Assembly: GCA_034505495.1 (NCBI GenBank)
Contig: JAPDQV010000010.1
Location: 33,108 to 97,107, forward strand
Direction: 5' to 3'
DNA: 64,000 nt
Source of the DNA: Candidatus Zhuqueibacterota bacterium
Lineage (GTDB): Bacteria; Zhuqueibacterota; Zhuqueibacteria; Residuimicrobiales; Krinioviventaceae
In this document: piece by piece, positions 1 to 64,000 of the stretch
How the letters are laid out: the number at the start of each line of letters is the position of its first letter
Position numbering within the stretch: position 1 is the first letter of the stretch
Made by a program: the position numbers and the translations under genes
Notes under the pieces: generated by a model
What the model was told of the DNA's origin: nothing
The model's input: the letters and a program-made list of their open reading frames with translations, nothing else
The model's database searches: none

Positions 1-568
1 GATCGTCGCGCGGGATGTAGATCGGCTGCATGGTCTGATTTTCCGGCTGCAGCCGTATGCGATCTTTTTCGCGGTAAAATCGCTTGACAGTCGCCTCGTC
101 TTCCAACAGGGCGATAATAATGTCGCCGTTGCGGCAGCTTTGGGTCTGTTCGACCACCAGGATGTCGCCGTCGCGAATGTCGGCGTCGATCATGCTGTGG
201 CCGTGAACGCGCAAAAGAAAGAGATTTTCCTTGCCCGCCCAATCCAGGTCCAAATAAAGTTCCGCTTCCTTTTCCTCATAGGCCAATTGCGGCATACCCG
301 CCTCCACTTTGCCCAAAAGCGGAAACGGCCGAACGCGGCGCGTCATCGAATCATCCTCGACCAGTCCGAGCGAACGCGATTTGCGCTCATCTTTGCGCAG
401 ATAGCCCTTGTCTTTCAACACCTGCAGGATCTTGTGCACACTGGCAGGCGAAGAAAGACCAAACCACTCCGCCAGTTCGCGCACGGTCGGCGGATAACCG
501 TTCCGGTTCTGGAACTCGCGCACCGCCTCCAGCACCTGGCGCTGCTTGGGGGTCAACTCTTCTTCCAT
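1..568 (-). CDS. lexA: LexA transcriptional repressor (C-terminus runs off the window start)
   Basis: Reverse-strand translation starting at the ATG at 566-568 reads MEEELTPKQRQVLEAVREFQNRNGYPPTVRELAEWFGLSSPASVHKILQVLKDKGYLRKDERKSRSLGLVED..., with the LexA winged-helix and S24 peptidase region (VHGHSMIDADIRDGDILVV). The ORF track shows only spurious plus-strand ORFs here because the stop lies outside the window. Confidence 0.8.
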   Translation of the reverse strand, partial: MEEELTPKQRQVLEAVREFQNRNGYPPTVRELAEWFGLSSPASVHKILQVLKDKGYLRKDERKSRSLGLVEDDSMTRRVRPFPLLGKVEAGMPQLAYEEKEAELYLDLDWAGKENLFLLRVHGHSMIDADIRDGDILVVEQTQSCRNGDIIIALLEDEATVKRFYREKDRIRLQPENQTMQPIYIPRDD

Positions 569-571
569 AGG

Positions 572-604
572 CAAACAGTTTGTCATTTATATGAACATTT
601 GTTT
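572..604. promoter_or_regulatory. Candidate SOS/LexA operator region immediately upstream of lexA
   Basis: Perfect 11-bp palindrome CAAACAGTTTG at 572-582, plus a GAAC-N4-GTTT motif at 593-604 (one mismatch from the GAAC-N4-GTTC Cheo box). Both lie within 40 nt of the lexA start. Confidence 0.25.
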
Positions 605-942
605 GCTTATTATACGAAAATAATGTTCGCTTGTCAAGGATTTTTTTCCTTAAATCGATAAATTTTAAAGCCGAGGTGACGCTTCCTGCGAGCGAACAGC
701 GTATACCGAGCAGAGTGTTCACCAAAAAGCAGGGTTCCATGTTAGGTCGTGGTTTTCTTGGATTGCTGAACAGTCGATTGAACGTTTGACGGTCCGGATG
801 CTGAGGCTCGACCGCCTGCATCATTTTCCGATAAATTTGCTTTGCGTAACTCCATCTCAAAAAATGTCCCCAACTTGACCCGCATCAATATTTGCCGATG
901 CCGCTCAGCGTATATTCTTTTGTCAAATGAAAGGAATCGGCT

Positions 943-1272
943 ATGAAAGAAGAAACCCCACTCGGTGCCGTTAGTTTAGCGGCATCCGTCTCTTATCAGG
1001 AGAACTCGATCGTCAGTCAAACCCTGCTCAAGCGGTCGAGCGGCACGCTGACGCTGTTCGCTTTCGATAAAGGCCAGGCGCTGAGCGAGCACACGGCGCC
1101 GTTCGACGCCGTGGTGCAGGTCATCGACGGCAAGGCGCAAATCATCATCGCCGGCAAGCCCTATCTGGTCAGCGCAGGCGAATATATCATCATGCCGGCC
1201 AATGTGCCGCACGCGGTGAATGCCGTCGAGCGCTTTAAAATGCTGCTGACCATGCTGCGCAGCGCCGAGTAG
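943..1272 (+). CDS. Cupin-domain protein
   Basis: 109-aa ORF with an ATG at 943 preceded by an AAAGGAA RBS-like motif. Small beta-barrel composition with G(x)5HxH-like features (PANVPHAVNAV) typical of cupin_2 proteins. Confidence 0.55.
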   Translation: MKEETPLGAVSLAASVSYQENSIVSQTLLKRSSGTLTLFAFDKGQALSEHTAPFDAVVQVIDGKAQIIIAGKPYLVSAGEYIIMPANVPHAVNAVERFKMLLTMLRSAE

Positions 1273-1331
1273 CGAGCCTAGTTTTTGGCCTCGCAGCAGC
1301 AGATTCGGCTGGATCAAACGGTGCTTTCAGT

Positions 1332-1571
1332 TTAGGCTGCATCTTGTTGCGTACGGCGGAAAAAGCCGGTAAAGATCAGGGCAACTCCGGCCAGCGTCAG
1401 CAAGCCGGCCAAAACCCAAAGCAGAGCGAGAAAAAGCTCGAGCTTGTCTATGCCTAAAAACAAACCGACCTTGGTTTTGGTTTTGCCGATAAGAGCATAG
1501 ACGAGAGGCATTCGAAAGAAAAAAAGAGCTGCCCCGCCGGCCGACAAAATAAGGCCGAATATTTTTCTCAT
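1332..1571 (-). CDS. Small hydrophobic membrane protein (two predicted TM helices)
   Basis: 79-aa ORF with ATG start; two hydrophobic stretches (GLILSAGGAALFFF and LALLWVLAGLLTLAGVALIF). Confidence 0.35.
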   Translation of the reverse strand: MRKIFGLILSAGGAALFFFRMPLVYALIGKTKTKVGLFLGIDKLELFLALLWVLAGLLTLAGVALIFTGFFRRTQQDAA

Positions 1572-1721
1572 CTTAACCTCTGCTGATTCAAATTCGCAAC
1601 TACAAGACTTTTCCGTCGCCGATGAGGAAGTCCTTAAGCCGGCTAATTTGCAGAAAAGCTGGTGTTCGCCAGGTTGTCTTCCCGTGCACTATTTCCAACG
1701 GGCTGATAGGGTGCCGTAAAG

Positions 1722-3551
1722 TTACTCTTCGCCCCATCGCTCTCGTCGGCTCTGCAGCGCCCTTTTTGCCTTGTCGCGCTCCATCTTTGCCAGCCGTATG
1801 CTCTGCGGCGTGACTTCGACGACTTCATCCTCGGCGATGAATTCGATGCACTGATCCAGGGACAGCATGCGCGGCGGCCGAATGGTTACGGCAATGTCCG
1901 AGGTGGAGCTGCGCATGTTGGTCAATTTTTTTTCGCGCGTGATGTTGATGTCCAAATCGCCGCTGCGGTTGCGCTCGCCGACGATCATCCCTTCATAAAC
2001 CAGTGTTCCCGGTTCGAGGAACAGTTCGCCGCGGTCGGCCATCGCCAAAGCCGCATAAGCCGTCACTCTGCCCGGACGATCGGCCACCAGTGCGCCGCTG
2101 GCGCGCTGCGGAATGGGACCCGCCCAAGGCTCCCAGCCGTGAAAAATCGAATTGAGAACGCCGGATCCTTTGGTGTCGGTGAGAAAATGGCTGCGGAAGC
2201 CGATCAAGCCGCGTGAAGGAATGATAAACTCGAGCAGAACGCGGCCGTGCCCCTTGTTGATCAAGTTGATCATTCGGCCTTTGCGCGACGAGAGCTTTTG
2301 TGTCACCACGCCGACATACTCTTCCGGCACATCGATCATCACCTCTTCGGTCGGCTCACACCGGACGCCGTTGATTTCTTTGGTAATCACCTGCGGCTTG
2401 GAAACCATGAACTCGTAGCCTTCGCGCCGCATGGTTTCGATGAGCACGGCCATCTGCAGCTCGCCGCGTCCCTTGACCTTAAAGGCATCCGGCCGCTCAG
2501 TCTCCTCGACTTCAATGGCGACATTGCCGAGCGTTTCGCGCTCGAGCCGCTCACGCAGATGTCGTGATGTGAGGTACTTGCCTTCTTTTCCCGCAAAGGG
2601 ACTGGAGTTGACGTAAAAAATCATCGACAGCGTGGGTTCGTCTACCTGAATGCGCGGCAAAGGCTCCGGCGCATCGCTCGCCGCAAGTGTGTCGCCGATG
2701 CGTACTCCCTCGACGCCCGCAAAGGCGGCAATATCGCCCGCTTCGACCCGATCGACCATTTTTCGACTTAGATTTTCGAATGTATACAGAGCAGAAAATT
2801 TGACGCCGAGCTGTACCCCTTGCTCGCTGCATAATGCATAGGCGGTGTTCATCTCCAAGGCGCCGCGCCACAGTCGACCCACGGCAATCTGACCGACATA
2901 AGGGTCATAGTCCAAATTCGTGACAAGAAACTGCATCGGCGCGTTGTCGTCGGCCTCAGGGCCGGGTATAGTGTCGAGAATCGCTTCAAACAGCGGCTCC
3001 AAAGATGTCGAACCGTCGCCCAGCTGCCGATGGGCAATCCCTTTCTTCGCGTTGGTGTAGAGGATGGGAAAATCGATTTGGCTCTCATCGGCATCGAGGT
3101 CGATAAAGAGGTCGTACACCTCGTTGACGACCTGCTGGATGCGGGCATCGGCGCGGTCGATCTTGTTGACGACGAGAAGCATCGGCAGCCGTTTCTCCAA
3201 CGCTTTCTTTACGACAAAGCGCGTTTGCGGCAGCGGTCCCTCGGCTGCATCGACGAGCAGCAGCGCGCCGTCCACAAGGTTCAGGCTGCGTTCCACCTCA
3301 CCGCCGAAATCGGCGTGCCCCGGCGTGTCGACGATGTTGATCTTGACGCCCTTGTAATTGACCGCCGTATTTTTGGCCATGATGGTGATGCCGCGCTCGC
3401 GCTCTAAATCCAGCGAGTCCATAATCCGCTCCGCCACCTGCTGATTGGCGCGGAAAATCCCGCTCTGGCGCAGCATGCCGTCCACCAAGGTGGTCTTGCC
3501 GTGATCGACGTGCGCAATGATGGCAATATTGCGAATTGTATTCTTTCTCAT
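1722..3551 (-). CDS. typA: Translational GTPase TypA/BipA
   Basis: [25 protein letters not shown]1 motif, [12 protein letters not shown]; the ~610 aa length and C-terminal region match BipA. The ATG at 3549-3551 is chosen over the upstream in-frame ATG. Confidence 0.9.
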
Positions 3552-3818
3552 GCATCCTCTCATTGAATGAAGATCTTTTTACGGGTCTTCGGTCTCCAAA
3601 GTCATTTTGTAAATCTGCAGCGAACCGCCTGCCCCTATGCGCCTGCAGGAAGCGCTTTTATTAAATTCCTTTGTCCGATTGGGAATGCTCTCGACTTTAT
3701 GCGGCAGCAGCTTTCTATGCAGCATTGTCGCGCTCGGTGCGGAGTATTGCCGCCTCGCACCGACCGGCAACAGGCGGGTGGGCAATCCGCAGATCTCTCA
3801 TTACAGTACAATTGCCCG

Positions 3819-5819
3819 TTACTTGAGCAGGAGAATCGGCCGACAAAGTCGCGTCGACCCTGCCTGCAGAATCGCCCAATAAACCCCCGAAGCAACGACG
3901 CTGCCGAACGCGTCGCTGCCGTCCCAATAAACGCTGCCCTCCCGCTGCGGCTCTCCCTGCCCTTCGAGCGTCCTCACGGATCGGCCATCCGCATCGACGA
4001 TTTCGATCGTAACACGCCCTTCATAGGGCACCATAAAGCGGAAAGTCGTCCCGGCATTGAATGGATTGGGATAGCTTTGCAGCAGGAAGGGCGAAATTAC
4101 GGTTTCTCGGCGTTCTTCCACCTTGGTCTCCTGCTTGAGCACAAAGTTCAAGGCGCTTAAATTATAACCGCCGCGCTGAGCGATGTGCGCAAGGTCATGC
4201 GTCCCCTTTTCCAAAACGATGCCGGAGAGCGTAACGGATCGCCACGCCTGCCAGCCGCCAGTATTGGGAATCGCCGCCAAACCCAGCGGCTTGCCGTCGA
4301 GCTGCAGCACGGCCTGCCCTCCGCCGGTAGCAGAAGCGACCCGCAGTTCGATGTCATACACGCCGCTCTTTTCCACCGTCACGGTATATTTTTGCCACTC
4401 GCCGCTCTCGATCCAGCCGATGTTGAACGGCGCTCCCTGGGCATCGCTGCAGTTCTCTATATCGACGCCGTCGTTGCGGTATTTCCATCCCATGTTCCAT
4501 GCGGAGCCCCCGACGCCGTCGGTGTTCTCCGAACGGGTGTCTTTATAGGCCAAGCCGGCGTTGCCGTAATCATAGTCTACGGCGGCAATTTTGCCCGGAA
4601 TGCGGTGCTCTTTGAACGGCAGCCGCCGCACGGCAAAATCCGGCCGCATCAGGGCGTCGATCACATCCGGCAAAAACGTGCAGTTTTCCAGCTTGAGACC
4701 GCGCGCCATCTCCATCAGGCCGTCCATGGCCGCCTGAACCGTCGGCTTGCCGGCTTCTCCGCGCCAATATGCCAACACACGCTCGTATTTGGCCGGAAGC
4801 GGAGCAGAATAGGGACTGCTGATGGTTTCGACCTTTTTGTGCGCCCACCAACACCAGCCGATGTCGTTCTTTTCGCACGCACGAACGACGGCAGAGTACC
4901 ACGGGTTCGAGTTTTCGCCGGATTCCCCTAACCACAAGGGAACATTTTGCTGCGACCTTAAAGCGAGGTAGCTGTTCAGCGTGCTTTCCGCCGTGCTGCT
5001 CCAATACTTGTGAAAGCTGTAGGCCATGTTGTCGTCGATCGGCGGCCCGAGCTGGTTGAAATCGGTACCCCAAGCATTACCTTCGAGAAAAAGCAGATGG
5101 TTTTGATCCACCTGACGGATGGCCTGCGCAATGCGCCGATAAAGCGATCGTAAAGCGCTGTTGGAATAGCCCGAAGGCAAAACCGGCTCGTTGAGCAGAT
5201 CATAGCCGCCGATCCACTCCTCGTTCGCATACCGTTCGGCGATTTTCTGCCAAAGTTCCACGGTTCTGTCCTGATTCGCCTTGACTGTCCACAATCGCGC
5301 AACCTGGCCGTCGCTGTCGCTGATGTTGCCGGCATTCTGTCCGCCCGGTGCACAGTGGAGATCGAGGATCAAATAGAGCCGATACTTTTTACACCATTCC
5401 AGCACATTATCAATGACCTGAAAGCCTTCTTCCAAATAAACTCCCGGCCGGTCTTCCGGCGTCAGCAGCCGATAGTTGAACGGCAGACGCACCGAATTGC
5501 AGCCCCACGAAGCGATGGCGGCGATGTCGGCCTCGGACACATAGTTCGCTTCATACTCACGATAAAAAACCGCGGCGTTCTCCTCGCCCACCAAATCGAC
5601 AATTTGTTTTCGGATCGAAGACGGAGAACCAAAACCGGGGATGTGAAGCATATAGCCCTCAGGTACCAGCCAGCCGCCGAGTCCGTAGCCGCGCAGCAGC
5701 ACCGGTTTGCCGTCGCCGTCGACAATCTGCTTTCCGGAAGCTTTCAAAAAAGCAAAAGCCGGCGATGCAGCAATGAACAGAACAAGCAATATAATGATGC
5801 TTTTTCTTGCCTTTTGCAT
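3819..5819 (-). CDS. Glycoside hydrolase family 5 endoglucanase with a carbohydrate-binding region and T9SS C-terminal sorting domain
   Basis: Signal peptide MQKARKSIIILLVLFIAASPAFAF. GH5 catalytic NEP motif (GYDLLNEPV). C-terminal ~80 aa (PNPFNAGTTFRF...VYWAILQAGSTRLCRPILLLK) is Por_Secre_tail-like. Confidence 0.8.
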   Translation of the reverse strand: MQKARKSIIILLVLFIAASPAFAFLKASGKQIVDGDGKPVLLRGYGLGGWLVPEGYMLHIPGFGSPSSIRKQIVDLVGEENAAVFYREYEANYVSEADIAAIASWGCNSVRLPFNYRLLTPEDRPGVYLEEGFQVIDNVLEWCKKYRLYLILDLHCAPGGQNAGNISDSDGQVARLWTVKANQDRTVELWQKIAERYANEEWIGGYDLLNEPVLPSGYSNSALRSLYRRIAQAIRQVDQNHLLFLEGNAWGTDFNQLGPPIDDNMAYSFHKYWSSTAESTLNSYLALRSQQNVPLWLGESGENSNPWYSAVVRACEKNDIGWCWWAHKKVETISSPYSAPLPAKYERVLAYWRGEAGKPTVQAAMDGLMEMARGLKLENCTFLPDVIDALMRPDFAVRRLPFKEHRIPGKIAAVDYDYGNAGLAYKDTRSENTDGVGGSAWNMGWKYRNDGVDIENCSDAQGAPFNIGWIESGEWQKYTVTVEKSGVYDIELRVASATGGGQAVLQLDGKPLGLAAIPNTGGWQAWRSVTLSGIVLEKGTHDLAHIAQRGGYNLSALNFVLKQETKVEERRETVISPFLLQSYPNPFNAGTTFRFMVPYEGRVTIEIVDADGRSVRTLEGQGEPQREGSVYWDGSDAFGSVVASGVYWAILQAGSTRLCRPILLLK

Positions 5820-5960
5820 AGTCAGCCCTTTCCGCCACTTTGGCAACGGGTAAGTTACGAAAAAGATTTGCAGATTGCATCATTTGTTTTTTTTCATACA
5901 ATTTTGTTTATTGTTTATACCCACATCTCTCAGTCGAAAAATAACTTTGAGGAGCAAGAG

Positions 5961-7514
5961 ATGAAGAATCTAACCAGTTGGGCTAAGCGGAACACCTTGG
6001 TGTTCATCTGTCTTTTCTCCTCGGCCTCCACTCTATCTGCCGAATACCTTCCCGGCGACCAGTTCGAGCCGTGGGAAGGTGGGCCCGCCTACTATGCGCA
6101 GTGGCCGAACGGTCCCTCACCGGCTTCCGACTTTTTCCCCATTGCCGTCTGGCTGCAAAGTCCCGAAGCAGGTACGGCAAAAACCTATAAAGCCGTCGGC
6201 ATCAACACGTTTATCGGTCTGTGGCAGGGCCCCACCGCCGGTCAGCTTAACGCCGTGGCCTCGCTCGGCTTAAAGACCATCTGCGCGCAAAATACGCTCG
6301 GCCTCACCCATTTTCGCAATAACGTCATTATCGCCTGGCTGCAGGATGATGAGCCGGACAATGCACAAAACGGCACGCAGGATCCCGTACCGCCGAGCGA
6401 AATCATCCGCCGTTACCAGGACATGAAGGCCGCCGATCCGACGCGGCCCGTCTATCTCAATCTGGGCCAAGGCGTCGCCTGTGACGAGTGGTACGGCCGC
6501 GGCAATCGGACTAACCACCCCGAGGATTACCGGGAATACGCCAAAGGTGCCGACATCCTTAGTTTCGACGTCTATCCGATGAACGTCTTTCCTTTGCCCG
6601 ACAACGCTGCGCCGTGGTTCAAAGCGTTTCACAATAAAGTGGCGCAGGACATCCGATACGTCGCCTACGGCACCGAAAACCTGCGCAAGTGGTGCGACTA
6701 TGCCAAACCGGTTTGGGTGTGGATCGAAACGACCAACATCGACGGCGATAGCCGCTATGCCCTGACGCCGCAGATCGTCCGCGCCGAGGTCTGGCTGGCG
6801 CTCATCCACGGCGCGCGCGGCATCGGCTATTTCTGCCATCAATTCAGCCCGACCTTTATCGAGGCGGGACTTTTGGCGAATGCCGCCATGGCTAAAGGAG
6901 TCGAGACCGTCAATCTGCAGATCACGGCGCTGGCGGCTGTACTTAACACGCCGAGCGTAAGCAACGGCCTCACGGTCGCATCGGCAAATCCTGCAACTCC
7001 CGTCGATGCAACGCTGAAGCGACACGACGGATACACCTACGTGTTTGCCGCCGCAACGCGGCCCGGATCAACCACCGTCACCTTTACTCTACGCGATTTC
7101 GGCAACGGCATGGTCGAGGTCATTGACGAAAACCGCTCGCTCGCCATGACCGAAGGCGTTTTTCGCGACGAGTTTTCAGACTACGCCGTTCATTTGTACA
7201 AAGTCGCCCATACGGCGGTGACAAAAGTGGGAAAAGCCGAAAAGCAAAATCTCGATTTACGGCTCTTACACGCCGGAAACCCCTTTAATGACGAGACAGT
7301 CATTGCGTTTTTTCTCCCTCAGGAGAGCAACATAACCTTGGATGTCTATGATTCATTTGGGAGAAAAGTCGCTGAACTGATGCGGGGCAGAAAGCCTGCC
7401 GGCAATTATCGGGTGCCGTTCCGGCCCGATCCTAAACTTGCCGGCGGGGTATTCTTTTGCGTGCTGCAAACCGAGCAAAGTACGAGCGTCGGAAAACTGC
7501 TTTATCTTAAATAA
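5961..7514 (+). CDS. Secreted TIM-barrel-like glycoside hydrolase of uncertain family, with T9SS C-terminal domain
   Basis: The real start is the ATG at 5961 (MKNLTSWAKRNTLVFICLFSSASTLSAEY, signal peptide). The upstream part of the track ORF is antisense to the GH5 gene. C-terminus NPFNDETVIAFFLP...VFFCVLQTEQSTSVGKLLYLK is Por_Secre_tail-like. The catalytic region is rich in W/Y/D, as expected of a glycosidase. Confidence 0.55.
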   Translation: MKNLTSWAKRNTLVFICLFSSASTLSAEYLPGDQFEPWEGGPAYYAQWPNGPSPASDFFPIAVWLQSPEAGTAKTYKAVGINTFIGLWQGPTAGQLNAVASLGLKTICAQNTLGLTHFRNNVIIAWLQDDEPDNAQNGTQDPVPPSEIIRRYQDMKAADPTRPVYLNLGQGVACDEWYGRGNRTNHPEDYREYAKGADILSFDVYPMNVFPLPDNAAPWFKAFHNKVAQDIRYVAYGTENLRKWCDYAKPVWVWIETTNIDGDSRYALTPQIVRAEVWLALIHGARGIGYFCHQFSPTFIEAGLLANAAMAKGVETVNLQITALAAVLNTPSVSNGLTVASANPATPVDATLKRHDGYTYVFAAATRPGSTTVTFTLRDFGNGMVEVIDENRSLAMTEGVFRDEFSDYAVHLYKVAHTAVTKVGKAEKQNLDLRLLHAGNPFNDETVIAFFLPQESNITLDVYDSFGRKVAELMRGRKPAGNYRVPFRPDPKLAGGVFFCVLQTEQSTSVGKLLYLK

Positions 7515-7621
7515 CCTCGAGCCGCCCGCGACAAGCACTCTAACCCTGCTGTTCCCTAAGAGAGAAGCCCGGCGGGAAGGCGAGGACGTCTTGCCTCTTG
7601 TCCTTCCCGCCGATGATGTCA

Positions 7622-10162
7622 CTACCGTTGTACTAAATCTTGAAGTGCATGTGCCGCCAAAATGTAATGGGCGCAAATGTCAATGACGTACTCGTTCTCG
7701 CCCCACAGAAACGGCCAATCCTCTTTATTTTCTAAAAAATCAGGCTTTATAAGCAAAAGACCTGGCACAACGCCGCCGGCAATAAAAGTAAAATCAGCGC
7801 GATTGTTGCCGTAGGCAATCTTTTTCGAACGCACGCCGACGCCCGAAACAAACGAAATATTGGAGTAGGGATGACACCCGAAAATATAATCCATACCGCG
7901 GAACGCGTATTCGGCACCGATTATCTCCGGAAAAGCTTTGTGCAGGAGATAATTGGTCTCTACCCAGTCGATGATCGTTCCATTTCCGGCCCAACCGCCG
8001 GTCGTTATGGGAATGCCGAAGGGATTCTGCTTCAAGAGCTCATCATTATAGGCTTTGAATTTCTGCACAAAAGGCAGCAGTTTTTTCCGATATGCCTGAT
8101 CCCGATAAGGCAGAGCCGATACCGCGGTTTTGATGAGCCGAGTCGAGGACCGTTCGAGCTCGGACCATAGCAGCTTGTCAAACAGGTCGGCATAGGCTTG
8201 ATCTTTTGTCGAGATGTACAACTGCAGCGCCGCATTCAGTTCCGGAGCCCCCATGCCGAACGGACCGCCTCGCCGTCCCTCCTGAACGCGCCTCTGCTCT
8301 TCGGCAAAGGCTTTTTTCGCGGCAGTCAAGCACTCCTCGGCCAGCTCGTCAAGGTAGCTGCGCAAAGCGCGCGACGCGGCGGCCAGTGCGGCGATCGAGG
8401 CATAATTGTTCCACGGCAGATCGTTGGTGAAAACCCACCGGTCGTCCGGCGTGCCGCTTGTCAAGCCGTCTGATTGATAGGGCTTCAGTTTCGGATTAAA
8501 AGGCAGGTTGTCCGTAATGTTCGAGGCGTCTCCCAGGTGGTGGTATTGGTGTAAATTCGGCTCGATGATGCCGCTGATCGCCCGGCCGAAAGCGCGGTGC
8601 TGAGCAAGGATTGCCAGGATGCCCTGTTCAATTTGCTGCAAAATGTCCGGTTTACCGTCCGGGTGATGAATATCAACGAATCGTTGCGACTGATCCACCA
8701 GAGTTTCATCGCGCTGCGGTCGGAACCGTTCCCATGTGTTCACCAAGTTCATGACGGCGGCGCAGTGGGAACCGGTGCGAATATCGAAATCGCCGGCGTC
8801 GAACCATCCGCCGATGTTCAAGCCGGGCACGCGCTCGCCGGGCTGGTAACGCGTCTCGGTGCTCCCGCCCATGCGGTATCCGTCAAAGTGCTGATGATTG
8901 ATCGGCGCCTGCAGAGCGTCGTCCAGGTGAGCGGCACCATGCCAGACTCGATAGGCTTCGTTAACGAACATGTGATCCATCTGCACCGGAAACCAGACGT
9001 CCAGCGTCGGATGCCAAATCCCCTCAAAGACATGCGCGCCGATCAAAAAAGGTCCGCTTTGCTCGTCGCCATATTGAATGCGGTATATCCCTTCCTCCTG
9101 CAGCGATGAAAAGTCGAAGCGCAGATAATGATAGCGATAAAAATCGCCCCAATCCTGTGTTCTGCCGCGGTATTTTTCGACCCATTGACCGTTTGCCTCC
9201 AACTTGTGCACAACTGCTTGCTGCAGAGGAACGTCGTTTTTATCCAGCTCGATCACAGCCGTCTTGGGCTGAGTCGGGTGATAGCCGACCTGCGAATAGG
9301 CGATCATGGGTCGACGTTTCCAATTGGGGAGCGTGGTCGGCGTCAGTTGCCACTCGACCACCAGGCCGGTACGATCGGCCGGAAGAAGTGTGCGTACGAC
9401 ATACCAGCCGTTCTGCGCCACGCTGCGCCCGTCAAAAAGCTGCAGATCGCCGTCGAGAAGAGAGCGAATGGTGATGCAGCGTTCGGGATCTTCCGGCGCC
9501 AGAGTAAGCACTTTGCCCGTTGCAAACGGTTTGGGCTCCACATACTCGCCGCGGCCGCGATCGTCGAACGTCGAGTGGCCGGCGTATTGCCGAATCTGCG
9601 TCGACATCGGCTTGACTTCCATCGAATTGCAGGGATAGAGCGGGAAAATGCCTGTACGGTCGTCTATTCGATAGGTCTTTTCAAAATAAGCGGAAGGCAA
9701 AAATTCAAGGTTGAATCCGGTGCGTCCGTTCAGCTTTTCGGGCAAAGGCTGATCGAGATAGACGCGGAAAAAGGCGCTCCGGCCTTGAGCAAAAACCACC
9801 ACTCTGGAGGTAAAATCGAACTCGTCGTAGCGCAGCGTTATCTCGACGCTGTTTTCTTCGCGATTAACTTTTCGCTCTACGAGCCTGGGGATTTGATCCC
9901 ATTGTTCCGGCGTCGGTTTGAGCCTGACCGCTCCGCCGGTGGCCGTCCGCACCCCGTGATGGATAAGAATGATGCCGGAGGTCTTTTCGTCAAAGAACAT
10001 GCCGGTGTAGGCATTTTCGAACGCCAGCACATTAAAGCCCGGCATTTCAAAATATTCTTTGTCATTCAGCTTGAGAAAGCTCTCCTCAGCGGAGAACGCA
10101 TTCCCCAAAAATAAAACGGCAAAAAGCAAAAAGATCCGTTTGCAGAAGCGATGTTTCATCAT
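7622..10162 (-). CDS. Glycoside hydrolase family 9 endoglucanase with an N-terminal Ig-like (CelD_N) domain
   Basis: Signal peptide MMKHRFCKRIFLLFAVLFLGNAFSA. GH9 signature GGWFDAGDFD. ~845 aa. No obvious T9SS tail. Confidence 0.8.
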   Translation of the reverse strand: MMKHRFCKRIFLLFAVLFLGNAFSAEESFLKLNDKEYFEMPGFNVLAFENAYTGMFFDEKTSGIILIHHGVRTATGGAVRLKPTPEQWDQIPRLVERKVNREENSVEITLRYDEFDFTSRVVVFAQGRSAFFRVYLDQPLPEKLNGRTGFNLEFLPSAYFEKTYRIDDRTGIFPLYPCNSMEVKPMSTQIRQYAGHSTFDDRGRGEYVEPKPFATGKVLTLAPEDPERCITIRSLLDGDLQLFDGRSVAQNGWYVVRTLLPADRTGLVVEWQLTPTTLPNWKRRPMIAYSQVGYHPTQPKTAVIELDKNDVPLQQAVVHKLEANGQWVEKYRGRTQDWGDFYRYHYLRFDFSSLQEEGIYRIQYGDEQSGPFLIGAHVFEGIWHPTLDVWFPVQMDHMFVNEAYRVWHGAAHLDDALQAPINHQHFDGYRMGGSTETRYQPGERVPGLNIGGWFDAGDFDIRTGSHCAAVMNLVNTWERFRPQRDETLVDQSQRFVDIHHPDGKPDILQQIEQGILAILAQHRAFGRAISGIIEPNLHQYHHLGDASNITDNLPFNPKLKPYQSDGLTSGTPDDRWVFTNDLPWNNYASIAALAAASRALRSYLDELAEECLTAAKKAFAEEQRRVQEGRRGGPFGMGAPELNAALQLYISTKDQAYADLFDKLLWSELERSSTRLIKTAVSALPYRDQAYRKKLLPFVQKFKAYNDELLKQNPFGIPITTGGWAGNGTIIDWVETNYLLHKAFPEIIGAEYAFRGMDYIFGCHPYSNISFVSGVGVRSKKIAYGNNRADFTFIAGGVVPGLLLIKPDFLENKEDWPFLWGENEYVIDICAHYILAAHALQDLVQR

Positions 10163-10514
10163 GCATCCCTCAGTTTTTTGTTTTTCCACTTGGTATTCAG
10201 CTTTGTCAATCCATACCGTCGATCGACAAACAGCCCGGCAAAAGCCGTCGCATCATCCGGTCATTCAATAGTATCGCATCCTTTGCAAAGCATGCAGTAA
10301 GTGATTTTTGCTGCCCGGCTCGCAAGACGGAAGGGATTGTGATTTGACGAACGCTGGGTACCGGGTTGTTTTGACAAACGCAAAATGATGTTGAATGTTC
10401 TCTAATCCAAGGCAACGGAGAAACTGACGCCGCTCGGCCTCGGCAGGCCAAAGACCAACGCGCCGGCCCTCATCTGCAAAGGCTAAGGTTGAACATTGCA
10501 AAACAACGGCAGTT

Positions 10515-11042
10515 TTACGACCCATCAGTGATTCTTACTCTACCCGCCCCCATATAGCGTCGCCGGTAGTAAGAATCGCTCAGTTTGTTCAATGCGACCC
10601 CTTTTTGCCGACCGGCATCGATGAAATAACCCTTCTGCAGATAAAGCCCGACATGAGTAGGTCTCCCCTTTTCGCCGAAAAAGACAAGATCGCCGAACTG
10701 CAGCGCTCGGCTCGGTATCGGCAGGCAATAGGCGTACAGATCGACCACTGTCCGCGGCAGCGAAACGCCCAAGGCATTCCGATAGAGGGTCGAGACAAAT
10801 CCGGAACAATCCATACCCTCTTCCGTACTGCCGCCCCAACGGTAAGGCACTTGGTAATATCTTCGAATCTCCTGTTTGAGAAGCTCGACCTGCGGAGGTT
10901 GAAGAGGCGGGTATGACTGAATAATGGTTTCCTGTTGAGGAAGCGTGGAAGAGCAGGCACAAATCGCGTAGATCATCACAATTAAAAGGATGATCAGCAC
11001 CAGCTGAAGGTTACGCAATTGTTCCTTTCCCGGATTCTTCAT
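10515..11042 (-). CDS. NlpC/P60 (C40) family cell-wall peptidase, lipoprotein-like signal
   Basis: Catalytic Cys context RWGGSTEEGMDCSGFVSTLY plus downstream His (RPTHVGLYL), typical of NlpC/P60. Start placed at the ATG at 11040-11042 (MKNPGKEQLRNLQLVLIILLIVMIYAICACSS). Confidence 0.75.
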   Translation of the reverse strand: MKNPGKEQLRNLQLVLIILLIVMIYAICACSSTLPQQETIIQSYPPLQPPQVELLKQEIRRYYQVPYRWGGSTEEGMDCSGFVSTLYRNALGVSLPRTVVDLYAYCLPIPSRALQFGDLVFFGEKGRPTHVGLYLQKGYFIDAGRQKGVALNKLSDSYYRRRYMGAGRVRITDGS

Positions 11043-11160
11043 AATGTGGAGGGACGAACAAATCGACGTTTGCAAAGCCAACGGCTGATTTAATAGTGCG
11101 CCTTTCAAAGCCGCGGGAAAAATAAAAAGCCCTTGAACAAATAGGTTCAAGGGCTTGCTG

Positions 11161-11235
<75 letters not shown>

Positions 11236-11323
11236 TGTCATTATAATTTAATAAATATTTTTTTAAAGTCAAGTTTAATTTCCCGACACAAATGTATCTA
11301 AAGCGCTTAAAGCCTGTAGAGAA

Positions 11324-12094
11324 TCATCCGTAGCGTCCTTCGATGTATTCCGCTGTACGCGGGTCCTTGGGCGCAATGAACAGGTCGGTCGTAGCGCTGT
11401 GTTCGATGACCTCGCCCATCAGCATAAAAATACACTCTTCGCTGACGCGGCGCGCCTGCGCCATGTTGTGGGTCACGATAATAATGGTGTATTGACCTGC
11501 CAATTCGCGCATCAACTCTTCGATGTGCAGCGTCGCCTCTACGTCCAACGCCGAACAGGGCTCATCCATCAGAATGATCTGCGGTTTGAGCGGTAAAAGT
11601 CGGGCAATGCACAGCTTTTGTTGCTGCTCCAACAAAAGAGTCGTCGCTTTGACATTCAGCTTGTCCTTGAGATCTTTCCACAGCCCGACTGCCCGAAGGG
11701 ACTGCTCAACCGCTTCGTCCATTTGAGCCCGTGTTAAACTGCCGCGCGGCGTGTGGATGCGCAGCCCGAAAACTACATTCTCATACACGGAAATCGGCAG
11801 CGGGTTCGGCCGCTGAAAGACCATGCCGACCTGCTTGCGCAGCTCTTCCAGCGAAACGTTCGGATCGTAAATGTTGTTTCCCAGTATCTTGATCTCGCCG
11901 GTCGTGGTGACGTTGCCGTAACGTTCGTTGACGCGGTTGAGACAGCGCAAAAAGGTCGTCTTGCCGCAGCCCGACGGGCCGATAAGCGAAGTGATGATTC
12001 CCGCGCGAATGTTCAGGTTGACATTGATCAGCGCCTGGAAATCACCATACCAAAGGTTGAGGTCGCGTGTTGTGACGGCATAGGATTCCATCAA
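11324..12094 (-). CDS. pstB: Phosphate ABC transporter ATP-binding protein PstB (distal copy)
   Basis: Walker A GPSGCGKTT, ABC signature, and the PstB-typical N-terminus (LNLWYGDFQALINVNLNI). Confidence 0.9.
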   Translation of the reverse strand: MMESYAVTTRDLNLWYGDFQALINVNLNIRAGIITSLIGPSGCGKTTFLRCLNRVNERYGNVTTTGEIKILGNNIYDPNVSLEELRKQVGMVFQRPNPLPISVYENVVFGLRIHTPRGSLTRAQMDEAVEQSLRAVGLWKDLKDKLNVKATTLLLEQQQKLCIARLLPLKPQIILMDEPCSALDVEATLHIEELMRELAGQYTIIIVTHNMAQARRVSEECIFMLMGEVIEHSATTDLFIAPKDPRTAEYIEGRYG

Positions 12095-12855
12095 CCGAAT
12101 CTTCCGTTTACATAGTCATAGGTTTTCTGCGAGGCAGGATGATCGGAAAAGATCACGTCCGTAGCGTCGATTTCGACCAATTCGCCGTTAAAGAAAAACG
12201 CCGTGCGGTCTGCCAGGCGCCTCGCCTGCTGCACCAGGTTGGTGACCATGATGATCGTAATTTGTGAGCGCAGCTCTTTCAACGCATCCTCGATGCGCAT
12301 GGTTGTTACCGGGTCGATGGCGATCGAGAATTCATCGAGGCACAAGATTTCCGGATCGTGCGAAAGAGCGCGGGCGATGGTCAGCCTCTGCTGTTGTCCG
12401 CCGGAAAGTTTGGTGCCCAACGTGTGAAGCCGGTCTTTGACTTCATCCCACAAAGCCGCCTGTCTCAGGCAGCGCTCCACCCGTTCATCCAATTCGGCTT
12501 TGTCGGTAATGCCGGCCATGCGCGGCGCAAAGGCCACATTATCGTAAATCGACAGCGGCAGTCCCACCGGCAGCGGGGAAACAATGCCGATCTTGCGGCG
12601 CAGCTCGTAGACGTTTCGGATATCGTAAATATCCTCGCCGTTCATCCAAACGCTTCCCGAGACGCGGGCACTGGGAATGAACTCGATGGTCCGGTTGAGC
12701 ACCTTCAGAAACGTGGATTTACCGGATTGCGCCGGGCCGATGATTCCCAAGATTTCGTTCTCGTAAACATCGAACGAAATGCCCTTGAGGGCCTCGTGTG
12801 CGCCGTAACTGACCCGCAGGTTGCGGATCTGAATTTTTTCTTTTTTGTCTACCAT
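12091..12855 (-). CDS. pstB: Phosphate ABC transporter ATP-binding protein PstB (proximal copy)
   Basis: GPAQSGKST Walker A, LSGGQQQRLTIARAL signature; start at the ATG at 12853-12855 (MVDKKEKIQIRNLRVSYG). Overlaps the distal pstB by 4 nt. Confidence 0.85.
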   Translation of the reverse strand: MVDKKEKIQIRNLRVSYGAHEALKGISFDVYENEILGIIGPAQSGKSTFLKVLNRTIEFIPSARVSGSVWMNGEDIYDIRNVYELRRKIGIVSPLPVGLPLSIYDNVAFAPRMAGITDKAELDERVERCLRQAALWDEVKDRLHTLGTKLSGGQQQRLTIARALSHDPEILCLDEFSIAIDPVTTMRIEDALKELRSQITIIMVTNLVQQARRLADRTAFFFNGELVEIDATDVIFSDHPASQKTYDYVNGRFG

Positions 12856-13733
12856 TTTTTGCGCGACCGTAAGCGGATGCGAATGACAATCGACAGCGCA
12901 TTGACCAACAGCACGGTGCCCAAAAGCACGACAGCCGTGCCGTACGGAAGCGCCTCGGGAACATCGGGAACCTGCGTCGAGATCGTAAACAGATGCATGG
13001 AAAGAGCCATGCACTGATCGAGCAATCCGTAGGCAAAAATGTCGCCTTCACGGATGGCCTTGTAGAACACGGCACCGGTAAACATGATCGGCGCCGTTTC
13101 ACCGGCAGCGCGTGAGACCTGCAGAATAACGCCCGTCAGTATGCCGCTGATCGAATTGGGCAGCACGATGTGGCGAATGGTCTGCCATCGTGTTGCCCCG
13201 ACGTTCCAGCACGCTTCCCGAAAGGCCATGGGAACCGAGGCGAGCGCCTCTTTGGTGCCCGCAATGATCACCGGCAGGGTCATGATGGCGAGCGTCAGAG
13301 AGGCGGCCAAAATGGAACGCCCGATGCCTGCAGCCAGCACAAATGCGCCGAGGCCGAAAAGCGCATGCACAATACTGGGCACGCCGGCCAGATTGACCAC
13401 AGCCAGATTGATGATTCGCGTCAGCAAATTCTCCCGCGCGTATTCATTCAGATAGATGGCGGTCATGACGCCGATAGGAGTGGCGATCAGCAGCGAGATG
13501 ATGACCAAATAAAGCGTTCCCAGAAGCGCGGAAAAAATGCCTCCTTGGCGCATGCCGTGCGTGGGATTTTTGAGAATAAAATCGAGGGAGAGAATCGGCC
13601 ACGCTTTGACAAAGAGATAAACGATGATCAGGATCAACGGAATGATCATCAGCAGGCTCATTGCCAAAAAGATGCTCTTGGCAATTTTCTCACTCCGCGC
13701 GTTTTTCAGCGTCAGTTCGGTAGCGGTGAACAT
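12849..13733 (-). CDS. pstA: Phosphate ABC transporter permease PstA
   Basis: Six-TM permease with an EAA-like loop (AAGETAPIMFTG), immediately downstream of pstC. Confidence 0.9.
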   Translation of the reverse strand: MFTATELTLKNARSEKIAKSIFLAMSLLMIIPLILIIVYLFVKAWPILSLDFILKNPTHGMRQGGIFSALLGTLYLVIISLLIATPIGVMTAIYLNEYARENLLTRIINLAVVNLAGVPSIVHALFGLGAFVLAAGIGRSILAASLTLAIMTLPVIIAGTKEALASVPMAFREACWNVGATRWQTIRHIVLPNSISGILTGVILQVSRAAGETAPIMFTGAVFYKAIREGDIFAYGLLDQCMALSMHLFTISTQVPDVPEALPYGTAVVLLGTVLLVNALSIVIRIRLRSRKKW

Positions 13734-13741
13734 TCGTCATC

Positions 13742-14634
<893 letters not shown>

Positions 14635-14638
<4 letters not shown>

Positions 14639-15564
14639 TGTTGCTTCCCTCCCGCAACTTGAAGCTCCTCCTCAGGATGCACCGGTACATAGCCGGACAA
14701 CTTGACGATATGCTGTCCTTCCGGTGAAAGAATCCAATCGAGATATTTCCGGATGGTTTCATTGGGTTCGCCCAAGGTGTACATCAACAGCGGTCGAGCG
14801 ATCGGATATTTGCCGTTTTGCGTGTTTTCGATCGTCGGGGCATAAGCGGGTTCGCCCTTCTTTCTGCAAATGCGCAGCATCTTGACTCGATCGTTGGCGT
14901 ATCCCATGCCGCTGTAGCCGATCGCACTGGGCGTCCGGCTGACCAGTTCGACGACGTCCTTCGAACCGTGCATGTCGATCGTACCCAGACGCATGTCGCG
15001 CTTTTTGCCGATTACCGCCTCGCGAAAATAGTGATAGGTCCCCGAATTCGACTGCCGGCTGACGACCATTATCTCGTCGCGCGCACCCTTCGGCAAAGTC
15101 ACGCCCAACTGCGACCAACGGGTAATCTTGCCGTGCTCGCCATAGATCTCCGCCAGCTCTTCGATGCTCAGGCTGTCGATCGGATTGTCCCTGTGAACAT
15201 AGATCGCCAACGCGTCGTAACCGACAAGAAACTCGACCGGATCTTTGCCGGTGTGCTCCTTTGCCTTTTTGATCTCCATCGGTTCCATACGCCGGCTGCA
15301 GTTGGCAATATCGACGGTGTTTTCGATCAGCGCGGCAATACCGGTACCGGAGCCGCCGCCCGAGACTTCAATGGACACCTCATCGTTGACATGCGCATAG
15401 GCCTCGGCCCAAGCCTGAGCTAAATTGACCATCGTGTCGGAGCCTGTGTTTTGGATCGTCCGTTTGGCAACTCCGGCGGCCGATTGACTCGACCTTCCAT
15501 ACAGGCAGGAAACGAACAGGCTGCTGCTTACGGCAAGCAGAACTAGGCCGGCCGCCTTTAGCAT
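14635..15564 (-). CDS. pstS: Phosphate-binding periplasmic protein PstS
   Basis: SGSDTM...GGGSGTG phosphate-binding motifs; start at the ATG at 15562-15564 (MLKAAGLVLLAVSSSLFVSC, signal peptide). Confidence 0.9.
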
Positions 15565-15625
15565 CCTCCTGCACGGTTGCGCAGCCGCCGAACGACGTAA
15601 CAACGACGTAGTCAAAGAGTCGCGT

Positions 15626-16729
15626 TTACAGGTTTTCACCGGAAATTGCCTCGATTAGATCGCAAATGTTTGCCCGTAAACTGTCAAAAGCCTTCTCAAG
15701 GTGCGGGAAAAGCGCACCGGGATCATTCGGCTTCATTTTCGGCATTTTCATCGGCCATTCGATCACGATGGTGGTGAGCGGCAGACTGAGCTGTGAAGGC
15801 TTGATATGCGGTGAAAGCAGAATGACGCCGTGTATGGTTTCTTTGCCGGTGACTTCGGCGACGGATTTCGGTTTTTGTTCCGAAATGTTAATGCCCTTTT
15901 CGGCCATAAAGCCGACGATCATCGGATGTATCGGCTGGGGATTAATACCGGCGCTGAAAAAGCGGAACTTTGGTTTCTGCAGCGAGTTGGCAATGCCCTC
16001 GGCCATTTGGCTGATGATTGCGTTGTCATCATCGACAAAAAGAATGTTGTAGCCGCTCGCAGCCGAGTGTCGGACGTTCTCGCCGGTAACCACATAGTAG
16101 GTTTCCTGGCAAATGCTCTTGGCCTGATCGGCAACCCGCTCCAGTCGTCGGGCAATCGTCAGCAGGGGATTAATGGCTTCGTCGCCGAGCACGCCTTTGG
16201 CGCGCAGCTCAAAAATCTGCTGGTTGATCTTGAAACGAAGGTTATCGGCGACGTCCTCAATATCCATCAATTGGCGTGCTTTTTCGAGGTCGCGGTCTGC
16301 AAACGCCTGCACCGCATCGCGGAACATCTTGATCGAGGCATCGGCCAGCTCTTCGAACGGCAAACTTTCATAATCGGCGCCCAGATTCTGCAGCAATACG
16401 ATCTGGCGACACATGCTTTCGGCATAATCGCCGATGCGTTCCAGCCCGCTGACCATCTTGAGCACCGCATAGATGAAGCGCAAATGAATCCCGACCGGCT
16501 GCTGCCGCACGATGAATTGCAGACACAAGCGATCGATTTCATCCTCGAGGTCATCGATCAAATAGTCGCGCAGGATGACGACATAGGCTTTCTGTCGATT
16601 TTTTTCCAACAGAGCGGCCACGGCGCCGCGCAGGGCCGCTTCGTCCAATGCCGCCATGCGCATGAGCGTCTGGCGAATGGTCTGCAGATCGCGCTGCAGA
16701 GTGGCTTCATATCGAGGTTCACTTTGCAT
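15626..16729 (-). CDS. phoU: PhoU phosphate-signalling protein fused to a C-terminal catalytically inactive LMW-PTP/ArsC-like domain
   Basis: The N-terminal ~220 aa are two PhoU repeats (ExxxD patterns, LERIGDYAESM, LERVADQAKSI). The C-terminal ~140 aa align to low-molecular-weight phosphatase/ArsC (ILFVDDDNAIISQMAEG versus the canonical ILFVCTGNSCRSQMAEG; FFSAGINPQPIHPMIVGFMAEKGINISEQKPK), but the CX5R P-loop Cys and Arg are replaced by Asp and Ile. Confidence 0.8.
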   Translation of the reverse strand: MQSEPRYEATLQRDLQTIRQTLMRMAALDEAALRGAVAALLEKNRQKAYVVILRDYLIDDLEDEIDRLCLQFIVRQQPVGIHLRFIYAVLKMVSGLERIGDYAESMCRQIVLLQNLGADYESLPFEELADASIKMFRDAVQAFADRDLEKARQLMDIEDVADNLRFKINQQIFELRAKGVLGDEAINPLLTIARRLERVADQAKSICQETYYVVTGENVRHSAASGYNILFVDDDNAIISQMAEGIANSLQKPKFRFFSAGINPQPIHPMIVGFMAEKGINISEQKPKSVAEVTGKETIHGVILLSPHIKPSQLSLPLTTIVIEWPMKMPKMKPNDPGALFPHLEKAFDSLRANICDLIEAISGENL

Positions 16730-16812
16730 CTTTTGCCGCCTTTTTGAAGAATCGATTCATTTGTTTGATAAAATATGAAAGCTAAACTCAATTTGCAAGA
16801 TTAAGCCGCTTA

Positions 16813-16829
16813 TTAATAAACTCTTAATA
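16813..16829. promoter_or_regulatory. Candidate Pho box (direct repeats for an OmpR/PhoB-family regulator) upstream of phoU-pstSCAB
   Basis: TTAATA hexamers at 16813-16818 and 16824-16829, an 11-bp (one helical turn) spacing, ~85-100 bp upstream of the phoU start in an AT-rich intergenic region. Confidence 0.3.
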
Positions 16830-16855
16830 TTGCAATGACGATTATCCACACTATT

Positions 16856-18982
16856 TCAATGAAGCAAAAGCACACGGCGGACAAAGCGGCTATCGCCGCA
16901 CCGAATGCTGATGAGATACACGCCGCCTGCGTACACACTGCCGTCGAGAGCGAAGCGATGCTCCCCTTTTGCCAACCGGCCTTCAGCAACTAGAGCAATT
17001 CTTCTGCCGGTCAAATCAAAAAGCTCGATTCGGGTCGGCGCCGATTCCGGCAGATAAAGCTCCATGATAAAAGCGGAATTCGTCGGATTGGGATACAAGC
17101 GGCAGTCGAATTGGGCCTCGTCACGGGAGCGGATGCCGGTTGCGTCGGTCGGCAACTCGACGGCGACGTCGCTTTGCGGCTTTTCGAGTTCCGCAACAAC
17201 CTCCTTCACAACGCCCTCATATTCCGCCGCGATGCGGTAGCTGCCGAGAAAACCGCGAATTTCATAGACGCCTTCGGCATCCGTTGTGCCTTCGGTTCGT
17301 GTCCACCATCGATTCAACACCAAATCGACATAGGCGTGGTAGTTGGGCTTGTAACTCCAGTCTTTGCGGATCATGGCGCCCCGAGGCCGCCAGTGAATCG
17401 GCTCCCAAAATCCCCACATGACGAACTTGTTGACGCCGGGGTGACTGAAGATGAGCGTCAAAAAGTCGCGCGTATAATCCGCTTGAGCCTCTTCGTCGTC
17501 GATGTCGATGTCGAATTCGGTGATCTGAATCGGCAGGCCGTAAGCGGCAAACCGGTCGAGAATCTCCTTCAACCGGCGAGGCGTAGTCAGAACGGCGCCG
17601 AAATGCCCTTGAAATCCCAGGCCGTGCAGCGGCGCACCGCGAGAGAGAAGCAGCTCGACGATACGCGCCAGGTTGTCCTGTACCTTGATGTCGCCGCCCG
17701 AGATCAGCACTCCGGTTTCATTGAGGATCAGCCGCGTCTCGGGGTGCAGCTCATGAACTTTTTGGTACCATTCGACCAAAACCTCATCGCCGAGAAGGTC
17801 CATGACGTCGTGATTGGTATAAGGTTCGTTGACGACGTCCCATTCCTCGACGCCCGCTTCCCGTCCCACAGGCACCACGGTTTCCAAATGCTCCAGCAGG
17901 GCTTGGCGCAGGCCGGCCGGATTGTTCGCCAGGGAGCGAAAATAGGGCGTCATCCACGTCCAGCCCGGCCAAATCAGCACATGCCCTTTGGTGCGAAAAC
18001 CGTTATCAACCAGCCATTCCGCTCGGTGACGATAATCCTCCCGCACCTGCGCCGAAGAATACCATCCCCAACTGCCGTCTCCCATGTAAAAGGGCGTTGT
18101 AGCGGCGTTAAAGAGCTTAAAGATTTCTTCCCGATACCTTCGACCGTTCCGGCTGTCTTCGAACAGCGGACCATCCATAAAAGAACCGAACCGAAAAGCG
18201 TGACGCTGCATCTCGACCTTTACGCGCGCATTCTTGATCGGCAGATTGGCCTGGTTTTTGACTACGATCCGCAGATTACCCTTGCGCAGCTGCTCGATTC
18301 TTGCCTCCGCCTCAGCGCGCCAGGGAGCATTCGCCTCGCGACCGGCATAGGTGATTCGATTCTTCGGCAATTTTGCGGGATCGACATTGCGGCCCAAGTT
18401 AAGGGCAATGATGCCGCCGATTTCCAGCACCTGAGGGTAAAAGCCGAGATGAATGGTGAACTCCATCTTGCCGACTGGAAAATCCTGCGGCGCCTGGCCG
18501 TAAATGTAGATTTTATCCCATTCGCCGATCGGAGCCAGGTCGTGCGATGCAATTCCCGTCCAGGGTGATTCGGCAAGCTGAGCATAGAAAAATGCTTTTC
18601 CGGTCTCGTACTCGGGCGGCACCGATAGGCTGCGCACCCACAAAACCCAAAAGAGCATGTCGCCTTGATGCACGGCAATTGCATTTTTGGGTGAGACAAA
18701 CTGCGGCTCCCAGGAATTAGCGCCGACGCGTTTGACGTCGATTTGATACGCCTGGGTAAAAGGAAGATCTGCGGCGGCGGTAACACGCCTCAAAGCGGCC
18801 GTACCTCCGCCAAGCGAATAACCGGTCAACCTGCTGCAGTCATAGAGCAGTTCCCCGGCAACCGGCAGCTTGTCTCGTTCCGCCGCCAAATAGTCGGCAA
18901 ATTTCGGATCCGCTGACTGAGCAAACGTCAATCCGGTGAGACCCAGCAACAGGCAAAAGTATTTTGGTTTGAAGATTTTCAT
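16856..18982 (-). CDS. GH10 endo-1,4-beta-xylanase with N-terminal CBM-like region and T9SS C-terminal domain
   Basis: GH10 motifs WDVVNEP and ITEFDIDI. Signal peptide MKIFKPKYFCLLLGLTGLTFAQS (ATG at 18980-18982). Tail LYPNPTNSAFIMELYLPES...VYLISIRCGDSRFVRRVLLLH is Por_Secre_tail-like. Confidence 0.85.
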   Translation of the reverse strand: MKIFKPKYFCLLLGLTGLTFAQSADPKFADYLAAERDKLPVAGELLYDCSRLTGYSLGGGTAALRRVTAAADLPFTQAYQIDVKRVGANSWEPQFVSPKNAIAVHQGDMLFWVLWVRSLSVPPEYETGKAFFYAQLAESPWTGIASHDLAPIGEWDKIYIYGQAPQDFPVGKMEFTIHLGFYPQVLEIGGIIALNLGRNVDPAKLPKNRITYAGREANAPWRAEAEARIEQLRKGNLRIVVKNQANLPIKNARVKVEMQRHAFRFGSFMDGPLFEDSRNGRRYREEIFKLFNAATTPFYMGDGSWGWYSSAQVREDYRHRAEWLVDNGFRTKGHVLIWPGWTWMTPYFRSLANNPAGLRQALLEHLETVVPVGREAGVEEWDVVNEPYTNHDVMDLLGDEVLVEWYQKVHELHPETRLILNETGVLISGGDIKVQDNLARIVELLLSRGAPLHGLGFQGHFGAVLTTPRRLKEILDRFAAYGLPIQITEFDIDIDDEEAQADYTRDFLTLIFSHPGVNKFVMWGFWEPIHWRPRGAMIRKDWSYKPNYHAYVDLVLNRWWTRTEGTTDAEGVYEIRGFLGSYRIAAEYEGVVKEVVAELEKPQSDVAVELPTDATGIRSRDEAQFDCRLYPNPTNSAFIMELYLPESAPTRIELFDLTGRRIALVAEGRLAKGEHRFALDGSVYAGGVYLISIRCGDSRFVRRVLLLH

Positions 18983-19041
18983 TTGCTTTTTCCGCAATTG
19001 CTGATATTGTTCAAAATGTTGCCGACGACCGAAAGAAGTCT

Positions 19042-21111
19042 CTATCGTGCCGCAAGCAGCACAACCGAGCGCGGTGCGGCATCGTAATAGCTGTCGGCAA
19101 TGGCTTCCGCGAGATGCGGCGGTGAAAAATCCTTTGGATAAGCAAGCGAGGTGTCGATGACCCGCACCCACTCGCGGCCGCCCGGCAGCGCCGGAAGCTC
19201 GAAAACCAAGGGCTGCCAATACATGTTAAGAAGAACATGGAGGCGTTCATCGACTTTGGGATCATGCAGCGTAAAAGCCAGAGTATGCGAAGTCGGACTC
19301 CAATCGGGAGCCCCCAAATGCACACCATGCCAAATGATATGCAGGGCATCCTTTTGCTCTCCGACGGAGACCGGTTCTTCAGAGGTAAAACACCGGCTTT
19401 GCTGAACGAACTCGATCACGCCGCGGACGAACGCAAATAGGTCTTTGCGCCGCTTCAGATCGTCCCAATTGAACCAACTCTGTTCGTTGTCCTGGCAATA
19501 AGCGTTATTGTTGCCCAGTTGGGTGCGTCTGATTTCATCTCCCATCAAGAGCATCGGCGTGCCTTGCGAAATCAGCAAGATGGTGATGAAATTTTTGATC
19601 TGCCGCAGGCGCAGGGATTCGATATCCGGGTCGTCGGTCGGACCTTCAACGCCGCAGTTCCAGCTGAAATTTTCATCCAGCCCGTCGCGATTGTTCTCGA
19701 GGTTTGCCTCGTTGTGCTTTTGGTTATAAGAGACCAAATCGTTGACTGTAAAGCCGTCGTGGCAGGTGACAAAGTTGATGCTGCGGCGCGGTCCGCCTTC
19801 GCGGCCGTAGATGTCCGGACTGCCCAGGAGGCGGTCGGCGATCGACCGCGTCATGCCTTCATCACCGCGCACGAACCGCCGCACATCGTCGCGAAAGCGG
19901 CTGTTCCACTCGGCCCACCGTTCACCGACAAACGAACCGACTTGAAACAGGCCCGCGGCATCCCAAGCTTCGGCAATGATCTTGGCGTGCGCCGTCTCCG
20001 GCATGGTCTCGATCGACAACAGCGTCGGCGGATTGGATAACGCCCGACCTTGCTCGTCGCGACTAAGGACCGAAGCCAGATCAAAGCGAAAACCGTCTAC
20101 ATGCATTTCCATCGCCCAATATCGCAGGCAGTCCAGAATCATCCGCCTGACAACCGGATGGTTGGCATTGAGCGAGTTGCCGGTGCCGCTGTAATTGGCA
20201 TAGCGGGATTTATCTTCTTCGAGGATATAATAAATTTCATTGCCGAGCCCGCGGAACGAATAAGTCGGACCATCGGCGCCGCCTTCGGCTGTGTGATTGA
20301 ACACAACATCCAAAATGACCTCGATGCCTGCCAAATGCAGCGCTTTGACCATGTCGCGAAATTCGTCGAGAACGCCGATCGGGTCGCTCGTCGAGGCGTA
20401 CCAGGGATGCAGGGCAAAGAAAACGATGGGGTTGTAACCCCAATAATTGTGCAGCGGCGGCGGCGCATCGCCGTCGTCGAACAACTGCACCGGCATCAGC
20501 TCCACGGCCGTAATGCCGAGGCTTTTGAGATAGGGGATCTTTTCGATAACGCCCCGAAACGTGCCGCGCACCTTCGGGTCGAGCCCGGAACTGGGATGCC
20601 GCGTAAATCCCTTGACGTGCATCTCATAAATGACGCTTTCGGCATAGGGACGGCGCAAAGGATAGTCGTCTTCCCAATCATAGCGGGAGGGATCAACCAC
20701 CACGGACTTGATGGCCTGGGCGCAGTTGTCGCCGCCGATCCGCGCCGCCTCCCGATCGAATTTTTTGCCGATGGCGACGGCTTTGGCATAGGGGTCAACC
20801 AATACCTTGTGCCCGTTGAAACGCAGTCCCTTGGCGGGTTCAAACGGGCCGTAAGCGCGCCAGCCGTAAAGCTGCCCCTGGCCGATTCCCGGCACAAAAC
20901 AATGCCAATAGTAAGAGGTGCGGTTCATTTTCGGATCGAGCGTAATGACCCGTTCTGGCCGCGGCGCATCGACGTCGTCGAACAGCAGCAGTTCTACGGC
21001 ATAGGCATTTTTGGAATAAATACTAAAATTTACACCGTCGGCATAGACCGTCGCTCCCAAGGGAAAACTGCGGCCGTAAAGGCGGTGAGGATGAAGGTCG
21101 TGCAGGTCCAT
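19042..21111 (-). CDS. glgX: Glycogen debranching enzyme GlgX / isoamylase (GH13)
   Basis: N-terminal CBM48 region (PLGATVYADGVNFSIYSKNAYAVELLLFDD), GH13 catalytic blocks (DVVFNHTAEG, GFRFDLASVL, EAWD) and the usual ~690 aa length. Confidence 0.85.
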   Translation of the reverse strand: MDLHDLHPHRLYGRSFPLGATVYADGVNFSIYSKNAYAVELLLFDDVDAPRPERVITLDPKMNRTSYYWHCFVPGIGQGQLYGWRAYGPFEPAKGLRFNGHKVLVDPYAKAVAIGKKFDREAARIGGDNCAQAIKSVVVDPSRYDWEDDYPLRRPYAESVIYEMHVKGFTRHPSSGLDPKVRGTFRGVIEKIPYLKSLGITAVELMPVQLFDDGDAPPPLHNYWGYNPIVFFALHPWYASTSDPIGVLDEFRDMVKALHLAGIEVILDVVFNHTAEGGADGPTYSFRGLGNEIYYILEEDKSRYANYSGTGNSLNANHPVVRRMILDCLRYWAMEMHVDGFRFDLASVLSRDEQGRALSNPPTLLSIETMPETAHAKIIAEAWDAAGLFQVGSFVGERWAEWNSRFRDDVRRFVRGDEGMTRSIADRLLGSPDIYGREGGPRRSINFVTCHDGFTVNDLVSYNQKHNEANLENNRDGLDENFSWNCGVEGPTDDPDIESLRLRQIKNFITILLISQGTPMLLMGDEIRRTQLGNNNAYCQDNEQSWFNWDDLKRRKDLFAFVRGVIEFVQQSRCFTSEEPVSVGEQKDALHIIWHGVHLGAPDWSPTSHTLAFTLHDPKVDERLHVLLNMYWQPLVFELPALPGGREWVRVIDTSLAYPKDFSPPHLAEAIADSYYDAAPRSVVLLAAR

Positions 21112-21124
21112 CACTTACAAAGCG

Positions 21125-21670
21125 TTACATGCCTAAAACAATGCTGAGCGTCAGCATGGACAGCCGATCGAACGATTTGGTCTCAAATCGTTCCCACTCG
21201 GCGCGGACTCCCAAGCCGCCTAGCTTGGCCACAGCGCCGATTCCCCAGGAAAAGTTCGAGCCGCCCTTGTTCGATTCTCTTGCAGTAATATTGTTCTGCT
21301 GATCCCAGAACGAATAACCGGCTTTGGCAAAAAGCTCGACCAGCGCCAAATCGACGCGGCCGAGTGCGTGCAGATCGTAGGCGGTGATGTTGGATTCGTA
21401 TTTGATGTCGCCGGCTTTACTCTTGACGGTGCCGAAAGAGCGATACCCGCCTTCGAGTGCCAACGACTTGCCGGCCAGCACGCCTGCGTAAATTTTATAG
21501 GCAAAGCCGCTCTCATCGAGTTTCAGATCCGTGTTTTCCAGTTCACCGAGATCAGTCTTGACGTAGCTCTGGCCGACGCCGCCGCCGAAATAGGCGCCGC
21601 TGCTTTTTGCTTCCGTTAATCCCAACCCCGTCAGGATGATACTGCAGACGATCAAAGCACTCCGTTTCAT
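21125..21670 (-). CDS. Outer-membrane beta-barrel protein (OmpW/OMP_b-brl-like)
   Basis: Signal peptide MKRSALIVCSIILTGLGLTEA, alternating hydrophobic beta-strand pattern, aromatic-rich C-terminal strand. Confidence 0.55.
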   Translation of the reverse strand: MKRSALIVCSIILTGLGLTEAKSSGAYFGGGVGQSYVKTDLGELENTDLKLDESGFAYKIYAGVLAGKSLALEGGYRSFGTVKSKAGDIKYESNITAYDLHALGRVDLALVELFAKAGYSFWDQQNNITARESNKGGSNFSWGIGAVAKLGGLGVRAEWERFETKSFDRLSMLTLSIVLGM

Positions 21671-21866
21671 AAGGCCTCCTTATTGCCCGCTTTTTATTCA
21701 CCTGCACCGATTCGCGCTTCTGACGACTCATTCCCAGGCAAATCGGCTCATTTTATGAAATATAGCACAACTATTTCGCAAACGCCAACGAGAAATATCA
21801 TAGGAATAACCGCTGCATCGGACGTGGCCGCGCAGTTGAATTCATACCGTCCTCAGCCTCATTCCG

Positions 21867-23444
21867 TTATTCACTGAATTCTTGTTTTCTTTTAGTTGCT
21901 TTTTTCAATGCCTCCATGCGCCCCATCGGCACGCGAATCGTGCCGTACCATTCCGGCGACGGAAGAATCGGCTTGACTTTAAAAGGAAGGTCCCGCCTCC
22001 TGCGGCCAAACAACAAATAACCAACGAAATGCAGTCCGGCAGCAAATGAGCGGCGGCCTTCGCGCGGCGATCGCACCGCCTGACGCAGTTTGTACCAAAG
22101 GTAACCGGGGCGAAAGTGGAAGCGGCGAAAGGCGCGCTCACAGAATCGTTCGATTTCTTCCGGCGGCAATCCCGGCAGATTGAGCACGCACCGATGGCCG
22201 CCTTCGGCCGTGAGCCATAGGTCAAAAGAATCGGTCGCCAGAAAGCCTTTTTCCTTGTAATAGGCATAAGCGCCGGTTCCGGGATAAGGCATTACCGGAT
22301 AAAACTGCGCGCTGTCCGGTTTTATCTTTATCGCCAGCTGCAGCGTTTTTTTCATCGTCTCACGGGTTTCTCCCGGAAACCCGACCATGAAGCAGCCGTG
22401 CACCAAAATTCCCAGTTTATGGGCGTTTTCGACGAACCGCTGCTGAATCGCGGTATTCTGTCCCTTGCGCATGTTGCGCAGAATCCGGTCATCGCCGGAT
22501 TCGAACCCTACCGCCGTGCTGTGCAGGCCCGCCTCTTTGAGCAGCCGCAGCGTCTCGAAATCGACGGTGGTGCGCAGATTGGCAAAAAAAGGCAGCCGAA
22601 CGCCTTTTTCCTTGACCAGCTGCGCAAAGCGTCGGGCAAACGGCGGATCTGCGGCAAAATTATCATCCTCGAAGGTGATCTCGCGAATTTCCGGCATGTT
22701 CTCCTGCACCCACAGCATTTCGCCGACGATGTTTTCCGGACTGCGGTGTCGATAACGATGACCGTGCATCACTTGGGGATAGACGCAATAGAAACACATG
22801 GCGGTGCAGCCGCGGCCTCCGATCAGCATCACCATAGGGTGATGGCTGAGATTGAAATAATAGTCATTAGGATTAAGAAAGCGTTTGTAGATCGGCGCGA
22901 TCCAAGGGAGATCGTCGAGATTTTCGATCAGCGGGCGCTCCGCATTTTTGCAGATTTCGCCGTTACGACGATAGGCGAGGCCCAAAACTCGGCTCGGCGA
23001 ACCGCCCTGCTCCAACAGTTGCGCCAGCTCCGCCACCGTAAGGTCGTACTCGCCGATGCAGACGTAATCGACGGCCGGGTGACGCTCCAGCGTCTCACGC
23101 CAGAGCGCCGTGACGTGGGTGCCGACCATGGCGACGGCCGATTCGGGAAGTATCGCCTTGAGCTCACCCGCGACGGCACAATCACTGTACCAACTGGCGG
23201 TTACGGACTCGAGGACAATCAAATCCGGTGCAAAGTCCAGCAGGCGACTGCGGATGTCGGCGAGAGTGCGGCGGCTTGCGGGACAGTCGATCAAATCGAT
23301 TTCATGGCCTCGCGATTCGGCAACCGCCGCGGCGGAAGCAAGCCAATAAGGGTAATACATAGTGCCGGACTTGATTACTCCCGGACTCCGCTGCGAACGG
23401 CTGAAACGCTCGAAATAAGGCGGATTAAGGAAGAGAATGCGCAT
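21867..23444 (-). CDS. Cobalamin (B12)-binding radical SAM enzyme (class B)
   Basis: N-terminal B12-binding Rossmann-like region (MRILFLNPPY...IDLIDC), radical SAM CxxxCxxC (GCTAMCFYCVYP), ~525 aa. Confidence 0.85.
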   Translation of the reverse strand: MRILFLNPPYFERFSRSQRSPGVIKSGTMYYPYWLASAAAVAESRGHEIDLIDCPASRRTLADIRSRLLDFAPDLIVLESVTASWYSDCAVAGELKAILPESAVAMVGTHVTALWRETLERHPAVDYVCIGEYDLTVAELAQLLEQGGSPSRVLGLAYRRNGEICKNAERPLIENLDDLPWIAPIYKRFLNPNDYYFNLSHHPMVMLIGGRGCTAMCFYCVYPQVMHGHRYRHRSPENIVGEMLWVQENMPEIREITFEDDNFAADPPFARRFAQLVKEKGVRLPFFANLRTTVDFETLRLLKEAGLHSTAVGFESGDDRILRNMRKGQNTAIQQRFVENAHKLGILVHGCFMVGFPGETRETMKKTLQLAIKIKPDSAQFYPVMPYPGTGAYAYYKEKGFLATDSFDLWLTAEGGHRCVLNLPGLPPEEIERFCERAFRRFHFRPGYLWYKLRQAVRSPREGRRSFAAGLHFVGYLLFGRRRRDLPFKVKPILPSPEWYGTIRVPMGRMEALKKATKRKQEFSE

Positions 23445-23449
23445 AATCT

Positions 23450-24649
23450 CTATAGAAATTTAACATCGGACAAAAACAAATCGCAGCAGCGGTAACAAAC
23501 GGGAAACAGGCCTCGGTGCTTTATCTCCTGCCGCCAACGACGGTATTTTTCGCCGTTCCAAATGTCCAAAAAGGACTGCTCGTGAATGTTGCCGCAAATA
23601 TAATCGGGAAAATCCGGACAAGGCGTCACGTCGCCGTTCGGCAGGATGTACGACTTGACATAGATCGACAGGCAGGTACGGTGACCAAAGGTTTCGTGTA
23701 TGTTCTCATAATAGGTCTCCACCTGATCCGTCTCGAGCGCCGGAGACAGCGAGACCGGCAAAGGCAGATCGGAGCTGTAAAGCTTTTCGAGCTCCTGACG
23801 AATCCCCTCGTACTTGCCGCGGCGCTCGGGATCGAAAATGACGCCGCTTTCGAAGGGCTGCCAGGACACTGCTTTGATGCCGAACAGCTGATGCATCAGG
23901 CGCTGATGCGCCGTGCCGGTCTCTTTGGTGGTAAACCAAGTCCAGTTAAAGTTGAGACTGTCGGCGCCAAGCTCGGCGGCGATTGCGGGCAGGAGCGATA
24001 CCGTTGCAAAGCTCTCGGGACTGATGGTGCCGCGAATCCGTATCAGCGGCTTGGACGCGTTCCGCGCTTTCTTTTCGGCAATGACAGCCGCCAATCCGGC
24101 CTTCACTTCAGCAAAGACGCCCTGTCTGCCGCGCACTCGATCGTGGATTTCTTCCGGTCCGTCAATCGAAACGATGAGATCGTCCAGACCGCTTTCCACG
24201 ATTTCTTTAGCGTGACGGCGCAGCAGCAGGCCGTTGGTGTTGATCTGCACCGTAAACCGGCGCGATTTTGCCGTCCGAACCAGGTCGAACAGCTGCGGAT
24301 ACAGGAACGGCTCGCCGCCCCAGAGATAGAGGTTGGGACGCGCCGGCGCCAGCTCGTCGAGGAGCCGTTCATAAACTTCAAGAGAGGTTCGCTGACGGAA
24401 AAACTCGGGCGGCGCATATTTGGGGTCGCCGGGAGCATGACCTTCGCGCGGCTGTCCGCACATGCGGCAGCGCAAATTGCAGGCATTGCTCAATCTAATG
24501 CAGACGGCATTGGGCGGCGCCGCGCTGCCGTTGCGGAAGTGATAATCCCATAATGCCCGCAGCCGAGTGCTCCAAGTCGTGCGCATCTTGTTGCGCGCCA
24601 ACTCGGGATTCTTGAGAGCCAGCCGTGCGAGCTTTACAATGGTGCGCAT
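23450..24649 (-). CDS. Radical SAM enzyme with a C-terminal SPASM/twitch Cys-rich domain
   Basis: CNLRCRMC radical SAM cluster motif; C-terminal CPDFPDYICGN...CYRCCD auxiliary-cluster cysteines. Only 5 nt downstream of the B12-rSAM gene start, so the two are co-transcribed. Confidence 0.8.
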   Translation of the reverse strand: MRTIVKLARLALKNPELARNKMRTTWSTRLRALWDYHFRNGSAAPPNAVCIRLSNACNLRCRMCGQPREGHAPGDPKYAPPEFFRQRTSLEVYERLLDELAPARPNLYLWGGEPFLYPQLFDLVRTAKSRRFTVQINTNGLLLRRHAKEIVESGLDDLIVSIDGPEEIHDRVRGRQGVFAEVKAGLAAVIAEKKARNASKPLIRIRGTISPESFATVSLLPAIAAELGADSLNFNWTWFTTKETGTAHQRLMHQLFGIKAVSWQPFESGVIFDPERRGKYEGIRQELEKLYSSDLPLPVSLSPALETDQVETYYENIHETFGHRTCLSIYVKSYILPNGDVTPCPDFPDYICGNIHEQSFLDIWNGEKYRRWRQEIKHRGLFPVCYRCCDLFLSDVKFL

Positions 24650-25050
24650 AATCCCTTTCCTGTCGTTGCGGCTTCAAGATAAGCAATTTGCCTATGAACG
24701 TCAACCGAACAAATCCGAGTTCGGCACTTTGTCCGCAAAATTTACCGCTTGTCCAATTCCACGACAGTTTAGCCTTGGGAACCGCCCCCCTCTCGCGCCT
24801 TTTATAAATTCGGATAAAATTCACTATAAATCATAGTCGGGGAGAGACAAGATAAGCTGCTATTTTACATTGATTAAGTCATACTTGAAACCTTTCGGCG
24901 GTTTGGCAAACGTTACAATCCGCCTTGTTCCTTTCCGGGGTGCCGGCACAAGAATTGACTCTTGTCGTTCGGGTTTGGGCGCTTGCCGTTCGGCGAATGG
25001 TATATCCAAAACAGGCATAAATCTCACACAACCGGAGCAAAGCATCGAAA

Positions 25051-25935
25051 TTGGCTACTGCACAGATTTCTTTAAAAGCCATCAAGCTCGAACTGCAAAG
25101 AACCTTGGGCGCCCCCTCCCGATTGTGGGCCTTTGCAGGCACCGTCCAGCGAGATAAAGGCCGCGCCATAGCACAAGCCTTTGCCGAGCTTTTGAAACGA
25201 CAGGGTAAGAGGGTCGAGTTGTTGTCGGCGGATCGTCTTTTCCGGACCTCTGGGTTGGAAAAGACCTCCGCCGCAGCCTCGGAGCCGTCGGTCATGCCTT
25301 CCTATTCGCTGCTGAAGGAAACGGACAAGATTCTGCAGCAGGCGCTCCTCGGCCATGACGAGGTAAACGAGGAGACCCGTTTCATTCTCGTCGACCTGCA
25401 GTCGCGCTGTTCGGCGGCAGCCGTCGATCTCTTTTTGACCGCCGACCTTCCCATCTACATCCTTCAGCCTTCCGAAGCGGCGATCCGCAGCGCCAGGATC
25501 TTTTTCACCTACTGCCTCGTCAAAGCGCTCGACACCTTTTTCGACGACAAGCACCCGCTGATGCGCGCCATACTCGTGCAGTTGCGTCAGGGTACGCCCT
25601 TTTCGCCCGCGGTTCTGCAGCGGATCAAGGCGCTCGAAAAACAGTTCCCGCAGCAGGGCAAATGGCTGGAATCCCTGCTGAAGAGTTTTTCTCCCCAGAT
25701 CATCCTCTGCGAAAGCGAACCGCACCAGCTGCGCGATTTTTCCGAACTATTCTTTGAACGATCGGTCGACATTTTCCCCCCTTCTTCCGGAATTTTAGGG
25801 GTAATTCATGAAAAAATGATGCAGACGACCGAGTGGTATACAGCGCCGAAACGGGCAGCGGAAAACGGCCCCTTGGAAGAGATCGAACGCATCATGCGCC
25901 GCAAGTTAAGCGCCGTCATGCAGTCCGGTACCTAA
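25051..25935 (+). CDS. Hypothetical protein, possibly a degenerate ParA/MinD-fold protein lacking an intact Walker A (TTG start in track)
   Basis: AFAGTVQRDKGRAIAQAFAELLKRQGKRVELLSAD resembles the ParA N-terminus (KGGVGKTT...LAxxGKRVLLVDLD) but the P-loop lysines are lost. FILVDLQS...PIYILQPSE resembles the Walker B region. The start codon is uncertain. Confidence 0.4.
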   Translation: MATAQISLKAIKLELQRTLGAPSRLWAFAGTVQRDKGRAIAQAFAELLKRQGKRVELLSADRLFRTSGLEKTSAAASEPSVMPSYSLLKETDKILQQALLGHDEVNEETRFILVDLQSRCSAAAVDLFLTADLPIYILQPSEAAIRSARIFFTYCLVKALDTFFDDKHPLMRAILVQLRQGTPFSPAVLQRIKALEKQFPQQGKWLESLLKSFSPQIILCESEPHQLRDFSELFFERSVDIFPPSSGILGVIHEKMMQTTEWYTAPKRAAENGPLEEIERIMRRKLSAVMQSGT

Positions 25936-26045
25936 TCCTTCCTGCAAAATCTCGCTTGCAAATTTGCTTATTTTCTTTATTTTTAATATGGTTGATACGT
26001 CGAAAATCAGCGCGGCGATCGACTAAACTCCTATGAGGTCATACC

Positions 26046-26513
26046 ATGGCAAACATTTTGGTTGTCGACGACGAACCGGATTTCCTCGAGCAGATGCCCG
26101 CCATCATGAGCCGATGGGGGCACAAAACCTTTACCGCAACCGACGGATTTCAAGCGCTCGAAATCTTTGAACGCGAGTCGATCGACCTGATCCTTTCCGA
26201 CGTACGCATGCCGAACATGGACGGCATTCAACTGCTGCATAAAATCCAGGACATCGATAAGCGGTGTCCGGTTATCTTGTTGACGGGTTATCCCGCTGAC
26301 GAAACGGCCATTCAAGCCATGCACAGCGGCGCCGAGGACTATTTGGTCAAACCGATCAATTATGACGAGCTGCGTATCCGCATCGAGAAGAGCCTGCAGC
26401 GCAAGGCGCACATGGATTCGATCCCGTTTCTGCGCGGCTTGAACTGGGCTTTGGCGCTTTCGATCCCGTTCTGGCTGATCATCGGTTTTCTTTTAGCCAA
26501 ACTTTTACGGTGA
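26046..26513 (+). CDS. CheY-like response-regulator receiver domain with C-terminal transmembrane anchor
   Basis: DDEPD acidic pocket, the phospho-acceptor Asp (LILSDVRMPNMDG), conserved T and K (LLTGY...KP). The last ~30 aa (LNWALALSIPFWLIIGFLLAKLL) are hydrophobic. No output domain. Confidence 0.75.
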   Translation: MANILVVDDEPDFLEQMPAIMSRWGHKTFTATDGFQALEIFERESIDLILSDVRMPNMDGIQLLHKIQDIDKRCPVILLTGYPADETAIQAMHSGAEDYLVKPINYDELRIRIEKSLQRKAHMDSIPFLRGLNWALALSIPFWLIIGFLLAKLLR

Positions 26514-26666
26514 GCAGAGTTCATCTTATCCATACTTCTCTTATCGCGATTAGCTAACATAGAACATGGCGCCAAGTGTTACGACAAAGGCTAAACATGA
26601 AAGATAACTCATACCGCTAAATGAAAACAAAAAGACAGACGCAGAACCAACTGACGGGAAATACGA

Positions 26667-27011
26667 TTGAGCGAAACGTTGCAACCAAGTGAAAAAGTCA
26701 TGGAACAATCCTCTAAAATCGATCATACCTTTTCCTCGCAAATCTCCTCCGCCGCTCTGGTCAGCGTGTTGATTCGCAAGGGCGTTGTGTCGGCAGCCGA
26801 ACTGCTGGAAGAAGAACGCCGCCTTCGCGCAGCAAATCGGTCGGAGCACGCACCGATCGAAGGTGAACACTCGCATCATCATTCTCGTTTGAAACGCTGG
26901 GCATCCAAACGGCGTTGGAGCCGACGTCTGACCCATTTCTTGTTCGGGTGGGAATTCAAGCGCGTCCGCGTCGAAAGTCACAAAAACAAAGAAACAGGCG
27001 ATCGCGATTAG
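26667..27011 (+). CDS. Hypothetical protein (His/Arg-rich C-terminus)
   Basis: 114-aa ORF with ATG start; predicted helical N-terminal half. Competes with an antisense ORF at 26550-26981; the coding strand is not resolved. Confidence 0.3.
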   Translation: MSETLQPSEKVMEQSSKIDHTFSSQISSAALVSVLIRKGVVSAAELLEEERRLRAANRSEHAPIEGEHSHHHSRLKRWASKRRWSRRLTHFLFGWEFKRVRVESHKNKETGDRD

Positions 27012-27104
27012 AAACCCGTCATTGCGCCGCGAACATCTGTTTGCTTCTCCCCTAAAAAACTTCTATATTATTCGATATACATCCATGAAAGCAAATGAGG
27101 TACC

Positions 27105-28439
27105 ATGACAGAACCGATCAAATTGAATCTCTCATTACTGGGACCCTTCGTTACGGAAGAGCGTCTTGAGGCGTTGCAGCCGAAATTGGCGCAAGTGCAC
27201 GCTTCATTATTGAACAAAACCTGTGCCGGCGCGGATTTTCTCGGCTGGCTCGACCTGCCGTGGAAGATGGAAAGCGAACTGGAACGCATCAAATCCCTGG
27301 CCCAAGAGATACGCAGCCGCGCCGATCATTTGGTCTGCATCGGCATCGGCGGCAGCTATTTGGGCACTCGCGCCGCCGTCGAATTTCTCTGCGATCCGTT
27401 TCTCGGCAATTCCTTTCTGCTCTACGCCGGACAAAATTTGAGCGCCGACGCGCACGCTTCGCTGATCGACTATATCTTGGATAAGCAGGTGTATCTCAAT
27501 GTGATATCGAAATCCGGCACAACCACCGAGCCGGCCATTGCGTTTCGCCTCATCAGCCAGGCATTGGCCAAAAAATATTCCGTAGACGAGCTGAAAAAGC
27601 GCATCATCACCACGACCGACAAACGACGCGGCGTGCTTCGAAAGCTGAGCGATCAGCAGGAATACCGCTCCTTTGTCATCGAAGACGACATCGGCGGCCG
27701 CTTTTCTGTGTTAAGTCCCGTGGGACTGTTGCCCATCGCTGCAGCGGGTTATGACGTTGAGGCCTTGCTTGCCGGTGCGCGCGACATGGCAACGCTCTGT
27801 CGAGCCTCGGCCGATGTTTCCAAAAACCCGGCCGCAGCCTATGCCGCCGCCCGCTATCTGCTGCATCAAGAAGGCAAAAAGGTCGAGGTGCTCTCGTTTT
27901 TTGAACCTTCTCTCTTTTTCCTCGGCGAGTGGTGGAAACAGCTGTTCGGCGAGAGCGAAGGCAAAGACCACACCGGTCTCTTTCCGGCAACGGCCAACCT
28001 GACGACCGATCTGCACTCCCTCGGCCAATATCTTCAGGAAGGCGAGCGAATACTCTTCGAGTCCTTTATGACCGTTTCAGCCCGCAGGACATTGACCATC
28101 CCGCATTTCGAGGACGACGGAGACGGCCTCAACTTTGTCGCCGGCAAATCGCTCGACGAGGTCAACGAACAGGCTTATCTGGGTACACGTTTTGCTCACG
28201 CCGAAGGCAACCTGCCGAACCTGACCATCTCTTTGGCCAGGCGCGATGAATACACCTTGGGAGCTTTGTTCTACTTTTTCGAATTTGCGGTCGCCATGAG
28301 CGGTCTCCTGCTCGGCGTCAATCCGTTCGATCAGCCCGGCGTCGAAGCCTACAAGAAAAACATGTTCGCCCTGTTGGGAAAACCGGGCTTTGAAGAACAA
28401 AAGAAACTGCTGCTGTCCAAGTTTTTCGGGGAAGCCTGA
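27105..28439 (+). CDS. pgi: Glucose-6-phosphate isomerase
   Basis: PGI signatures: SIS domains, GIGGSYLG, PVGLLPIAAAGYDV and the ERILFESF region; ~444 aa short-type PGI. Confidence 0.9.
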   Translation: MTEPIKLNLSLLGPFVTEERLEALQPKLAQVHASLLNKTCAGADFLGWLDLPWKMESELERIKSLAQEIRSRADHLVCIGIGGSYLGTRAAVEFLCDPFLGNSFLLYAGQNLSADAHASLIDYILDKQVYLNVISKSGTTTEPAIAFRLISQALAKKYSVDELKKRIITTTDKRRGVLRKLSDQQEYRSFVIEDDIGGRFSVLSPVGLLPIAAAGYDVEALLAGARDMATLCRASADVSKNPAAAYAAARYLLHQEGKKVEVLSFFEPSLFFLGEWWKQLFGESEGKDHTGLFPATANLTTDLHSLGQYLQEGERILFESFMTVSARRTLTIPHFEDDGDGLNFVAGKSLDEVNEQAYLGTRFAHAEGNLPNLTISLARRDEYTLGALFYFFEFAVAMSGLLLGVNPFDQPGVEAYKKNMFALLGKPGFEEQKKLLLSKFFGEA

Positions 28440-29074
28440 TGAATAAAGCAGATCAAGAAATATTGGTCGTCGATCGGGCGACCCTGTTTGCCGATTCTTA
28501 CTTTCAGGGCTTTTGCGACGCCGCATCGATGGATTATCGCCGCATCATCGACGATAATTACTTTTACCTGCGGCGCGGTGATGTCGAACCCAACCCGGCT
28601 TACAAACAGCCGATCCCCTATGTAATCATCGCTCAAAAAGAGAGCCGATTGATCTTTGCCTATCAGCGCTCCTCGACGAGCAGCTATTCGGAAAAGCGGC
28701 TGCGCGGCAAATGGTCTTGGGGCATCGGCGGGCACGTCGACAAGGACGAGTCGGTGACCGGCGACCCGATTTTGGCGGCGCTGCATCGAGAAATCAGCGA
28801 AGAAATCGATCTGGTCAATTATGAACCGCCCATCCTTCTCGGATACATAAACGATGATCAAACCGAAGTAGGACAGGTGCACTTTGGTCTGCTGTTTCTC
28901 GCTTTTACCGAGGCGCGTAAAATAAAGCCCAAGGATAAGGAAATGTCATGGGGGGGATTTATGTCTTATGATCAATTGGCGGAAATTTGCGCTCTGAGCG
29001 ACGGGAATGTCGAATCCTGGTCGGAAATCGCCCTCGAACCTCTACGTCGGGCTCTCGGATTCGATCAGGAATGA
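28439..29074 (+). CDS. Nudix-family hydrolase
   Basis: Nudix box GGHVDKDESVTGDPILAALHREISEEIDL (Gx5Ex7REUxEExGU). The start overlaps the pgi stop (ATGA). Confidence 0.7.
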   Translation: MNKADQEILVVDRATLFADSYFQGFCDAASMDYRRIIDDNYFYLRRGDVEPNPAYKQPIPYVIIAQKESRLIFAYQRSSTSSYSEKRLRGKWSWGIGGHVDKDESVTGDPILAALHREISEEIDLVNYEPPILLGYINDDQTEVGQVHFGLLFLAFTEARKIKPKDKEMSWGGFMSYDQLAEICALSDGNVESWSEIALEPLRRALGFDQE

Positions 29075-29134
29075 AAAGCTGCAAATTTTTCTTGTCTTTT
29101 TTTGCTCTTTTTGTTATTTTTCTATGCTGGAAAC

Positions 29135-29208
29135 GGCGGTGTAGCTCAGTCGGTAGAGCAGTGGAATCATAATCCATAGGTCGGGGGTTCAAGTCCCTCC
29201 GCCGCTAC
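29135..29208 (+). tRNA. tRNA with CAU anticodon (elongator tRNA-Met or lysidine-modified tRNA-Ile2)
   Basis: GGCGGTG acceptor, D-arm AGCTCAGTCGGTAGAGC, anticodon loop ATCATAA, T-arm GGTTCAAGTCC. 1:72 is a G-U pair and there are no three G-C pairs in the anticodon stem, so it is not an initiator. Confidence 0.8.
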
Positions 29209-29211
29209 AAA

Positions 29212-29248
29212 AGGCGATCGATCAGTAATGGGTCGATCGCCTTTTTTG
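29212..29248 (+). terminator. Rho-independent terminator after the tRNA
   Basis: 10-bp perfect stem AGGCGATCGA/TCGATCGCCT, 11-nt loop, followed by TTTTTT. Confidence 0.65.
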
Positions 29249-29333
29249 TTGACATGCCTGTTCTGAGGAAGCGCCGAGCGGCTTTTACCCCATCCCCTCG
29301 GCGCCGTTCCTGCCCTAACCAAAAGCCATTACT

Positions 29334-31754
29334 TTATTTGAGCAACACAATTTTTTGCGTTGCCACACCGGTTGACCCGCTCAGGCGAACGAGATAGACG
29401 GCCGAGGCAGCCGAGCGCCCGTATTCATCCCTTCCATCCCATACCAGACTGTACTCGCCGGCTTCGAATTCCCGTTCCTCCCACCGTTTCACTGATCTCC
29501 CTGTTTGATCAAAAATGTCAATCTGCGCCCTCGTCGGCCGCTCGAACCGGAAGCGCAAAGTCGTGTAGCCGTTGAAAGGGTTGGGATAGTTGGGCAAAAG
29601 ATCAAAGTCAACAGGAAACGCCGTTTCGCATTTCTCGACTCGGCTTGGATCAAAGCCGGAAATGTAATAGCCGCGGCCGCTCAAACCGACGACGATCTGA
29701 CTGCCGTCGTGCGGATTAAAAGCGATACAGTCGCCGCGCAGCATCGGCAACCCATTGTTCTGCCTTTGCCAGGTCTGCCCGCCGTCTTCGCTTAAATAGA
29801 CTCCGGTGGCGAAGCAGGCGTCATGGTAAGGATGGTCGTTGGTCACAAAAGCGATGATGTTCGAATCGGTCGGGTGCACGGAAGCGGCGGCAATGTAGGC
29901 GTCATTATGGATGCGCGTCCAAGCGCCGTCGCGGTAACGCCACAGGCCGCCGACTTGCCGCCATGAAGCCGCGTAGACTATGTTCTCATCTTGGGGGTCG
30001 ACGGTCAACCGCGTCGTCGGCTGCGGCCCTTTGATGGCGGCAAATTGAACGCCGTCGCGCGCCTCATACACGCCCCTGGAAGTCGCCAGGTACAAATGCA
30101 GAGGGTTGCTCGGCGCGCCGAGCACCTGCTGCACGGCCGCCTCCTGGAAGATAATTTTCCATTTATTCCCTGCATCCTCAGAAAAATAGAGCGCACCGCC
30201 GATCGCCGCCCAAACGCGCGATGAGTCGTTCGGCAACGCATAGATGCTCGTCGCCTTTTTGTTCTCGTATTGATTAGGTAATCCGACGGCAGAACCCATC
30301 ATCAGCTGCCATCTTTTGCCGCCGTCCAGTGTGCGACCGATGCCCTCGAAATTATACTGGCCGAGTGCGACGAACATCGTTTGCCTGCCCGCAAAGCAGA
30401 GTTCATTGCCGCCGCCCCAGTTACCGATCGGCGCCTTGGCTTTTTCCCAGGAAAACAGCCGGTTGGTGCTGTGCCAAAAATTGCCGGCATCCATTGCGGC
30501 AAAGGCGGCGTGGTTTGGATCAGTCGGGTGCCATTTAAAGTCCTTGCACACAAGCCCCGAAAATCCGCGGCCGCGCCAGAGCTTGCTTCCGGGAGGCTGA
30601 TAGGCGGTGGCATCGTCCCACTTGGCGCCGCCGTTCCGGGTGCGGAGAATGTATTCGGAACCGGCGCCGAGGATGAAATTCTCATCGTTCGGATCGACAG
30701 CTGCACATTCGATGCTCTTGCCCGCAGGATACGCGGTAGCAGCTGAACCTCCCGTGGCCTTCCAGGTCTCGCCTCCGTCCTTGCTGATGTAAGGCGTGTT
30801 GTCGGTCCAAGCCGTATTGCCGGTGAACATCACGTTGGGGTTGCTCCTGGAGATCACGACGATTTCATAACGCGCCGTTTGATTGGCGTCGCTGCTTTTA
30901 ACCTGCGAAAGGCCTTTATTTTTCGGCACCCAAGTTTGTCCGAAATCGGTCGTTTTATAGATCCCGCCGGGGGAGAAGGTCGATGCACCGGCCGTCTGAT
31001 AATTACCGAGCGCAACAAATGCCGTCGCCGGTTCGGTCGGATGCGGTTCGATCCAATTGATGTTTGTCGTCGGCAGACCGGCATTGGCTTCCTGCCAGGT
31101 TCTGCCGCCGTCGCGGCTGACGAAAACGCCGAGGCCGTCGACAGCGGCATAAAGGCTGTCCGAAGAACCGGCGGCAAAACCGGCGGCGAGAATGTTGCGG
31201 CTGCGCAAATTGGCGATCTGCCGCCACGTTTCGCCGCCGTCCGTGCTTTCCCAAACCGCGCCCCATTTGGGATTTCCGGGCGAGTTCCAGCGTCGGTGCG
31301 ACCCGCCGACTGCGATCAGCCGTTGCGGATTGTTAGGATCGAACAGAATTTTTTGGATGGGCGCCGAATACATACCGCCGTCAAACGCGCCCATGCCGCG
31401 GCGTTTGGAAACCCAGTTGCGGCCGCCGTCCGTGCTCTTGTACGGCCCGCTCATGGAACCGACCCAGACCTCATTGGGATCTTTCGGATGCCAGGTGAAA
31501 TCGGCCATTTCCCAGCTGTCGAAACCAAACGTCTCGCCCCACGAGTCACCGCGGTCGAGGCTCAAGCCCACCCCCAGCATGTCGCCGCCGACCAAAATGC
31601 GGTTCGAGTCGTGCGGGCTGACGATCAGGGAGACGATCCGGCCGCCGCTGCCGGGTTCTAAAAGGGGTTTCCAGTCAAATTCCAGAGCATAAAGCAGCGA
31701 GGCGGAGAGAAACAAGCCGCTCGACAGCACGGCAACAATAAAACGCTTTGTCAT
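29334..31754 (-). CDS. BNR/Asp-box repeat beta-propeller glycosidase (GH74-like, putative xyloglucanase) with T9SS C-terminal domain
   Basis: Nine SxDGGxTW-type Asp-box repeats (STDGGRNW, STDGGETW, SRDGGRTW, TTDFGQTW, SKDGGETW, ...) in ~720 aa imply two 7-bladed propellers as in GH74. Signal peptide MTKRFIVAVLSSGLFLSAS. The tail PNYPNPFNGYTTLRF...VYLVRLSGSTGVATQKIVLLK is Por_Secre_tail-like. Confidence 0.6.
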   Translation of the reverse strand: MTKRFIVAVLSSGLFLSASLLYALEFDWKPLLEPGSGGRIVSLIVSPHDSNRILVGGDMLGVGLSLDRGDSWGETFGFDSWEMADFTWHPKDPNEVWVGSMSGPYKSTDGGRNWVSKRRGMGAFDGGMYSAPIQKILFDPNNPQRLIAVGGSHRRWNSPGNPKWGAVWESTDGGETWRQIANLRSRNILAAGFAAGSSDSLYAAVDGLGVFVSRDGGRTWQEANAGLPTTNINWIEPHPTEPATAFVALGNYQTAGASTFSPGGIYKTTDFGQTWVPKNKGLSQVKSSDANQTARYEIVVISRSNPNVMFTGNTAWTDNTPYISKDGGETWKATGGSAATAYPAGKSIECAAVDPNDENFILGAGSEYILRTRNGGAKWDDATAYQPPGSKLWRGRGFSGLVCKDFKWHPTDPNHAAFAAMDAGNFWHSTNRLFSWEKAKAPIGNWGGGNELCFAGRQTMFVALGQYNFEGIGRTLDGGKRWQLMMGSAVGLPNQYENKKATSIYALPNDSSRVWAAIGGALYFSEDAGNKWKIIFQEAAVQQVLGAPSNPLHLYLATSRGVYEARDGVQFAAIKGPQPTTRLTVDPQDENIVYAASWRQVGGLWRYRDGAWTRIHNDAYIAAASVHPTDSNIIAFVTNDHPYHDACFATGVYLSEDGGQTWQRQNNGLPMLRGDCIAFNPHDGSQIVVGLSGRGYYISGFDPSRVEKCETAFPVDFDLLPNYPNPFNGYTTLRFRFERPTRAQIDIFDQTGRSVKRWEEREFEAGEYSLVWDGRDEYGRSAASAVYLVRLSGSTGVATQKIVLLK

Positions 31755-31773
31755 AAAGCTCCTCAATAAAAAC

Positions 31774-33786
31774 TCATTTCCGAATCGGTTTAATGACTAC
31801 GACAGCGCCGCCGCTGCCCGCCAGATGCAGCTCCAGCTTGTCGCCGGAAAGCTTTATTTCCTGCTTCTGCAGCCGATCGGGATAATCGGCAGCTTCATCG
31901 GGGTCAGCCCAAATCGTCGCCTTGAATCTTCCTTTACCCAGAAATGCAAGCGGCAAAGAGACGATCCGCGGCTGCTCGTTGGTCATGGCGCCGACAAACC
32001 AAGTCTTGCCGGAACGACGGGCGATGACCACGAATTCTCCCGGATAACCGTCCAGGACCTTGGTCTCATCCCAAGTCGTCGGTACGATCTTGAGAAAATC
32101 GAGTCCGGCCGGCGACACGCGATAGTTGTAGGGCGAATCACACGCCACCTGCAGCGGGCTCTCGTAAACAACGAACATGGCGAGCTGCTGCGCGCGCGTG
32201 GTCATGACGAACGGCCCCGGATCGTCGCCGCCGACGGGGCGAAAGGTCTGCGGCGTCTTGTTGCGAAAGCCGCCGGGCGTATAATCCATCGGCCCGCACA
32301 GCATACGCGTAAACGGCAGCGTCACATTGTGGGTCGGCGTGATGCGTCGACTCCACTTGTTGTACTCGTTGCCGAGCACGCCCTCACGGGTCAGCAAGTT
32401 GGGGTAAGTGCGCTGAAAGCCGTCCGGCTTGTAAGCGCCGTGAAAATCGACGACGAGATGGTGCTTGGCGGCCAGCTTGACCAAACGACGATAGAAATTG
32501 ACCATTTCCTGATCGTCGCGGGCCATAAAGTCGACTTTGACGCCCGCCACACCCCATTTTTCGTAAAGCGGAAACGCCTTTTCCATTTCCCTGTCAGCGT
32601 TGAACCAGTCAAGCCAAACCAGAATTTTGACGCCTTTTTTCGCGCCGTAGCGAACCAGTTCGGGAATGTCGATTTCCGGCGTCGATTTGAGAATGCTGAC
32701 CGCCGGATTGCCGGCCGTTCCGAACGGCTTGCTCGGATCGAAAGGATTGCCGTACCAGAACCAATCGACCAGCTGGTATTCCCAACCCATTTCGGCGGCA
32801 AAATCGATGAAATACTTCATCGAGGGCGTATCCACGCCCAATTTGCCGGGATAGTCCGGCGCATAGCTGCCGCACCACCAACGATCCCAAGCGGAAATGC
32901 CGGGGCGAATCCAGGAGGTATCTTTAATTTCGCAAGGCGGGTTGAGATTCAAAATCAGGTTGGATTCGATCAGGTCGCCCGGCTTTTCGCCGATCAGAAG
33001 GACGCGCCACGGTGAAAGACGGGGAGCGCGGGAAATCACGGCGACCTCTTTTTCATCAAGCCGCGGCGACAACACCGAGACGACGGCATTGGCTGCGGTC
33101 GTGCTGCGCGTAAAATAGATGCCCGCCCAGTCGTCCAAATCGGCTTCGGTCAATGCCGCCCACGCATGCGGAAGCTGCACCAAAAGCGGACATCCGATCA
33201 GATCCCCGGGATGCAGATCGCCGAGCAGTTTTCGAGGATATTCACCTTCCTGATGAGTTTGAAAATGCTCGAAATGCACCGCCCAAACCGTCGGATTGCC
33301 GGGAAAATGGAACTCGGTGCGTTCGGCAGCCAGTTTGAAATCCGTAAAACCGCATTCGGCGGGAAATCCATAGCGCAGGCCGACACCGTCATCGTAAGCG
33401 CGCGCCGTCACGGTCATGATGCGATGCGGCGCCTGCGTTTCCTGCAAGGTAAGGGTCAATTCGTTATAGGCATTAACCACACGACTGCTTTTGCCCCATA
33501 ACGGCCGCCAAACCTCATTTACCGATTGCCGCGACTCGCCGACAACAGCCAGGTTCTCGCCCATCGCCGGCATGCCCTTGAAATCGAGCCGTAAAGGAGA
33601 ATCCAGCAAGACGGCTTTTCCGTCATAAGAGACGGAAAAACAGAAGCGGTCCGCAGACGGATCAGTTTCCAAATTCTTTTTCATTTCCAGGGTTACGGCA
33701 ACCTTGCCGTTCGGCGAGGTAACGACGGCAGCCGAAACGGAAAACGACAAGAAAAACATAAGGATGAATATCACCCAATAGCGCAT
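31774..33786 (-). CDS. Glycoside hydrolase family 97 (alpha-glucosidase/alpha-galactosidase, SusB-like)
   Basis: GH97-typical blocks (GVAGVKVDFMARDDQEM, VDFHGAYKPDGFQRTYPNLLTREGVLGNEY), N-terminal beta-sandwich plus TIM barrel, signal peptide MRYWVIFILMFFLSFSVSA. AAGGAGA RBS before the ATG at 33784-33786. Confidence 0.85.
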   Translation of the reverse strand: MRYWVIFILMFFLSFSVSAAVVTSPNGKVAVTLEMKKNLETDPSADRFCFSVSYDGKAVLLDSPLRLDFKGMPAMGENLAVVGESRQSVNEVWRPLWGKSSRVVNAYNELTLTLQETQAPHRIMTVTARAYDDGVGLRYGFPAECGFTDFKLAAERTEFHFPGNPTVWAVHFEHFQTHQEGEYPRKLLGDLHPGDLIGCPLLVQLPHAWAALTEADLDDWAGIYFTRSTTAANAVVSVLSPRLDEKEVAVISRAPRLSPWRVLLIGEKPGDLIESNLILNLNPPCEIKDTSWIRPGISAWDRWWCGSYAPDYPGKLGVDTPSMKYFIDFAAEMGWEYQLVDWFWYGNPFDPSKPFGTAGNPAVSILKSTPEIDIPELVRYGAKKGVKILVWLDWFNADREMEKAFPLYEKWGVAGVKVDFMARDDQEMVNFYRRLVKLAAKHHLVVDFHGAYKPDGFQRTYPNLLTREGVLGNEYNKWSRRITPTHNVTLPFTRMLCGPMDYTPGGFRNKTPQTFRPVGGDDPGPFVMTTRAQQLAMFVVYESPLQVACDSPYNYRVSPAGLDFLKIVPTTWDETKVLDGYPGEFVVIARRSGKTWFVGAMTNEQPRIVSLPLAFLGKGRFKATIWADPDEAADYPDRLQKQEIKLSGDKLELHLAGSGGAVVVIKPIRK

Positions 33787-34032
33787 AAAATGTTCTCCTT
33801 TCCTGCATTCATATTTCAAGCGCGGGATTTTTCAAAGATATTAAAATTTTATTGAATTCAAAACTCAAATCGTACATTGTTTAAAGTTGATATCGTTTCG
33901 CCTCTGCGTCAATCATTTTGCAATAAAAAATTACGAAGAGTTACTTGAGTTTATTGTTAAGAAAAACTAACATATTTTTGCAATGCATTTCCACAATATT
34001 GCCATCCGTCAACCATTTTAAGGAGAAGCGCA

Positions 34033-35540
34033 TGTCGGAAAAAGCTATGAATCGTCGAGAGTTCATCGGTACGACGGCGGCCGTCGCGGCGGCGGTCATT
34101 GTACCGCGTCATGTCCTGGGCGGCCCAGGGTTTGTTCCGCCGAGCGACAAGATCCAAGTCGGCCTTGTCGGCTGCGGCACCCAGGCGCTGCGCATGATTT
34201 GGGACTATTTGCGCAACGACAACATTCAATTGACCGCCGTCTGCGACTGCAACCGCAACAGCCAGGATTATCCCGAATGGGGACGATTCGATCTGCGCAA
34301 CACTATCCGCCGCGAGCTCGACGAACCCCGCTTCGGCGAAGGCGACATCGGCTGCCGCTGCGGCCGCGAAATCGGCAAGTACGTCGTCGACACCTATTAC
34401 CGCAAGAAACGCGGCCTGGCCGCCTGGCAGGGATGCTCTTCCTGGGAGGACTTTCGCGACATGCTGGCCGACGAAAAGCATCTGGATGCGGTGTGGATCA
34501 TGACGCCCGATCATACCCACGGCGTCATCGCCTATAAAGCCATGCAGGCCGGCAAGCACGTCATCCTGCACAAGCCTCTTTCGAATGTAATCGCCGAGAC
34601 GCGTCTGATGACGCAACTGGCGGAAGAAAAAGGCTTGGCAACGCAGATGTACTGCGCCGCCGACAACCAGATGCGGCCGCTGATCAAAGAGTGGATTCAG
34701 GCGGGCGCCATCGGGGCGGTCCGCGAGGTGCACAATTGGTCGCGTCGGCCGGTCTGGCCGCAGGGCATGGACGCGCCGAAAGAAAAAGTCAAGCCGCCCA
34801 AGGGCTTCAACTGGGATCTCTGGCTGGGTCCGGCCGAAGAACGCCCCTACCATCCCACCTACACCCACACTTACTTCCGCGGCTGGTACGATTTCGGCTC
34901 CGGCCCGTTGGGCGACATGGGACATTACAGCGGCTATCAGATTTGGGACATCCTCGATCTGCATTTGCCGCTCAGCGTGGAAGCTTCGGCCAGCGAGTTC
35001 TGCCGCATCAATGAGACCGGCCAGGCGGAAAAAGTGGTGAACAGGGTTTCCTTTCCGCAGGCTTCGATCGTACACTGGGAGTTTCCGGCCCGCGGCGATC
35101 AGCCGCCGGTTGACTTTTACTGGTACGACGGAGGCATTCGTCCGCATTTATGGAAGGAAATGGAGATCGACGGCCGTGAAATGCCCGACGAGGGGTTGCT
35201 GTTCGTCGGCGATAAAGGCAAGCTGCTGTGCGAATTTTCCGGCGAGTCGCCGCGACTCATTCCTAATAAGGCAATGAGTGAGTTCGTGCGGCCGCCGAAA
35301 ACCCTGCCGCGGCCGATCGATGAGCTGGAGCAGTTTGTCCGCGCCTGCCGCGGCGAAAAACCTTCCGATGCCCGCTTCCAGGTCGTGCAGCCGATCACCG
35401 AGACCCTGCTGCTCGGCACCATCGCCCTGCGCGTGCGCGGCAAGCTCTATTGGGATGCAGAGGCCATGCGCTTCACCAACAGCGACGAGGCGAACCAATA
35501 CGTCACCCGAAAAAACCGCAAGGGCTGGGAACTGGCTTAG
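34033..35540 (+). CDS. Tat-exported Gfo/Idh/MocA-family NAD(P)-dependent oxidoreductase
   Basis: Twin-arginine signal MSEKAMNRREFIGTTAAVAAAVIVP. Rossmann GxGxxG (VGLVGCGTQA) and the Gfo/Idh/MocA C-terminal domain. AAGGAGA RBS. The upstream portion of the track ORF is not coding. Confidence 0.85.
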
Positions 35541-35555
35541 CGGCTCGTGATATAT

Positions 35556-35762
35556 GTAGAGCGAGATTTATCTCGCGCCCGCAGCGCAATCTATCGTAGC
35601 GCGAGATTTATCTCGTGCCCGAAGCGCAATTGTACATAGCGCGAGATTTATCTCGTGCCCGCAGCACGTGCATGATCCCATGCCAGTAGCGCAATTGTAC
35701 GTAGCGCTATATTTATCTCGTGCCTGTAGCGCTAGATTTATCTCGTGCTTATTCAAAACCAC
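35556..35762. repeat. Array of 5-6 imperfect ~40-bp tandem repeats, each containing the palindrome GCGAGATTTATCTCGC
   Basis: Units begin TAGCGCGAGATTTATCTCGTGCC..CGCAGCGCAAT; copies at ~35556, 35596, 35638, 35703 and 35728, plus a partial copy. Located between the convergent 3' ends of the gfo-like gene and the GH44-like gene. Confidence 0.7.
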
Positions 35763-35966
35763 GCCACAAAATTCATCGAGCTGTTCTCCGGCACTACATA
35801 ATACTCATTTTAGTTTCCCAGTGCCGGTCGCAAAAAGCCGCGGGGCGGGATTAAAACCCCGCCCCGCAAAACAATTTGAAAAATCATGCGGCAAAACCGC
35901 GGCGCAATTAAATTCAGCGCTTTTTTTGACCTTCGACTTTGGACTTTCGACCTTGGACCTTTGTCT

Positions 35967-37835
35967 CTATTTTAACAATACCACCTTGACCGCCTTCTGC
36001 TCCTCGCCCGTCCGCAGCCGCAGCCAATAGACTCCTGCCGGCCATTCGGGCTGAATCGTCCATTCGCGGCGGCCTGCTTCGCAAAAGCCTTCATACAACA
36101 CGGCAACGCGCCGGCCGAGAACATCGAAAACTTCAAGCGTTACTTTTCCGGCTGCGGGAATCTCAACTGCCAGGCGAGTCTGGGGATTGAACGGATTCGG
36201 CGCTGCCGAAAGATTCAGCTCAAAAGCCGCCGAAGCGTGACTGACACGTGTCTCGTCGACGCGGCCGGTGAGCAGCATCGCCGTAACCGACAACGGCGGC
36301 AGTTCAAGCGCAAAAGCGGCGTTTTTTACCTCGGCGGAAAACGATTTGAGCGCATTTTTGCTGTGCGATTTAAAGGTTTCGTTTTTCGGCAAGGAATACA
36401 AGGCCAAGGCGGGATAGGTGCCGTCGGCAACGCTAAAGTGCCGCAGCCGTACCGTCGCGGATCGACTTTCCTGCAAGGAGCGATTGACCAGAACGACCGT
36501 CAGCGAATCGCCGGATTCATTGACCGAGCTGTAGGCAGAAACCAGCGGCTCGCCGTCGGAAATCGACTCGACGCGGATTTCCTGGGCATAGCGGCTGAAC
36601 AGGTGCACGACTTCGTACATGCCGACCTTCCAGTCCCACGGCGTAAAGATTTCCACGCCGTAATCGGCAAAAGTGCCCAATGTCGAGGCGTACCAGACGG
36701 CGATGACGTTGGGGTCGTCGCTGCGCACGCCCATTTCACTGACGCTCAGGCCGACGCCGTGGTCCTCGCCCATGTACTTGACCAGCCAGTCGCGGCAGCG
36801 CTGAAAGATGTACTCTTTGGTGATATTATTATCCCAAGCCGTCGGGCCGCTTCGCTTGACGCCGTTAGCGCCGGGATAGTTATACGTTTTATCGAACCAG
36901 ACGCGATGTAGCTGCAGAATGTCTGCAGGGTTGGTTTCACCCGGGTAAAAGTGCAGATCGAGCAGATCCAACAGCCGCATGCCGCTCGCAGTCTGTTCCT
37001 CAGCGACGCGCTTGATGAAATACTCCAGCCAAACGTAGCTTTTTCCGCCGGCTGTGATCTTTTCATTGTTCCAGTTGAACCACTGCCACTCGTTGGTCGA
37101 GACCGGCCCGAGCAGTTTGATCTCCGGAAAAGCGGCCCGCGCCGCCTTGGCGACGGCAAAATAGCGCTGCAGATATTCCTCCACGCCGAAATTCTTGGGA
37201 ATGACGTCGTCGTGCGTACCGTTCCACACCTCGGGCTCGTTGTCCATGTTCCAGTAGACGAACTGGTCCGGATTCAGTCCCAAATCCTCGAACCAATGGC
37301 GCAGAATGCCGACGGTCGAATCAGCAGGCCACTCCATAAGGTACTTTGTCGGGTCGCCGTTGCCGATATTCGGGCCGCCGCCTCCTGCCCAGTTGTTGTT
37401 CACGCCTTCCCACCATTGCGAGCGGTTGTATTCCCAATCATTAAAGTTGTAATCGCGACTTGCCGCCGCCCAGCCGATCAGCTGCAGCGCCCACAGCGCC
37501 TTAGCATAGGGCAGGTTCTGCTGCAGACTCTTGGCCGCATAATCCCAATCGTGCGGATAGACGTTGTTGTACCAATCGGGATGGCTGGTCAGTTTGCGGC
37601 GCCAATTGTATTTTGTCGAGTTGTTGCCGCCGTTGTCGCGAAAGATGCGGATGCCCGTATCGCGCAGAAACTGCCATTGCGCGGCACTCAAAGGTCTGGC
37701 GGGATCATCCGAAAGCGTGTTGTTTTTGCCGTAGATATAGGGCGAAATCGGCCGATGACCGGCTGCGGCATTCACCGTGATTTCGGCTGCTCCGGAGGCA
37801 GAGGCCAGAAAAATTAAAAGGGCTTCGATTCGCAT
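35967..37835 (-). CDS. Secreted glycoside hydrolase (GH44-like endoglucanase/xyloglucanase candidate) with T9SS C-terminal domain
   Basis: NMDNEPEVW motif and a W/N/Y-rich TIM-barrel-like region. Signal peptide MRIEALLIFLASASGAA (ATG at 37833-37835). Tail APNPFNPQTRLAVEIPAAGKVTLEVFDVLGRRVAVLYEG...VYWLRLRTGEEQKAVKVVLLK is Por_Secre_tail-like. Confidence 0.55.
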   Translation of the reverse strand: MRIEALLIFLASASGAAEITVNAAAGHRPISPYIYGKNNTLSDDPARPLSAAQWQFLRDTGIRIFRDNGGNNSTKYNWRRKLTSHPDWYNNVYPHDWDYAAKSLQQNLPYAKALWALQLIGWAAASRDYNFNDWEYNRSQWWEGVNNNWAGGGGPNIGNGDPTKYLMEWPADSTVGILRHWFEDLGLNPDQFVYWNMDNEPEVWNGTHDDVIPKNFGVEEYLQRYFAVAKAARAAFPEIKLLGPVSTNEWQWFNWNNEKITAGGKSYVWLEYFIKRVAEEQTASGMRLLDLLDLHFYPGETNPADILQLHRVWFDKTYNYPGANGVKRSGPTAWDNNITKEYIFQRCRDWLVKYMGEDHGVGLSVSEMGVRSDDPNVIAVWYASTLGTFADYGVEIFTPWDWKVGMYEVVHLFSRYAQEIRVESISDGEPLVSAYSSVNESGDSLTVVLVNRSLQESRSATVRLRHFSVADGTYPALALYSLPKNETFKSHSKNALKSFSAEVKNAAFALELPPLSVTAMLLTGRVDETRVSHASAAFELNLSAAPNPFNPQTRLAVEIPAAGKVTLEVFDVLGRRVAVLYEGFCEAGRREWTIQPEWPAGVYWLRLRTGEEQKAVKVVLLK

Positions 37836-38232
37836 GCGAGCTCCTATCGGATGGCTTAAAAAGTATGATAATGTTAGCAATTCTCATTGAAAAGGCAAAG
37901 TGTTTTTCAGGGAGAAAACAGATTGACAGCAGTCACCATGAGAGAAGATTTTTCAATGTAAAAATCAGGTTTAAATTGCAAATGTATCGTTTTAGCTATA
38001 GAAAACGGCATTCGATCCAAAGGAAAGTTGAAGTCTAATGCTCAATTTTTAAAAGAAAACGAGCCGATTGGCTGCGGGCTGCCCGCGAAAACCTTCGTAC
38101 AAGCCGTAAAGCGTTTCTGCTCGATTCCGCAGGAGGCGATTGCCGACTGTGCAAACGATGTCGTTCAATAGACTGCCCGTAGAACGGCTTTGCAGCAGGA
38201 CATCGAGTCAGGTAGTGATTTTGCGGTAAAAA

Positions 38233-38907
38233 TCAAGCGGCAAGCAGGCGGCCGCCGCTCAGGCGAAAACGACGCCGCATTCGCTCGGCCAATTCGAGCG
38301 AGTGGGTGACGACGATCAACGCAACTCCTTGATCGTGATTTAGTTCGAGAATCAGGTCCGCCAGCGAAGCGGCCGAAACGGCGTCGAGGGAGCCGGTGGG
38401 TTCATCGGCGAGCAAAACTCGGGGGCGATTGATCAGCGCGCGCACCACTGCCGCCCGCTGCAGCTCGCCGCCGGAAAGCTGGGCAGGGAAATGATTCTGC
38501 CGTTCAGCCAAACCGACGCGCTCCAAAAGCGTTCGGGCGCGGGATTCGACTTCCGAGTCCGCACCGAATGCCAGCACCGGAAGCAGCACGTTCTCAAGGA
38601 CCGTCAACTGCGGCAGCAGGTGGTGGAGCTGAAAGACAAAGCCGATCTCGCGGTTGCGGACGCGCGCCAGCTCGTCTTCGGAAAGAGCGGCTAAATTGCG
38701 GCCGTTTAATTCGATTCGGCCGGAGTCGGGACGATCGAGGCCGCCGATGAGGTTCAGCAGCGTGCTCTTGCCCGAGCCGGAAGGGCCGACGACGGCGACC
38801 GAGTCGCCGGCCTCCACCTCCCAGTCAAGATTCTGCAAAACTTGAATCGCCCCGCCGGCCGAGGGATAGGATTTACTGACGCCGACAAGCTGTAGAATTT
38901 TCTGCAT
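38233..38907 (-). CDS. ABC transporter ATP-binding protein (LolD/FtsE/MacB-like) with no adjacent permease
   Basis: Walker A GPSGSGKST, Q-loop, signature LSGGELQRAAVVRAL, Walker B LLADEPTGSLD. Start at the ATG at 38905-38907 (MQKILQLVGVSKSY). Confidence 0.8.
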   Translation of the reverse strand: MQKILQLVGVSKSYPSAGGAIQVLQNLDWEVEAGDSVAVVGPSGSGKSTLLNLIGGLDRPDSGRIELNGRNLAALSEDELARVRNREIGFVFQLHHLLPQLTVLENVLLPVLAFGADSEVESRARTLLERVGLAERQNHFPAQLSGGELQRAAVVRALINRPRVLLADEPTGSLDAVSAASLADLILELNHDQGVALIVVTHSLELAERMRRRFRLSGGRLLAA

Positions 38908-38954
38908 GGCTACGCTCTTTTCCGCCTTAAAAAGTTTATGCCTCAAAAGCGCCG

Positions 38955-40190
38955 TTACTCTTCTACGCGATAGAGAAAACTCCGGCTGCGCAGGATGAGC
39001 GAACGCCCTTTGACCGCCGGCGAAGCCCAAAAGCCGTCGCCGAGCTGATTGACGGCCAGCTTTTTAAACGTCCGTTCGGCGCTCACGACCGTGGTTTTGC
39101 CTTTTTTGTCGAAAAAGTAAACTCGACCCGCTGCCGCAATCGGCGAGGCGCCGAACTGTCCGCCTAATTGCTGCCGCCAGAGCACATTGCCGGTTTTGGC
39201 TTCCAGACAGCTTGCCGTACCCTTGTCGTCGGCCATGAAAATCATGTGGTTGAGAAAAATCGGCGAAGATTCAATCGGCACATGCTCTTCCGCTTTCCAC
39301 ACCACTTTGGCCGTCAGATCGCCGATGCCGTGCGGATCCACGGCCCACAGATCGGCCGACACCTCCTCCCAGCCGCAGTTAATAAAAACCAAACCGTCGC
39401 CAAAGATCGGCCGCGAAATCGTCGAGTCGCCGCCGTACACCACCCGCCAAATTTCCTTGCCGGTATAAGGATCGAACGCCTGGCACACTTTGGAGCCGTT
39501 GCTGATCAGCTGCGGTTTGCCGTTTACGGTAATGACGATGGGCGTAATATAGGCCTTGTAATAGAGCGGATTGCCCGTATAATATTCTTTCGGCCGATCG
39601 GTCTTCCACACTGTTTTGCCGGTCAGCTTGTCGACGGCGGCAATGACCTGCACATCGGAACCTTCCAAATGAAGGATGAGCAGGTTCTCGAACAAAAGAG
39701 GCGAAGAGGCAGGCCCTTGGATGTGATCGCAGGTCACTTCGTTCCACTTCCACAGAATTTTACCGCTTTTGGTGTCGATACAGGCAGTGCCGAAGGTGCC
39801 GAAATGCACATAGACGCGGCCTTCCTCAATGACCGGTGAAGGCGTGGCGTAGCTGTTGAGCGGATGCTTGCCCTGCGGTTTGTCACAGGTAAAAACTTGG
39901 ATTTGCCGTAAGATCCTGCCGCTGTTGAAATCGACGCAGAGGCCAAAGAACTGCTTGCCGTCTTCGGTTGCCGTGGTTAACCATATTTGATCGCCCCAAA
40001 TCACCGGCGTTGACCAGCCATGGTAAGGGATAGCGGTCTTCCATTTGACGTTCTGAGTTTCGCTCCAGGTCAGCGGCAGGGCCGCGTCCACGACGCCGTC
40101 GCAGGTCGGGCCGCGCCAATCCGGCCAGTTTTCGATCGCCCATCCAGACGCATACAATAAAATCAGCAGACCGTAGCCCCGTTTCATCAT
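38955..40190 (-). CDS. Secreted PQQ-like beta-propeller repeat protein (BamB-like fold), paralog 1
   Basis: Signal peptide MMKRGYGLLILLYASGWA, N-terminal NWPDWRGPTCDG motif, repeated (V/I)Y..(S/T).DG.L.A.D..TG...W blades. AAGGAGG RBS. Confidence 0.75.
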   Translation of the reverse strand: MMKRGYGLLILLYASGWAIENWPDWRGPTCDGVVDAALPLTWSETQNVKWKTAIPYHGWSTPVIWGDQIWLTTATEDGKQFFGLCVDFNSGRILRQIQVFTCDKPQGKHPLNSYATPSPVIEEGRVYVHFGTFGTACIDTKSGKILWKWNEVTCDHIQGPASSPLLFENLLILHLEGSDVQVIAAVDKLTGKTVWKTDRPKEYYTGNPLYYKAYITPIVITVNGKPQLISNGSKVCQAFDPYTGKEIWRVVYGGDSTISRPIFGDGLVFINCGWEEVSADLWAVDPHGIGDLTAKVVWKAEEHVPIESSPIFLNHMIFMADDKGTASCLEAKTGNVLWRQQLGGQFGASPIAAAGRVYFFDKKGKTTVVSAERTFKKLAVNQLGDGFWASPAVKGRSLILRSRSFLYRVEE

Positions 40191-40229
40191 CTACCTCCTT
40201 TTGAATGATACTCAGCCGGACCTCATCAC

Positions 40230-41519
40230 TTACGGCCGCAACCGTTGATAGACCTTTAGAATGCTCTCCGCCATTCTGTGCATCGAAAACTGTTCCATGG
40301 CCGCCTTTCGGCCCTGCTCGGCCATGGCGCGCAGCTGCGTCGGGTCATCCAGCAGCGACGCCCAGGCAGCGGCCAAATGCTCGCCGTCGTTCGGTTCGTA
40401 AATGAGTCCGCCGCCGGTCCTTTCAATGAATTCTGGATAACCGCCGACATTCGGCTGCACAATCGGCACGCCTGCCGCCAAGGCTTCGATCTGATAAGCG
40501 CCGAAGGCTTCGCCGTTGAGAACCGGAACGGAGAGCAGCGTCAAGGTTTTGAGAAAGCGGATGCGATTTTGCCGATCAAACCGTTCGACGATTTCGACAT
40601 CCTGCCGCCAACCCGCCTTCTCGGTGCGTTGCAGCATCTGTTTGACGAACGGCCGGTCATCACCGGTATAGCCGCCGGTAAGTTTGAGTCGTACCGATTT
40701 GAAGCGACTCTCCTGCTTGAGGCGCAAAAAGGCATCGACCACAACTCCGAGGCCGAAATATTCGTTCATGCGGCAGAGATAGCCGATGACCGGCGGATCG
40801 AGCGGCAGCGGCGAGGGCTCGTACTCCGACGCATCGATGCCGCCGTCGACGGCAAACGTCTTTTCCTTCGGCAGCTTTAAGAGCGGCTCGACCCGCTCGA
40901 GATAGTGTCGTCCGGTGGAAATAAAGGCATCGACGTCGACGGCGCGCTCGGCCATCAGCTGCCAGACTTTGTCGCGATATTCGGGCCGCATGGGGTCGAT
41001 CCACTCATGTTCGTCCTGCAGCGAGCAGACCACCGCGGCGCCCACGTCGCGTTTGAGCCTACGCGCCAGTCCCAGCAGCAGGGCATTGGACAAATGCACA
41101 ATGTCCGGCTGCACATGTTCTTTTAGGTACCGCACGAGGTGGTCGAGTTCCGACGCCTGTCTTCCCTCTTCGCCGCGCAGCATGGAAATCGTCATTTCTT
41201 CCAGACCGGCTGCGCGTGTGGCGCCGGCGCGTTTGGCGATCAGCTGCAGCAGCGCCGGCGAATCGAGCGCCCGTTCCACCCACAACGGTGCGCGGCGATA
41301 AATCGGCAGCTTTTCTTTCAGGTAGGTATTTACCGCGCCGAAAAAGACCGGCGTGTCGCCCATTAGGCCGTGGACGTCGACGTTGAGCGGCAAATACATC
41401 GGCACCATAATGACCTGCAGACCGAGCGAACGCAGCGCCGTAATCAGCTGATTGTCGCGCAGACAGTTCTGACAATAAAAAGTGCCTCCCGAGCCGGGGA
41501 CGATGTGGACGATTTTCAT
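40230..41519 (-). CDS. Glycosyltransferase family 4 (GT-B fold)
   Basis: GT4 C-terminal domain with the E-x7-E-like region (NGEAFGAYQIEALAAGVPIV), ~429 aa. Confidence 0.8.
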   Translation of the reverse strand: MKIVHIVPGSGGTFYCQNCLRDNQLITALRSLGLQVIMVPMYLPLNVDVHGLMGDTPVFFGAVNTYLKEKLPIYRRAPLWVERALDSPALLQLIAKRAGATRAAGLEEMTISMLRGEEGRQASELDHLVRYLKEHVQPDIVHLSNALLLGLARRLKRDVGAAVVCSLQDEHEWIDPMRPEYRDKVWQLMAERAVDVDAFISTGRHYLERVEPLLKLPKEKTFAVDGGIDASEYEPSPLPLDPPVIGYLCRMNEYFGLGVVVDAFLRLKQESRFKSVRLKLTGGYTGDDRPFVKQMLQRTEKAGWRQDVEIVERFDRQNRIRFLKTLTLLSVPVLNGEAFGAYQIEALAAGVPIVQPNVGGYPEFIERTGGGLIYEPNDGEHLAAAWASLLDDPTQLRAMAEQGRKAAMEQFSMHRMAESILKVYQRLRP

Positions 41520-42748
41520 CGCGTTTCTCCAAAGGCATAGAGTTTACCGTCGACTGCACCTATGAGAATCATGCCGCCGCAGACAGCCGGCGAGCCGATC
41601 AGCTCTGCGCCGACTTCGTAGCTCCAAAGCAGCGAGCCGGATTTCAGACTCAACAGGTACAGCCTGCCGTCTTTGGAAGCAGCGACCACTTTGTCGCCGC
41701 AGATGACCGGAGAGCCGTCGATGTCGCCGCGGGCGGTAAACGTCCACACGGCGCGGCCGGTCCGGCGATCAACAGCGTGCAGGCGCCGGTCGCGGCCGCC
41801 GATGACCACCAGTTCCTCGTTCACGGCGGGCGAGGAAAAAAAGGCGCCGGCCTTGCCTTCGGCGTCGTAATACCAGATTTCCTTTTTTTGCGTCAAATCG
41901 AAGGCAATCAGGCTGCCGTTGAATACGCCGATATAAGCAACGTGGTCCAAGACAGCCGGAGAACCGGCGACGAAAGCGCCGACTTTAACGCTTTCCGCAC
42001 GGCTGCCGTCGACTGCATTGAGCAGATGGAGCTGCGAGTCGCAGCCGCCGAAAACGACCAACTCCTCGTCGATCGCGGGAGCGCCGTTGATGTAATTGGC
42101 GGTCTCGTAGCTCCAGATCAAGCGGCCGTCGCGGCTGAAGCAGCGCATTAGGCCGTCGTAGCAGCCGACGACTATCCCCTCTCCTGCCGCGTTTGCCGAC
42201 CCATAGATCTCACCATCGACCTGTCTTTCCCAGAGCACCTCGCCGCTGCGTGCGTTCAACGCATAGAATTTTCCTCCCAAGGTTCCCAGATAGAGGGTGG
42301 AATCGACCAACAGCGCCGGCGCTTCGATATCGTCGCCGAGTCCGACCGCCCATCGCCGTGCGCCGTCCGCCGGATCGACGCAGTAGAGCGTGTCGTTCAG
42401 CGAGCCGACGTAAACGCAGCCGAGTCCCACAATAGGCGATGCCTTGATGTCGTCGCCGGCCGAAAACGTCCACAACAGCTTCAGCTTTGCCGACAATTCG
42501 CCCTCGGCCGTTCCCTGCAGGGCAGGATTGCCGCGAAAAATCGGCCAGGAAAGAGAAGCGTAATCCGTTTGGCTTGAACGTTCCGAATCCTGTCGTGCGC
42601 AAGCAAGGAGCAGGCAAACGACGAAAAGGACCGCGCCGATCTTTATCCGGCTGATAAATAGGCCGGTAACTTGCCGATCACCCAGGCGGCGTTTATGCAG
42701 GAATGCATCGGCGGCAGCGCGCAGATTTAAAGGGTTCGGCTTGTTCAC
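41516..42748 (-). CDS. Membrane-anchored PQQ-like beta-propeller repeat protein, paralog 2 (GTG start)
   Basis: N-terminal TM helix (IGAVLFVVCLLLAC), SWPIFRGNPALQG motif, eight-fold repeats of the ...DG.LY...G..YA.D..TG..LW pattern. GTGA overlap with the upstream gene's stop. Confidence 0.7.
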   Translation of the reverse strand: MNKPNPLNLRAAADAFLHKRRLGDRQVTGLFISRIKIGAVLFVVCLLLACARQDSERSSQTDYASLSWPIFRGNPALQGTAEGELSAKLKLLWTFSAGDDIKASPIVGLGCVYVGSLNDTLYCVDPADGARRWAVGLGDDIEAPALLVDSTLYLGTLGGKFYALNARSGEVLWERQVDGEIYGSANAAGEGIVVGCYDGLMRCFSRDGRLIWSYETANYINGAPAIDEELVVFGGCDSQLHLLNAVDGSRAESVKVGAFVAGSPAVLDHVAYIGVFNGSLIAFDLTQKKEIWYYDAEGKAGAFFSSPAVNEELVVIGGRDRRLHAVDRRTGRAVWTFTARGDIDGSPVICGDKVVAASKDGRLYLLSLKSGSLLWSYEVGAELIGSPAVCGGMILIGAVDGKLYAFGETR

Positions 42749-44346
42749 GGTTCAGCCTCTTCGTGATTTTTAAGCGATATGGCGCCGGTTGGACAGGCTT
42801 CGGCGCATTGCCGAGCTGTCTTTTCCAACCCGCGCTCGAGCGATTCGTGAAACGGCACGGCAAGGCGCACCTGAAAGCCGCGTCCGACAAACGCCAATCC
42901 CAGCCGTTCCTGCGCCGCTTCGGCAATCTGAATGCAGATGCCGCATTTGATGCATTTGCCTGGTTCAAAAACCACCAGATCGTGGCGGTCTTCCACTTCC
43001 ACCCGTAATCGCTGACCCAACCGATAGCGCTTTGGGTCGGCGCCGTACTCGTGGGCATAAAGGCGCAGGCGACAGGAATTCGGCTTGCGGCAGTCGCAGT
43101 GCAGGCAGCGCTGCGCTTCGGCTACGGCTTCCTCCTCCGTAAAGCCGCCGGCCGGATCTTGGGGAGAGATTCGGTCAACCGGCGAAGCAGCTTTAGCCAT
43201 GCGTTCGACCTCTTCGGGCCGCAGGCGTCCGACGATCGAATTGAATCGGCTCGGCCTGCCGCTAATCGGCAGTCCTTTGAGATACTGATCGATCGAGTGA
43301 GCGAGGGTCTTTCCGTGGGCGACGGCGCGTACGGCCATGCGGCTTTCGGCAATCAAATTGCCGCCGGCAAAAACGCCTGCAAGCATAGTCTGCAGCGTCG
43401 TGCGGTCGACCTGAACGCCTTTGTCGCCGACTTGCAGCACGCCGCGGTAAAGCTCTGCGCCGGCGCCGGTTGTCAGAGCGACGGCGTCGTATTGATCGCG
43501 CAGCTGCCCGAGGCTGACGTCTTTGCCCAGCTCGACGCCAAAGTGTGTGCGGATGCCTAGTGCGAGGATGGTTGCGATTTCAGCATCCAGCACCTCGCGC
43601 GGCAGACGCTCGACAGGCACCGCCGAACGGAGGTTGCCGCCGGCTGCCGATTCCTTTTCATAAAGATCCACTGCATGTCCGAAGCGGCGCAAATAATAAG
43701 CGGCGGCGAGTCCGGCCGGACCGGCGCCCACGACGGCGACCCGCTTGCCGGTATCCGGCAGACACTCGGGCTGAAACGGCGTATCTGCGGCCAAATCGAG
43801 GTCGGCAACGATCTGTTTGAGCAGGCAGATCGAGACGGCGCCGTCTTTGAGTCGGCGCGTGCAGGCGTTTTCGCAGGGCGCCGGACAGATGCGGCCCAGC
43901 ACGGCCGGTAAGGCAATCTCCGCCTTGACCGTCGCGATTGCCGCCCGCCAATCGCGGTTCTGAATCTGACGAGTCATTAGCGGGATGTTCATTTGCGCCG
44001 GACAGGAGCGCTGACACGGAGCAGTGCAGTCGCCGACGTGTTCGCTGAGCAGCAGCTCGAGCGCCGAGCGCCGAAAGTCCCGCACCCGCTCGTTTTCAGT
44101 TTCAATGACCATGCCGTTCTCGGCCGGCGCCGAGCAGGACGGCATGAGTCTTCCCGAGGTTTTTTCTTCAACCATGCAGACCATGCAGGAGGTGTTGGGC
44201 GGAAAGCCTTCCAAGCGGCAGAGCGCGGGAATGAAAAAGCCCGCCGCCTCTGCGGCTGAAAAGAGGGTCGTGCCGCGCGGTACGTTCACCTCTCGGCCGT
44301 TGATGGTCAATCGCACGGCGGCTCCCTCCTCGACCTTGCGCTTCAT
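42745..44346 (-). CDS. Fe-S flavoprotein: N-terminal 2Fe-2S ferredoxin fused to a GltD/NfnB-like NAD(P)H:FAD oxidoreductase core with C-terminal 2x[4Fe-4S] ferredoxin
   Basis: LTINGREVNVPRGTTL...CRLEG..C..C (plant-type/NuoG-like 2Fe-2S). CTAPCQRSCP and CPAPCENAC (GltD N-terminal 4Fe-4S). VAVVGAGPAGLAAAYYL (FAD/NAD Rossmann). C-terminal CLHCDC...C and CIKCGICIQ...CAEACP clusters. Start at the ATG at 44344-44346, directly after the upstream stop. Confidence 0.8.
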   Translation of the reverse strand: MKRKVEEGAAVRLTINGREVNVPRGTTLFSAAEAAGFFIPALCRLEGFPPNTSCMVCMVEEKTSGRLMPSCSAPAENGMVIETENERVRDFRRSALELLLSEHVGDCTAPCQRSCPAQMNIPLMTRQIQNRDWRAAIATVKAEIALPAVLGRICPAPCENACTRRLKDGAVSICLLKQIVADLDLAADTPFQPECLPDTGKRVAVVGAGPAGLAAAYYLRRFGHAVDLYEKESAAGGNLRSAVPVERLPREVLDAEIATILALGIRTHFGVELGKDVSLGQLRDQYDAVALTTGAGAELYRGVLQVGDKGVQVDRTTLQTMLAGVFAGGNLIAESRMAVRAVAHGKTLAHSIDQYLKGLPISGRPSRFNSIVGRLRPEEVERMAKAASPVDRISPQDPAGGFTEEEAVAEAQRCLHCDCRKPNSCRLRLYAHEYGADPKRYRLGQRLRVEVEDRHDLVVFEPGKCIKCGICIQIAEAAQERLGLAFVGRGFQVRLAVPFHESLERGLEKTARQCAEACPTGAISLKNHEEAEP

Positions 44347-46736
44347 GCCGACCCTCCTTGTCTGGAAACAACCTTGACCGCCTCGATCGGGCAGACCTGC
44401 CTGCAGGCATCGCACTGGGTGCATTTATCCTGCAGAATTTCGTGCCGCTGATAAGGCGTAATCGGGATCGCCTGCACCGGACACTTTTGCGCGCAAAGCG
44501 TGCAGCCGATACAGGCGTCGGTGATTTCATAACGGATCAGCGGCCGACATTTGCCGGCGGGACAAACGCCGTGCAGATGAGCTTCATATTCATCATAAAA
44601 ATAGCGCAGCGTCGTTAATACCGGATTGGGTGCGGTTCTCCCCAAGCCGCACAGGCTGCCTTCGCGGGTTTTTTCGGCGAGCTCGCGCAGTTTTTCCAAA
44701 TCTTCTTTCTGCCCCCTGCCCTCGCACAGTTTTTCGAGAATCTCGAGCATATGCTGCGTGCCGATGCGGCAAAAAGTGCACTTGCCGCACGAATGGTCGC
44801 GGGTAAAGGTGAGAAAATAGCGGGCGATGTCGACCATACAATCGCCGTCATCCATGACCAGCAGGCCGCCCGAGCCCATCATGGCGCCGACGCGGGTGAG
44901 CGCTTCGTAATCGACCGGCGTTTCGGCAAGCTCCGCCGGCACGCAGCCGCCGGAGGGTCCGCCGACCTGCACCGCCTTGAAGCGCCTGCCGCCCGCTACG
45001 CCGCCGCCGATCTCTTCGACGATTTGACGCAGCGTCATTCCCATCGGCACTTCGATCAGACCGCCGCGCTTGACTTTACCGGCCAAGGCGAAAACTTTGG
45101 TTCCCTTGCTCTTTTCGGTCCCCAGCGCGGCAAATTTTTCCGCGCCGTGACGCAGAATCCACGGCACGGTTGCAAAGGTCTCGCAATTGTTGACCAGCGT
45201 CGGTTGACCCCACAACCCTTTCTGCGCCGGATAAGGCGGCCGATAGCGCGGCATGCCGCGGCGGCCTTCCAAAGAAGCAATCAGCGCCGTCTCTTCGCCG
45301 CAGACGAAGGCGCCTGCACCCTCTTTCACGCGCAAGCGCAGAGAAAAACCGCTTCCGAAAATATCATCGCCTAAAATCCCTTCTTCTTCGCAGCGACGCA
45401 GAGCGGCGTTGACTCGTTCCACGGCCAGCGGGTATTCGGCGCGGATGTAGAATATTCCCTCATGCGCACCGACGGCAAAGGCGGCGATGACCATGCCTTC
45501 GATGACGCGATAGGGATAGGATTCAAGAATCATGCGGTCCATAAAGGCGCCGGGATCGCCTTCGTCGCCGTTGCAGATGACGAATTTTTTATCGCTTTGC
45601 TGAGCCGCCACGAGGCGCCATTTCTCGCCGGTGGGGAATCCTGCGCCGCCGCGGCCGCGCAGACCGGAGGCCGCCACTTCGGCGATGATCTCTTGCGGCT
45701 GTTTATGCAGGAGGCATTCTCGCGCGGCAGCAAAACCGCCAGTGGTACAATAGTCCTCCAAATCCAACGGATCGAGCGAACCGGCGCGGTCGGTGACAAT
45801 GTGAACCTGGCGGTCGAGAAAGGCGGTAACCTGCGGATCGCGCACGTGCAGCGGATGGCGGGTAAAGCCGCCGTCGGATGACGGAGCAAACCATTCCTCG
45901 ATCCATTGCAGCGCGCGGCCTTTCAAGCGGGCGAACGGCGAAGCGGGCGGGAAATGCCGTAAAACGATTCCCTCGACTTGTTCGGGCGTGACGCGGTCAT
46001 AGACCACCGGTGTCTGATTCGGCTTGACAACCTCGACCAGCGGCACGCGATGGCACATGCCGACGCAGCCGACGCGTTTGATGCGCGCCGGGGCTTCCAA
46101 AGACTGAACGACCTGCAGCAGCTGTTCATGGACCTGCGCGCTGCCGCTCGATTGACAACAGGAACCCAAGCCGACGCGGATTTCGCCCGCCGCCTGAGCG
46201 GTAAAAGTCTGATCTGAACTCTGCTTGCCCGATGTTTTTCTTCGCGTCAAAAAATCGTGCAGCATGTTGCCGACCGACGCAGGCTCGACATGGCCGTAAG
46301 TAACGCGGTCGATCTGCACCACCGGCGCCAGGGTGCAGCAGCCCAGGCAAGCGACTTTTTCGACCGTAAAGAGACGGTCGCCGTCCGTGTCTTCTCCCTC
46401 TTTGAGGCGCAGCTCGCGCCTCACAGCGTCGTGAACCAAATCGGCGCCCTTGACGTGGCAGGCGGTGCCGTGACAAATATGAATGATATGCTGACCGGCC
46501 ACCGCATGCCTGAACTGGGTGTAGAACGTGGATACGCCGGCGACGGCGGCCGGGGTAATGCGCGTCAGCTCGCAGAGTCGCCTTAAAAGCGGCTCCGGCA
46601 GATAGTGAAAAGTGGTCTGGATGTCCTGCAGAATGGGGATCACGGCGTCCGGGCCGTCGCCGTGTGCGGCGATCAGCCGCTGAACGTGCTCATCCCATTC
46701 TGTGGTGGACTGCACTATGTCATTCACGATCGTCAT
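44343..46736 (-). CDS. NuoE-NuoF fusion (24-kDa 2Fe-2S thioredoxin-like + 51-kDa FMN/NAD(H)-binding subunit) with C-terminal 2x[4Fe-4S] ferredoxin; HydB/HoxF/StnC-like
   Basis: NuoE block CHGTACHVKGA...CLGCCTLAPV. NuoF blocks GRGGAGFPTGEKW, CGEETALIASLEG, SCGKCTFCRIG. Terminal CIGCTLCAQKCP...CTQCDACRQVCP. 797 aa. Confidence 0.85.
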   Translation of the reverse strand: MTIVNDIVQSTTEWDEHVQRLIAAHGDGPDAVIPILQDIQTTFHYLPEPLLRRLCELTRITPAAVAGVSTFYTQFRHAVAGQHIIHICHGTACHVKGADLVHDAVRRELRLKEGEDTDGDRLFTVEKVACLGCCTLAPVVQIDRVTYGHVEPASVGNMLHDFLTRRKTSGKQSSDQTFTAQAAGEIRVGLGSCCQSSGSAQVHEQLLQVVQSLEAPARIKRVGCVGMCHRVPLVEVVKPNQTPVVYDRVTPEQVEGIVLRHFPPASPFARLKGRALQWIEEWFAPSSDGGFTRHPLHVRDPQVTAFLDRQVHIVTDRAGSLDPLDLEDYCTTGGFAAARECLLHKQPQEIIAEVAASGLRGRGGAGFPTGEKWRLVAAQQSDKKFVICNGDEGDPGAFMDRMILESYPYRVIEGMVIAAFAVGAHEGIFYIRAEYPLAVERVNAALRRCEEEGILGDDIFGSGFSLRLRVKEGAGAFVCGEETALIASLEGRRGMPRYRPPYPAQKGLWGQPTLVNNCETFATVPWILRHGAEKFAALGTEKSKGTKVFALAGKVKRGGLIEVPMGMTLRQIVEEIGGGVAGGRRFKAVQVGGPSGGCVPAELAETPVDYEALTRVGAMMGSGGLLVMDDGDCMVDIARYFLTFTRDHSCGKCTFCRIGTQHMLEILEKLCEGRGQKEDLEKLRELAEKTREGSLCGLGRTAPNPVLTTLRYFYDEYEAHLHGVCPAGKCRPLIRYEITDACIGCTLCAQKCPVQAIPITPYQRHEILQDKCTQCDACRQVCPIEAVKVVSRQGGSA

Positions 46737-48437
46737 TTATCGGCCGATGCAGTAGAGATTTTCCGTTCCGCGAATATAGATGCGATTTTTGACGAATGCG
46801 GGGATTGTCAGCACCTCTTCGCCCAGCGGATTATCGGCTTCGAGCGTAAAGGTTTCGGACATACGAAAGATATGGGTGATGCCCTTTAGGTCTGTCAAGT
46901 AGACGCGGTCTCCGACCAGGATCGGCGAGGAATAAAAGCCGCGGTCGAAATCGTGCGACCATACCTTTTCGCCGGTATCGGCGCGCAGGCAGGTAACCGT
47001 TCCATAGCTTGCGGCCATGATGACGAAACGCTCGTCGGCGACCGGGCTGGAGACCTCGGAGAGGTCGTCGCCGTATTCCCAAATCTGTCGTGCACCGTCC
47101 GCACCGATTTCTATTGCCGCCAGTCGGGCATATTCATTGACGACGAACACGCGGCCTGCCGCAAAAGCCGGCGACGGCGCCACTTCACCGTCCATGCATT
47201 TGACCCGCCAAAGCTCCTTGCCGGTCGCCGGATCGTAAGAAATAACGAACGGGTTGGAAGAAAGTACGACTTCATCGCGATCCGCGCCGAGAATAAGAAG
47301 CGGCGAGGTCCAGGAAATCTGTACATCGTCGCGCTTGGTCTGGTAAACCAATTTGCCGTCGGTCAGGCGAAAGGCGCGCAGACTGCGCGAGCCGCGATGG
47401 TCGTACTGAACGAGCAAAAGGTCGCGATAGATGATCAGCGAAGAAGCATGGCCATAGTGATTGTCCGGTAATCCCAAATTTTTCGCCCAGATTCTCTTGC
47501 CGGAAAAATCATAACAGGCCAGATCGCCGGTGGCGAAAATCGCGCAGACGACCCGGCCGTCGGTTGCCACGGTCGGCGCGGCATAGCCGGTATCGTCCGA
47601 GACTTTGGGCAGTTCTTTGGGATGCCCGGGCACGTCGTTGATCTCGGCGCGCCATAATAGGTCGCCGGTCGCGGCATTCCAGCAATAGAGTTCCTGCGAC
47701 GATTCATCGGCGCCGGTAAAAAAGATTCTGTCTTCCCAAACCACCGGCGAGCAGTTGCCGAATTTCGGCACCGCGGTTTTCCACAAAATTCCTTCTCCTG
47801 AGGCGCCGTTCCACTTGACGGGAACAGAATCAGGGTCGACATAAGCGCGGCCGGCGCCTTCGGGTCCGCGAAAACCAGGCCAGTTGCGTCGCAGTTCTTC
47901 GAGAGAGACGGCCGGAGCTGCAGAAGAAACGGATGCAGGCTTTTTCGGTGCAAACTCTTGTTCAGCGAGAATGCCTGCCGTCAGCGCACCGACAAATAGA
48001 ACCAGCGCGCTCCAAGCCAAAGCGCGGCTTCCGGCCAGTCGAGTTTGCCATGAAATCTGCTGCGGTTGTCCTGCCAGGTCGGGAAGCGCCGGCACGCGCG
48101 ACCGAAGGTATTTCAAGGAAAGCAGGAAAACGATCATGCCGACAAAAAGCATGCGTCCGCCGAGACGGAGCTGTTCGCGTCGGGTAAAGAACGCTTTGCG
48201 TGCCAAAAGATCGAGCGCGCGAATCTGCTCCTTGAGCGCTTCATTATCGGGATCATCCTGCAGCTGCGCCATGAGCTGCTGCAGCGCCGGGCTGCGCAGA
48301 GGTGTGTTCCAACGCAACTGCAGATAATTGGCCGTCAGCAGGAGCGCCAGCACGGCGATAAAGATGCCGCTGATGATCAGCAGGCGCTCTGCCAAGGGTT
48401 TGAGAAAAGCTTCGTTCTGCAGATCTTTCCAGTTCAT
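46737..48437 (-). CDS. Membrane-anchored PQQ-like beta-propeller repeat protein with N-terminal two-TM/coiled region, paralog 3
   Basis: Two N-terminal TM helices flank a ~90-aa helical region. NWPGFRGPEGAG motif followed by PQQ-like blades (ELYCWNAATGDLLW, YDPATGKELW, RADTGEKVW). Confidence 0.7.
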   Translation of the reverse strand: MNWKDLQNEAFLKPLAERLLIISGIFIAVLALLLTANYLQLRWNTPLRSPALQQLMAQLQDDPDNEALKEQIRALDLLARKAFFTRREQLRLGGRMLFVGMIVFLLSLKYLRSRVPALPDLAGQPQQISWQTRLAGSRALAWSALVLFVGALTAGILAEQEFAPKKPASVSSAAPAVSLEELRRNWPGFRGPEGAGRAYVDPDSVPVKWNGASGEGILWKTAVPKFGNCSPVVWEDRIFFTGADESSQELYCWNAATGDLLWRAEINDVPGHPKELPKVSDDTGYAAPTVATDGRVVCAIFATGDLACYDFSGKRIWAKNLGLPDNHYGHASSLIIYRDLLLVQYDHRGSRSLRAFRLTDGKLVYQTKRDDVQISWTSPLLILGADRDEVVLSSNPFVISYDPATGKELWRVKCMDGEVAPSPAFAAGRVFVVNEYARLAAIEIGADGARQIWEYGDDLSEVSSPVADERFVIMAASYGTVTCLRADTGEKVWSHDFDRGFYSSPILVGDRVYLTDLKGITHIFRMSETFTLEADNPLGEEVLTIPAFVKNRIYIRGTENLYCIGR

Positions 48438-49744
48438 ACGCTTTTGCCTGCATTAGAGTCGTTGCCGAGGGATTCGATCGGGAAAAGGGTGTTGCCGTCT
48501 TTATCGACCGGGCAATAACTGAAACAGCGGCCGCAGCTGAGGCATTCGCCGCGATCGATTTCGTACTCACGACGAAAAGAAGGCGCAACCAAGCCGATCA
48601 GCTTGAGGCTCAACACCAGGCCGAGAAACCCGCCGAGCAGCATGCCGCCGCGTCGGAAGCGGTTCCGGATCATCGCGGCATCGGCAAAAAGCTCATCCGG
48701 TGTTTCTCCGGAAGAGCGAAAAGCGCGCACCGCCGGTGTGGCCGCTCCGCCCTTTTCTTCCGCCAGAACGTCTGCCGCCAGGGCGACGCGGGGATGCAGG
48801 CGCGCCAACGGCGCATCGAATTGGGAAAAGGCAAAGGCGCCGGCCAAGATTAAAAGCGGCGTCAGCAGGAGAAACCGCAGGATGAGGCGGCCGGACGCGG
48901 CTGCGGCCGTCGGCTGCAGGGACGGCTTTTCGATGGCGTCGAACGGACAGGAAGCTTCGCACAGCCGGCAGTTGATGCAGCGGCTTGGGGTGATGCGCAC
49001 ATGTCTTTTCGACAACCTCGACATCCAATTCAAGAGCACGCCGTAAGGGCAGAGAAAACGGCAATAAGGCCGCGCCACCACCGTTCCCAAGAGCAGCAGA
49101 GAAAAGCCGAGCGCGATCATGCGAAAACTGCTGCTGAAGCGGAAAAAGCCGACAAAGGGATCATAACGGCAAATAAGGAAACCGGCACCGACCGCCGCAG
49201 CAAGAACGGCCAAACCGAGATACAGATACGGCAGCAGGCTCAGAACGGCGCGCACCGGCAGCGGCACCGAAATCGGTTTAATAATCACGGCATCCTGTAT
49301 TGCACCCAAGGGGCAGACGGAAGCGCAAAAAGTCCGGCCGAAAAAGAGCGTCGTCAGCAGCGGCAGGGCAAAAAAGAGGATCACCGTTAAAGGGATTGCA
49401 TAGGCTGGTGAAAACAACGCCAGAGTAACGTTCTGCAGCGAACCGACCGGACAGACGCAGCCCTTGCGCCAAAAGCCGAAATAAACCAAAGAAAAGATCA
49501 TCAGCATAAAGAGTGCGCGGCGCGAGCGCAGACGGTGGGCGAAAACGACGGATGCCGTCAGTGCCGCAGCCAGAACGAACACATCCAGGTACTCCAAAGC
49601 CAAAGCCCGCGGCACCGGCGTCTGCAGTTCAGGCCGCTGATAGCCGGATTGGAAATCGGGCTTGGGAAAACGCTGCTGCACTTCCGCCAAAAGGGGCTGC
49701 GCAACGATAAAAAAGATGAGCCAAGGCAAGGCGTGACGTTTCAT
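48434..49744 (-). CDS. NapH/MauN-like integral-membrane polyferredoxin
   Basis: Signal/TM N-terminus. Two membrane CxxxCP motifs (GCVCPVG, CASVCPLG). C-terminal cytoplasmic 2x[4Fe-4S] (CINCRLCEASCP, CLSCGRCFSYCP). Confidence 0.75.
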   Translation of the reverse strand: MKRHALPWLIFFIVAQPLLAEVQQRFPKPDFQSGYQRPELQTPVPRALALEYLDVFVLAAALTASVVFAHRLRSRRALFMLMIFSLVYFGFWRKGCVCPVGSLQNVTLALFSPAYAIPLTVILFFALPLLTTLFFGRTFCASVCPLGAIQDAVIIKPISVPLPVRAVLSLLPYLYLGLAVLAAAVGAGFLICRYDPFVGFFRFSSSFRMIALGFSLLLLGTVVARPYCRFLCPYGVLLNWMSRLSKRHVRITPSRCINCRLCEASCPFDAIEKPSLQPTAAAASGRLILRFLLLTPLLILAGAFAFSQFDAPLARLHPRVALAADVLAEEKGGAATPAVRAFRSSGETPDELFADAAMIRNRFRRGGMLLGGFLGLVLSLKLIGLVAPSFRREYEIDRGECLSCGRCFSYCPVDKDGNTLFPIESLGNDSNAGKSV

Positions 49745-49821
49745 TGGACTTGTCTCAATATCGAGTTGACTTTGCCGTATGCAATCGCTGCAATTTACTC
49801 GGATGATTCATCGCCGCACGG

Positions 49822-50409
49822 TCAGGCTTTCTTTTCGGGAAGCTTTTTAGCGTACCTTAGGCCTTCCTCGCCGCGCAGAATGTACGGCGTGGAAGCGGGC
49901 ACGCGGCGAAACGCCTGTGCGGGACAGGCGCGGGCAATGGCGCACTCGTTGCAGTTGAGGCAGCGGTCGTGACGCACCTGCAGATAGAGCGAGCCGTTGC
50001 CGAACGATCCGCATCCCTTGACGCACTTGCCGCAGCCGATGCACAGCTTTTCATCGATGGTGTATTCGAAATAAGGGTCTTCCACAAAGGTGCGCTTGAT
50101 GGCGCCGGTGGGACACAATTGGCTCTCGGCGCCGGTATCGCGCGAATGCGCGCCCGGCTCCAAATAGCCGCTGCACAAGTCGCAGTAGCCGCACATCGAG
50201 TAGGAATGCACCGCCTTGACGGCCGACTCGGTCAGCACGCAGTTGATCGAGCACTTTTCGCACTGAGTGCACTTTTCCGGATCAATCTGCCACACCAGAT
50301 CATCACGTTGCGAGCGAGAAAGCGCAGCGCCTGCTGCTCCGACTACCGACAACCCGGCGGCAGTCTGCAGCACCGAGCGGATGAATTGACGTCGAGTGTG
50401 TTTTTCCAT
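49822..50409 (-). CDS. Tat-exported NapG/MauM-like ferredoxin with four [4Fe-4S]-type Cys clusters
   Basis: Twin-arginine signal MEKHTRRQFIRSVLQTAAGLSVVGAAGAA. Cys clusters CTQCEKCSINC, CGYCDLCSG, CIGCGKCVKGC, CLNCNECAIARACP. Confidence 0.75.
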   Translation of the reverse strand: MEKHTRRQFIRSVLQTAAGLSVVGAAGAALSRSQRDDLVWQIDPEKCTQCEKCSINCVLTESAVKAVHSYSMCGYCDLCSGYLEPGAHSRDTGAESQLCPTGAIKRTFVEDPYFEYTIDEKLCIGCGKCVKGCGSFGNGSLYLQVRHDRCLNCNECAIARACPAQAFRRVPASTPYILRGEEGLRYAKKLPEKKA

Positions 50410-50412
50410 TCC

Positions 50413-50634
50413 TTACCTCCCTGTCGGCGAAGCGACTGTTTCCTTCACCGCTTCAAGATCAAACCGATATTTGCAAGCCGCATATTGCGCACAGCTTGAG
50501 CACGATTCATGCTGGGAACAAGTCCGGCCATGCCAAAGGATTTTTCCCCGCATCATTCCTGCCGTGCCGACGGCCGCGGCGGCGGCAAGAACGAGCCATC
50601 TGGCGGCATCGAAGAAAAATTCTCGCCTGTTCAT
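50413..50634 (-). CDS. Small (~73 aa) Tat-signal Cys-rich protein
   Basis: ATG at 50632-50634, immediately after the stop of the upstream NHL gene (TAAGATG). MNRREFFFDAARWLVLAAAAAVGTAG Tat-like signal, then CSQHESCSSCAQYAACKY (four Cys plus His). Only visible as an internal segment of the 240-aa track ORF. Confidence 0.4.
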   Translation of the reverse strand: MNRREFFFDAARWLVLAAAAAVGTAGMMRGKILWHGRTCSQHESCSSCAQYAACKYRFDLEAVKETVASPTGR

Positions 50635-50635
50635 C

Positions 50636-51622
50636 TTAATGATCCTTTTTTTCAAATCGTCTGACCTGTTTCCGCAACGGATCCAAGGCATAGATCCGGC
50701 CTTCCGCATCGACCGCCAAATCGATGCCGACCACGGCCTCATCGAACTTTTCCGGTCCCGCGACCAGAGCGAGGAACTCACCGTGCAGGCCATGAATTTT
50801 GATGCGCGGCAATCCCTTTTCCGAGGTGACGAACGATCCGTCCGGCAATAGGGCGATGTGCGAAGGATTACAGCAGCCGCTGAATCCGTCGAGCGCAAAC
50901 GAAGACCGGCTCCACGCCGTGCGCATGCGACCGTCCGGCGTATAGTTTTCGAACTGATGCTTGCCGGGATTGACGACCCACAGCGATCCGTCTTGGTCGA
51001 GGACAAGGTCGAAATAAAAACTGGGGATGATGAATCCCTGCGAGTCATCAGAGGTCGAGCGCCGATCGATTTTGCCCAACAGGTTTCCTTGGCGATCGAA
51101 CCGCCAGACGACCTTTTGCCCGGCATCGGCAACAAAGACCTGATCTTTACCTACGGCAATCGAGGTCAGCACCGCATCGACGCCCAAATCCTGCCATTGC
51201 GCCCGCACGACACCGACAGCATCGCGAATCTGGATCGATTCGCCGTGCCCCAGATAGAGATTTCCCTGCTCATCGAAAGCCAGGCAGCTGACCGGCCTAT
51301 CCGTGGGCCATTGGGCAAGCCGGCGGCCTTCCGTCGTCAATACGAGCACCATCCGATCGCCGGAAACCGCCAATCGGTTGTCGAAAAGGGCGATCGCAAA
51401 CGGCTGCTGCAGCGGCAGGACAATCGGCTCCAGCTCATTGTAAAGTGTCTGGTGAGCCTCGCTCCGGCGGTAGCGATCGAGCCGATATTCGAAAGGATTG
51501 TCCGACCGTTGCCGAGCATCATCGCGCACGGCAGTCAGGCCGAAATAGACGGCACCGGCTACTCCTACGGCAATCACGGCATAGGTGAAAAAGCGATCGC
51601 GTTTTGTTTTTGGAGCGCTCAT
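50636..51622 (-). CDS. Membrane-anchored NHL-repeat / six-bladed beta-propeller protein
   Basis: N-terminal TM (FFTYAVIAVGVAGAVYFGL). Repeated ~40-aa blades containing DxxGNLY/DxDGSLWV/DAEGRIYALD patterns, characteristic of NHL repeats. Confidence 0.55.
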   Translation of the reverse strand: MSAPKTKRDRFFTYAVIAVGVAGAVYFGLTAVRDDARQRSDNPFEYRLDRYRRSEAHQTLYNELEPIVLPLQQPFAIALFDNRLAVSGDRMVLVLTTEGRRLAQWPTDRPVSCLAFDEQGNLYLGHGESIQIRDAVGVVRAQWQDLGVDAVLTSIAVGKDQVFVADAGQKVVWRFDRQGNLLGKIDRRSTSDDSQGFIIPSFYFDLVLDQDGSLWVVNPGKHQFENYTPDGRMRTAWSRSSFALDGFSGCCNPSHIALLPDGSFVTSEKGLPRIKIHGLHGEFLALVAGPEKFDEAVVGIDLAVDAEGRIYALDPLRKQVRRFEKKDH

Positions 51623-51628
51623 TATCTT

Positions 51629-53050
51629 TTACTCTCGCAAATCCAAACAGATCAAACGACGCGAATCGCGGCAGAGGAGCCTGCCGTCAACCAGGGCCAT
51701 AGGGCCCCATGCATCGCTGCCGTTCAACACTTTTGCCCGCGCCAAAGGCTGAAATCCGGCCGTCGTCGCACGCGCCAGAGTCAATTCGCCCTCGTCGCTG
51801 AGGATCAAAAATTTGCCGTCGGCTATAAGGTAAGGGCCGAGACCGAAACGCCATTCTCCCTCGCTGCTCCACACGATTTTTTCCGGAGCGCTCGCATGGG
51901 CGCATACAAACCGATTGCGCCTGGTGCCGGCATCTTTCGGCAAAATCGAGAACAGACAGCCTTGAAAAAAAATCGGCGTTTGCTGTTCGGAACAGAGCCC
52001 CTGATCGGGTTTATAGGCCTGCAGCAGTTCAGCGGAAAATTCCTCGCCGTTGCGGCGGATCTGGAAAACGGCGGCGCCGTTGCCGTAACCGGCGGTAAAA
52101 AAGATGCGGCCGTCACCCAGATGAATCGGCGACGGAGCAATCACGTTCGGCGCCCAAGCAGCGGACGAAAAGAGCAATCGGCCGCGATCCTCCCTTTCGG
52201 CGGAAACGCCGACGACTCCGCCGATCGCGGCATAAACGTACATCCTTTTGCCGTGAATAGTCATGGGCATTACGGACGAATGAGACATTTTCCAACCGTT
52301 GGGATTGGGCGTCTGCCAAAGGATTTCGCCGCTGCGCAGGTCGACGCCGACCAAAAGGGCGCTGCCGCCGGTGCCCAGGATCACCTGACCGTCGTCGATC
52401 AGCGGGCACTGACCGGTATACCAGAGCGGCACTTCGGCCTTGAATTCGGAAGCAATGTCGAGTCCCCAGCGGAATTCGCCGCTGAACCGGTTGACGCACA
52501 TCACCTGACATTGCGGCCCGATGGTGACGACAAAGCTGTCGGCAATTGCGGGAACCGTGCGCGACATGCCGTGATTGCGTTTGGTGTAAATGTCGTAGCC
52601 GCGTTGCCACAGCTCGGTGCCGTCGGCAAAAGAGAAACAGCGCAGCAGATCACGCCGCTTTTCTTCATCATAATCCAGCACATAGACGCGGCCGTCCGCC
52701 ACCGCGGGTCCGGCGTGCCCTTCTCCCAAATCCACAGACCAAAGTACCTTGGGACCTCCCTCCGGCCAGCGTTCGGCCAACCGATAAGAGTCTCGGCTAA
52801 TGTTGTCGAATCGCTCGCCGCGAAAGCGCGGCCATGCGCCGGAAGCAGGCGGAACGATCGGATTCAGCAGTTGAAAAAAAGAACCAATGCGCACGCCGGC
52901 AGCCGCCTGCAGCTCCGCCGGTCGGCCGTCCATGCCCGGACGAAATTCTGTGAAATGAGCGGCCGGATCATAAAGCAACCAATAAGCCAAAGCAATGACG
53001 GAAGCCAGACTGAAGAAAAACGTGAGGAAATTTTGGATTCTTTTGCTCAT
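51629..53050 (-). CDS. Membrane-anchored PQQ-like beta-propeller repeat protein, paralog 4
   Basis: Start at the ATG at 53048-53050 (MSKRIQNFLTFFFSLASVIALAYWLL TM anchor). AWPRFRGERFDN motif; blades with DGTELW, RSGEILW, DGRLLC. Confidence 0.7.
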   Translation of the reverse strand: MSKRIQNFLTFFFSLASVIALAYWLLYDPAAHFTEFRPGMDGRPAELQAAAGVRIGSFFQLLNPIVPPASGAWPRFRGERFDNISRDSYRLAERWPEGGPKVLWSVDLGEGHAGPAVADGRVYVLDYDEEKRRDLLRCFSFADGTELWQRGYDIYTKRNHGMSRTVPAIADSFVVTIGPQCQVMCVNRFSGEFRWGLDIASEFKAEVPLWYTGQCPLIDDGQVILGTGGSALLVGVDLRSGEILWQTPNPNGWKMSHSSVMPMTIHGKRMYVYAAIGGVVGVSAEREDRGRLLFSSAAWAPNVIAPSPIHLGDGRIFFTAGYGNGAAVFQIRRNGEEFSAELLQAYKPDQGLCSEQQTPIFFQGCLFSILPKDAGTRRNRFVCAHASAPEKIVWSSEGEWRFGLGPYLIADGKFLILSDEGELTLARATTAGFQPLARAKVLNGSDAWGPMALVDGRLLCRDSRRLICLDLRE

Positions 53051-53166
53051 GGCCGGAGCTGGTTTTCCTGGAATTTGAAAAAACGGCAAGGGCTACCGAC
53101 AGAAAATCTCCGATGCACTGTTTATAAGCCGGACGGGCTGCCAGGCTGTCCCGCCGGCATGAATCT

Positions 53167-54375
53167 CTATTGGGGTCGGCTGAGATCGTAGACCAACATT
53201 ACCTCTCCATGTCGAATGTAGAGGCGGCCGTTTTTGATCACCGGGTGCGCCCAATGCGGGCCTGAACCTTGTTTGATCTTGAATGTGCTGATCAACCGAA
53301 AGGTTTTGGGATCTGGTTTGATCAACGACACGGCGCCGTTTTCACTATACGCATAGATCATACCGTCGGCCGTGATGACGGCGGCGCGACGGACGAGCGT
53401 GCGATCATCAAACCCGACGGCACCGGTACGCCAATCCAGCGCCGTAAACCCGCCGTTGGAATAACCGGCGCCGTAGATGAAACCGTCGATCAGGACATAA
53501 TGACCGATTAAAGCGTCAAGCCGGTCGCTTTGCCATACTGGACGAACCGTTCTGCCGTCCGCCGAAATCTGCAGCAAAGCGCCGGTTCCGGTTTCGCCGC
53601 TATGGAAAAAGACGGCACCGTCATGGTAGATCGGCGTGTTGGCGTGAATGTCGTAGGGCGCCGTATGAGGATAACGCCACAACAACTCGCCGCTCTGTGC
53701 ATGCACGCCGATGATCGATTTCTGCAGGGCAGTAATCAGCATGGGGATGCCGTTATGCTTGACAAGGATCGGCGAGCAGTAGGAAGAGGATTCGCCGTTG
53801 CCTGCACACGTCCACAAAGTTTTGCCGCTCCACCGATCCAAGGCCGCCATGGCGGTTTTGCCGCCGGGCGTACAATAGATTGTGCCCCCGTCCACCAAAA
53901 GCTGCTCGGCAATGCCCCACTCGACCTCTATGCCGCCGAAACGTTTGTAAAGATCGGCGCTCCATATTTTTTCGCCGTCCAATGAAAGACAATAGAGGAC
54001 ACCTTGACCGCTCAACAAATAGAGACGATCGTTCGTCACCACCGGCGTGGATCGGGTGCCGGGGTAATTGCGCGTCCATTCCGGGCCATAGTCCTTTTCC
54101 CACAGCTTTTTGCCCTGCAGATCAAAGGCGAACAGGCGACCGACGCCGTCGAACTGGCCGGTCACATAAACGCGCTGCTCGGTGACTGCGGCGGATGTAT
54201 AGCCTTGTCCAAGACCATCCGCCTGCCAAAGCAGTTTCGGTCCTCCTTCCGGCCATACAGTCAGCAAAGATTCGTCGGGATAATGGCCGTCCCGTTTGGG
54301 GCCGCGCCATTGCGACAAGACTTGAGCGCCTGCCGCGGCGGCCAGAAGAAAGACGAGGAAAAGGCCTTTATTCAT
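53167..54375 (-). CDS. Secreted PQQ-like beta-propeller repeat protein, paralog 5
   Basis: Start at the ATG at 54373-54375 (MNKGLFLVFLLAAAAGAQVLSQWRGPKRDG). ~45% identical over its length to paralogs 6 and 7 (LWEKDYGPEW / LWKTIYGKEW / RWKTALSGQW). Confidence 0.75.
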   Translation of the reverse strand: MNKGLFLVFLLAAAAGAQVLSQWRGPKRDGHYPDESLLTVWPEGGPKLLWQADGLGQGYTSAAVTEQRVYVTGQFDGVGRLFAFDLQGKKLWEKDYGPEWTRNYPGTRSTPVVTNDRLYLLSGQGVLYCLSLDGEKIWSADLYKRFGGIEVEWGIAEQLLVDGGTIYCTPGGKTAMAALDRWSGKTLWTCAGNGESSSYCSPILVKHNGIPMLITALQKSIIGVHAQSGELLWRYPHTAPYDIHANTPIYHDGAVFFHSGETGTGALLQISADGRTVRPVWQSDRLDALIGHYVLIDGFIYGAGYSNGGFTALDWRTGAVGFDDRTLVRRAAVITADGMIYAYSENGAVSLIKPDPKTFRLISTFKIKQGSGPHWAHPVIKNGRLYIRHGEVMLVYDLSRPQ

Positions 54376-54388
54376 ATTTTCTCCAAGG

Positions 54389-55597
54389 TTACTTGGAAAT
54401 ATCGTAAACGAGCAAAACGTCGCCATGCCGAATATAGAGACGGCCGGCGTGGATGACCGGATGCGCCCAATGGGGACCGCTGCCCTCGGTAATGGAAAAG
54501 GCGCTGACCGGTTCGAATTTCTGCGGATTCGGCCTGACCAACACCACATCGCCTCGCTCGCTGTAGAGGTAGAGAAGACCGTCTGCAGCGATCAGCGGTC
54601 CTTTACCGCCGTACTCACGCGCAGTCCACATCAGTTTGCCGGTCTTGGCGTCCAAACAGGCCCAACCGCGGCTATTATGGCCTGAACTGTAAATGAAATC
54701 ACCGATCCATACCGCGCCGGCCATTTGGCTGTCCGGCGCTTTGGCGGTAAAAAGCTGCTTGACTTTACTGCCTTCCGGCGACAACTCGAGCATCTGCCCG
54801 CCCGTTCCATAGCCGCTGAGCGCAAATACCCGACCTTCGGAATAAAGCGGTGTGTTGGGATTCACGTCCCAACTTGTGATGTGCGGTTGACGCCAAAGCA
54901 GCTCGCCGCTTTCGGCGTCGACACCGATAACCGACTTTTGCGTCATGGTCAGGATCAGAGAGCGATTGCCGTGCTTGACCAACAGCGGCGAGCAATAAGC
55001 CGACAGCTCACCGTTGCCTTTGCACTGCCAGACGGTTTTGCCGGTGTGGCGGTCAAGGGCCGCCATCAGCACCGATACACCGCCGGGGGTGCAGATCATC
55101 CGGTCGCCGTCGATGAGCGGTGATTCCGCCATGCCCCATTCCGGCAGTCGGCCGCCGAAGGTTTTGAGCAGATCGACGCTCCACACCACCTTACCGGATG
55201 TCGTGAGACAAACCGCCGTCCCCACGCCGCTTATCAGATAGATGCGATCGTCGACGACGGTCGGTGTACTGCGCGCCCCCTCATGACCGCCGCTCCATTC
55301 CTTGCCGTAGATAGTTTTCCACAGCAGCTTTCCCTGATGATCCAACGCAAATAGAATTCCATTCTCGCCCACCAGCGAAGTTACGTAAACCGCCTGCGAA
55401 GTGACGGCCGGGGAAGAATAGCCGATGCCCAAGCCGGAAGCAGACCACACCTTTTGCGGTCCGCCGGCAGGCCAGGCGCTTATGAGGTTCTGTTCCGGGT
55501 ATTTGCCATCCCTCTGCGGTCCGCGCCATTGCGAAAGGACCTCGGCATGGAGATTAAAACAAAGGATCAATAAAAGAAAAAGCAAACTCTTTTTCAT
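54389..55597 (-). CDS. Secreted PQQ-like beta-propeller repeat protein, paralog 6
   Basis: MKKSLLFLLLILCFNLHAEVLSQWRGPQRDG. ATGA overlap with the stop of paralog 7. Confidence 0.75.
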   Translation of the reverse strand: MKKSLLFLLLILCFNLHAEVLSQWRGPQRDGKYPEQNLISAWPAGGPQKVWSASGLGIGYSSPAVTSQAVYVTSLVGENGILFALDHQGKLLWKTIYGKEWSGGHEGARSTPTVVDDRIYLISGVGTAVCLTTSGKVVWSVDLLKTFGGRLPEWGMAESPLIDGDRMICTPGGVSVLMAALDRHTGKTVWQCKGNGELSAYCSPLLVKHGNRSLILTMTQKSVIGVDAESGELLWRQPHITSWDVNPNTPLYSEGRVFALSGYGTGGQMLELSPEGSKVKQLFTAKAPDSQMAGAVWIGDFIYSSGHNSRGWACLDAKTGKLMWTAREYGGKGPLIAADGLLYLYSERGDVVLVRPNPQKFEPVSAFSITEGSGPHWAHPVIHAGRLYIRHGDVLLVYDISK

Positions 55598-56862
55598 TCT
55601 AACCTCTCATTTTTGGTTGCGCTGCACAAGCTGGTACAGACATCGTAAACCAAAAGGGCATTGCCGCGGCGAATGTACAACCGGCCGTCGGCAAGCGAAG
55701 GATGCGCCCAATGCTGCCCTGAACCGGCCGTGATCGCAAATGAACTGATCAATTCGAATTGCTTGGGATTGGGTCTGACCAAGCCGACACGACCTTCCTT
55801 TTCCGTGTAAAGATAGAGCATGCCGTCGGCAAAAATGATTGAGCCTTTGTTGATCCAGTGATGTTCCCAGAGCACTTTGCCCGATTTCAAGTCCAAGGCG
55901 ATCCATTTGCCGTTCGTATTGCCCTCCCAGCTTGCCCCGTAGATGACGCCGTTGACAACGACCACACCGCCGATGTGGACATCAAGCGTTTTGTCGGTCC
56001 ACAGCCGCTTGAGGGTCAGGCCGTCCGGTGAAATTTCATAGAGCGCCCCGCCGTCGTCATAACCGCTGGTCGCATAGAGCAATCCGTCGACGTAAACCGG
56101 GCTCACCGGATTGATGTCTTTGGGGCTATCTTGATAGGCCGAAAAGGCGTCTTTCCACAGCAATTTGCCGTCCAAAGCATCGACCCCGACGAGATAATGC
56201 TGCAGCATGGTGACGATGATCTTGCGGCCGCCGCGTTCCACCAGAATCGGCGAACAGTAGTTGGCCGTCTCTTCTTCGATTTTTGTCGTCCAAATAATGC
56301 GTCCGCTCATTTTATCCAGAGCAGCCATCGTTGCAAGTGCGCCGCCGGGTGTTACGATGACTTTATCATCAACGATCAGCGGTGACTCTGAAATGCCCCA
56401 TTTGTGATATTTTCCGCCAAATTTTTCCATAGCCTGAAGCCGCCACCGGATTTTGCCGTCCTTTGCGTTTACACAGGCAATTTCACCCATGCCGGTTATT
56501 GCATATACACGATCATCGTCCACGGTCGGCGTAGTGCGCGGCCCCGGATAGGAACGATCCCATTGCCCGGAAAGTGCAGTCTTCCAGCGAAGCCTGCCCT
56601 GCAGATTAAAGGCAAACAATGTTTCGACGCCCTTTTCCTCGCCAATAATGTAAACAGACCCCTTGGCGATTGCAGCAGAGCCGTAACCGGATCCGAGGTT
56701 CTCGACTGACCATAAAAGCCTTGGACCGTCTTCCGGCCATTGCTGGAGCAGACCGCTCTCCAAAGAGATGCCGTTGCGGAATGGGCCGCGGAACTGCGGC
56801 CAATCGGCGCTGTATAGACAAGTTGAAAATATAATTAAAATGAGTGTGGTTGTTTTTTGCAT
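55594..56862 (-). CDS. Secreted PQQ-like beta-propeller repeat protein, paralog 7
   Basis: MQKTTTLILIIFSTCLYSADWPQFRGPFRNG; the same blade pattern as paralogs 5 and 6. Confidence 0.75.
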   Translation of the reverse strand: MQKTTTLILIIFSTCLYSADWPQFRGPFRNGISLESGLLQQWPEDGPRLLWSVENLGSGYGSAAIAKGSVYIIGEEKGVETLFAFNLQGRLRWKTALSGQWDRSYPGPRTTPTVDDDRVYAITGMGEIACVNAKDGKIRWRLQAMEKFGGKYHKWGISESPLIVDDKVIVTPGGALATMAALDKMSGRIIWTTKIEEETANYCSPILVERGGRKIIVTMLQHYLVGVDALDGKLLWKDAFSAYQDSPKDINPVSPVYVDGLLYATSGYDDGGALYEISPDGLTLKRLWTDKTLDVHIGGVVVVNGVIYGASWEGNTNGKWIALDLKSGKVLWEHHWINKGSIIFADGMLYLYTEKEGRVGLVRPNPKQFELISSFAITAGSGQHWAHPSLADGRLYIRRGNALLVYDVCTSLCSATKNERLE

Positions 56863-56996
56863 GCCGTTCCTTTACGCGAGATTGTAACAATTCTAAGGAA
56901 TGTAATTCAGCGGGACCTTGCAGCCAAGTCAACAATTGTCAATCCGGGCAACAGAACGGCAAAAAACAGTTGAGCAAGGACGGTTTTCAGTTTGCG

Positions 56997-58427
56997 CTAA
57001 AGAACTGTCGGCAAGCGAAAGGGCTCTCGGTAGATCCTGTCAAGAAACATGTCGGCTTCGTAACTCATATCGCCGATGAATTCATGTTTCACCGGATCGA
57101 AAGTGAGAACTGCGCCGAGGCGCAGAGGTTCTTTTTCCAAATCGACTCCATTGGCCGCGACATGCGCCTCTATGCTTTCGAGGCGTTCGAGAGCCTGGGG
57201 GCAGTTCTGCAATGCGGTTTTGGCTTGAGCAAAAGTCGAGCGGCGCCCTAACCGCCAGCTGATGTTGGCCACATGTGCAGCTAGCGCTGAAAAATGTCCT
57301 TCCTCGGCTTCGGAGTGCAAAAGCGAGCGGTCGCGTTTGCGCACCGCCTCGATAAAGTTGGCCGCATGTCCTTCGCCGCCGTCGCCGGGGAACTGCTTGA
57401 TGCGCTTGCCGCTGCGGTCATACACCCAGCCGCCGCCGCGACCGCCGGCAAAGTAACCGTTCTCGCACATGATAATTTCGCCTGCACGCACCCCAAGTAC
57501 ATGATCCTCAACCGTGCTGCCCTTGCTCACCGGCAAATTGCGGATTTCGATGATCAAAGGAATGTCGTATTCGAACCAGGCGAGCTGCGTGTTCGGCGTC
57601 TGTCCGTCATCGTCGAAATTCCAGCGCGCCCCCAAAGAGACGACGCGGCGCGGCGCACCAACCAAGTCGCAAAGAAAACGGCAATCGTCGATTTGATGTA
57701 CGCCCAGGTTGGCCATGTCGCCGTTGCCGGTTTCCCAAAACCAATGCCAGTCGTAATGAAGATTCTGCCGCATTAGCGGCTGCAGCGGCGCCGGGCCGCA
57801 CCAAAGGTCATAATCGACCTCAGGCGGAATCGGCACCGGACCATCGGTCTTGCCGATCGGGTCGCGACGCTTGAACCACAAGCCGTGCGCCCAAAGAATT
57901 CTTCCAAGTCGGCCTTCTTTGAGATAATCTTTAACCGCCCGCAGACAGATATCGGAGCGGTTCTGCATACCCGACTGCACAATGCGGTTGTATTTTCGGG
58001 CGGCCTGAACCAACTTTTGCCCTTCGCGAATGTTGTGAGAAACGGGCTTTTCGACATAGACATCTTTGCCGCTCTGCATGGCCCAGACGGCGGCCAGCGT
58101 GTGCCAATGGTTGGGCGTGGCGATCACCACCGCATCAATGTCGACGGCGTCGAACAGTCGCCGCATATCGCGATAGAGCGCCGGTCTTTCCCCCTGCTGA
58201 TGCAGCTTTGCCGCTTCACGATTCAAAATCGACTGGTCTACATCGCATAGGGCTGCAACGCGCACGCCTGCAAGCTTGCGAAACCATACGATATGGTCCG
58301 CACCTTTACTGTTGAGACCAATGATGCCGACCCGCACCGTGTCGTTGGCCCCCAGCACCCTTCCATAGGAAAAAGCACTCAAAGCTGCAGCCGCTGCCCC
58401 CGTTTTGAGAAAAGATCTCCTCGTCAT
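56997..58427 (-). CDS. Tat-exported Gfo/Idh/MocA-family oxidoreductase (second copy)
   Basis: MTRRSFLKTGAAAAALSAFS twin-arginine signal (ATG at 58425-58427; the track's upstream TTG start is unlikely). Rossmann IGLNSKGADH and the EKP motif (VYVEKPVSH) of the family. Confidence 0.85.
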   Translation of the reverse strand: MTRRSFLKTGAAAAALSAFSYGRVLGANDTVRVGIIGLNSKGADHIVWFRKLAGVRVAALCDVDQSILNREAAKLHQQGERPALYRDMRRLFDAVDIDAVVIATPNHWHTLAAVWAMQSGKDVYVEKPVSHNIREGQKLVQAARKYNRIVQSGMQNRSDICLRAVKDYLKEGRLGRILWAHGLWFKRRDPIGKTDGPVPIPPEVDYDLWCGPAPLQPLMRQNLHYDWHWFWETGNGDMANLGVHQIDDCRFLCDLVGAPRRVVSLGARWNFDDDGQTPNTQLAWFEYDIPLIIEIRNLPVSKGSTVEDHVLGVRAGEIIMCENGYFAGGRGGGWVYDRSGKRIKQFPGDGGEGHAANFIEAVRKRDRSLLHSEAEEGHFSALAAHVANISWRLGRRSTFAQAKTALQNCPQALERLESIEAHVAANGVDLEKEPLRLGAVLTFDPVKHEFIGDMSYEADMFLDRIYREPFRLPTVL

Positions 58428-58494
58428 CGCGAACCATCCTTGCAAAGAGTTAGGATTTCAGCGTAATGTAAAACGTCACGGATCATAATTGATG

Positions 58495-60246
58495 CTATCG
58501 TAGAAGAACAAATTTCTGCGGACGAACCGCCTGATCGGCCTGGATAAACACCATATACACACCCGACGGCAAGGGTTCATCGTCGTTGCTTCTTCCGTCC
58601 CACCAAAAGCTAAAATCGCCGCATTTCTGAGAGTCCAAGCGGACATCGGCACGATACACCGAACGGCCGTTTTCGTCCAAGATGAACCACGAGAACTCGC
58701 GCACCCGCTCGACCAGTCGCACGTCGATGCGTATCTTTTCATCGTGGCGATCGGGCACAAAAGGATTGGGAGAAATCTTGCGAACCTCGGCTTGGAGCGT
58801 GCTGGTCTTGCCGAATGTCAGCTGATACTGATAGCTCTCCTTTACCCTCAAGTCGTTTACCGGAATACCGACATTGGTCGTGATGACCATAATCTCGGAG
58901 GAGGCACTCAGATCAGCAATCATCGAAGCCTCATTTCCTACACCGCCGTGGATTTCCGCCGGCAGATTGACCGTCTTGGAAATGATCGCGTAGCGCCAGC
59001 GATGCGGCGAGGCGAACTGCGGCTGTACGCTTAGGTCGCCAAAATTCTGAACATTGACCCGCACGTAGCGGCCGCTCAACAACTGCGTCTCATCGCTGAA
59101 GGAAAGGGTCTGCTGCAGGTCCTGCGTCAGGTTCGGTTTGAGTTCGGGATAATCGGCGCCTTCCGAATAGTATTGTACGGTGTCGGCGCGGCTGCCGGTA
59201 AAATAGTTCCACACCAAGTGGTCCATGAGTTCGTTTGCCAAGCTGCTGTTCCGTCGCTGCAGAACTTGATCTATCGCATCATAAAGCTCTTCGCCGGCAA
59301 ATTTCTCCCACAGATTTCGCACGATCGACCTTTCATACTTTTTTTCGAGCATGTGCAAGAAGAGCGCAGTTCCATATTCATGAATGCCGTTGAAGGTATA
59401 GATTCCTTCATCCAAATGATTGAGATAATGCGGCAGATACTGCAAATAGTCGTTGATCTCATCATAAGCGACGTCCTCCATCCACGAGGCGCAGGCTTCA
59501 TAGAACCAACGGGTGTCCAGGCGGGTGGAGGTAAAGGTGCGCATGCCGAGCTGTACCATGTGAAAAAATTCGTGCGCCGCCGTCACCTTCATGCCGTCGA
59601 TGCCTTTGGTGTAGGTGTTGATGAAATCATTATCGATCTGCACAAAACTGGTGTAACCGTAGGGAAAGTCCGCCGATCCGCTCGGTTCCTCAGGCGTCGA
59701 AAAACCGTAATCGCCGATGTTGTGGATATAGACATCGTATTCCGGGCCGTCGACGGGATCGGGTGGCGGCGCCGGATAACCCAATTCCTCGACGATCAGA
59801 TAATAAGCCCGATCAAAGGCTTCGGCTGCCTGGATCAGAAAGGCATCGGCAACCGCATCCGGCCCTTCGAGCGCGTAATGCAGGCGAAATTTTTTCGAAG
59901 CCGATAATCTGCTGAACGGCAGCTGGATCGGCCGGCTGAGCGCCTGCTGCAAGAGCCGTTGATCCTCCCCCGCCGCCGTCGTCAAAAGCTGCCTTGCCCT
60001 CATGGCCAGCCCGGTCCCAAGGCGCACGATCGGCTGCTCCGTAGCGCGATAAGCTTCCGGCAGCGCTTCCGACCGCCGAATTGCAAGCAGTTGATAGGCA
60101 GTATACTGAGCCTCCGTCAAGTACCCCTGCCGATAATCGGCTTCGAGAGCTTCATAGACCGTAGGCTGTTTCGGTTCGGATCGCCCATCCGTACTGAGCA
60201 CGAGCAGGCCGAAAACAATCAAAAGACTGGAGCGTAGTGCGTTCAT
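58495..60246 (-). CDS. Secreted HExxH zinc-metallopeptidase-like protein with T9SS C-terminal domain
   Basis: Signal peptide MNALRSSLLIVFGLLVLS. HEFFHMVQ zinc-binding motif. C-terminal ISPNPFVPDRHDEKIRIDV...GVYMVFIQADQAVRPQKFVLLR is Por_Secre_tail-like. Confidence 0.55.
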   Translation of the reverse strand: MNALRSSLLIVFGLLVLSTDGRSEPKQPTVYEALEADYRQGYLTEAQYTAYQLLAIRRSEALPEAYRATEQPIVRLGTGLAMRARQLLTTAAGEDQRLLQQALSRPIQLPFSRLSASKKFRLHYALEGPDAVADAFLIQAAEAFDRAYYLIVEELGYPAPPPDPVDGPEYDVYIHNIGDYGFSTPEEPSGSADFPYGYTSFVQIDNDFINTYTKGIDGMKVTAAHEFFHMVQLGMRTFTSTRLDTRWFYEACASWMEDVAYDEINDYLQYLPHYLNHLDEGIYTFNGIHEYGTALFLHMLEKKYERSIVRNLWEKFAGEELYDAIDQVLQRRNSSLANELMDHLVWNYFTGSRADTVQYYSEGADYPELKPNLTQDLQQTLSFSDETQLLSGRYVRVNVQNFGDLSVQPQFASPHRWRYAIISKTVNLPAEIHGGVGNEASMIADLSASSEIMVITTNVGIPVNDLRVKESYQYQLTFGKTSTLQAEVRKISPNPFVPDRHDEKIRIDVRLVERVREFSWFILDENGRSVYRADVRLDSQKCGDFSFWWDGRSNDDEPLPSGVYMVFIQADQAVRPQKFVLLR

Positions 60247-60252
60247 AAGTCA

Positions 60253-61569
60253 TCACTTGTTCTTTTTACGGAAAACCATTCGAATCGGCACGCCGAAAAA
60301 GCCGAACCGTTCGCGCAACTTGTTTTCTAAATAATGGCGATAATTGCTCTTGATACCGCGCGGCTCGTTGGTGAAAAAGATAAAAGTCGGCGGTGCGCTT
60401 TTAACCTGCGTCGCATAATTGATCTTGATCCACTTGCTGCCGTAAGCGGGCGGATGGTTTTCGGCCACGGCATCCTGTAGACAGCGGTTCAGGTCGCCGG
60501 TCGCCAGGCGTTTCTGCCGCTCCTGATGCACCGAAAGGGCGACGTCGATGACCTTAAAGATGCGCTGTTTGGTCACGGCGGAGATGAAGAGAATCGGCAA
60601 AAAGCGCAAATCCCGCAACTCTTCGCGCATGGTCATTTCAAAATGTCGCGCCGTGTTTGTGTCTTTTTCGACGAGATCCCATTTATTGACGGCTACGACG
60701 ACTCCCTTACCCAGACTTAGAGCGTTGCCGATGATCGACTTGTCCTGATCGGTAAGCCCTTCGACCGCATCGACGAGCACGACGGCAACGTCGCACCGTC
60801 GGAGCGCTTCGGCAGTGCGCAGAGTGCTGAAATATTCAATATCCTCCTTGATGCGCGAGCGCTTGCGCAGACCGGCCGTATCGACCAGCACGATGCTTCT
60901 GCCGTAGTAGCGCAGTATCGAGTCTACAGCGTCGCGCGTCGTTCCGGCAATCTCGGTGACGATCATCTTTTCCTGACCGAGCAGCGCATTGACCAAGGAA
61001 GATTTTCCGACATTGGGGCGGCCGACGATCGCCAGGCGCATCTCGGGCAGTTCTTCGGCTGCCGCTGCTCGCTGAGGCAAAAGATGAACGACGCGGTCGA
61101 GAAAATCGCCGATTGCCCGTCCGGCCATGGCCGAGATGGCGGACGGTTCGCCCAAGCCCAACTGAAAGAATTCGGCAACGTCCGCCTCGCGCTTTTCATT
61201 ATCCACCTTGTTGACGGCGACAAGCGATGAAACGCCGGAACGGCGCACCATTTCGGCAATTTCGAGGTCCAGCGGCGTCACCCCGTCGGTTACGTCGCAC
61301 AGCAGCACGGCCAAATCGGCTTCGTTCAGCGCCAATTCGACCTGCCGGCGTATGGCGCGCTCGAAAACATCGTCCGAGAACGGCACATAGCCGCCGGTAT
61401 CGAGCAGATCGAATTCAACGCCGGCCCACTCTGCCGCGGCCTGCTTGCGGTCACGCGTCAAGCCCGGCGTGTCATCGACAATCGCTTCGCGACGGCGGAT
61501 AATGCGGTTGAAAAGCGTCGATTTGCCGACGTTCGGTCGGCCGATAATAGCCACAATCGGTTTTTTCAT
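60253..61569 (-). CDS. der: Ribosome-biogenesis GTPase Der/EngA (tandem GTP-binding domains)
   Basis: Two G domains (GRPNVGKST twice, DTGG/DTAG, NKxD) and a C-terminal KH-like domain; 438 aa. Confidence 0.9.
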   Translation of the reverse strand: MKKPIVAIIGRPNVGKSTLFNRIIRRREAIVDDTPGLTRDRKQAAAEWAGVEFDLLDTGGYVPFSDDVFERAIRRQVELALNEADLAVLLCDVTDGVTPLDLEIAEMVRRSGVSSLVAVNKVDNEKREADVAEFFQLGLGEPSAISAMAGRAIGDFLDRVVHLLPQRAAAAEELPEMRLAIVGRPNVGKSSLVNALLGQEKMIVTEIAGTTRDAVDSILRYYGRSIVLVDTAGLRKRSRIKEDIEYFSTLRTAEALRRCDVAVVLVDAVEGLTDQDKSIIGNALSLGKGVVVAVNKWDLVEKDTNTARHFEMTMREELRDLRFLPILFISAVTKQRIFKVIDVALSVHQERQKRLATGDLNRCLQDAVAENHPPAYGSKWIKINYATQVKSAPPTFIFFTNEPRGIKSNYRHYLENKLRERFGFFGVPIRMVFRKKNK

Positions 61570-62837
61570 ACCTGCTCGAACAATTCCAAAAAGCTGTCGT
61601 GAATTTGTTGCACGGGGCGTCCGAGTGTTTTCTCAAGTCGGGGGACTGTCCAGTCGTCGAGGAAAAGACCGTCGTCGTTGAGACAGTTCGGCGGTAAAAT
61701 GACCCGATCGCCGCGCGGCGTTCCTGCCAACTGTTCGGCAATGTCGCCGCCGGTGAGCAAACCGGAAACCGCCACGTTGCCGCCGAAGAAACAGTTCTCG
61801 ATCGCCTGCAGACGGACCGTACATCCCGTCACGCGCTCGAGTTGAGGCACGACGTATTCCGCCAAAATCGGCGCCGCCATTTTGCCGGTCACGATTTCAA
61901 AAACGGTCGGCCGAATCGCAGCGGGTAAATGCTGCGAATCCAGATCAAACTCATCGAGCAAGCGGCGCACCATGCCCACGCCGTTTTCGATCTGCGGAAA
62001 GTCGTCATAGTAATCAGCGTCGGGGACCTTTTCTCCGGCTAAAAGAAAGAACTCGTCGGCCGGATAGACCAGCCGCTTGCCGTATTTCCGTTTGAATAGC
62101 GCTCCCTTTTCATTCAGTCGGCTGAGAATCTGCACGGCATCCTGTTCGGAAACCGGCCGCAGCGGCACGAGCTTATCACGGTACTTCGTCAAACCGACCG
62201 GCACCACGGCGATGCCGGCGATCCACGGAAAAAAGCCTGCCAGCGTTTCGATCGTCTCGTCGAGCGCGGCGCCGTCGTTCCAGCCGGGACAAAGAACAAT
62301 CTGCGTCTGCATCTCGATGCGATGCTCCGCCAGAAAGGCAATCTTGTCGAGCAGACGATCGTCCCGACGCAGCCCCAGCATTCGGCGTCGCAAATCGGCA
62401 TCGACTGCATGAACGCTTATATACAGCGGCGACAGGCGCTGTTCGACGATGCGCTGCAGTTGGCGCCGCGATAGATTGGTCAAAGTAACATAGCTTCCAT
62501 GCAGAAAAGAGAGCCGAAAGTCTTCATCCTTGAACAAGAGTGTCGGGCGAACGCCGGGTGGATTTTGATCGACAAAGCAAAAGATGCAGCGATTGCCGCA
62601 AGAGCGGCACTGCATCTCTTCGAACCAAAGCCCTAAATCCTCGCCGCCCGCTTCAATCTCGTAAATTGTCGTCTCGCCGTTGCGGCGAATTTCCAGCGTC
62701 AGCTCCTCTTCTTGAGCATAGAAACGATAATCGATCTCGTCCTCCACCTTTCGGCCGTTGACGGCAATCAATTCATCGCCGATTTTTATCCCGACTTTAT
62801 GCGCAATGCTGTTTTTTCGAACACCGACAATCTTCAC
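61566..62837 (-). CDS. DUF512-family radical SAM-like Fe-S protein with N-terminal PDZ domain (GTG start)
   Basis: PDZ-like N-terminus (VGIKIGDELIAVNG) and a CRSCGNRCIFCF Cys cluster. Confidence 0.75.
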   Translation of the reverse strand: MKIVGVRKNSIAHKVGIKIGDELIAVNGRKVEDEIDYRFYAQEEELTLEIRRNGETTIYEIEAGGEDLGLWFEEMQCRSCGNRCIFCFVDQNPPGVRPTLLFKDEDFRLSFLHGSYVTLTNLSRRQLQRIVEQRLSPLYISVHAVDADLRRRMLGLRRDDRLLDKIAFLAEHRIEMQTQIVLCPGWNDGAALDETIETLAGFFPWIAGIAVVPVGLTKYRDKLVPLRPVSEQDAVQILSRLNEKGALFKRKYGKRLVYPADEFFLLAGEKVPDADYYDDFPQIENGVGMVRRLLDEFDLDSQHLPAAIRPTVFEIVTGKMAAPILAEYVVPQLERVTGCTVRLQAIENCFFGGNVAVSGLLTGGDIAEQLAGTPRGDRVILPPNCLNDDGLFLDDWTVPRLEKTLGRPVQQIHDSFLELFEQV

Positions 62838-62918
62838 GTGTTTACCTTTTGCATTGAAATGTAAGAAAAAGATCGGCCAGATTAAAGCGGTGTTTATACC
62901 GACGGCACAAGGCGACCG

Positions 62919-63983
62919 CTAAAAACCCTCCAGTTTGCGGATAGCAGTCAGCGCCTCGATCCCGCTTAAGGGTCGATTAGGAGCAAAGGCATCTTCAATA
63001 GTGCTCATAATGCCGCGTTCGGTCATAAGGCACACAGCATTGTATCCGTAATGTGAAGGTTTGACGTCGATAAATCGTTTACCGCTGTTGAGATATGCCG
63101 TATCGAGAGCTCGGTCGCCGGTGATCAAAATGAGAGCCTGTTGAAAAATCAAGGCGGCATCCATCCTAGTAACCACCTCGAAAGGTCGAAAACAACGGTC
63201 AGGATAGACGCTCATAACTCCCAATCCGACGATCGTGCGAATCTCAAGTTCTTCCTTGAGGCCGGCAATATCGACGATCGGTACGTTCGATGGCGCTTGA
63301 GTGGTGGTGCTGCGCGCCGGATTCGGATTGCGCTTTGCGATCAAACGATCAATGCCGAGTTCTCGGATCAGCAGGACGGCCAAATCGGCGCGCGTCAGAG
63401 CCTCTTTTTGTAAAAGCCCGTCGCCGTACGGGGTGCGAGGCGAAGCCGCAATCCGCGCCGAAATGAACCGCAGACGCTCACGTGCCGTTTCCGCAAATCG
63501 CCCCTCTCGAACCGCGCGAAAGCCGTCGGCGGCCTTTGCATAGTCACCTAGCTGAAAGAAAATTTCGGCTCTATAAAAGCGCGCTTCCTGATTGTCCGGC
63601 GAAGCGGCCAGCACGGCCTCGAAAGCAGCGGCCGCCTTGTCCGTCCAGCGGTTCGGCTTGACCAGCAGGTAAACCTTGCCGCGCATCATCTGCACGTCGA
63701 GGGAGCGGCTGTTCTTCGCCGCAGCTTTTTCCACAGCCTCTACCGCCTTTTCTCCCTCTCCCCGTAATGCCGAAAGATAGGCCAAACCGGCAAGAGCTTC
63801 CGCATGGTTAGGATTTGCCTTAAGGGCTCGTTGAAAGGCGATTGCCGCGTTCTGATGATCCTCTCGTTGCAGGAATTCTATGCCCTGCTGATAGGCTGCT
63901 TCCGACGCTGCAGGATCAAAAGCGGACTGCCGATGCGGCGGCCTGGTGCAGGCCGCAATCAACGGTAAAAGAAAAAACAGCAC
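62919..63983 (-). CDS. TPR-repeat lipoprotein with C-terminal SLH-like or other conserved domain
   Basis: Lipoprotein-like signal (LLPLIAACT); three or more TPR units (AIAFQRALKANPNHAEALAGLAYL, AAFEAVLAASPDNQEARFYRAEIFFQLGDYAKA). The C-terminal half has TRADLAVLLIREL-type SLH-like segments. The start lies close to the window end. Confidence 0.55.
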   Translation of the reverse strand: MLFFLLPLIAACTRPPHRQSAFDPAASEAAYQQGIEFLQREDHQNAAIAFQRALKANPNHAEALAGLAYLSALRGEGEKAVEAVEKAAAKNSRSLDVQMMRGKVYLLVKPNRWTDKAAAAFEAVLAASPDNQEARFYRAEIFFQLGDYAKAADGFRAVREGRFAETARERLRFISARIAASPRTPYGDGLLQKEALTRADLAVLLIRELGIDRLIAKRNPNPARSTTTQAPSNVPIVDIAGLKEELEIRTIVGLGVMSVYPDRCFRPFEVVTRMDAALIFQQALILITGDRALDTAYLNSGKRFIDVKPSHYGYNAVCLMTERGIMSTIEDAFAPNRPLSGIEALTAIRKLEGF

Positions 63984-64000
63984 GTTCGCACGTTTCCATC

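Follow-up and report, generated by a model that had tools for sequence, protein, structure and literature searches.

How phosphate status is perceived by PhoU and the Pst transporter is still debated. [quoted passage not shown] Is this fusion real, and does its second half still bind phosphate? The gene and the parts of its product that bear on these questions are as follows, with residues numbered along the fusion protein.

15626..16729, minus strand: phoU-(ArsC-like) fusion gene, gene 1 of the operon; ATG start, 367 aa plus stop codon.
16073..16699, minus strand: PhoU domain, residues 11-219 (TIGR02135, PF01895, Foldseek).
15638..16051, minus strand: ArsC/LMW-PTP-fold pseudoenzyme domain, residues 227-364 (PF01451, TIGR02691, PDB ArsC matches, AF2, Foldseek).
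16010..16033, minus strand: degenerate P-loop D233-D-D-N-A-I-I-S240, equivalent to ArsC C10-T-G-N-S-C-R-S17.
15737..15757, minus strand: remnant of the DP (general-acid) loop, W325-P-M-K-M-P-K331, placed by alignment with ArsC HWGFDDPA and the family pattern W..v.DPs.

The N-terminal half is a complete PhoU. PF01895 matched two stretches of the protein (Pfam, E = 2e-35), and TIGR02135 phoU_full scored 146 bits over residues 11-219, above its equivalog cutoff of 130.25 (NCBIfam). The two PF01895 repeats make up a six-helix bundle, with AF2 helices at residues 4-42, 45-76, 80-116, 123-145, 157-177, and 183-215, which Foldseek superposed on 4q25_A (TMt 0.95, rmsd 1.4) and 1t72 (TMt 0.94). The metal-binding E/DxxxD motifs are intact in both repeats (ERIGDYAE, residues 97-104; ERVADQAK, residues 197-204), and residues E97, R98, G100, D101, E197, and D201 were invariant in a 119-sequence alignment of the fusion family.

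A linker of ~6 residues leads to the C-terminal domain, for which PF01451 LMWPc gave 25.4 bits over residues 229-294 (Pfam, gathering score 23.2, E = 1.8e-5). TIGR02691 arsC_pI258_fam matched residues 230-349 with E = 6e-10 and covered model positions 2-120 of 129, at a score of 39.5 bits that does not reach its equivalog cutoff of 174.3. When the C-terminal 145 aa were compared to PDB sequences, ArsC of Synechocystis (2myu, E = 1.3e-6) and of B. subtilis (1jl3, E = 2.7e-4) were recovered. The AF2 model comprises b1 (227-233), a1 (239-249), b2 (255-261), b3 (301-304), b4 (321-324), and a C-terminal helix (337-363), and its best structural matches were all ArsC or LMW-PTP (Foldseek, probability 1.00), with TMt values of 0.77-0.87 against ArsC structures, including 1jf8 (TM 0.87); 8p5n was matched at E = 1.6e-6. 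The fusion protein was modeled at a mean pLDDT of 91.8, and the pTM of 0.64 suggests that the relative placement of the two domains in the model is uncertain. Together, Pfam, NCBIfam, the PDB sequence search, and AF2/Foldseek establish that the proposed fusion is real, with PF01895 and PF01451 both matching, domain boundaries at 11-219 and 227-364, and a C-terminal domain descended from ArsC/LMW-PTP.

An assembly, frameshift, or gene-calling artefact was considered and rejected, because the same two-domain protein of ~366 aa recurs in >190 distinct sequences from independent assemblies, all of equal length. A survey of its spread showed that the fusion is old and widespread: it occurs in 486 GTDB species from at least five phyla and is common in Verrucomicrobiota, Myxococcota, Acidobacteriota, KSB1, and Chloroflexota. 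All 119 aligned members matched PF01895, and 117 of them matched PF01451 (best E = 1.5e-14). Searching the ArsC-like domain against 1.8 billion representatives returned the Asp variant described below almost only in ~365-aa fusions or obvious fragments. A standalone family of Asp-variant LMWPc proteins was thereby rejected, as the ~140-aa standalone proteins carry CxxNxxRS. A literature search on PhoU joined to LMWPc found no description of the fusion, and present annotation labels these proteins "PhoU," which masks the extra domain. A preprint on Accumulibacter has Pit-associated PhoU homologs, not the PhoU-ArsC-like fusion, as its subject.

We then compared the active site of the query protein with that of ArsC. 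HMMER aligned the query P-loop (ILFVDDDNAIISQMAEG) to that of B. subtilis ArsC (IYFLCTGNSCRSQMAEG) without gaps, and the alignment to 2l17 was likewise ungapped; therefore, Cys10 corresponds to Asp233 and Arg16 to Ile239. The Cys-to-Asp and Arg-to-Ile exchanges that had been proposed (DDDNAIIS versus CTGNSCRS) are thus exact, and Cys15 is also replaced by Ile. The codons of D233-D235 read GAT GAT GAC (16025-16033). A misread or displaced nucleophile was rejected, given the gap-free alignment and a lone domain Cys, C354, which lies in the last helix and leaves none elsewhere in the loop. In the DP loop, the equivalent of Asp105 is Met329 and the Pro is kept (Pro330); the nearby D333-P334 pair is not conserved within the query's clade. 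The redox relay Cys82/Cys89 is also absent: opposite ArsC TLCGDAADKCP, the query reads ILLSPHIKPSQLS, and the family consensus is aLa.ea...fP. With the redox cysteines lost family-wide and the DP-loop Asp lost in the query, the case against an enzyme is stronger than the original prediction had it.

The accompanying proposal that the domain retains a phosphate/arsenate-binding loop was not supported for the query protein. Its P-loop, modeled at a pLDDT of ~94, still has Asn236 and Ser240, but the Arg is gone, and the three consecutive Asp bring the formal charge to -3, versus +1 in CTGNSCRS. The query's clade of 12 members is uniformly devoid of both the P-loop Arg and the DP-loop Asp. With the Arg, the DP-loop Asp, and the redox cysteines all gone from this clade, the query is unlikely to have an intact anion cradle, and its lineage probably no longer binds phosphate through the ArsC-like domain.

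Among 198 close relatives, the nucleophile site is occupied by Asp in 191 (96%) and by Cys in none; in ~28 deeper fusions, Asp was found 19 times, Ser 5 times, Gly 3 times, and Cys once. Of the 198, 58% retain the P-loop Arg and 42% do not, and the state of this residue changes at least 18 times on the neighbor-joining tree, versus ~63 times when tips are shuffled. The conserved function of the domain thus cannot be to bind anions through this Arg. At the DP-loop position, Asp is present in 165/198 members, and M, L, V, or F is found in the query's clade. The ArsC-like domain nevertheless remains under constraint: mean pairwise identity is 50% (50-66% within the query's subclade), versus 61% for PhoU, and conservation in the family reaches at least 90% at each of Asn236, Ser240, Gln241, Glu244, SAG 259-261, Trp325, and Pro330.

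The genomic context was as predicted, the fusion gene being the first of the pst operon, directly upstream of pstS-pstC-pstA-pstB1-pstB2. The remaining features of the operon are listed here.

16730..16855, minus strand: AT-rich intergenic stretch ahead of the fusion gene, presumed to be the promoter/regulatory region of the operon.
14635..15639, minus strand: pstS, periplasmic phosphate-binding protein (PF12849 PBP_like_2, E = 7e-42).
13742..14638, minus strand: pstC, permease (PF00528, E = 3e-21); position conserved in 80 loci.
12849..13733, minus strand: pstA, permease (PF00528, E = 8e-16); position conserved.
12091..12855, minus strand: pstB1, ATPase paralog with degenerate catalytic motifs (PF00005; motif alignment to E. 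coli PstB).
11324..12094, minus strand: pstB2, ATPase paralog with a degenerate signature (PF00005; motif alignment).

The fusion and pst genes are tightly packed in the window; the same gene order recurs in all 80 loci, which come from at least five phyla, as far as their contigs reach. The true pstS start is probably the Met at ~15564, which would give the lipoprotein-type signal peptide MLKAAGLVLLAVSSSLFVSC, and pstB1 likely starts at MVDKKEK. A scan of 16730..16855 for the sigma-70 consensus yielded no site, although sigma-70 may not be the promoter type of this phylum. The 64-kb window contains no second PhoU; the ORF after pstB2, considered for this role, is an NlpC/P60 protein.

The two ATPase paralogs are degenerate in complementary ways. 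The query PstB1 has GPAQSGKST as Walker A and an intact LSGGQ, with the Q-loop Gln lost (IVSPLP) and the H-loop His replaced by Asn (VTNLV). Across loci, the Q-loop Pro and the H-loop Asn were each found in 69/72 PstB1 sequences, and LSGGQ was found in 70/72. Conversely, in the query PstB2 both Walker motifs (A and B), the Q-loop, and the H-loop are intact, and LLLEQ replaces LSGGQ. This signature is LQLEQ, LLLEQ, or similar in 64/65 PstB2 sequences, which keep the Q-loop Gln (65/65) and the H-loop His (64/65). Both paralogs retain the Walker B Asp-Glu. On the basis of this complementarity, the PstB1/PstB2 pair is predicted to hold one active and one degenerate ATP site. The Pst importer to which the fusion is tied would have two ATPase subunits of unequal function, an asymmetry suggesting that one nucleotide site in particular is the target of PhoU.

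Pairwise distances for the PhoU domain correlated with those for PstB2 (r = 0.64, Mantel p = 0.001; partial r = 0.43 after controlling for the C-terminal domain), versus r = 0.01-0.15 for PstS, PstC, and PstA. A mirror-tree search for a PstB partner of the C-terminal domain gave no signal beyond that of the PhoU domain, the partial r with every Pst protein being 0.12-0.16 after controlling for the PhoU domain. No association was found between the Arg state and the PstB2 signature variant. The mirror-tree signal could arise from cassette exchange of pstSCAB1 rather than from physical co-adaptation.

We tentatively favor, at a level somewhat short of probable, a reading in which the fusion acts as the PhoU brake on a Pst importer that is distinct and asymmetric, and carries a non-catalytic accessory pseudoenzyme domain. 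The complete, conventional PhoU half would bind a PstB ATPase, most likely the catalytically competent PstB2, and would restrain transport and Pho signaling when phosphate is sufficient, as PhoU does elsewhere. The ArsC-like half would be a pseudoenzyme derived from a thioredoxin-type arsenate reductase, in which the Asp at the nucleophile position may satisfy, from inside the loop, the anion hole that the P-loop backbone amides form. Such a self-capped loop would make the fold stable, redox insensitive, and ligand independent, and the domain would serve as an accessory module rigidly attached to PhoU, not as a phosphate or arsenate receptor. A response of plain PhoU to Pi in vitro has been reported (PMC12301784), so an extra sensor domain is not required. 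Weak binding of an anion or a metal-phosphate is still conceivable, given that the P-loop backbone, Asn236, and Ser240 are retained, and the 96% conservation of Asp in close relatives could reflect a chemical rather than a structural role.

Of the other explanations, the one that survives best, although we consider it somewhat unlikely, separates the family from the query. In the Arg-positive, DP-positive majority (D-x-x-N-S-C-R-S plus W..DP), the domain would be a non-catalytic Pi/arsenate receptor or a very slow Asp-dependent hydrolase, and the KSB1 clade would have lost this function while keeping the domain for PhoU folding or assembly. Indeed, Arg and the DP-loop Asp are both retained in 110/198 members, and the two states are associated, with the DP-loop Asp present in 96% of Arg-positive and 66% of Arg-negative members, a comparison that ignores kinship among the 198 sequences. 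Cys15 co-occurs with the Arg in the same set, and Arg, Cys15, and the DP-loop Asp were lost together in the query's clade. There is also a precedent in PTP1B, since work by Romsicki in 2003 is said to have found that the engineered Cys-to-Asp form (C215D) keeps its fold and residual activity. However, the association statistic does not take phylogeny into account, the Arg was lost many times independently where the domain stays well conserved, and in deeper fusions the nucleophile site can hold Ser or Gly.

A bolder version of this idea, which we regard as unlikely, holds that the fusion and the asymmetric PstB1/PstB2 pair form a distinct, self-contained class of phosphate importer. The Arg-positive, DP-positive P-loop (D-x5-R plus DP loop) would be a dedicated cytoplasmic phosphate/arsenate receptor that lets PhoU gate the transporter directly, and the KSB1 clade of the query would represent a naturally occurring "sensor-off" variant. 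If this were true, the Arg-positive, DP-positive domain would be a bacterial intracellular Pi sensor, functionally comparable to the eukaryotic SPX domains.

We find it more doubtful still that the query's own dead P-loop binds cytoplasmic phosphate or arsenate non-covalently and passes its occupancy to PhoU, which would gate Pst or signal. The P-loop length, Asn236, Ser240, and the N terminus of helix 1 (SQMAEG) are preserved in a confidently modeled loop, the ancestor was an oxyanion-binding enzyme, and the domain is fused to a phosphate-signaling protein within a pst operon. Against this, Ile stands in place of the oxyanion-clamping Arg, the loop begins with Asp-Asp-Asp, and the DP-loop Asp is Met. 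These losses are common to the whole clade of the query, the Arg is dispensable family-wide, and plain PhoU already responds to Pi.

Another proposal, in our view very improbable, is that the acidic loop (DDD in the query and D-[ED]-[HD] in many members) is a divalent-cation or metal-phosphate site that cooperates with the E/DxxxD motifs of PhoU. The acidic residues do lie together where strand b1 ends, both metal motifs of PhoU are preserved, and the well-conserved Asn236, Glu244, and Ser259 correspond to what we take to be the cation-site residues of pI258 ArsC. However, position 234 varies among E, D, K, Q, A, S, G, and I and position 235 among H, D, N, G, T, and R, so there is no conserved ligand triad; moreover, the P-loop amides face inward and favor anions over cations.

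Finally, an Asp233 that forms an acyl-phosphate as phospho-acceptor or nucleophile, making the domain receiver-like or an Asp-phosphatase in a PhoR/PhoB phosphorelay, is barely credible: the FVDDD where b1 ends has a superficial likeness to the acidic pocket of a response-regulator receiver, the LMW-PTP fold may be topologically near the flavodoxin-like fold, and the Asp is highly conserved in close relatives, but the receiver reading of ILFVDDD was rejected, as PF00072 Response_reg gave no match even at E <= 1 and the fold matches ArsC/LMW-PTP, the receiver b3 Asp, b4 Thr, and b5 Lys have no equivalents, Ser or Gly replaces the Asp in deeper members, and the query is without the Arg and the general acid needed in P-loop chemistry.

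Whether the domain is the accessory module that we favor or a receptor in part of the family, the fusion offers a natural handle on Pi perception, in that PhoU is joined to a domain from an oxyanion-binding enzyme in both Arg-positive and Arg-negative variants. The PstB asymmetry should ease the structural trapping and orienting of PhoU-PstB complexes. The phyla that carry the fusion are abundant in soil and freshwater, where phosphate scavenging matters ecologically.

Compared to canonical PhoU (E. coli; P. aeruginosa 4Q25; A. aeolicus 1T72), the fusion has the same repeats, E/DxxxD motifs, fold (TM 0.95), and pst linkage but differs by its additional 140-aa C-terminal domain, by a gene that is first rather than last in the operon, and by having as its counterpart a pair of non-equivalent PstB paralogs rather than a PstB homodimer. 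The C-terminal domain shares with thioredoxin-coupled ArsC (pI258 ArsC of S. aureus, 1JF8/1LJL; B. subtilis, 1JL3; Synechocystis, 2L17) the fold, the P-loop length and register, the N-x-x-x-S-Q-M-A-E-G motif, the SAG after b2, and the Trp and Pro of W..DP. In contrast to these enzymes, it has Asp for Cys10, Ile-Ile for Cys15-Arg16, Met for Asp105, and no Cys82/Cys89, and it is found almost only joined to PhoU. Pseudophosphatases with a mutated CX5R (STYX-type proteins and the LMWPc-fold mitoribosome factor mt-SAF26, 6SGA chain FW) show the same loss of Cys, with the fold kept under purifying selection for a non-catalytic role, and LMW-PTP pseudophosphatases of Drosophila have been discussed (PMC7772506). 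Unlike these pseudophosphatases, the fusion domain is bacterial, belongs to the ArsC branch, prefers Asp, and is permanently fused to a regulator of phosphate homeostasis.

ABC ATPase heterodimers that combine a consensus nucleotide site with a degenerate one, such as TM287/288, CFTR, and TAP1/2, are known, and most of them are exporters. The PstB1/PstB2 pair follows the pattern of the TM287/288 type, in which one nucleotide-binding domain is without the H-loop/Q-loop residues and its partner is without the signature that completes that site. It differs in being a predicted type I phosphate importer with the Walker B Asp-Glu in both subunits, and its asymmetry is read from sequence only. Two adjacent pstB genes per pst locus are likewise found in Firmicutes, as in the tandem pstB1-pstB2 of E. 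faecalis (PMC12096839); unlike that pair, the PstB paralogs of the fusion loci are complementarily degenerate and tied to a PhoU fusion.

The fusion gene opens a tightly packed run of six genes on the minus strand, in the order fusion-pstS-pstC-pstA-pstB1-pstB2, which confirms its predicted place at the head of the pst operon.

Genes of the pst operon (positions in the window)
15626-16729, minus: fusion ORF, ATG start, 367 amino acids (aa)
14635-15639, minus: pstS
13742-14638, minus: pstC
12849-13733, minus: pstA
12091-12855, minus: pstB1
11324-12094, minus: pstB2

That the protein joins PhoU to an LMW-PTP/ArsC-like domain was borne out by PF01895, PF01451, TIGR02135, and TIGR02691 searches and by PDB and Foldseek matches, which all agreed. 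The PhoU half (residues 11 to 219) is complete, with 146 bits for TIGR02135 (curated cutoff, 130) and two PF01895 matches (Pfam, E = 2e-35), and its closest solved relatives are the PhoU proteins 1t72, 1xwm, and 4q25. Residues 227 to 364 share ancestry with the arsenate reductases of the low-molecular-weight phosphatase superfamily: PF01451 gave 25.4 bits (gathering score, 23.2), TIGR02691 (pI258-type ArsC) matched across nearly the whole model (E = 6e-10) while scoring far under its equivalog cutoff, and the top PDB sequence matches were the Synechocystis and B. subtilis ArsC proteins. An AlphaFold2 model built from a 119-sequence family alignment was confident (mean pLDDT, 91.8), with a pTM of 0.64 that leaves the domain arrangement uncertain. 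Foldseek matched its N-terminal half to PhoU 4q25 (TM, 0.95) and its C-terminal half to ArsC structures (1jf8, TM of 0.87; 8p5n, E = 1.6e-6). By every feature tested, the N-terminal half is a PhoU family member.

The P-loop replacements in the original prediction, Cys to Asp and Arg to Ile, are exact, since the HMMER alignment of ILFVDDDNAIISQMAEG in this protein with IYFLCTGNSCRSQMAEG of B. subtilis ArsC is gap-free: Cys10 corresponds to Asp233, Arg16 to Ile239, and Cys15 to Ile. Other positions were read from a domain alignment whose ArsC/LMW-PTP references were partly checked against the HMMER alignment. There, the redox-relay cysteines are lost (ArsC TLCGDAADKCP lies opposite ILLSPHIKPSQLS), and Met takes the place of the DP-loop general-acid Asp, in W-P-M-K-M-P-K. 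The sole Cys of the C-terminal domain sits in the last helix. Judged by these residues, the domain is catalytically dead several times over. It is homologous to LMW-PTP-fold ArsC and alike in fold but lacks the CX5R Cys and Arg, the DP-loop Asp, the redox cysteines, and an equivalog score; its proper name should be a pseudoenzyme domain, neither ArsC nor phosphatase. Pseudophosphatases are an established concept, and mt-SAF26 of trypanosome mitoribosome assembly, found among the matches to the fusion by PDB sequence search and Foldseek, is a known example on the same fold. Both Pfam domains are already tagged in databases, which nevertheless name these proteins simply "PhoU," and full-text literature searches found no paper describing the PhoU plus ArsC-like architecture.

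The fusion is no isolated case and belongs to a large, old family. Among 5.8 billion proteins searched, 2,370 matched, the best 120 of which were all of ∼366 aa, with both Pfam domains in nearly all; among aligned members, 119/119 carried PF01895 and 117/119 carried PF01451. The survey of the fusion's spread that the original prediction called for found relatives in 486 species (GTDB, one genome per species), mainly Verrucomicrobiota, plus KSB1, Myxococcota (Polyangiales), Acidobacteriota, and Chloroflexota. The window comes from candidate division KSB1; protein P0001 is 100% identical, and the protein of locus L001 97%. When the C-terminal domain alone was searched against 1.8 billion cluster representatives, the Asp variant occurred almost only within PhoU fusions or their fragments, and standalone proteins of ∼140 aa carried a normal CxxNxxRS. 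Mean pairwise identity was 50% for the C-terminal domain versus 61% for the PhoU half, and 50 to 66% inside the query's subclade; the C-terminal domain is clearly under constraint.

We then took a census of the motifs in 198 distinct family sequences. The nucleophile position held Asp in 191, Gly in 5, Glu in 1, Ser in 1, and Cys in none. The equivalent of Arg16 was Arg in 115 (58%), that of Cys15 was Cys in 160, and the DP-loop positions were Asp in 165 and Pro in 186. Among divergent true fusions (50%-identity representatives), the nucleophile site was Asp in 19, Ser in 5, Gly in 3, and Cys in 1. The only member seen to keep the Cys, the 359-aa homolog P0195 (P-loop CEDNACIS; DP loop ENPS), might be a reversion or resemble an ancestral intermediate. 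On a neighbor-joining tree computed without the motif columns, Asp at the nucleophile site was replaced in 7 scattered tips only, the Arg state required at least 18 changes (∼63 for shuffled tips), and both Arg and the DP-loop Asp were missing throughout the query's 12-member clade.

PhoU acts as a repressor of the Pho response and links PstSCAB to PhoR. A plain PhoU, purified M. smegmatis PhoU1, moves its kinase toward phosphatase activity when Pi is present (PMC12301784); therefore, the PhoU fold may respond to Pi without an appended domain. The original prediction of an adaptor, not an enzyme, stood as to "not an enzyme." Phosphate or oxyanion binding by this protein was not supported: because Arg, the DP-loop Asp, and all the ArsC cysteines are lost and the loop has three consecutive Asp, the most economical reading is a ligand-independent, self-satisfied accessory domain. 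This noncatalytic domain would have an Asp side chain of its own P-loop filling the anion hole and would be kept near PhoU by the ∼6-residue linker. For the majority of the family, which has both Arg and the DP-loop Asp, a noncovalent phosphate or arsenate receptor is a live possibility, and the two states are indeed associated among the 198 sequences, kinship ignored (two-by-two table, 110, 55, 28, and 5). If the Arg-containing forms were cytoplasmic phosphate receptors, the interest would be high.

The six-gene order was kept in 80/80 related loci of all phyla, as far as the contigs reach. Other recurring neighbors, all phosphate related, were loosely associated with the fusion operon: an OmpR-type regulator (18 loci), a DUF47 protein with a PiT transporter (10 to 13 loci), and a plain PhoU (5 loci). 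No second PhoU was found within the 64-kb window. In L048 (12934-15207) and L056 (12780-15252), from "Candidatus Zhuqueibacter pondensis" and an unclassified MAG, an insert of ∼2.3 kb separates pstB1 from pstB2; that of L056 contains a DUF47/PhoU_div-like ORF (12935-13615).

Mirror-tree analysis of pairwise distances in 63 operons (the window and loci L002-L079) gave one block of PstS, PstC, PstA, and PstB1 (r = 0.65 to 0.91) and another of the PhoU domain, the C-terminal domain, and PstB2 (r = 0.48 to 0.69). PhoU-domain and PstB2 distances were correlated (r = 0.64; Mantel p = 0.001), also when the C-terminal domain was controlled (partial r = 0.43), which lends weak support to a functional link. 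With the PhoU domain controlled, the C-terminal domain added almost nothing (partial r = 0.12 to 0.16 with every Pst protein), and these 63 operons gave no sign of a PstB partner of its own. Alternatively, the two blocks may reflect exchange of the middle pstSCAB1 cassette rather than PhoU-PstB2 coadaptation; the fusion gene and pstB2 lie at opposite ends of the operon. PstS, PstC, PstA, and PstB1 are markedly divergent in a Verrucomicrobiota subgroup (L018, L036, L070, L039, L033, L029, L073, and L021).

The region's only strong terminator-like hairpin (11127-11156, minus; 12-bp stem, 6 G-C pairs, T-run) lies ∼170 nt downstream of the pstB2 stop (11324), just within the 5' end of an NlpC/P60 ORF (10515-11150) whose true start may be further downstream than listed. 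A good sigma-70-like site, TTTAAA-16-TATAAT (11267-11240), lies between pstB2 and this ORF. Together these features suggest that the pst operon may stop short of the NlpC/P60 gene. The operon is embedded among polysaccharide-degradation genes (1722-10189 and 16856-21114).

Genes around the pst operon (positions in the window)
16856-19219: GH10 xylanase with a T9SS Por_Secre_tail
7622-10189: GH9 enzyme with a CelD_N domain
3819-5846: GH5 cellulase with CBM6/CBM35
1722-3563: BipA/TypA

By eye, a 690-aa ORF (19042-21114) looks like a GH13 debranching enzyme, and two adjacent ORFs (21867-23444 and 23450-24649, minus) carry radical-SAM-like CxxxCxxC motifs (GCTAMCFYCVYP and SNACNLRCRMCGQ). A 719-aa ORF (5355-7514, plus) without a Pfam match at E <= 0.001, whose 5' end overlaps the opposite-strand GH5 gene, may encode a novel protein or be one of the spurious ORFs of GC-rich DNA.

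PstB1 and PstB2 have lost complementary sets of motifs, a pattern conserved in ∼65 operons from at least 5 phyla. This by-product of the analysis may outweigh the original finding in importance.

Motif states of the PstB paralogs
Q-loop Gln: Pro in 69/72 PstB1; intact in 65/65 PstB2
H-loop His: Asn in 69/72 PstB1; intact in 64/65 PstB2
LSGGQ signature: intact in 70/72 PstB1; degenerate in 64/65 PstB2 (LQLEQ in 56; LLLEQ in 3, including the window)
Walker B Asp-Glu: intact in both

Each ATP site of an ABC ATPase draws its Walker A, Walker B, Q-loop, and H-loop from one subunit and its signature from the other. The complementary losses thus predict a heterodimeric ATPase in a phosphate importer with one consensus and one degenerate site, the former combining the catalytic motifs of PstB2 with the signature of PstB1. 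Canonical and asymmetric Pst systems can coexist in one genome, since L025, a Myxococcales MAG locus, has beside its fusion operon (8001-13462) another pstS-pstC-pstA-pstB cluster (1885-5423, minus) in divergent orientation, and the single PstB of that cluster is fully canonical (GPSGCGKST, MVFQRS, LSGGQ, MDEP, and VTHNM). Full-text searches for an asymmetric PstB pair linked to the fusion found no describing paper and a single study of tandem paralogs, those of E. faecalis. In that tandem pair the motifs are all intact and do not differ between PstB1 and PstB2 (PMC12096839), whereas the fusion-linked pair is complementarily degenerate. Together with L025, this comparison indicates that the asymmetry is not simply how tandem pstB genes look.

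Follow-up and report, generated by a model that had tools for sequence, protein, structure and literature searches.

A conserved bacterial gene cluster combining a Bfu-type flavoprotein module, a NapH-like membrane Fe-S protein and PQQ-like beta-propellers

Layout of the locus

The window, that is the whole stretch of 64,000 nucleotides from contig JAPDQV010000010.1 that was analysed, contains an uninterrupted series of genes on the minus strand, from position 56862 down to 38233, which the original prediction had described as a supercluster of about 18 genes. We count 15, the number to which the contents listed in that prediction also sum, and call them g1 to g15 from 56862 downwards.

55594–56862, minus: g1, signal-peptide PQQ_2 eight-bladed-type propeller, 422 aa (Pfam PF13360, 1.6e-28)
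54389–55597, minus: g2, signal-peptide PQQ_2 propeller, 402 aa (Pfam), ATGA overlap with g1
53167–54375, minus: g3, signal-peptide PQQ_2 propeller, 402 aa (Pfam), start reset to ATG 54375 by start-codon analysis
53084–53098, minus: weak terminator-like hairpin in the g3/g4 gap (consensus scan only)
51629–53050, minus: g4, N-terminal TM anchor and the most conserved propeller, 473 aa
50636–51622, minus: g5, N-terminal TM anchor and six-bladed NHL-type propeller, 328 aa
50413–50634, minus: g6, twin-arginine protein with C-x5-C-x2-C-x5-C, 73 aa, start ATG 50634
49822–50409, minus: g7, Tat-exported ferredoxin with RRQF signal, 195 aa (Pfam Fer4 families)
48434–49744, minus: g8, NapH-like polytopic membrane Fe-S protein, 436 aa (PF12801 Fer4_5, 3e-14)
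46737–48437, minus: g9, three-TM N-terminal module and PQQ_2 propeller, 566 aa (Pfam; hydrophobic segments)
44343–46736, minus: g10, fused BfuC (NuoE-like) and BfuB (NuoF-like), 797 aa (Pfam, NCBIfam)
42745–44346, minus: g11, NfnA/StnC-like Fe-S flavoprotein, 533 aa (alignment to 9bov_A)
41516–42748, minus: g12, lipobox (LLAC) PQQ_2/ACSF4-type propeller, 410 aa (PF13570, 194.6 bits, cut-off 133)
40230–41519, minus: g13, GT4 glycosyltransferase, 429 aa (Pfam)
38955–40190, minus: g14, signal-peptide PQQ_2 propeller and g9 paralog, 411 aa
38233–38907, minus: g15, LolD/MacB-type ABC ATPase, 224 aa (TIGR02211 LolD, 261 bits, cut-off 308)
38234–38261, minus: terminator-like hairpin, 10-bp stem and T run, overlapping the g15 stop

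The run has a coding fraction of 98.5 %. The predicted start/stop overlaps of 4 bp were found at five junctions, four of them ATGA (g1/g2, g8/g9, g10/g11 and g12/g13) and one GTGA (g11/g12), while five further junctions have gaps of 0, 1, 3, 6 and 13 bp. The gaps of 77 bp (49745–49821) and 116 bp (53051–53166) are present as predicted, but they are not the only ones above 14 bp, as 39 bp separate g13 from g14 (40191–40229) and 47 bp separate g14 from g15 (38908–38954), giving four in total. An organization in one or two long operons is plausible: the hairpin at the g15 stop likely marks the end of a transcription unit, and the weaker one between g3 and g4 may separate an operon of propellers from the core operon. 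No riboswitch was found for the cluster. Shared orientation alone is nothing special in this region, where every large ORF from 35967 to 63983 also lies on the minus strand.

Pfam and NCBIfam searches upheld all predicted domain assignments, comprising a NuoE and NuoF fusion, a Fer2_4/Fer4_20/GltD-like flavoprotein, a Fer4_5 NapH-like protein, a Tat ferredoxin, a Tat Cys4 protein, an NHL-like propeller, a GT4, an ABC ATPase and seven PQQ_2 propellers. As expected, the same searches of the 15 proteins returned no known terminal enzyme, and none of the 15 contains CxxCH. Hydrogenase, FDH, CODH or another low-potential donor catalyst as well as thioredoxin-, DsbD- or Msr-like proteins were likewise not found among the cluster proteins.

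Conservation of gene order across phyla

In nearly every sufficiently long locus among 162 fetched from other genomes, the genes follow the order [1–5 soluble propellers]-g4-g5-(g6)-g7-g8-g9-g10-g11-g12-g13-g15. This order is kept in more than 90 % of the testable loci and in seven phyla, namely Acidobacteriota/Aminicenantes, KSB1, Calditrichota, Latescibacterota, Bacteroidota, Verrucomicrobiota/Kiritimatiellia and Planctomycetota. Since other phyla share this order, the grouping is more than chance. Using the NapH-like g8, present in at least 470 species-representative genomes, as an anchor and counting only anchor loci with enough flank, we found g7 in 78 of 78 loci (52–77 % identity), g9 in 71/71, g10 in 59/60, g11 in 54/56, g5 in 62/64, g4 in 60/63, g12 in 51/54 and g13 in 46/50. 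The number of soluble g1–g3-type propellers upstream varies from 0 to 5 per locus elsewhere. In none of the other loci does a g14-type gene separate g13 from g15, so g14 is not a conserved member and is probably a lineage-specific insertion. The carriers come from oxygen-free sediments and represent seven or more bacterial phyla, and several of their lineages are described as fermenters.

In one split locus (L118) g11 has parted from g10 and remained beside g12-g13-g15, in another it follows an ABC-FtsX-FtsX-LolA_like operon (L113), and two Verrucomicrobiota loci (L076, L082) have the core with no g12, g13 or g15 nearby. The GT4 protein g13 carries the conserved motifs PG.GG.FYC.NC.RD and CSLQDE, and its NCBIfam matches are all far under the cut-offs. 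Within the LolCDE/MacB-type ABC systems, g15 is closest to LolD, yet it stays under the LolD cut-off. A tblastn search found no FtsX in the window, whereas in other genomes FtsX genes follow g15 (L001, L002, L080) and an FtsX and MacB_PCD permease is its neighbour; unlike in LolCDE, this permease is a duplicated protein of about 1000–1100 aa.

Flavoproteins, Fe-S proteins and propellers

Judged by homology, g10 and g11 belong to the Bfu family and resemble the electron-bifurcating transhydrogenases NfnABC/StnABC (PDB 9bov, 9n5u, 8oh5). The closest solved relatives of g10 are NfnB 9n5u_B (E 1.7e-217), 9bov_B and StnB 8oh5_B, followed by HydB, and the alignment with NfnB/StnB runs nearly end to end (E 1e-203 to 1e-217), although BfuC and BfuB are fused in g10. 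Both terminal Fe-S domains of g10 are retained, [2Fe-2S] at the N terminus and 2x[4Fe-4S] at the C terminus; the latter is described as a requirement for bifurcation and ferredoxin binding (PMC11829005). The NfnA/StnC likeness of g11 covers the N-terminal [2Fe-2S]/[4Fe-4S] part, the FAD domain and the subsequent Fe-S region, and its alignment with 9bov_A falls into two stretches (query 11–297 to chain 4–289, query 310–523 to chain 452–671). Unlike NfnA, g11 lacks the roughly 160 residues of the NADPH-binding subdomain and the entire C-terminal FDH-like domain. Because this subdomain is deleted, the predicted NAD(P)H donor is better narrowed to NADH plus ferredoxin, and an ordinary transhydrogenase function appears unlikely. 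Orthologues of g11 span 474–533 aa (mostly 520–533 aa), and a g11-anchored scan found the shortened form only with the cluster or its g12–g15 tail. Relatives of canonical length (L132–L141) have a NuoF-like gene as their sole neighbour, unlike g10 and g11, which are embedded among membrane and periplasmic genes. The two flavoproteins are thus homologues of Nfn/Stn, but in other genomes they have the same neighbours rather than unrelated ones.

As in NapGH, NosGH and MauMN, the cluster encodes a Tat-exported ferredoxin with 16 Cys: those of g7 are each at least 95 % conserved, consistent with four [4Fe-4S] clusters in a NapG-like architecture. For the small g6 no Pfam or NCBIfam family was matched. 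At least 34 of 63 loci have a comparable short ORF between g5 and g7, which shares both the RRxF motif and the Cys spacing of g6. The RRxF twin-arginine signals of g6 and g7 suggest that both are exported with their cofactor. Like NapH, g8 is polytopic and has PF12801, two CX3C(P) motifs and two ferredoxin-type Cys4 motifs, but it differs in a signal peptide, an invariant N-terminal RFPxPxF, an additional GCxC and two added TM helices ahead of the second, separated Cys4 motif. Both proteins score far below the family models (39.5 bits against a cut-off of 213 for g8 and TIGR02163 napH, 21.8 against 269 for NapG), and the cluster lacks NapA/B/C, NosZ and MauAB. Since the signal of g8 is of the Sec type and has no Tat motif, its ferredoxin motifs should be cytoplasmic. 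Natural g8-g9 fusions of 973–1136 aa account for 10 of the best 150 cluster representatives; in one of them (P0366), residues 460–1039 align to g9 with E 1e-121.

The seven PQQ_2 propellers form three groups, consisting of g1, g2 and g3 (44 % identity of g1 to both others, 51 % between g2 and g3) together with g4 (26–29 %), of g9 with g14 (29 %), and of g12 alone. A WPxFRGP motif had been ascribed to all seven; strictly, it occurs in g1 and g9 only, with WPDWRGP in g14, LSQWRGP in g2 and g3, WPRFRGE in g4 and WPIFRGN in g12, so that the common core reads [WL][PS]x[FW]RG. We rejected an identity as BamB, as none of the propellers reaches the BamB equivalog cut-offs (171 bits against 285 in TIGR03300 for g12, the most BamB-like) and their positions are fixed in synteny: g4, g5, g9 and g12 hold set places beside the Fe-S genes rather than being scattered, and the first three have an inner-membrane anchor. 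A PQQ dehydrogenase was also rejected (TIGR03075, 27–67 bits against 480). The nearest known proteins are BamB/YxaL-type PQQ_2 propellers and tetrathionate hydrolase, with sequence matches of g9 to BamB and to tetrathionate hydrolase (7cqy/6l8a). About 100 near-invariant residues are private to g4, a candidate catalytic or docking subunit, while g5 has an invariant vicinal Cys-Cys motif (GF.GCCNP) and a weak Pfam match to the lactonase/SGL family. No redox cofactor site could be identified in any of the propellers, and the models of g4 and g5 match mainly non-catalytic scaffolds (BamB, YxaL, TRIM NHL), whereby the propellers may be structural, with the true acceptor or enzyme encoded elsewhere.

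Proposed electron path and alternatives

In the literature that was searched no description of the cluster was found, as the original prediction had supposed; its parts are known modules and their combination appears undescribed. NapH-like extracytosolic systems (NosR-NosZ, PceC-PceA, NapH-like proteins with NirS or ExaA) share the logic of a NapH-like conduit serving periplasmic enzymes, several of them beta-propellers, but what defines them is ApbE flavinylation together with domains that bind FMN (Meheust et al. 2021, PMC8238504), whereas this cluster has no FMN_bind domain, ApbE or flavinylation motif [ST]G[AS]Tx[ST] and uses a Bfu module as its donor side. Bfu enzymes bound to the membrane (Nuo-Bfu, Mbh-Bfu), in which a BfuBC core lies inside a membrane-complex operon as seen here, have been predicted before (Schut et al. 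2022, PMC9304861). Their membrane partners are complex I-type or Mbh-type ion-pumping modules rather than a NapH-like Fe-S protein facing the periplasm, and a search of that paper for PQQ and propeller proteins found neither mentioned.

The predicted path from the cytoplasm through a membrane Fe-S protein to the periplasm is supported by localisation signals, homology and gene fusions, from which we infer it. We give about even chances to a haem-independent membrane complex that sends electrons from NADH and ferredoxin outward to periplasmic Fe-S and propeller subunits. The core g4–g11 with its usual companions g12, g13 and g15 would form one membrane-spanning oxidoreductase. In the cytoplasm, g10, with its FMN, NADH site, [2Fe-2S] clusters and C-terminal 2x[4Fe-4S] ferredoxin-binding domain, and g11, as an Fe-S/FAD subunit that has lost the usual NADPH binding, would draw electrons from NADH and probably also from reduced ferredoxin. 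This module is presumed to dock at the cytoplasmic ferredoxin-type clusters of g8, which would carry the electrons across the membrane via its conserved Cys motifs to the four-cluster ferredoxin g7 and the Tat Cys4 protein g6. Both would be surrounded by the membrane-anchored propellers g4, g5 and g9, the last of which is fused to g8 in some organisms. One propeller may hold or present the acceptor, and the candidates are g4, which has an invariant polar patch of its own, and g5, which has the Cys pair. Assembly on g8, electron direction, ferredoxin use, propeller catalysis and the nature of the acceptor are all putative in this scheme, which could provide fermentative anaerobes with a haem-independent electron sink or a low-potential periplasmic reductase. 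In Wolinella, NapH bridges the cytoplasmic Fe-S protein NapF and the periplasmic NapG (PMC5928378), and NapH-like proteins are modular transmembrane electron conduits beside the periplasmic propeller enzymes NosZ, NirS and ExaA (PMC8238504). Outward flow would, on thermodynamic grounds, be helped by the membrane potential. The constant GT4 and Lol/MacB-type ABC as well as the split g11 loci count against the scheme, as a simple respiratory model leaves them unexplained, and so does the retained g11 FAD, which has no partner in it.

In a rival reading, the redox chain would bring reducing power to the periplasm so that an envelope component can be matured, repaired or modified, instead of serving as an energy-metabolism sink. 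The propellers, a lipoprotein such as g12 or a GT4-made glycolipid moved by the Lol/MacB-type ABC would then be reduced, at thiols/disulfides or otherwise. The conserved lipobox protein, GT4, LolD-like ATPase and FtsX/MacB_PCD permease, the split loci L118 and L113, the BamB-like scaffold folds, and the invariant Cys pair of g5 with the Cys motifs of g8 all point that way, a disulfide relay having been discussed as one possibility (PMC5928378). We nevertheless consider such an envelope-maintenance machine unlikely: a two-flavin Bfu-type module of roughly 20 clusters seems too heavy for a maintenance reductase, the core occurs apart from g12, g13 and g15 in L076 and L082, and thioredoxin-, DsbD- and Msr-like proteins are absent from the cluster.

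Electron flow in reverse, with the propellers and g6/g7 oxidising a periplasmic donor and the Bfu module bifurcating to NAD+ and ferredoxin, is decidedly improbable. In its favour, Bfu enzymes can run either way and most descriptions present them as bifurcating (PMC9304861, PMC11829005), NapH-like systems also occur beside periplasmic oxidases such as the PQQ propeller ExaA (PMC8238504), the variable number of soluble propellers resembles substrate-range expansion, and g5 has its lactonase/SGL match. Against this, the propellers bear no PQQ-dehydrogenase signature, and inward flow would move electrons against the membrane potential with no spare redox drop; it would need a very low-potential periplasmic donor, for which the cluster has no catalyst.

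Very improbable, in our estimate, is a two-part system in which the quinone pool rather than a direct Fe-S relay joins the two membrane sides, g10/g11 with g8 forming an NADH/ferredoxin:quinone oxidoreductase and g8/g7 a NapGH-type quinol dehydrogenase. It is disfavoured by the low NapH score of g8 and by the fermentative character of several carrier lineages. NapH homologues are, however, classically regarded as quinol dehydrogenases, NapH being the proposed quinol-oxidising subunit (PMC5928378, PMC8238504), so a quinone step could still take part, and the Nuo-Bfu enzymes predicted by Schut et al. are menaquinone-reducing (PMC9304861).

That the cluster is a mere juxtaposition of unrelated operons, for an ordinary transhydrogenase of the Nfn/Stn type, a remnant of NapGH and paralogs of BamB, is scarcely credible and largely refuted: although each part has independently working homologues elsewhere and the 116- and 77-bp gaps with a terminator-like site could part the units, the gene order recurs across seven phyla, the NADPH-binding subdomain is gone, full-length Nfn-type relatives occur apart from these neighbours, g8-g9 fusion proteins exist, and 4-bp overlaps cross the module borders g8/g9, g10/g11, g11/g12 and g12/g13.

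Layout and gene content of the cluster

Between positions 56862 and 38233 of the window, ORF listing and inspection of start codons yielded 15 genes on the minus strand, numbered g1 to g15 in the order of transcription, rather than the approximately 18 of the original prediction. The span is 98.5 % coding, with ATGA overlaps at the four junctions g1/g2, g8/g9, g10/g11 and g12/g13, a GTGA overlap at g11/g12 and intergenic gaps of 0–13 bp at five more. The two larger gaps initially described as the only ones, 116 bp at g3/g4 and 77 bp at g7/g8, are present, but two further gaps of 39 bp (g13/g14) and 47 bp (g14/g15) have to be added. As all large ORFs from 35967 to 63983 lie on the minus strand, co-orientation of the cluster genes by itself says little. 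Terminator-like hairpins were found as mere consensus matches over the g15 stop codon (10-bp stem) and, weaker, in the g3/g4 gap. An Rfam scan of 37500–57500 (E up to 1) returned no riboswitch or other RNA hinting at a ligand, and the Rex operator TTGTGAAnnnnTTCACAA, searched with up to three mismatches, gave only two chance-level matches, both distant from the cluster. The AT skew rises abruptly to 0.233 at 48001–50000 over the NapH-like gene, which probably reflects the U-rich codon bias of a highly hydrophobic minus-strand membrane protein and not a replication or mobile-element signal.

Genes of the cluster in order of transcription (all minus strand, window 56862 to 38233), with domain content and, where counted, the testable related loci retaining the gene
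g1, g2, g3: PQQ_2 propellers with signal peptide
g4: one TM helix followed by a PQQ_2 propeller; 60/63
g5: one TM helix and an NHL-type propeller; 62/64
g6: small Tat protein of 73 aa, RREFF, four Cys, without family
g7: Tat ferredoxin, RRQF, 16 Cys; 78/78
g8: NapH-like polytopic membrane protein, Fer4_5 (PF12801)
g9: PQQ_2 propeller preceded by three hydrophobic segments; 71/71
g10: NuoE+NuoF fusion; 59/60
g11: NfnA/StnC-like flavoprotein, Fer2_4 + Fer4_20 + FAD Rossmann domain; 54/56
g12: PQQ_2 propeller with lipobox-like LLAC, the most BamB/ACSF4-like of the seven; 51/54
g13 (40230–41519): GT4; 46/50
g14 (38955–40190): PQQ_2 propeller with signal peptide
g15: LolD-like ABC ATPase; 34/50

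Pfam and NCBIfam searches bore out the domain calls that had been made from the sequence alone. The seven PQQ_2 propellers fall into three paralog groups and do share an N-terminal motif, its actual form being [WL][PS]x[FW]RG instead of the proposed WPxFRGP(x)nG; this motif is probably a general trait of the propeller family and not specific to the cluster. None of them can be assigned to BamB, the best match being g12 with 171 bits (TIGR03300, cut-off 285) and 106 bits (NF008351, cut-off 423), while the others score 25–69 bits, nor to PQQ-dependent alcohol or glucose dehydrogenases, as none reaches the TIGR03075 cut-off of 480 bits. The predicted lack of cytochrome c motifs was likewise confirmed, CxxCH being found in none of the 15 proteins, and a multihaem or cytochrome c conduit was rejected. 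The flavinylation motif [ST]G[AS]Tx[ST] and Pfam matches to FMN_bind or ApbE are also absent from all 15 proteins.

Conservation of the cluster across phyla

Relatives of the membrane protein g8 are numerous, with 6115 proteins at E ≤ 1e-10 among the candidates scored, the best of them 56–66 % identical. When 1.84 billion 50 %-identity representatives were searched exhaustively, 397 clusters matched at E ≤ 1e-30. With one genome scanned per GTDB species, at least 470 genomes encode a g8 relative; the proposed complex comprises 11–15 genes, and its subunits are 45–75 % identical across phyla. The best 80 g8 loci belong to Acidobacteriota/Aminicenantes, KSB1, Calditrichota, Latescibacterota, Bacteroidota, Verrucomicrobiota/Kiritimatiellia (Pontiella) and Planctomycetota (Sedimentisphaerales), the closest cluster proteins coming from KSB1 and Calditrichota MAGs.

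The 15 window proteins were compared by tblastn with these 80 loci, counting for each gene only loci with enough flank. Gene order and orientation are as in the window at nearly all testable loci, and the order was confirmed in pre-computed gene calls of one Acidobacteriota and one KSB1 contig. At least 34 of 63 loci have a g6-like ORF (RRxF and C-x5/6-C-x2-C-x5-C, strict pattern) in the interval from g5 to g7, and propellers of the g1–g3 type occur 5′ of g4 in zero to five copies per locus. Exceptions are a Sedimentisphaerales locus (L080), in which g12-g13-g15-FtsX stand upstream of g4, and two Verrucomicrobiota loci that carry only g5 (inverted), g4 and g7–g11. This conserved synteny is the decisive evidence that the cluster is real and non-random. 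The propeller g14, a paralog of g9 at 29 % identity, is found between the GT4 and ABC ATPase genes in the window only and at this position in no related locus, and was probably gained by a duplication or insertion specific to its lineage.

Some Bacteroidota clusters contain extra ORFs, which were considered as clues to a terminal enzyme and turned out to be uninformative. They lie in L037 (15760–16137 and 17806–18765), L045 (15499–15870 and 17660–18121) and L108 (9580–10539). In clusters of the Prolixibacteraceae type, small genes for 23S-rRNA-intervening-sequence proteins and an IS200 transposase are inserted at the g10/g11 junction or downstream of g11, and a gene for a ThuA-domain protein adjoins g11 in two Bacteroidota loci.

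Metagenome contigs were also scanned in reverse, anchored on the flavoprotein g11, which separated two classes. Contiguous g11 matches (~1540 nt, 39–51 % identity) are preceded by g7–g10 and followed by g12/g13/g15 in all cases with flank. Matches with an insert of 300–480 nt (L132–L141) are of canonical length and have a g10-like gene (43–49 % identity) as sole neighbour, with none of the membrane or periplasmic cluster genes beside them at these loci. A few split loci place g11 with g12-g13-g15 (L118), with the ThuA-domain gene (L108) or after an ABC-FtsX-FtsX-LolA_like operon (L113). At 541–8284 of the latter, the g11-type truncated flavoprotein comes directly after an operon of TetR, ABC ATPase, FtsX, FtsX (MacB_PCD) and LolA_like, with no g10 nearby, which represents a second, independent link of a g11-type flavoprotein to Lol/MacB-type transporters.

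Redox modules and propellers

In g10, Pfam detects 2Fe-2S_thioredx in two stretches, Complex1_51K, NADH_4Fe-4S and Fer4_21 at 740–788; residues 10–163 match NuoE models, while residues 186–791 align to 7–596 of the 602-aa NfnB 9n5u_B with E 1.7e-217. This chain is also the nearest solved structure, followed by chain B of 9bov, chain B of 8oh5 (presumably the StnABC structure) and HydB proteins. The features of the BfuBC core are present, namely the FMN/NADH site, the N-terminal [2Fe-2S], the NuoE-like part and the C-terminal 2x[4Fe-4S] domain, on which ferredoxin binding and bifurcation are described to depend (PMC11829005).

The nearest structures to g11 are NfnA/StnC chains (E 1e-94 to 1e-101). 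Its alignment to 9bov_A and 8oh5_C consists of two blocks, 11–297 on 4–289 and 310–523 on 452–671, and chain residues 290–451, a stretch of about 160 residues that separates the two halves of the FAD domain, have no counterpart. Judging by the fold, this stretch is presumably the NADPH-binding subdomain of GltD/NfnL-type flavoproteins. NADPH is described to bind adjacent to the FAD (PMC11829005). Furthermore, the end of g11 corresponds to about position 671 in this chain of 1178 aa, so that the C-terminal FDH/NuoG-like domain of ~500 aa is missing. Its orthologues measure 474–533 aa, mostly 520–533 aa, which indicates that the truncation is ancestral to the cluster. NfnABC and StnABC possess both the NADP(H)-binding FAD domain and the C-terminal FDH-like domain; as g11 lacks the presumed NADPH-binding part of the former and the whole of the latter, the cluster does not belong with them, and this NfnA-like subunit predicted to lack the NADPH domain is a diagnostic derived feature of the cluster.

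The membrane protein g8 carries two CX3C(P) motifs (C140/C144, C228/C232-P) and two ferredoxin-type motifs (C256–C266, C401–C411). With scores of 39.5 for TIGR02163 (cut-off 213) and 36.3 for NF007013 (cut-off 234) it is rated here a superfamily relative rather than an orthologue. Despite its Tat signal and 16 conserved Cys, g7 scores only 21.8 against the NapG model NF007012 (cut-off 269) and was rejected as a NapG orthologue. NapGH systems moreover are associated with NapA, NapB and NapC, none of which is encoded by the cluster or by the related loci that were inspected.

The signal of g8 is of the Sec type without a twin-arginine motif, whereas g6 and g7 carry this motif, and together with established Tat/Fe-S biology this most simply places the ferredoxin-type motifs of g8 in the cytoplasm and g6 and g7 in the periplasm. 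Under that topology the two CX3C(P) motifs of g8 would lie at the cytoplasmic face and its invariant GCxC (C96, C98) and C192 at the periplasmic face, so that conserved Cys would be present at both membrane sides. For these motifs in NapH, NosR and RdhC the literature leaves open a cluster or a disulfide role, and NapH of Wolinella contacts both the cytoplasmic NapF and the periplasmic NapG (PMC5928378).

Ten of the best 150 g8 representatives are proteins of 973–1136 aa in which a g8-like part is followed by a g9-like part; in P0366, for example, residues 460–1039 align to 5–566 of g9 with 38 % identity (E 1e-121). Such fusions (P0366, P0375, P0394, P0398, P0400 and others) occur in several 50 %-identity clusters. 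As natural single polypeptides they argue, in the Rosetta-stone sense, for g8 and g9 acting within a single complex, with the g8 C-terminus (past the last Cys4 motif) and the g9 N-terminus predicted on the same side of the membrane.

Among the propellers, g4 is the best conserved, with about 100 of 473 residues at least 95 % conserved across phyla, and it has invariant polar residues (K157–H160, M255–H257, E355–P359, R401 and others) that are absent in g1–g3. The model of g5 (pLDDT 85) shows an NHL propeller of six blades, whose closest matches are TRIM NHL domains and PAL; g5 carries an invariant GF.GCCNP motif, around which pLDDT drops to ~60. Fold searches with good models matched both to generic propeller scaffolds and assigned no cofactor or active site to either, and the predicted proteins of the cluster include no identifiable terminal enzyme.

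Proposed electron path and alternative readings

The reading we favour, which we rate about evenly between right and wrong, is an export of electrons from a Bfu-type module through g8 and g7/g6 to an acceptor on anchored propellers. The cytoplasmic module would oxidise NADH, and probably also reduced ferredoxin, and g11, through its Fe-S chain, would deliver the electrons to g8 at its cytoplasmic clusters. NfnA is known to have a dead-end cluster branch (PMC11829005), which the loss of the FDH-like domain in g11 would expose. Having crossed the membrane through g8, the electrons would arrive at g7 and g6 and finally at an acceptor that sits on g4, g5 and g9, the anchored propellers.

What this export model leaves unexplained are its conserved companions, the GT4 g13, the lipoprotein-like g12 and the Lol/MacB-type ABC system, and an envelope-directed role of the cluster, although unlikely in our view, is its main rival. 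With 261.4 bits g15 stays below the LolD cut-off of 307.75. A duplicated FtsX/MacB_PCD permease follows g15 in L001, L002 and L080; tblastn found no such permease in the whole 64-kb window, and the ATPase is therefore orphaned there or partnered by a permease encoded elsewhere. In g13 and its orthologues the near-invariant PG.GG.FYC.NC.RD (C16, C19) and CSLQDE (C165) were observed; such Cys-containing motifs are unusual for GT4 enzymes and suggest a metal or redox site.

The same components operating in the reverse direction, with import of electrons from the periplasm, is quite unlikely. The membrane potential would assist an outward movement of electrons, and to reduce NAD+ and ferredoxin with periplasmic electrons, a donor of very low potential would be required, for which no catalyst is encoded. 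We regard as very unlikely a two-step system in which a quinone would mediate the transfer. That unrelated operons are merely juxtaposed is highly improbable and largely refuted.

A bolder version of the export model, to which we give little credence, would see in the cluster a widespread respiratory-type electron-sink complex independent of haem and flavinylation, composed of Bfu confurcation, an Fe-S chain and a new class of propeller-based terminal reductase. Electrons from NADH and ferredoxin would be confurcated and sent out at low potential, aided by the membrane potential, with either g4, which has an invariant polar patch, or g5, which has a vicinal Cys-Cys, as the terminal reductase. 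An environmental compound would be the acceptor; one guess is a sulfur species, for example polysulfide, thiosulfate or a polythionate, prompted solely by a weak resemblance to tetrathionate hydrolase.

The modules themselves are of known kinds. Bfu proteins including predicted membrane-bound members have been described, and the survey of Schut et al. lists Nfn-type BfuB in Bacteroidetes and 17 clades without assigned function (PMC9304861), among which this cluster may be hidden. NapH-like extracytosolic systems pair with periplasmic propeller enzymes such as NosZ, NirS and ExaA (PMC8238504). Flavinylated NapH-like, NosR and PceC systems differ in having an extracytosolic FMN-binding domain and ApbE, both of which the cluster lacks. 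By its predicted proteins the cluster is thus neither a NapGH orthologue, a flavinylated NapH-like system, BamB nor a PQQ dehydrogenase, and we provisionally regard the combination in one cluster as new; the full-text literature searched by module names, taxa and 'electron bifurcation', with incomplete coverage, holds no description of it.

The carriers, Aminicenantes, KSB1, Calditrichota, Latescibacterota, Marinilabiliales-type Bacteroidota, Kiritimatiellia and Sedimentisphaerales, are abundant carbon degraders of anoxic sediments, for which models usually assume that electrons are disposed of by fermentation plus hydrogenases. If the export model holds, a connection between the periplasm and their pools of NADH and ferredoxin would be a redox outlet so far unaccounted for, adding a transmembrane 'third substrate' to the Bfu family and giving NapH-like conduits a direct cytoplasmic donor; the electron-sink version would mean a new electron sink for fermentative FCB, PVC and Acidobacteriota anaerobes. 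The export complex would also provide a first function for a large block of genes labelled 'BamB', 'PQQ-like repeat protein', 'NuoF', 'glutamate synthase small subunit' or '4Fe-4S binding protein', labels that can misguide metabolic reconstruction, for example towards inferred Nfn or PQQ-ADH activities.

The genes flanking the cluster were considered as partners as well. Upstream, a GFO/IDH/MocA oxidoreductase with a twin-arginine signal is encoded at 56997–58445, and a second one at 33945–35540 matches the BT_2158 glycoside 3-dehydrogenase family below its cut-off (327 bits, cut-off 750); neither of the two is a conserved neighbour elsewhere. Beyond g15 come a strong terminator-like hairpin and then a GH44 gene, with no FtsX/MacB_PCD permease gene in the stretch 37881–38232. 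Adjacency of the Tat-type GFO/IDH/MocA, GH44 and DUF6055 genes is kept in one of 162 related loci, and they were rejected as partners. At 60253–62837 a TIGR03279-family radical SAM gene (389 bits, cut-off 575) is translationally coupled to a Der/EngA GTPase gene upstream of the cluster region, a pair with no relation to the cluster. Three secreted proteins encoded at 29334–31766, 35967–37880 and 58495–60246, among them a GH44, an F510_1955-like glycosylhydrolase and a DUF6055 protein, point to an organism of the FCB group by their C-terminal T9SS sorting domains of the Por_Secre_tail/CHU_C type.

Follow-up and report, generated by a model that had tools for sequence, protein, structure and literature searches.

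What is the two-gene flavoprotein encoded at positions 42745-46736 for: does it work as a transhydrogenase embedded in an unrelated operon, or does it supply a membrane module encoded by its neighbours? An earlier note had offered both answers for this locus, part of a 64,000-nt stretch of Candidatus Zhuqueibacterota DNA (the window). Both ORFs were confirmed on the minus strand at the coordinates given there (Table 1). We refer to their products as P1 and P2; the E-values of their domains are far outside chance.

P1 carries the Pfam domains 2Fe-2S_thioredx (1e-45), Complex1_51K (6e-45), SLBB, NADH_4Fe-4S (1e-31) and a C-terminal 4Fe-4S dicluster, and a complete BfuBC core is present. Its best matches in the structural database are Nfn-Bfu/Stn B subunits (9n5u_B, 727 bits; 9bov_B, 707; 8oh5_B, 680), as against ~365 bits for complex I NuoF. 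Alignments, together with a check of ligand conservation across 62 orthologues, show that all cofactor ligands of bifurcating BfuBC are present, namely those of the FMN/NADH site (GRGGAGFPTG and EGAGAFVCGEETAL), B1, B2, B3, B4, B5 and C1. The B1 [4Fe-4S] site comprises C650, C653, C656 and C696. For B2, to which the criteria of Schut et al. 2022 (PMC9304861) were applied, residues C438, C476, H525, C531 and C536 of 7t2r_B are all matched in P1 (C633, C671, H720, C725 and C730). The ligands of B1 and B3-B5 likewise have counterparts in NiFe-Bfu and Nfn structures, and those of B1-B5 are conserved in the 62 orthologues. The C1 ligands and all eight B3/B4 cysteines are kept in 62/62 orthologues; at B5, Ser replaces C193 in 7 and C228 in 9 of the 62. 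In Bfu enzymes the domain equivalent to B3/B4 is the ferredoxin-interacting end, and P1 is predicted to be the NADH/FMN and ferredoxin-side core.

The listed P2 ORF (559 aa) begins at 44424 and overlaps P1 by 82 nt. M27 (44346) is almost certainly the true start, because this codon overlaps the stop of P1 as ATGA, is preceded by AGGAGG and agrees with the N-termini of homologues; P2 would then have 533 aa. Pfam recognizes Fer2_4 (2e-16), Fer4_20 (7e-20), an FAD-type Rossmann fold (NAD_binding_8, 8e-11) and a single C-terminal 4Fe-4S domain. The closest solved relatives are Nfn-Bfu/Stn A subunits (9bov_A, 8oh5_C and 9n5u_A), and the AF2 model (pLDDT 90.9) fits StnC/NfnA in Foldseek with a TMq of 0.84-0.85 and ~150-180 gap columns, bearing out the Stn/Nfn-like homology that had been proposed for the pair. 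Across 114 sequences the ligands of A1 and A3 (C465, C468, C471, C518) and the three A7 cysteines are invariant, and those of A2 (C414, C417, C419, C425) are at least 90% kept, as is K177, the unusual Lys ligand of A7 (defined in PMC11829005). The A7 ligands C115, C154, C158 and K177 correspond to C108, C147, C151 and K170 of C. saccharolyticus (Csac) NfnA. The region of the FAD-binding subdomain is conserved and has a model pLDDT >90; in this predicted domain the canonical GD motif reads GGN/S, and full-length relatives deviate too.

P2 lacks ~130-160 residues that make up the NAD(P)H-binding subdomain. In a two-piece alignment to Csac NfnA (9bov_A), P2 residues 297 to 310 correspond to 289 to 452, with 290-451 skipped, and the alignment ends at 671 of 1178. 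Full-length relatives carry ~125-130 additional residues at this junction, including GGGNEALDAAR. Absent as well are A4, A5 and the Fdh/NuoG-like C-terminal half; the Cys pattern of the P2 C-terminus is that of T. sibiricus NfnA, which is also without A4. By sequence, what remains in P2 is precisely NfnA's mid-potential wire (A1-A2-A3-A6-A7 and the FAD-binding subdomain); the NAD(P)H subdomain, the A4/A5 branch, which is a dead end, and the Fdh/NuoG-like domain are gone. What the earlier note labelled 'GltD' is thus an incomplete GltD/NfnB; the note had missed this deletion, the absence of the Fdh-like half and the wrong start codon. Truncated proteins of this kind make up a large conserved family, with members in at least 574 species genomes from ~10 phyla. 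The best 120 matches of P2 are 390-574 aa long (all but three 512-574), 2066 representatives match below 1e-30, and more than 100 representative homologues are without the entire NAD(P)H-binding subdomain. A minority of clusters have a homologue that retains it (e.g. L084), and there transhydrogenase activity may persist.

Table 1. Features of the flavoprotein locus, in window coordinates
Feature	Position	Strand	Evidence
LolD/MacB-like ABC ATPase, downstream conserved gene	38233-38907	-	
Propeller, downstream conserved gene	38955-40190	-	
GT4 glycosyltransferase, downstream conserved gene	40230-41519	-	
Lipoprotein propeller, downstream conserved gene	41516-42748	-	
P2, 533-aa truncated BfuA, Nfn-Bfu/Stn type (A1, A6, A7, FAD subdomain, A2, A3)	42745-44346	-	Pfam, alignments, model
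P2 C-terminal [4Fe-4S] A2 and single ferredoxin-type [4Fe-4S] A3	42772-43119	-	Alignments
P2 FAD-binding Rossmann subdomain (GAGPAG ... GVFAGGN)	43273-43749	-	NAD_binding_8; Pyr_redox_2, N-terminal part only
P2 junction at missing NAD(P)H-binding subdomain, residues ~297-310	43417-43458	-	Alignment to 9bov_A
P2 GltD/NfnL-type two-[4Fe-4S] region (A6, A7)	43792-44049	-	Fer4_20; alignment
P2 N-terminal [2Fe-2S], A1 (C43, C54, C57, C71)	44092-44322	-	Fer2_4
P1, 797 aa, BfuC (NuoE/HydC-like) fused to BfuB (HydB/NuoF-like)	44343-46736	-	Pfam, PDB ranking, residue-level alignments, ligand conservation (62 orthologues)
P1 C-terminal 2x[4Fe-4S] ferredoxin-like domain (B3, B4)	44373-44525	-	Fer4_21/Fer4_7
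P1 NuoF core: FMN/NADH site, SLBB, B1, B2	44577-45779	-	Pfam; alignment to 7t2r_B
P1 BfuB N-terminal [2Fe-2S] domain, B5 site (C193, C194, C224, C228)	45927-46184	-	Aligned to 9n5u_B and 7t2r_B N-termini
P1 NuoE-like thioredoxin-fold [2Fe-2S] domain, cluster C1 (C88, C93, C130, C134)	46254-46682	-	PF01257 1e-45, residues 19-161
TM-anchored propeller, 566 aa: three N-terminal TM segments, PQQ_2 beta-propeller	46737-48437	-	Pfam, synteny
NapH/MauN/NosR-superfamily polytopic FeS protein (Fer4_5, CX3CP motifs, two [4Fe-4S])	48434-49744	-	PF12801 3e-14; conserved Cys
TAT-signal (RRQF) periplasmic ferredoxin, NapG-like architecture	49822-50409	-	16 conserved Cys, 4x[4Fe-4S]
Conserved small protein, 73 aa: RR motif, TM helix, then C-x5-C-x2-C-x5-C	50413-50634	-	
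TM-anchored six-bladed NHL propeller, invariant GCCNP motif	50636-51622	-	
Four exported PQQ_2/BamB-like propeller paralogues (51629-53050, 53167-54375, 54389-55597, 55594-56862)	51629-56862	-	

The neighbours are, as had been claimed, PQQ_2-type propellers and a NapG/NapH-like pair, and the reported lack of a HydA/FdhA-type partner holds: no hydrogenase or FDH catalytic gene was found in the window flanks or, across 160 related loci, at any conserved position. Nor was a haem protein found in the neighbourhood, or any nuo membrane gene near P1/P2. The TM-propeller gene overlaps the NapH-like gene by 4 nt and abuts P1 with a 0-nt gap; from the NapH-like gene through GT4 the gaps are -4, 0, -4, -4 and -4 nt. 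A family search with the 73-aa small protein gave zero matches, and examination of the operon's periplasmic proteins yielded no functional clue. The gene order recurs across phyla, which removes the earlier premise of an unrelated operon. In a synteny search started from P2, 46 of the 49 loci with enough flank have the identical order NHL-propeller, TAT 4x[4Fe-4S] ferredoxin, NapH-like protein, TM-propeller, P1, P2, in phyla that include KSB1, Latescibacterota, Aminicenantes, Planctomycetota, Kiritimatiellae, Lentisphaerae, Bacteroidota and others. The place of the TM-propeller gene is always between the NapH-like gene and P1 (46/46). The reciprocal test, started from the NapH-like protein in metagenomes, recovered the NapG-like protein (63/63), the TM-propeller (46/46), P1 (37/41) and P2 (30/35) as neighbours. 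In the two exceptions that we looked at (L163 and L122), the locus is broken up by an IS200 transposase or a toxin-antitoxin pair (AbiE).

Because the NAD(P)H subdomain is lost and the operon, with its membrane FeS conduit and propellers, is constant, we regard P1/P2 as likeliest to be a module of a membrane complex and not a stand-alone NADH/NADPH transhydrogenase. We postulate, with a probability of about 0.6, that they form a cytoplasmic Bfu-type (HydBC/NfnBC-like) flavoprotein that has lost its NADP(H) site and serves as the NADH-linked, probably also ferredoxin-linked, head of the operon-encoded complex; its ancestor would be an Nfn-Bfu/Stn-type transhydrogenase. First, the FMN of P1 would oxidise NADH. 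Second, electrons would run down the P2 wire, possibly joined by those of reduced ferredoxin via B3/B4. Third, the cytoplasmic [4Fe-4S] clusters of the NapH-like protein would take them in place of NADP+, through contact with P2 either at its FAD/A7 end, now exposed, or at its A2/A3 end, the former seat of the Fdh-like domain; since a minority of homologues keep the NAD(P)H subdomain, not every member can rely on an exposed FAD face for this link. Lastly, electrons would cross to the TAT-exported ferredoxin and then to the periplasmic propeller/NHL proteins or their substrate, so that, on balance, NADH/ferredoxin electrons of low to mid potential would be exported to the periplasm. NapH-like proteins are seen as modular conduits that carry electrons across the membrane to extracytosolic oxidoreductases (PMC8238504). 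The earlier interpretation is supported in part: a supply of reducing equivalents to the membrane module is favoured by the evidence, whereas we infer that the two are physically coupled and which way electrons flow, the latter, like ferredoxin involvement, from a thermodynamic argument and homology. Such a complex is most likely undescribed and widespread; our literature search found no description of one.

Removal of the NADPH subdomain should bare the isoalloxazine face, and the A6/A7/FAD limb is strongly conserved, so P1/P2 might instead be a soluble Bfu enzyme whose third substrate, a new small molecule, reacts at the exposed FAD, the synteny reflecting a shared pathway and not a complex. 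Third-substrate swapping is known for Bfu enzymes (PMC9304861), and other catalytic domains are attached to P2 homologues in rare fusions. We nevertheless consider this scheme unlikely, as we do its candidate substrates (quinone, a low-molecular-weight thiol/disulfide, O2/peroxide): no cytoplasmic catalytic partner is conserved, and direct docking is favoured both by the 0-4-nt coupling with the membrane subunits and by NapH-like cytoplasmic clusters that have no other obvious donor. Similarly low odds attach to an NADH(/ferredoxin):menaquinone oxidoreductase whose NapH-like subunit reduces quinone, the reverse of NapH, and to the accompanying idea that the periplasmic ferredoxin and propellers are a separate branch or assembly factors. 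Within NapGH, NapH is the subunit presumed to interact with quinone (PMC8238504), and quinone is already a predicted third substrate in other Bfu clades (Nuo-Bfu). However, the window pair is only remotely related to true NapH/NapG, far under NCBIfam cut-offs (39.5 bits for the NapH-like protein against TIGR02163, cut-off 213), and the strict co-conservation of the TAT ferredoxin and TM-propeller argues that the periplasmic side is integral.

Bfu enzymes are reversible, and extracytosolic oxidases, PQQ alcohol dehydrogenase among them, are also served by NapH-like systems; the propeller/ferredoxin side could thus oxidise a low-potential periplasmic donor while P1 bifurcates to NADH and reduced ferredoxin. 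This is improbable, as the propellers score 27-67 bits against PQQ-dehydrogenase models (cut-off 480), and hydrogenase, FDH and haem protein are all absent. Moreover, quinoprotein-type donors, with established potentials far above the range for NAD+/ferredoxin reduction, are much too positive to reduce either. Less credible still is the earlier option of a stand-alone Stn/Nfn-type bifurcating transhydrogenase (NADH + ferredoxin <-> NADPH) lying here by chance: StnABC/NfnABC are the nearest solved relatives of both subunits and a minority of cluster variants retain the canonical NAD(P)H motif, but the window P2 and its many truncated homologues have lost the whole subdomain, and the neighbourhood is translationally coupled and conserved across phyla. 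An ordinary complex I NuoEF module has a negligible chance and was rejected on PDB ranking, B-site alignments and NCBIfam NuoF and NuoE scores below cut-off (472 vs 559; 126 vs 141), for P1 is about twice as similar to Bfu B subunits, sites B2-B5 are extra to complex I and nuo membrane genes are absent nearby.

Among known systems, Nfn-Bfu/StnABC (S. ovata 8OH5, C. saccharolyticus 9BOV, T. sibiricus 9N5U) gives the best sequence and fold matches. P1 shares its BfuB and BfuC cofactor sets (FMN/NADH site, B1-B5, C1), and P2 shares A1, A2, A3, the NfnL/GltD-type A6/A7 with its Lys ligand and the FAD-binding subdomain. The differences are the P2 deletions (NAD(P)H-binding subdomain, Fdh/NuoG-like C-terminal domain, A5), the BfuC-BfuB fusion in P1, and an operon of 15 genes that also encodes membrane and periplasmic proteins, in place of a three-gene soluble one. 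Schut et al. 2022 (PMC9304861) described predicted membrane-bound Bfu enzymes (Mbh-Bfu, Nuo-Bfu) and 17 function-unassigned BfuB clades. As in Mbh-Bfu and Nuo-Bfu, a BfuBC core would here feed or drain a membrane module via a trimmed BfuA without its own catalytic domain; the partner, however, is a NapH/NapG-like FeS pair with beta-propellers and not an Mbh-/Nuo-type ion-pumping module, a set not among the types in that paper. NapGH, NosGH, NosR and PceC, used modularly as connectors to extracytosolic oxidoreductases, likewise pair a polytopic Fer4_5 protein (CX3CP, two [4Fe-4S]) with a TAT-exported poly-ferredoxin. The window locus differs in that it lacks Nap, Nos and Rdh catalytic subunits as well as FMN-bind/ApbE, and the presumed donor is the cytoplasmic NADH-linked Bfu module instead of quinol.

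The top NCBIfam match of P2 is NF009454 (PRK12814, 'putative NADPH-dependent glutamate synthase small subunit', 657 aa), which has the same 2Fe-2S, GltD-like and C-terminal FeS architecture without an Fdh-like domain. The score of P2 is 424 (cut-off 916), a shortfall due to the absent central NAD(P)H subdomain; full-length relatives of the NF009454 type occur in the same kind of cluster. Two P2 homologues (L045 and L061) are orphans in unrelated contexts, and rare homologues are fused to an extra Pyr_redox_2 plus Fer4 or to a URO-D-like domain.

The two flavoprotein genes P1 and P2, which an earlier note had taken for a Stn/Nfn-like pair acting either as a stand-alone transhydrogenase or as a supplier of the adjacent membrane module, were recovered together with their neighbours as described there, in both open reading frame and Pfam domain content (coordinates are collected in the table). 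A domain search resolved P1 into an N-terminal NuoE-type thioredoxin-like [2Fe-2S] domain (Pfam, 1e-45), a second small [2Fe-2S] region, a NuoF FMN domain (Complex1_51K, 6e-45), an SLBB domain, the NuoF [4Fe-4S] domain (NADH_4Fe-4S, 1e-31) and, at the C-terminal end, a 2x[4Fe-4S] domain. Among PDB sequences its top match is T. sibiricus Nfn-Bfu (9n5u_B, 727 bits), followed by C. saccharolyticus NfnABC (9bov_B, 707 bits), S. ovata StnABC (8oh5_B, 680 bits) and the NiFe- and FeFe-Bfu hydrogenases (651-556 bits), while complex I NuoF reaches only ~365 bits, against ~700 for Bfu B subunits. What defines the Bfu family is its BfuBC core, which contains FMN together with the cofactor sites B1-B5 and C1; the B2 ligands Cys, Cys/Thr, His, Cys and Cys are missing in non-bifurcating homologues (Schut et al., PMC9304861); later structures identified B2 as a Zn site (PMC11829005). 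Residue alignment to 7t2r_B pairs C633, C671, H720, C725 and C730 of P1 with the B2 residues C438, C476, H525, C531 and C536, and the B1, B3/B4, B5 and C1 ligands are likewise matched, so that B3 and B4 (the C-terminal 2x[4Fe-4S] domain) and the N-terminal [2Fe-2S]/metal site B5 are both present. The cofactor ligands are kept in 56-62 of 62 orthologues from related loci: those of the B1 [4Fe-4S] cluster (C650, C653, C656, C696) and of the C1 [2Fe-2S] cluster in the fused NuoE-like domain occur in all 62, and only two B5 cysteines are replaced by serine in a minority (~11-15%). As judged from its sequence, P1 is a fused BfuC-BfuB and not a complex I NuoEF. Assignment to respiratory complex I NuoE/NuoF was rejected because the NCBIfam NuoF/NuoE equivalogs score under their cut-offs (TIGR01959, 472 against 559), similarity to Bfu subunits is higher and nuo genes are absent nearby. 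Neither nuo nor hydrogenase or FDH genes lie within ~20 kb on either side in the window, in line with the earlier statement that the pair has no hydrogenase or FDH catalytic partner.

Positions and strands of the cluster and flanking genes in the window, and of features in related loci (L-numbers; positions within each locus)
Feature	Positions	Strand	Description
P1	44343-46736	-	797 aa; BfuC-BfuB fusion
P2	42745-44346	-	533 aa; Fer2_4, Fer4_20, FAD-type Rossmann motif, C-terminal single-cluster ferredoxin domain
TM-propeller	46737-48437	-	
NapH-like	48434-49744	-	436 aa
NapG-like	49822-50409	-	TAT ferredoxin
Small ORF	50413-50634	-	73 aa (MNRREFFF...), RR motif, one TM helix, C-x5-C-x2-C-x5-C
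NHL-propeller	50636-51622	-	TM-anchored, six-bladed
Seven exported propellers	38955-56862	-	PQQ_2/BamB-like
ABC ATPase	38233-38907	-	LolD/MacB-like
Flank oxidoreductase	56997-58445	-	GFO/IDH/MocA, TAT signal
Flank oxidoreductase	33945-35540	+	GFO/IDH/MocA, TAT signal
Flank genes	29334-37880		GH44, GH97, BNR/sortilin-like proteins with FlgD_ig/T9SS-type C-termini
L084	4288-6315		minority cluster variant with full-length P2 homologue
L163	~13284-15407		cluster end, IS200-type transposase nearby
L122	4201-5807		cluster end, AbiEi/AbiEii toxin-antitoxin pair nearby
L076	11579-12349	-	NADPH-dependent FMN reductase (FMN_red)
L002	496-1146	+	216-aa signal-peptide protein

P2 lies in an open reading frame (42745-44424) that shares 82 nt with P1; the start consistent with its homologues is M27 at 44346, where an ATGA links it to the stop codon of P1 and an AGGAGG lies upstream. 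Its PDB matches rank Csac NfnA (1e-101) before StnC (1e-97) and T. sibiricus NfnA (1e-93), with NfnB/NfnL, GltD and DPD far weaker. The alignment to Csac NfnA (9bov_A) falls into two pieces, residues 11-297 on 4-289 and residues 310-523 on 452-671 of 1178. Some 160 mid-protein residues are missing where 9bov_A jumps from 289 to 452 and, with the match ending at residue 671, so is the whole C-terminal Fdh/NuoG-like half (A5; oligomerisation). The NADP(H)-binding Rossmann subdomain expected in Stn/Nfn-Bfu is absent from P2 in this alignment. Alignment of T. maritima NfnB to P2 ends at residue 251, at the start of the missing segment, a position that we take to fit the boundary of the NADPH-binding domain of NfnB. 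The same gap is seen structurally: an AlphaFold2 model of P2 built with 114 homologues (pLDDT 90.9, pTM 0.89) can be superposed on StnC and on the NfnA subunits of Csac and T. sibiricus (query TM-scores 0.84-0.85), the superpositions spanning 682-716 alignment columns for the 533 residues of P2. Full-length relatives (~660-720 aa) carry a 125-130-residue insert exactly at this gap, and the insert contains the dinucleotide motif GGGNxAxDxAR, in canonical form (GGGNEALDAAR) in the homologue P0193.

The remaining parts of P2 retain their cofactor ligands. In Csac NfnA the productive path runs FAD-A7-A6-A3-A2-A1-[B1-FMN-C1]-B3-B4, A4/A5 are a dead-end remnant, and A7 is held by C108, C147, C151 and K170 (PMC11829005). 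The A7 equivalents in P2 are C115, C154, C158 and K177 (three Cys and one Lys), and ligands are also found for A1, A6 and A2, along with a single CxxCxxC...CP cluster, a pattern common to P2 and T. sibiricus NfnA, where A3 is kept and A4 is missing. Each cluster ligand, like the GxGxxG FAD motif, is invariant or reaches at least 90% conservation across 114 sequences. In the putative FAD-binding subdomain, whose fold is modelled with high confidence, the GxGxxG, acidic residue and GG motif are conserved and the 'GD' reads GGN/S; since full-length relatives also deviate at this canonical flavin-domain 'GD', the substitution is no argument for loss of FAD. Apart from this FAD motif and the FMN site of P1, a Pfam domain search revealed no third flavin site, a point that the earlier note had proposed to check. 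With the wire ligands and FAD motif kept, and the mid segment and C-terminal half gone, P2 reads as a trimmed Nfn-Bfu A subunit, predicted to be the intact mid-potential wire without either the NAD(P)H subdomain or the dispensable branch.

The truncation of P2 is a family trait rather than an artefact. Among more than 6400 matches to P2, the top 120 are 390-574 aa long, all but three of them 512-574, with identities of 48-92%; the closest of these 120 (92%) belongs to a candidate division KSB1 bacterium. From a library clustered at the 50% identity level, 2066 representatives below 1e-30 were obtained; of the best 150, more than 100 show the short architecture and about 12 the full length. In a scan with one genome per species, at least 574 species genomes carry a P2-type protein, and the best 80 of these carriers are all MAGs or SAGs. 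The carriers include KSB1, Latescibacterota, Aminicenantes/Acidobacteriota, Calditrichota and Poribacteria, as well as Lentisphaerae/Victivallales, Kiritimatiellae, many Planctomycetota, Bacteroidota (Prolixibacteraceae), Armatimonadota and Spirochaetota. A minority of cluster variants (L084, P0193, P0217, P0239 and P0211) have a P2 homologue with a complete NAD(P)H subdomain; L084, for example, combines a TM-propeller, an 801-aa NuoEF, a 675-aa P2 homologue and a GT4 gene. Retention in these variants implies that the NADPH site was lost within the history of the cluster and persists in some lineages. These full-length forms could still be genuine NADPH-linked enzymes, which the P2 of the window cannot be. 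Two rare P2-like fusions were also seen, P0124 (1133 aa) and P0137 (951 aa), one with an extra Pyr_redox_2 flavoprotein plus Fer4 and one with a URO-D-like domain.

The genes from ~38233 to 56862 form a tight cluster, all on the minus strand, with intergenic gaps, starting at the first propeller and ending with the ABC ATPase, of -4, 13, 77, 6, 1, 3, 77, -4, 0, -4, -4, -4, 39 and 44 nt. The gaps of -4 and 0 nt indicate translational coupling of the NapH-like protein, TM-propeller, P1, P2, lipoprotein propeller and GT4 genes. Synteny based on P2 recovered 82 loci; 49 of them extend 7.6 kb or more upstream, and 46 of these 49 have NHL-propeller, NapG-like, NapH-like, TM-propeller, P1 and P2 genes in that order on a single strand. 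On two long contigs (KSB1-like and Latescibacterota) the called genes share one layout of 14 genes, among them a double-FtsX permease of 1069-1098 aa. The downstream lipoprotein propeller, GT4 and ABC genes are kept in FCB-type phyla, Lentisphaerae and Kiritimatiellae; on a Phycisphaerales chromosome (L076) an FtsX gene instead lies upstream of the cluster. In that same locus the FMN reductase gene is antisense, directly after the P2 homologue. The reciprocal test on metagenome contigs, with the NapH-like subfamily as query, found NapG-like upstream in 63/63 loci, TM-propeller downstream in 46/46, P1 in 37/41 and P2 in 30/35. Two exceptions were examined, L163 and L122, in which the cluster ends directly after the TM-propeller gene and P1/P2 are missing; neither has an alternative electron-input module in their place. 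Orphan P2 homologues (L045, L061) sit in unrelated contexts that give no functional clue.

The NapH-like and NapG-like partners resemble known electron-transfer proteins in architecture. In the NapH-like protein a Fer4_5 domain is joined by two complete [4Fe-4S] motifs and three motifs of the CX3CP type, and all of these are conserved. The NapG-like protein conserves a twin-arginine motif and 16 cysteines, a number sufficient for four [4Fe-4S] clusters. Orthology to the NapGH quinol dehydrogenase was rejected: the NapH-like protein is a remote relative of true NapH (TIGR02163, 39.5 against a cut-off of 213 bits), NF007012 scores 21.8 against 269, nap genes are absent, and what is shared is architecture only (Fer4_5, CX3CP, TAT signal, 16 Cys). 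A search of solved structures with both proteins returned ferredoxin motifs only. NapH-like proteins have been described as modular transmembrane electron conduits that serve both reductases and oxidases outside the cytosol, PQQ alcohol dehydrogenases among them (PMC8238504). The small ORF is conserved at 65-90 aa in ~25 loci of several phyla, where it separates the NHL gene from the NapG-like gene. It has no match to any family and may encode a small membrane-anchored subunit that binds FeS or metal. The NHL protein has a vicinal-Cys motif, GCCNP (C250, C251), that is invariant in 107 homologues; its AF2 model (pLDDT 87) retrieved generic NHL domains only (TRIM, Brat) and no catalytic analogue. 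The seven paralogous exported propellers of the operon all have signal peptides, lipoboxes or TM anchors. Reading them as PQQ-dependent dehydrogenases was rejected, with TIGR03075 at 26-67 bits against a cut-off of 480 and generic PQQ_2/BamB-like repeats as best matches. NCBIfam and Pfam searches for a periplasmic function gave generic BamB/PQQ_2, NHL, GT4 and LolD-type matches, all far under specific cut-offs, and no cluster protein contains the haem motif CxxCH.

On the features tested, the P1/P2 pair belongs to the Bfu family, and it may carry out electron bifurcation or confurcation between NAD(H), ferredoxin and a third partner. The A6 and A7 sites of P2, NfnL/GltD-like, resemble those of Stn/Nfn-Bfu, from which the pair differs in lacking the NADP(H)-binding subdomain and the Fdh/NuoG-like C-terminal domain. 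By its ranking against solved structures the pair derives from the Nfn-Bfu/Stn lineage, but as the two missing parts are defining features of that lineage it should not be filed as a transhydrogenase. Of 57 BfuB clades, 17-18 have no assigned function or third substrate, and membrane-bound Mbh-Bfu and Nuo-Bfu have been predicted (PMC9304861). A partner set of NapH/NapG-like proteins and propellers is not among the types of Schut et al. (PMC9304861), and full-text literature searches found no description of the combination of NapH-like, NuoEF/BfuBC and propeller genes, the other matches being general background papers on Bfu and NapH-like proteins. The periplasmic half could make the whole system a new kind.

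The sequences show a complete NADH/FMN and ferredoxin-side Bfu core in P1 and, in P2, an intact FeS wire that ends in a putative FAD subdomain without its nicotinamide-binding partner domain; both genes are in obligate genetic linkage with the genes for a TAT-exported ferredoxin and for a membrane FeS protein whose clusters face the cytoplasm. We postulate, at a probability of about 0.4, a new class of membrane-bound Bfu complex in which an NADH-ferredoxin bifurcating/confurcating core that has lost its NADPH site would deliver low-potential electrons through a haem-free NapH-like/TAT-ferredoxin conduit to the periplasm, for reductive chemistry by the beta-propeller/NHL set; the system occurs in FCB, PVC, Acidobacteriota and further phyla, in at least 570 species-level genomes altogether. 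P1 would oxidise NADH, probably together with reduced ferredoxin (the confurcating direction), and electrons would pass along P2 (A1-A2-A3-A6-A7(-FAD)) to the NapH-like protein, the periplasmic ferredoxin and finally the propeller/NHL proteins or a substrate of theirs. We favour outward flow, as there is no plausible periplasmic donor negative enough to reduce NAD+ or ferredoxin. The uncovered FAD/A7 face would be an attractive exit point in the truncated form; alternatives are the A2/A3 end, where the Fdh-like domain has been lost, and the B3/B4 domain of P1, which are equally possible docking sites given that minority clusters keep the NAD(P)H subdomain.

Bfu enzymes hold a central place in the energy metabolism of anaerobes. 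The present cluster provides a clear, testable case of a transhydrogenase-derived Bfu module from which the NADPH site has been cleanly excised, and with which no partners are conserved other than a transmembrane FeS conduit and periplasmic propellers. If confirmed, it would be a new route by which cytochrome-free bacteria move electrons from NADH/ferredoxin out of the cytoplasm, used by many uncultivated polysaccharide-degrading lineages (KSB1, Latescibacterota, Aminicenantes, Planctomycetota, Kiritimatiellae and Lentisphaerae), and would open a first way into the function of the 'PQQ-like/BamB-like' propeller paralogues that abound in these phyla. Variants that have and variants that lack the NAD(P)H subdomain form a natural experiment on third-substrate exchange in Bfu enzymes.

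Some further observations concern the periphery of the cluster. A 216-aa protein with no family match lies between two propeller genes in L002; proteins of this type occur in Latescibacterota and KSB1-like loci and have no counterpart in the window. In related loci the double-FtsX permease gene immediately follows the ABC ATPase; the window contains no FtsX permease anywhere, and a GH44 gene comes next instead. The flanks also encode the two oxidoreductases and the further glycoside hydrolase and BNR/sortilin-like proteins listed in the table, other flank genes being housekeeping, and this content fits a polysaccharide-degrading FCB-group (KSB1-like) organism.
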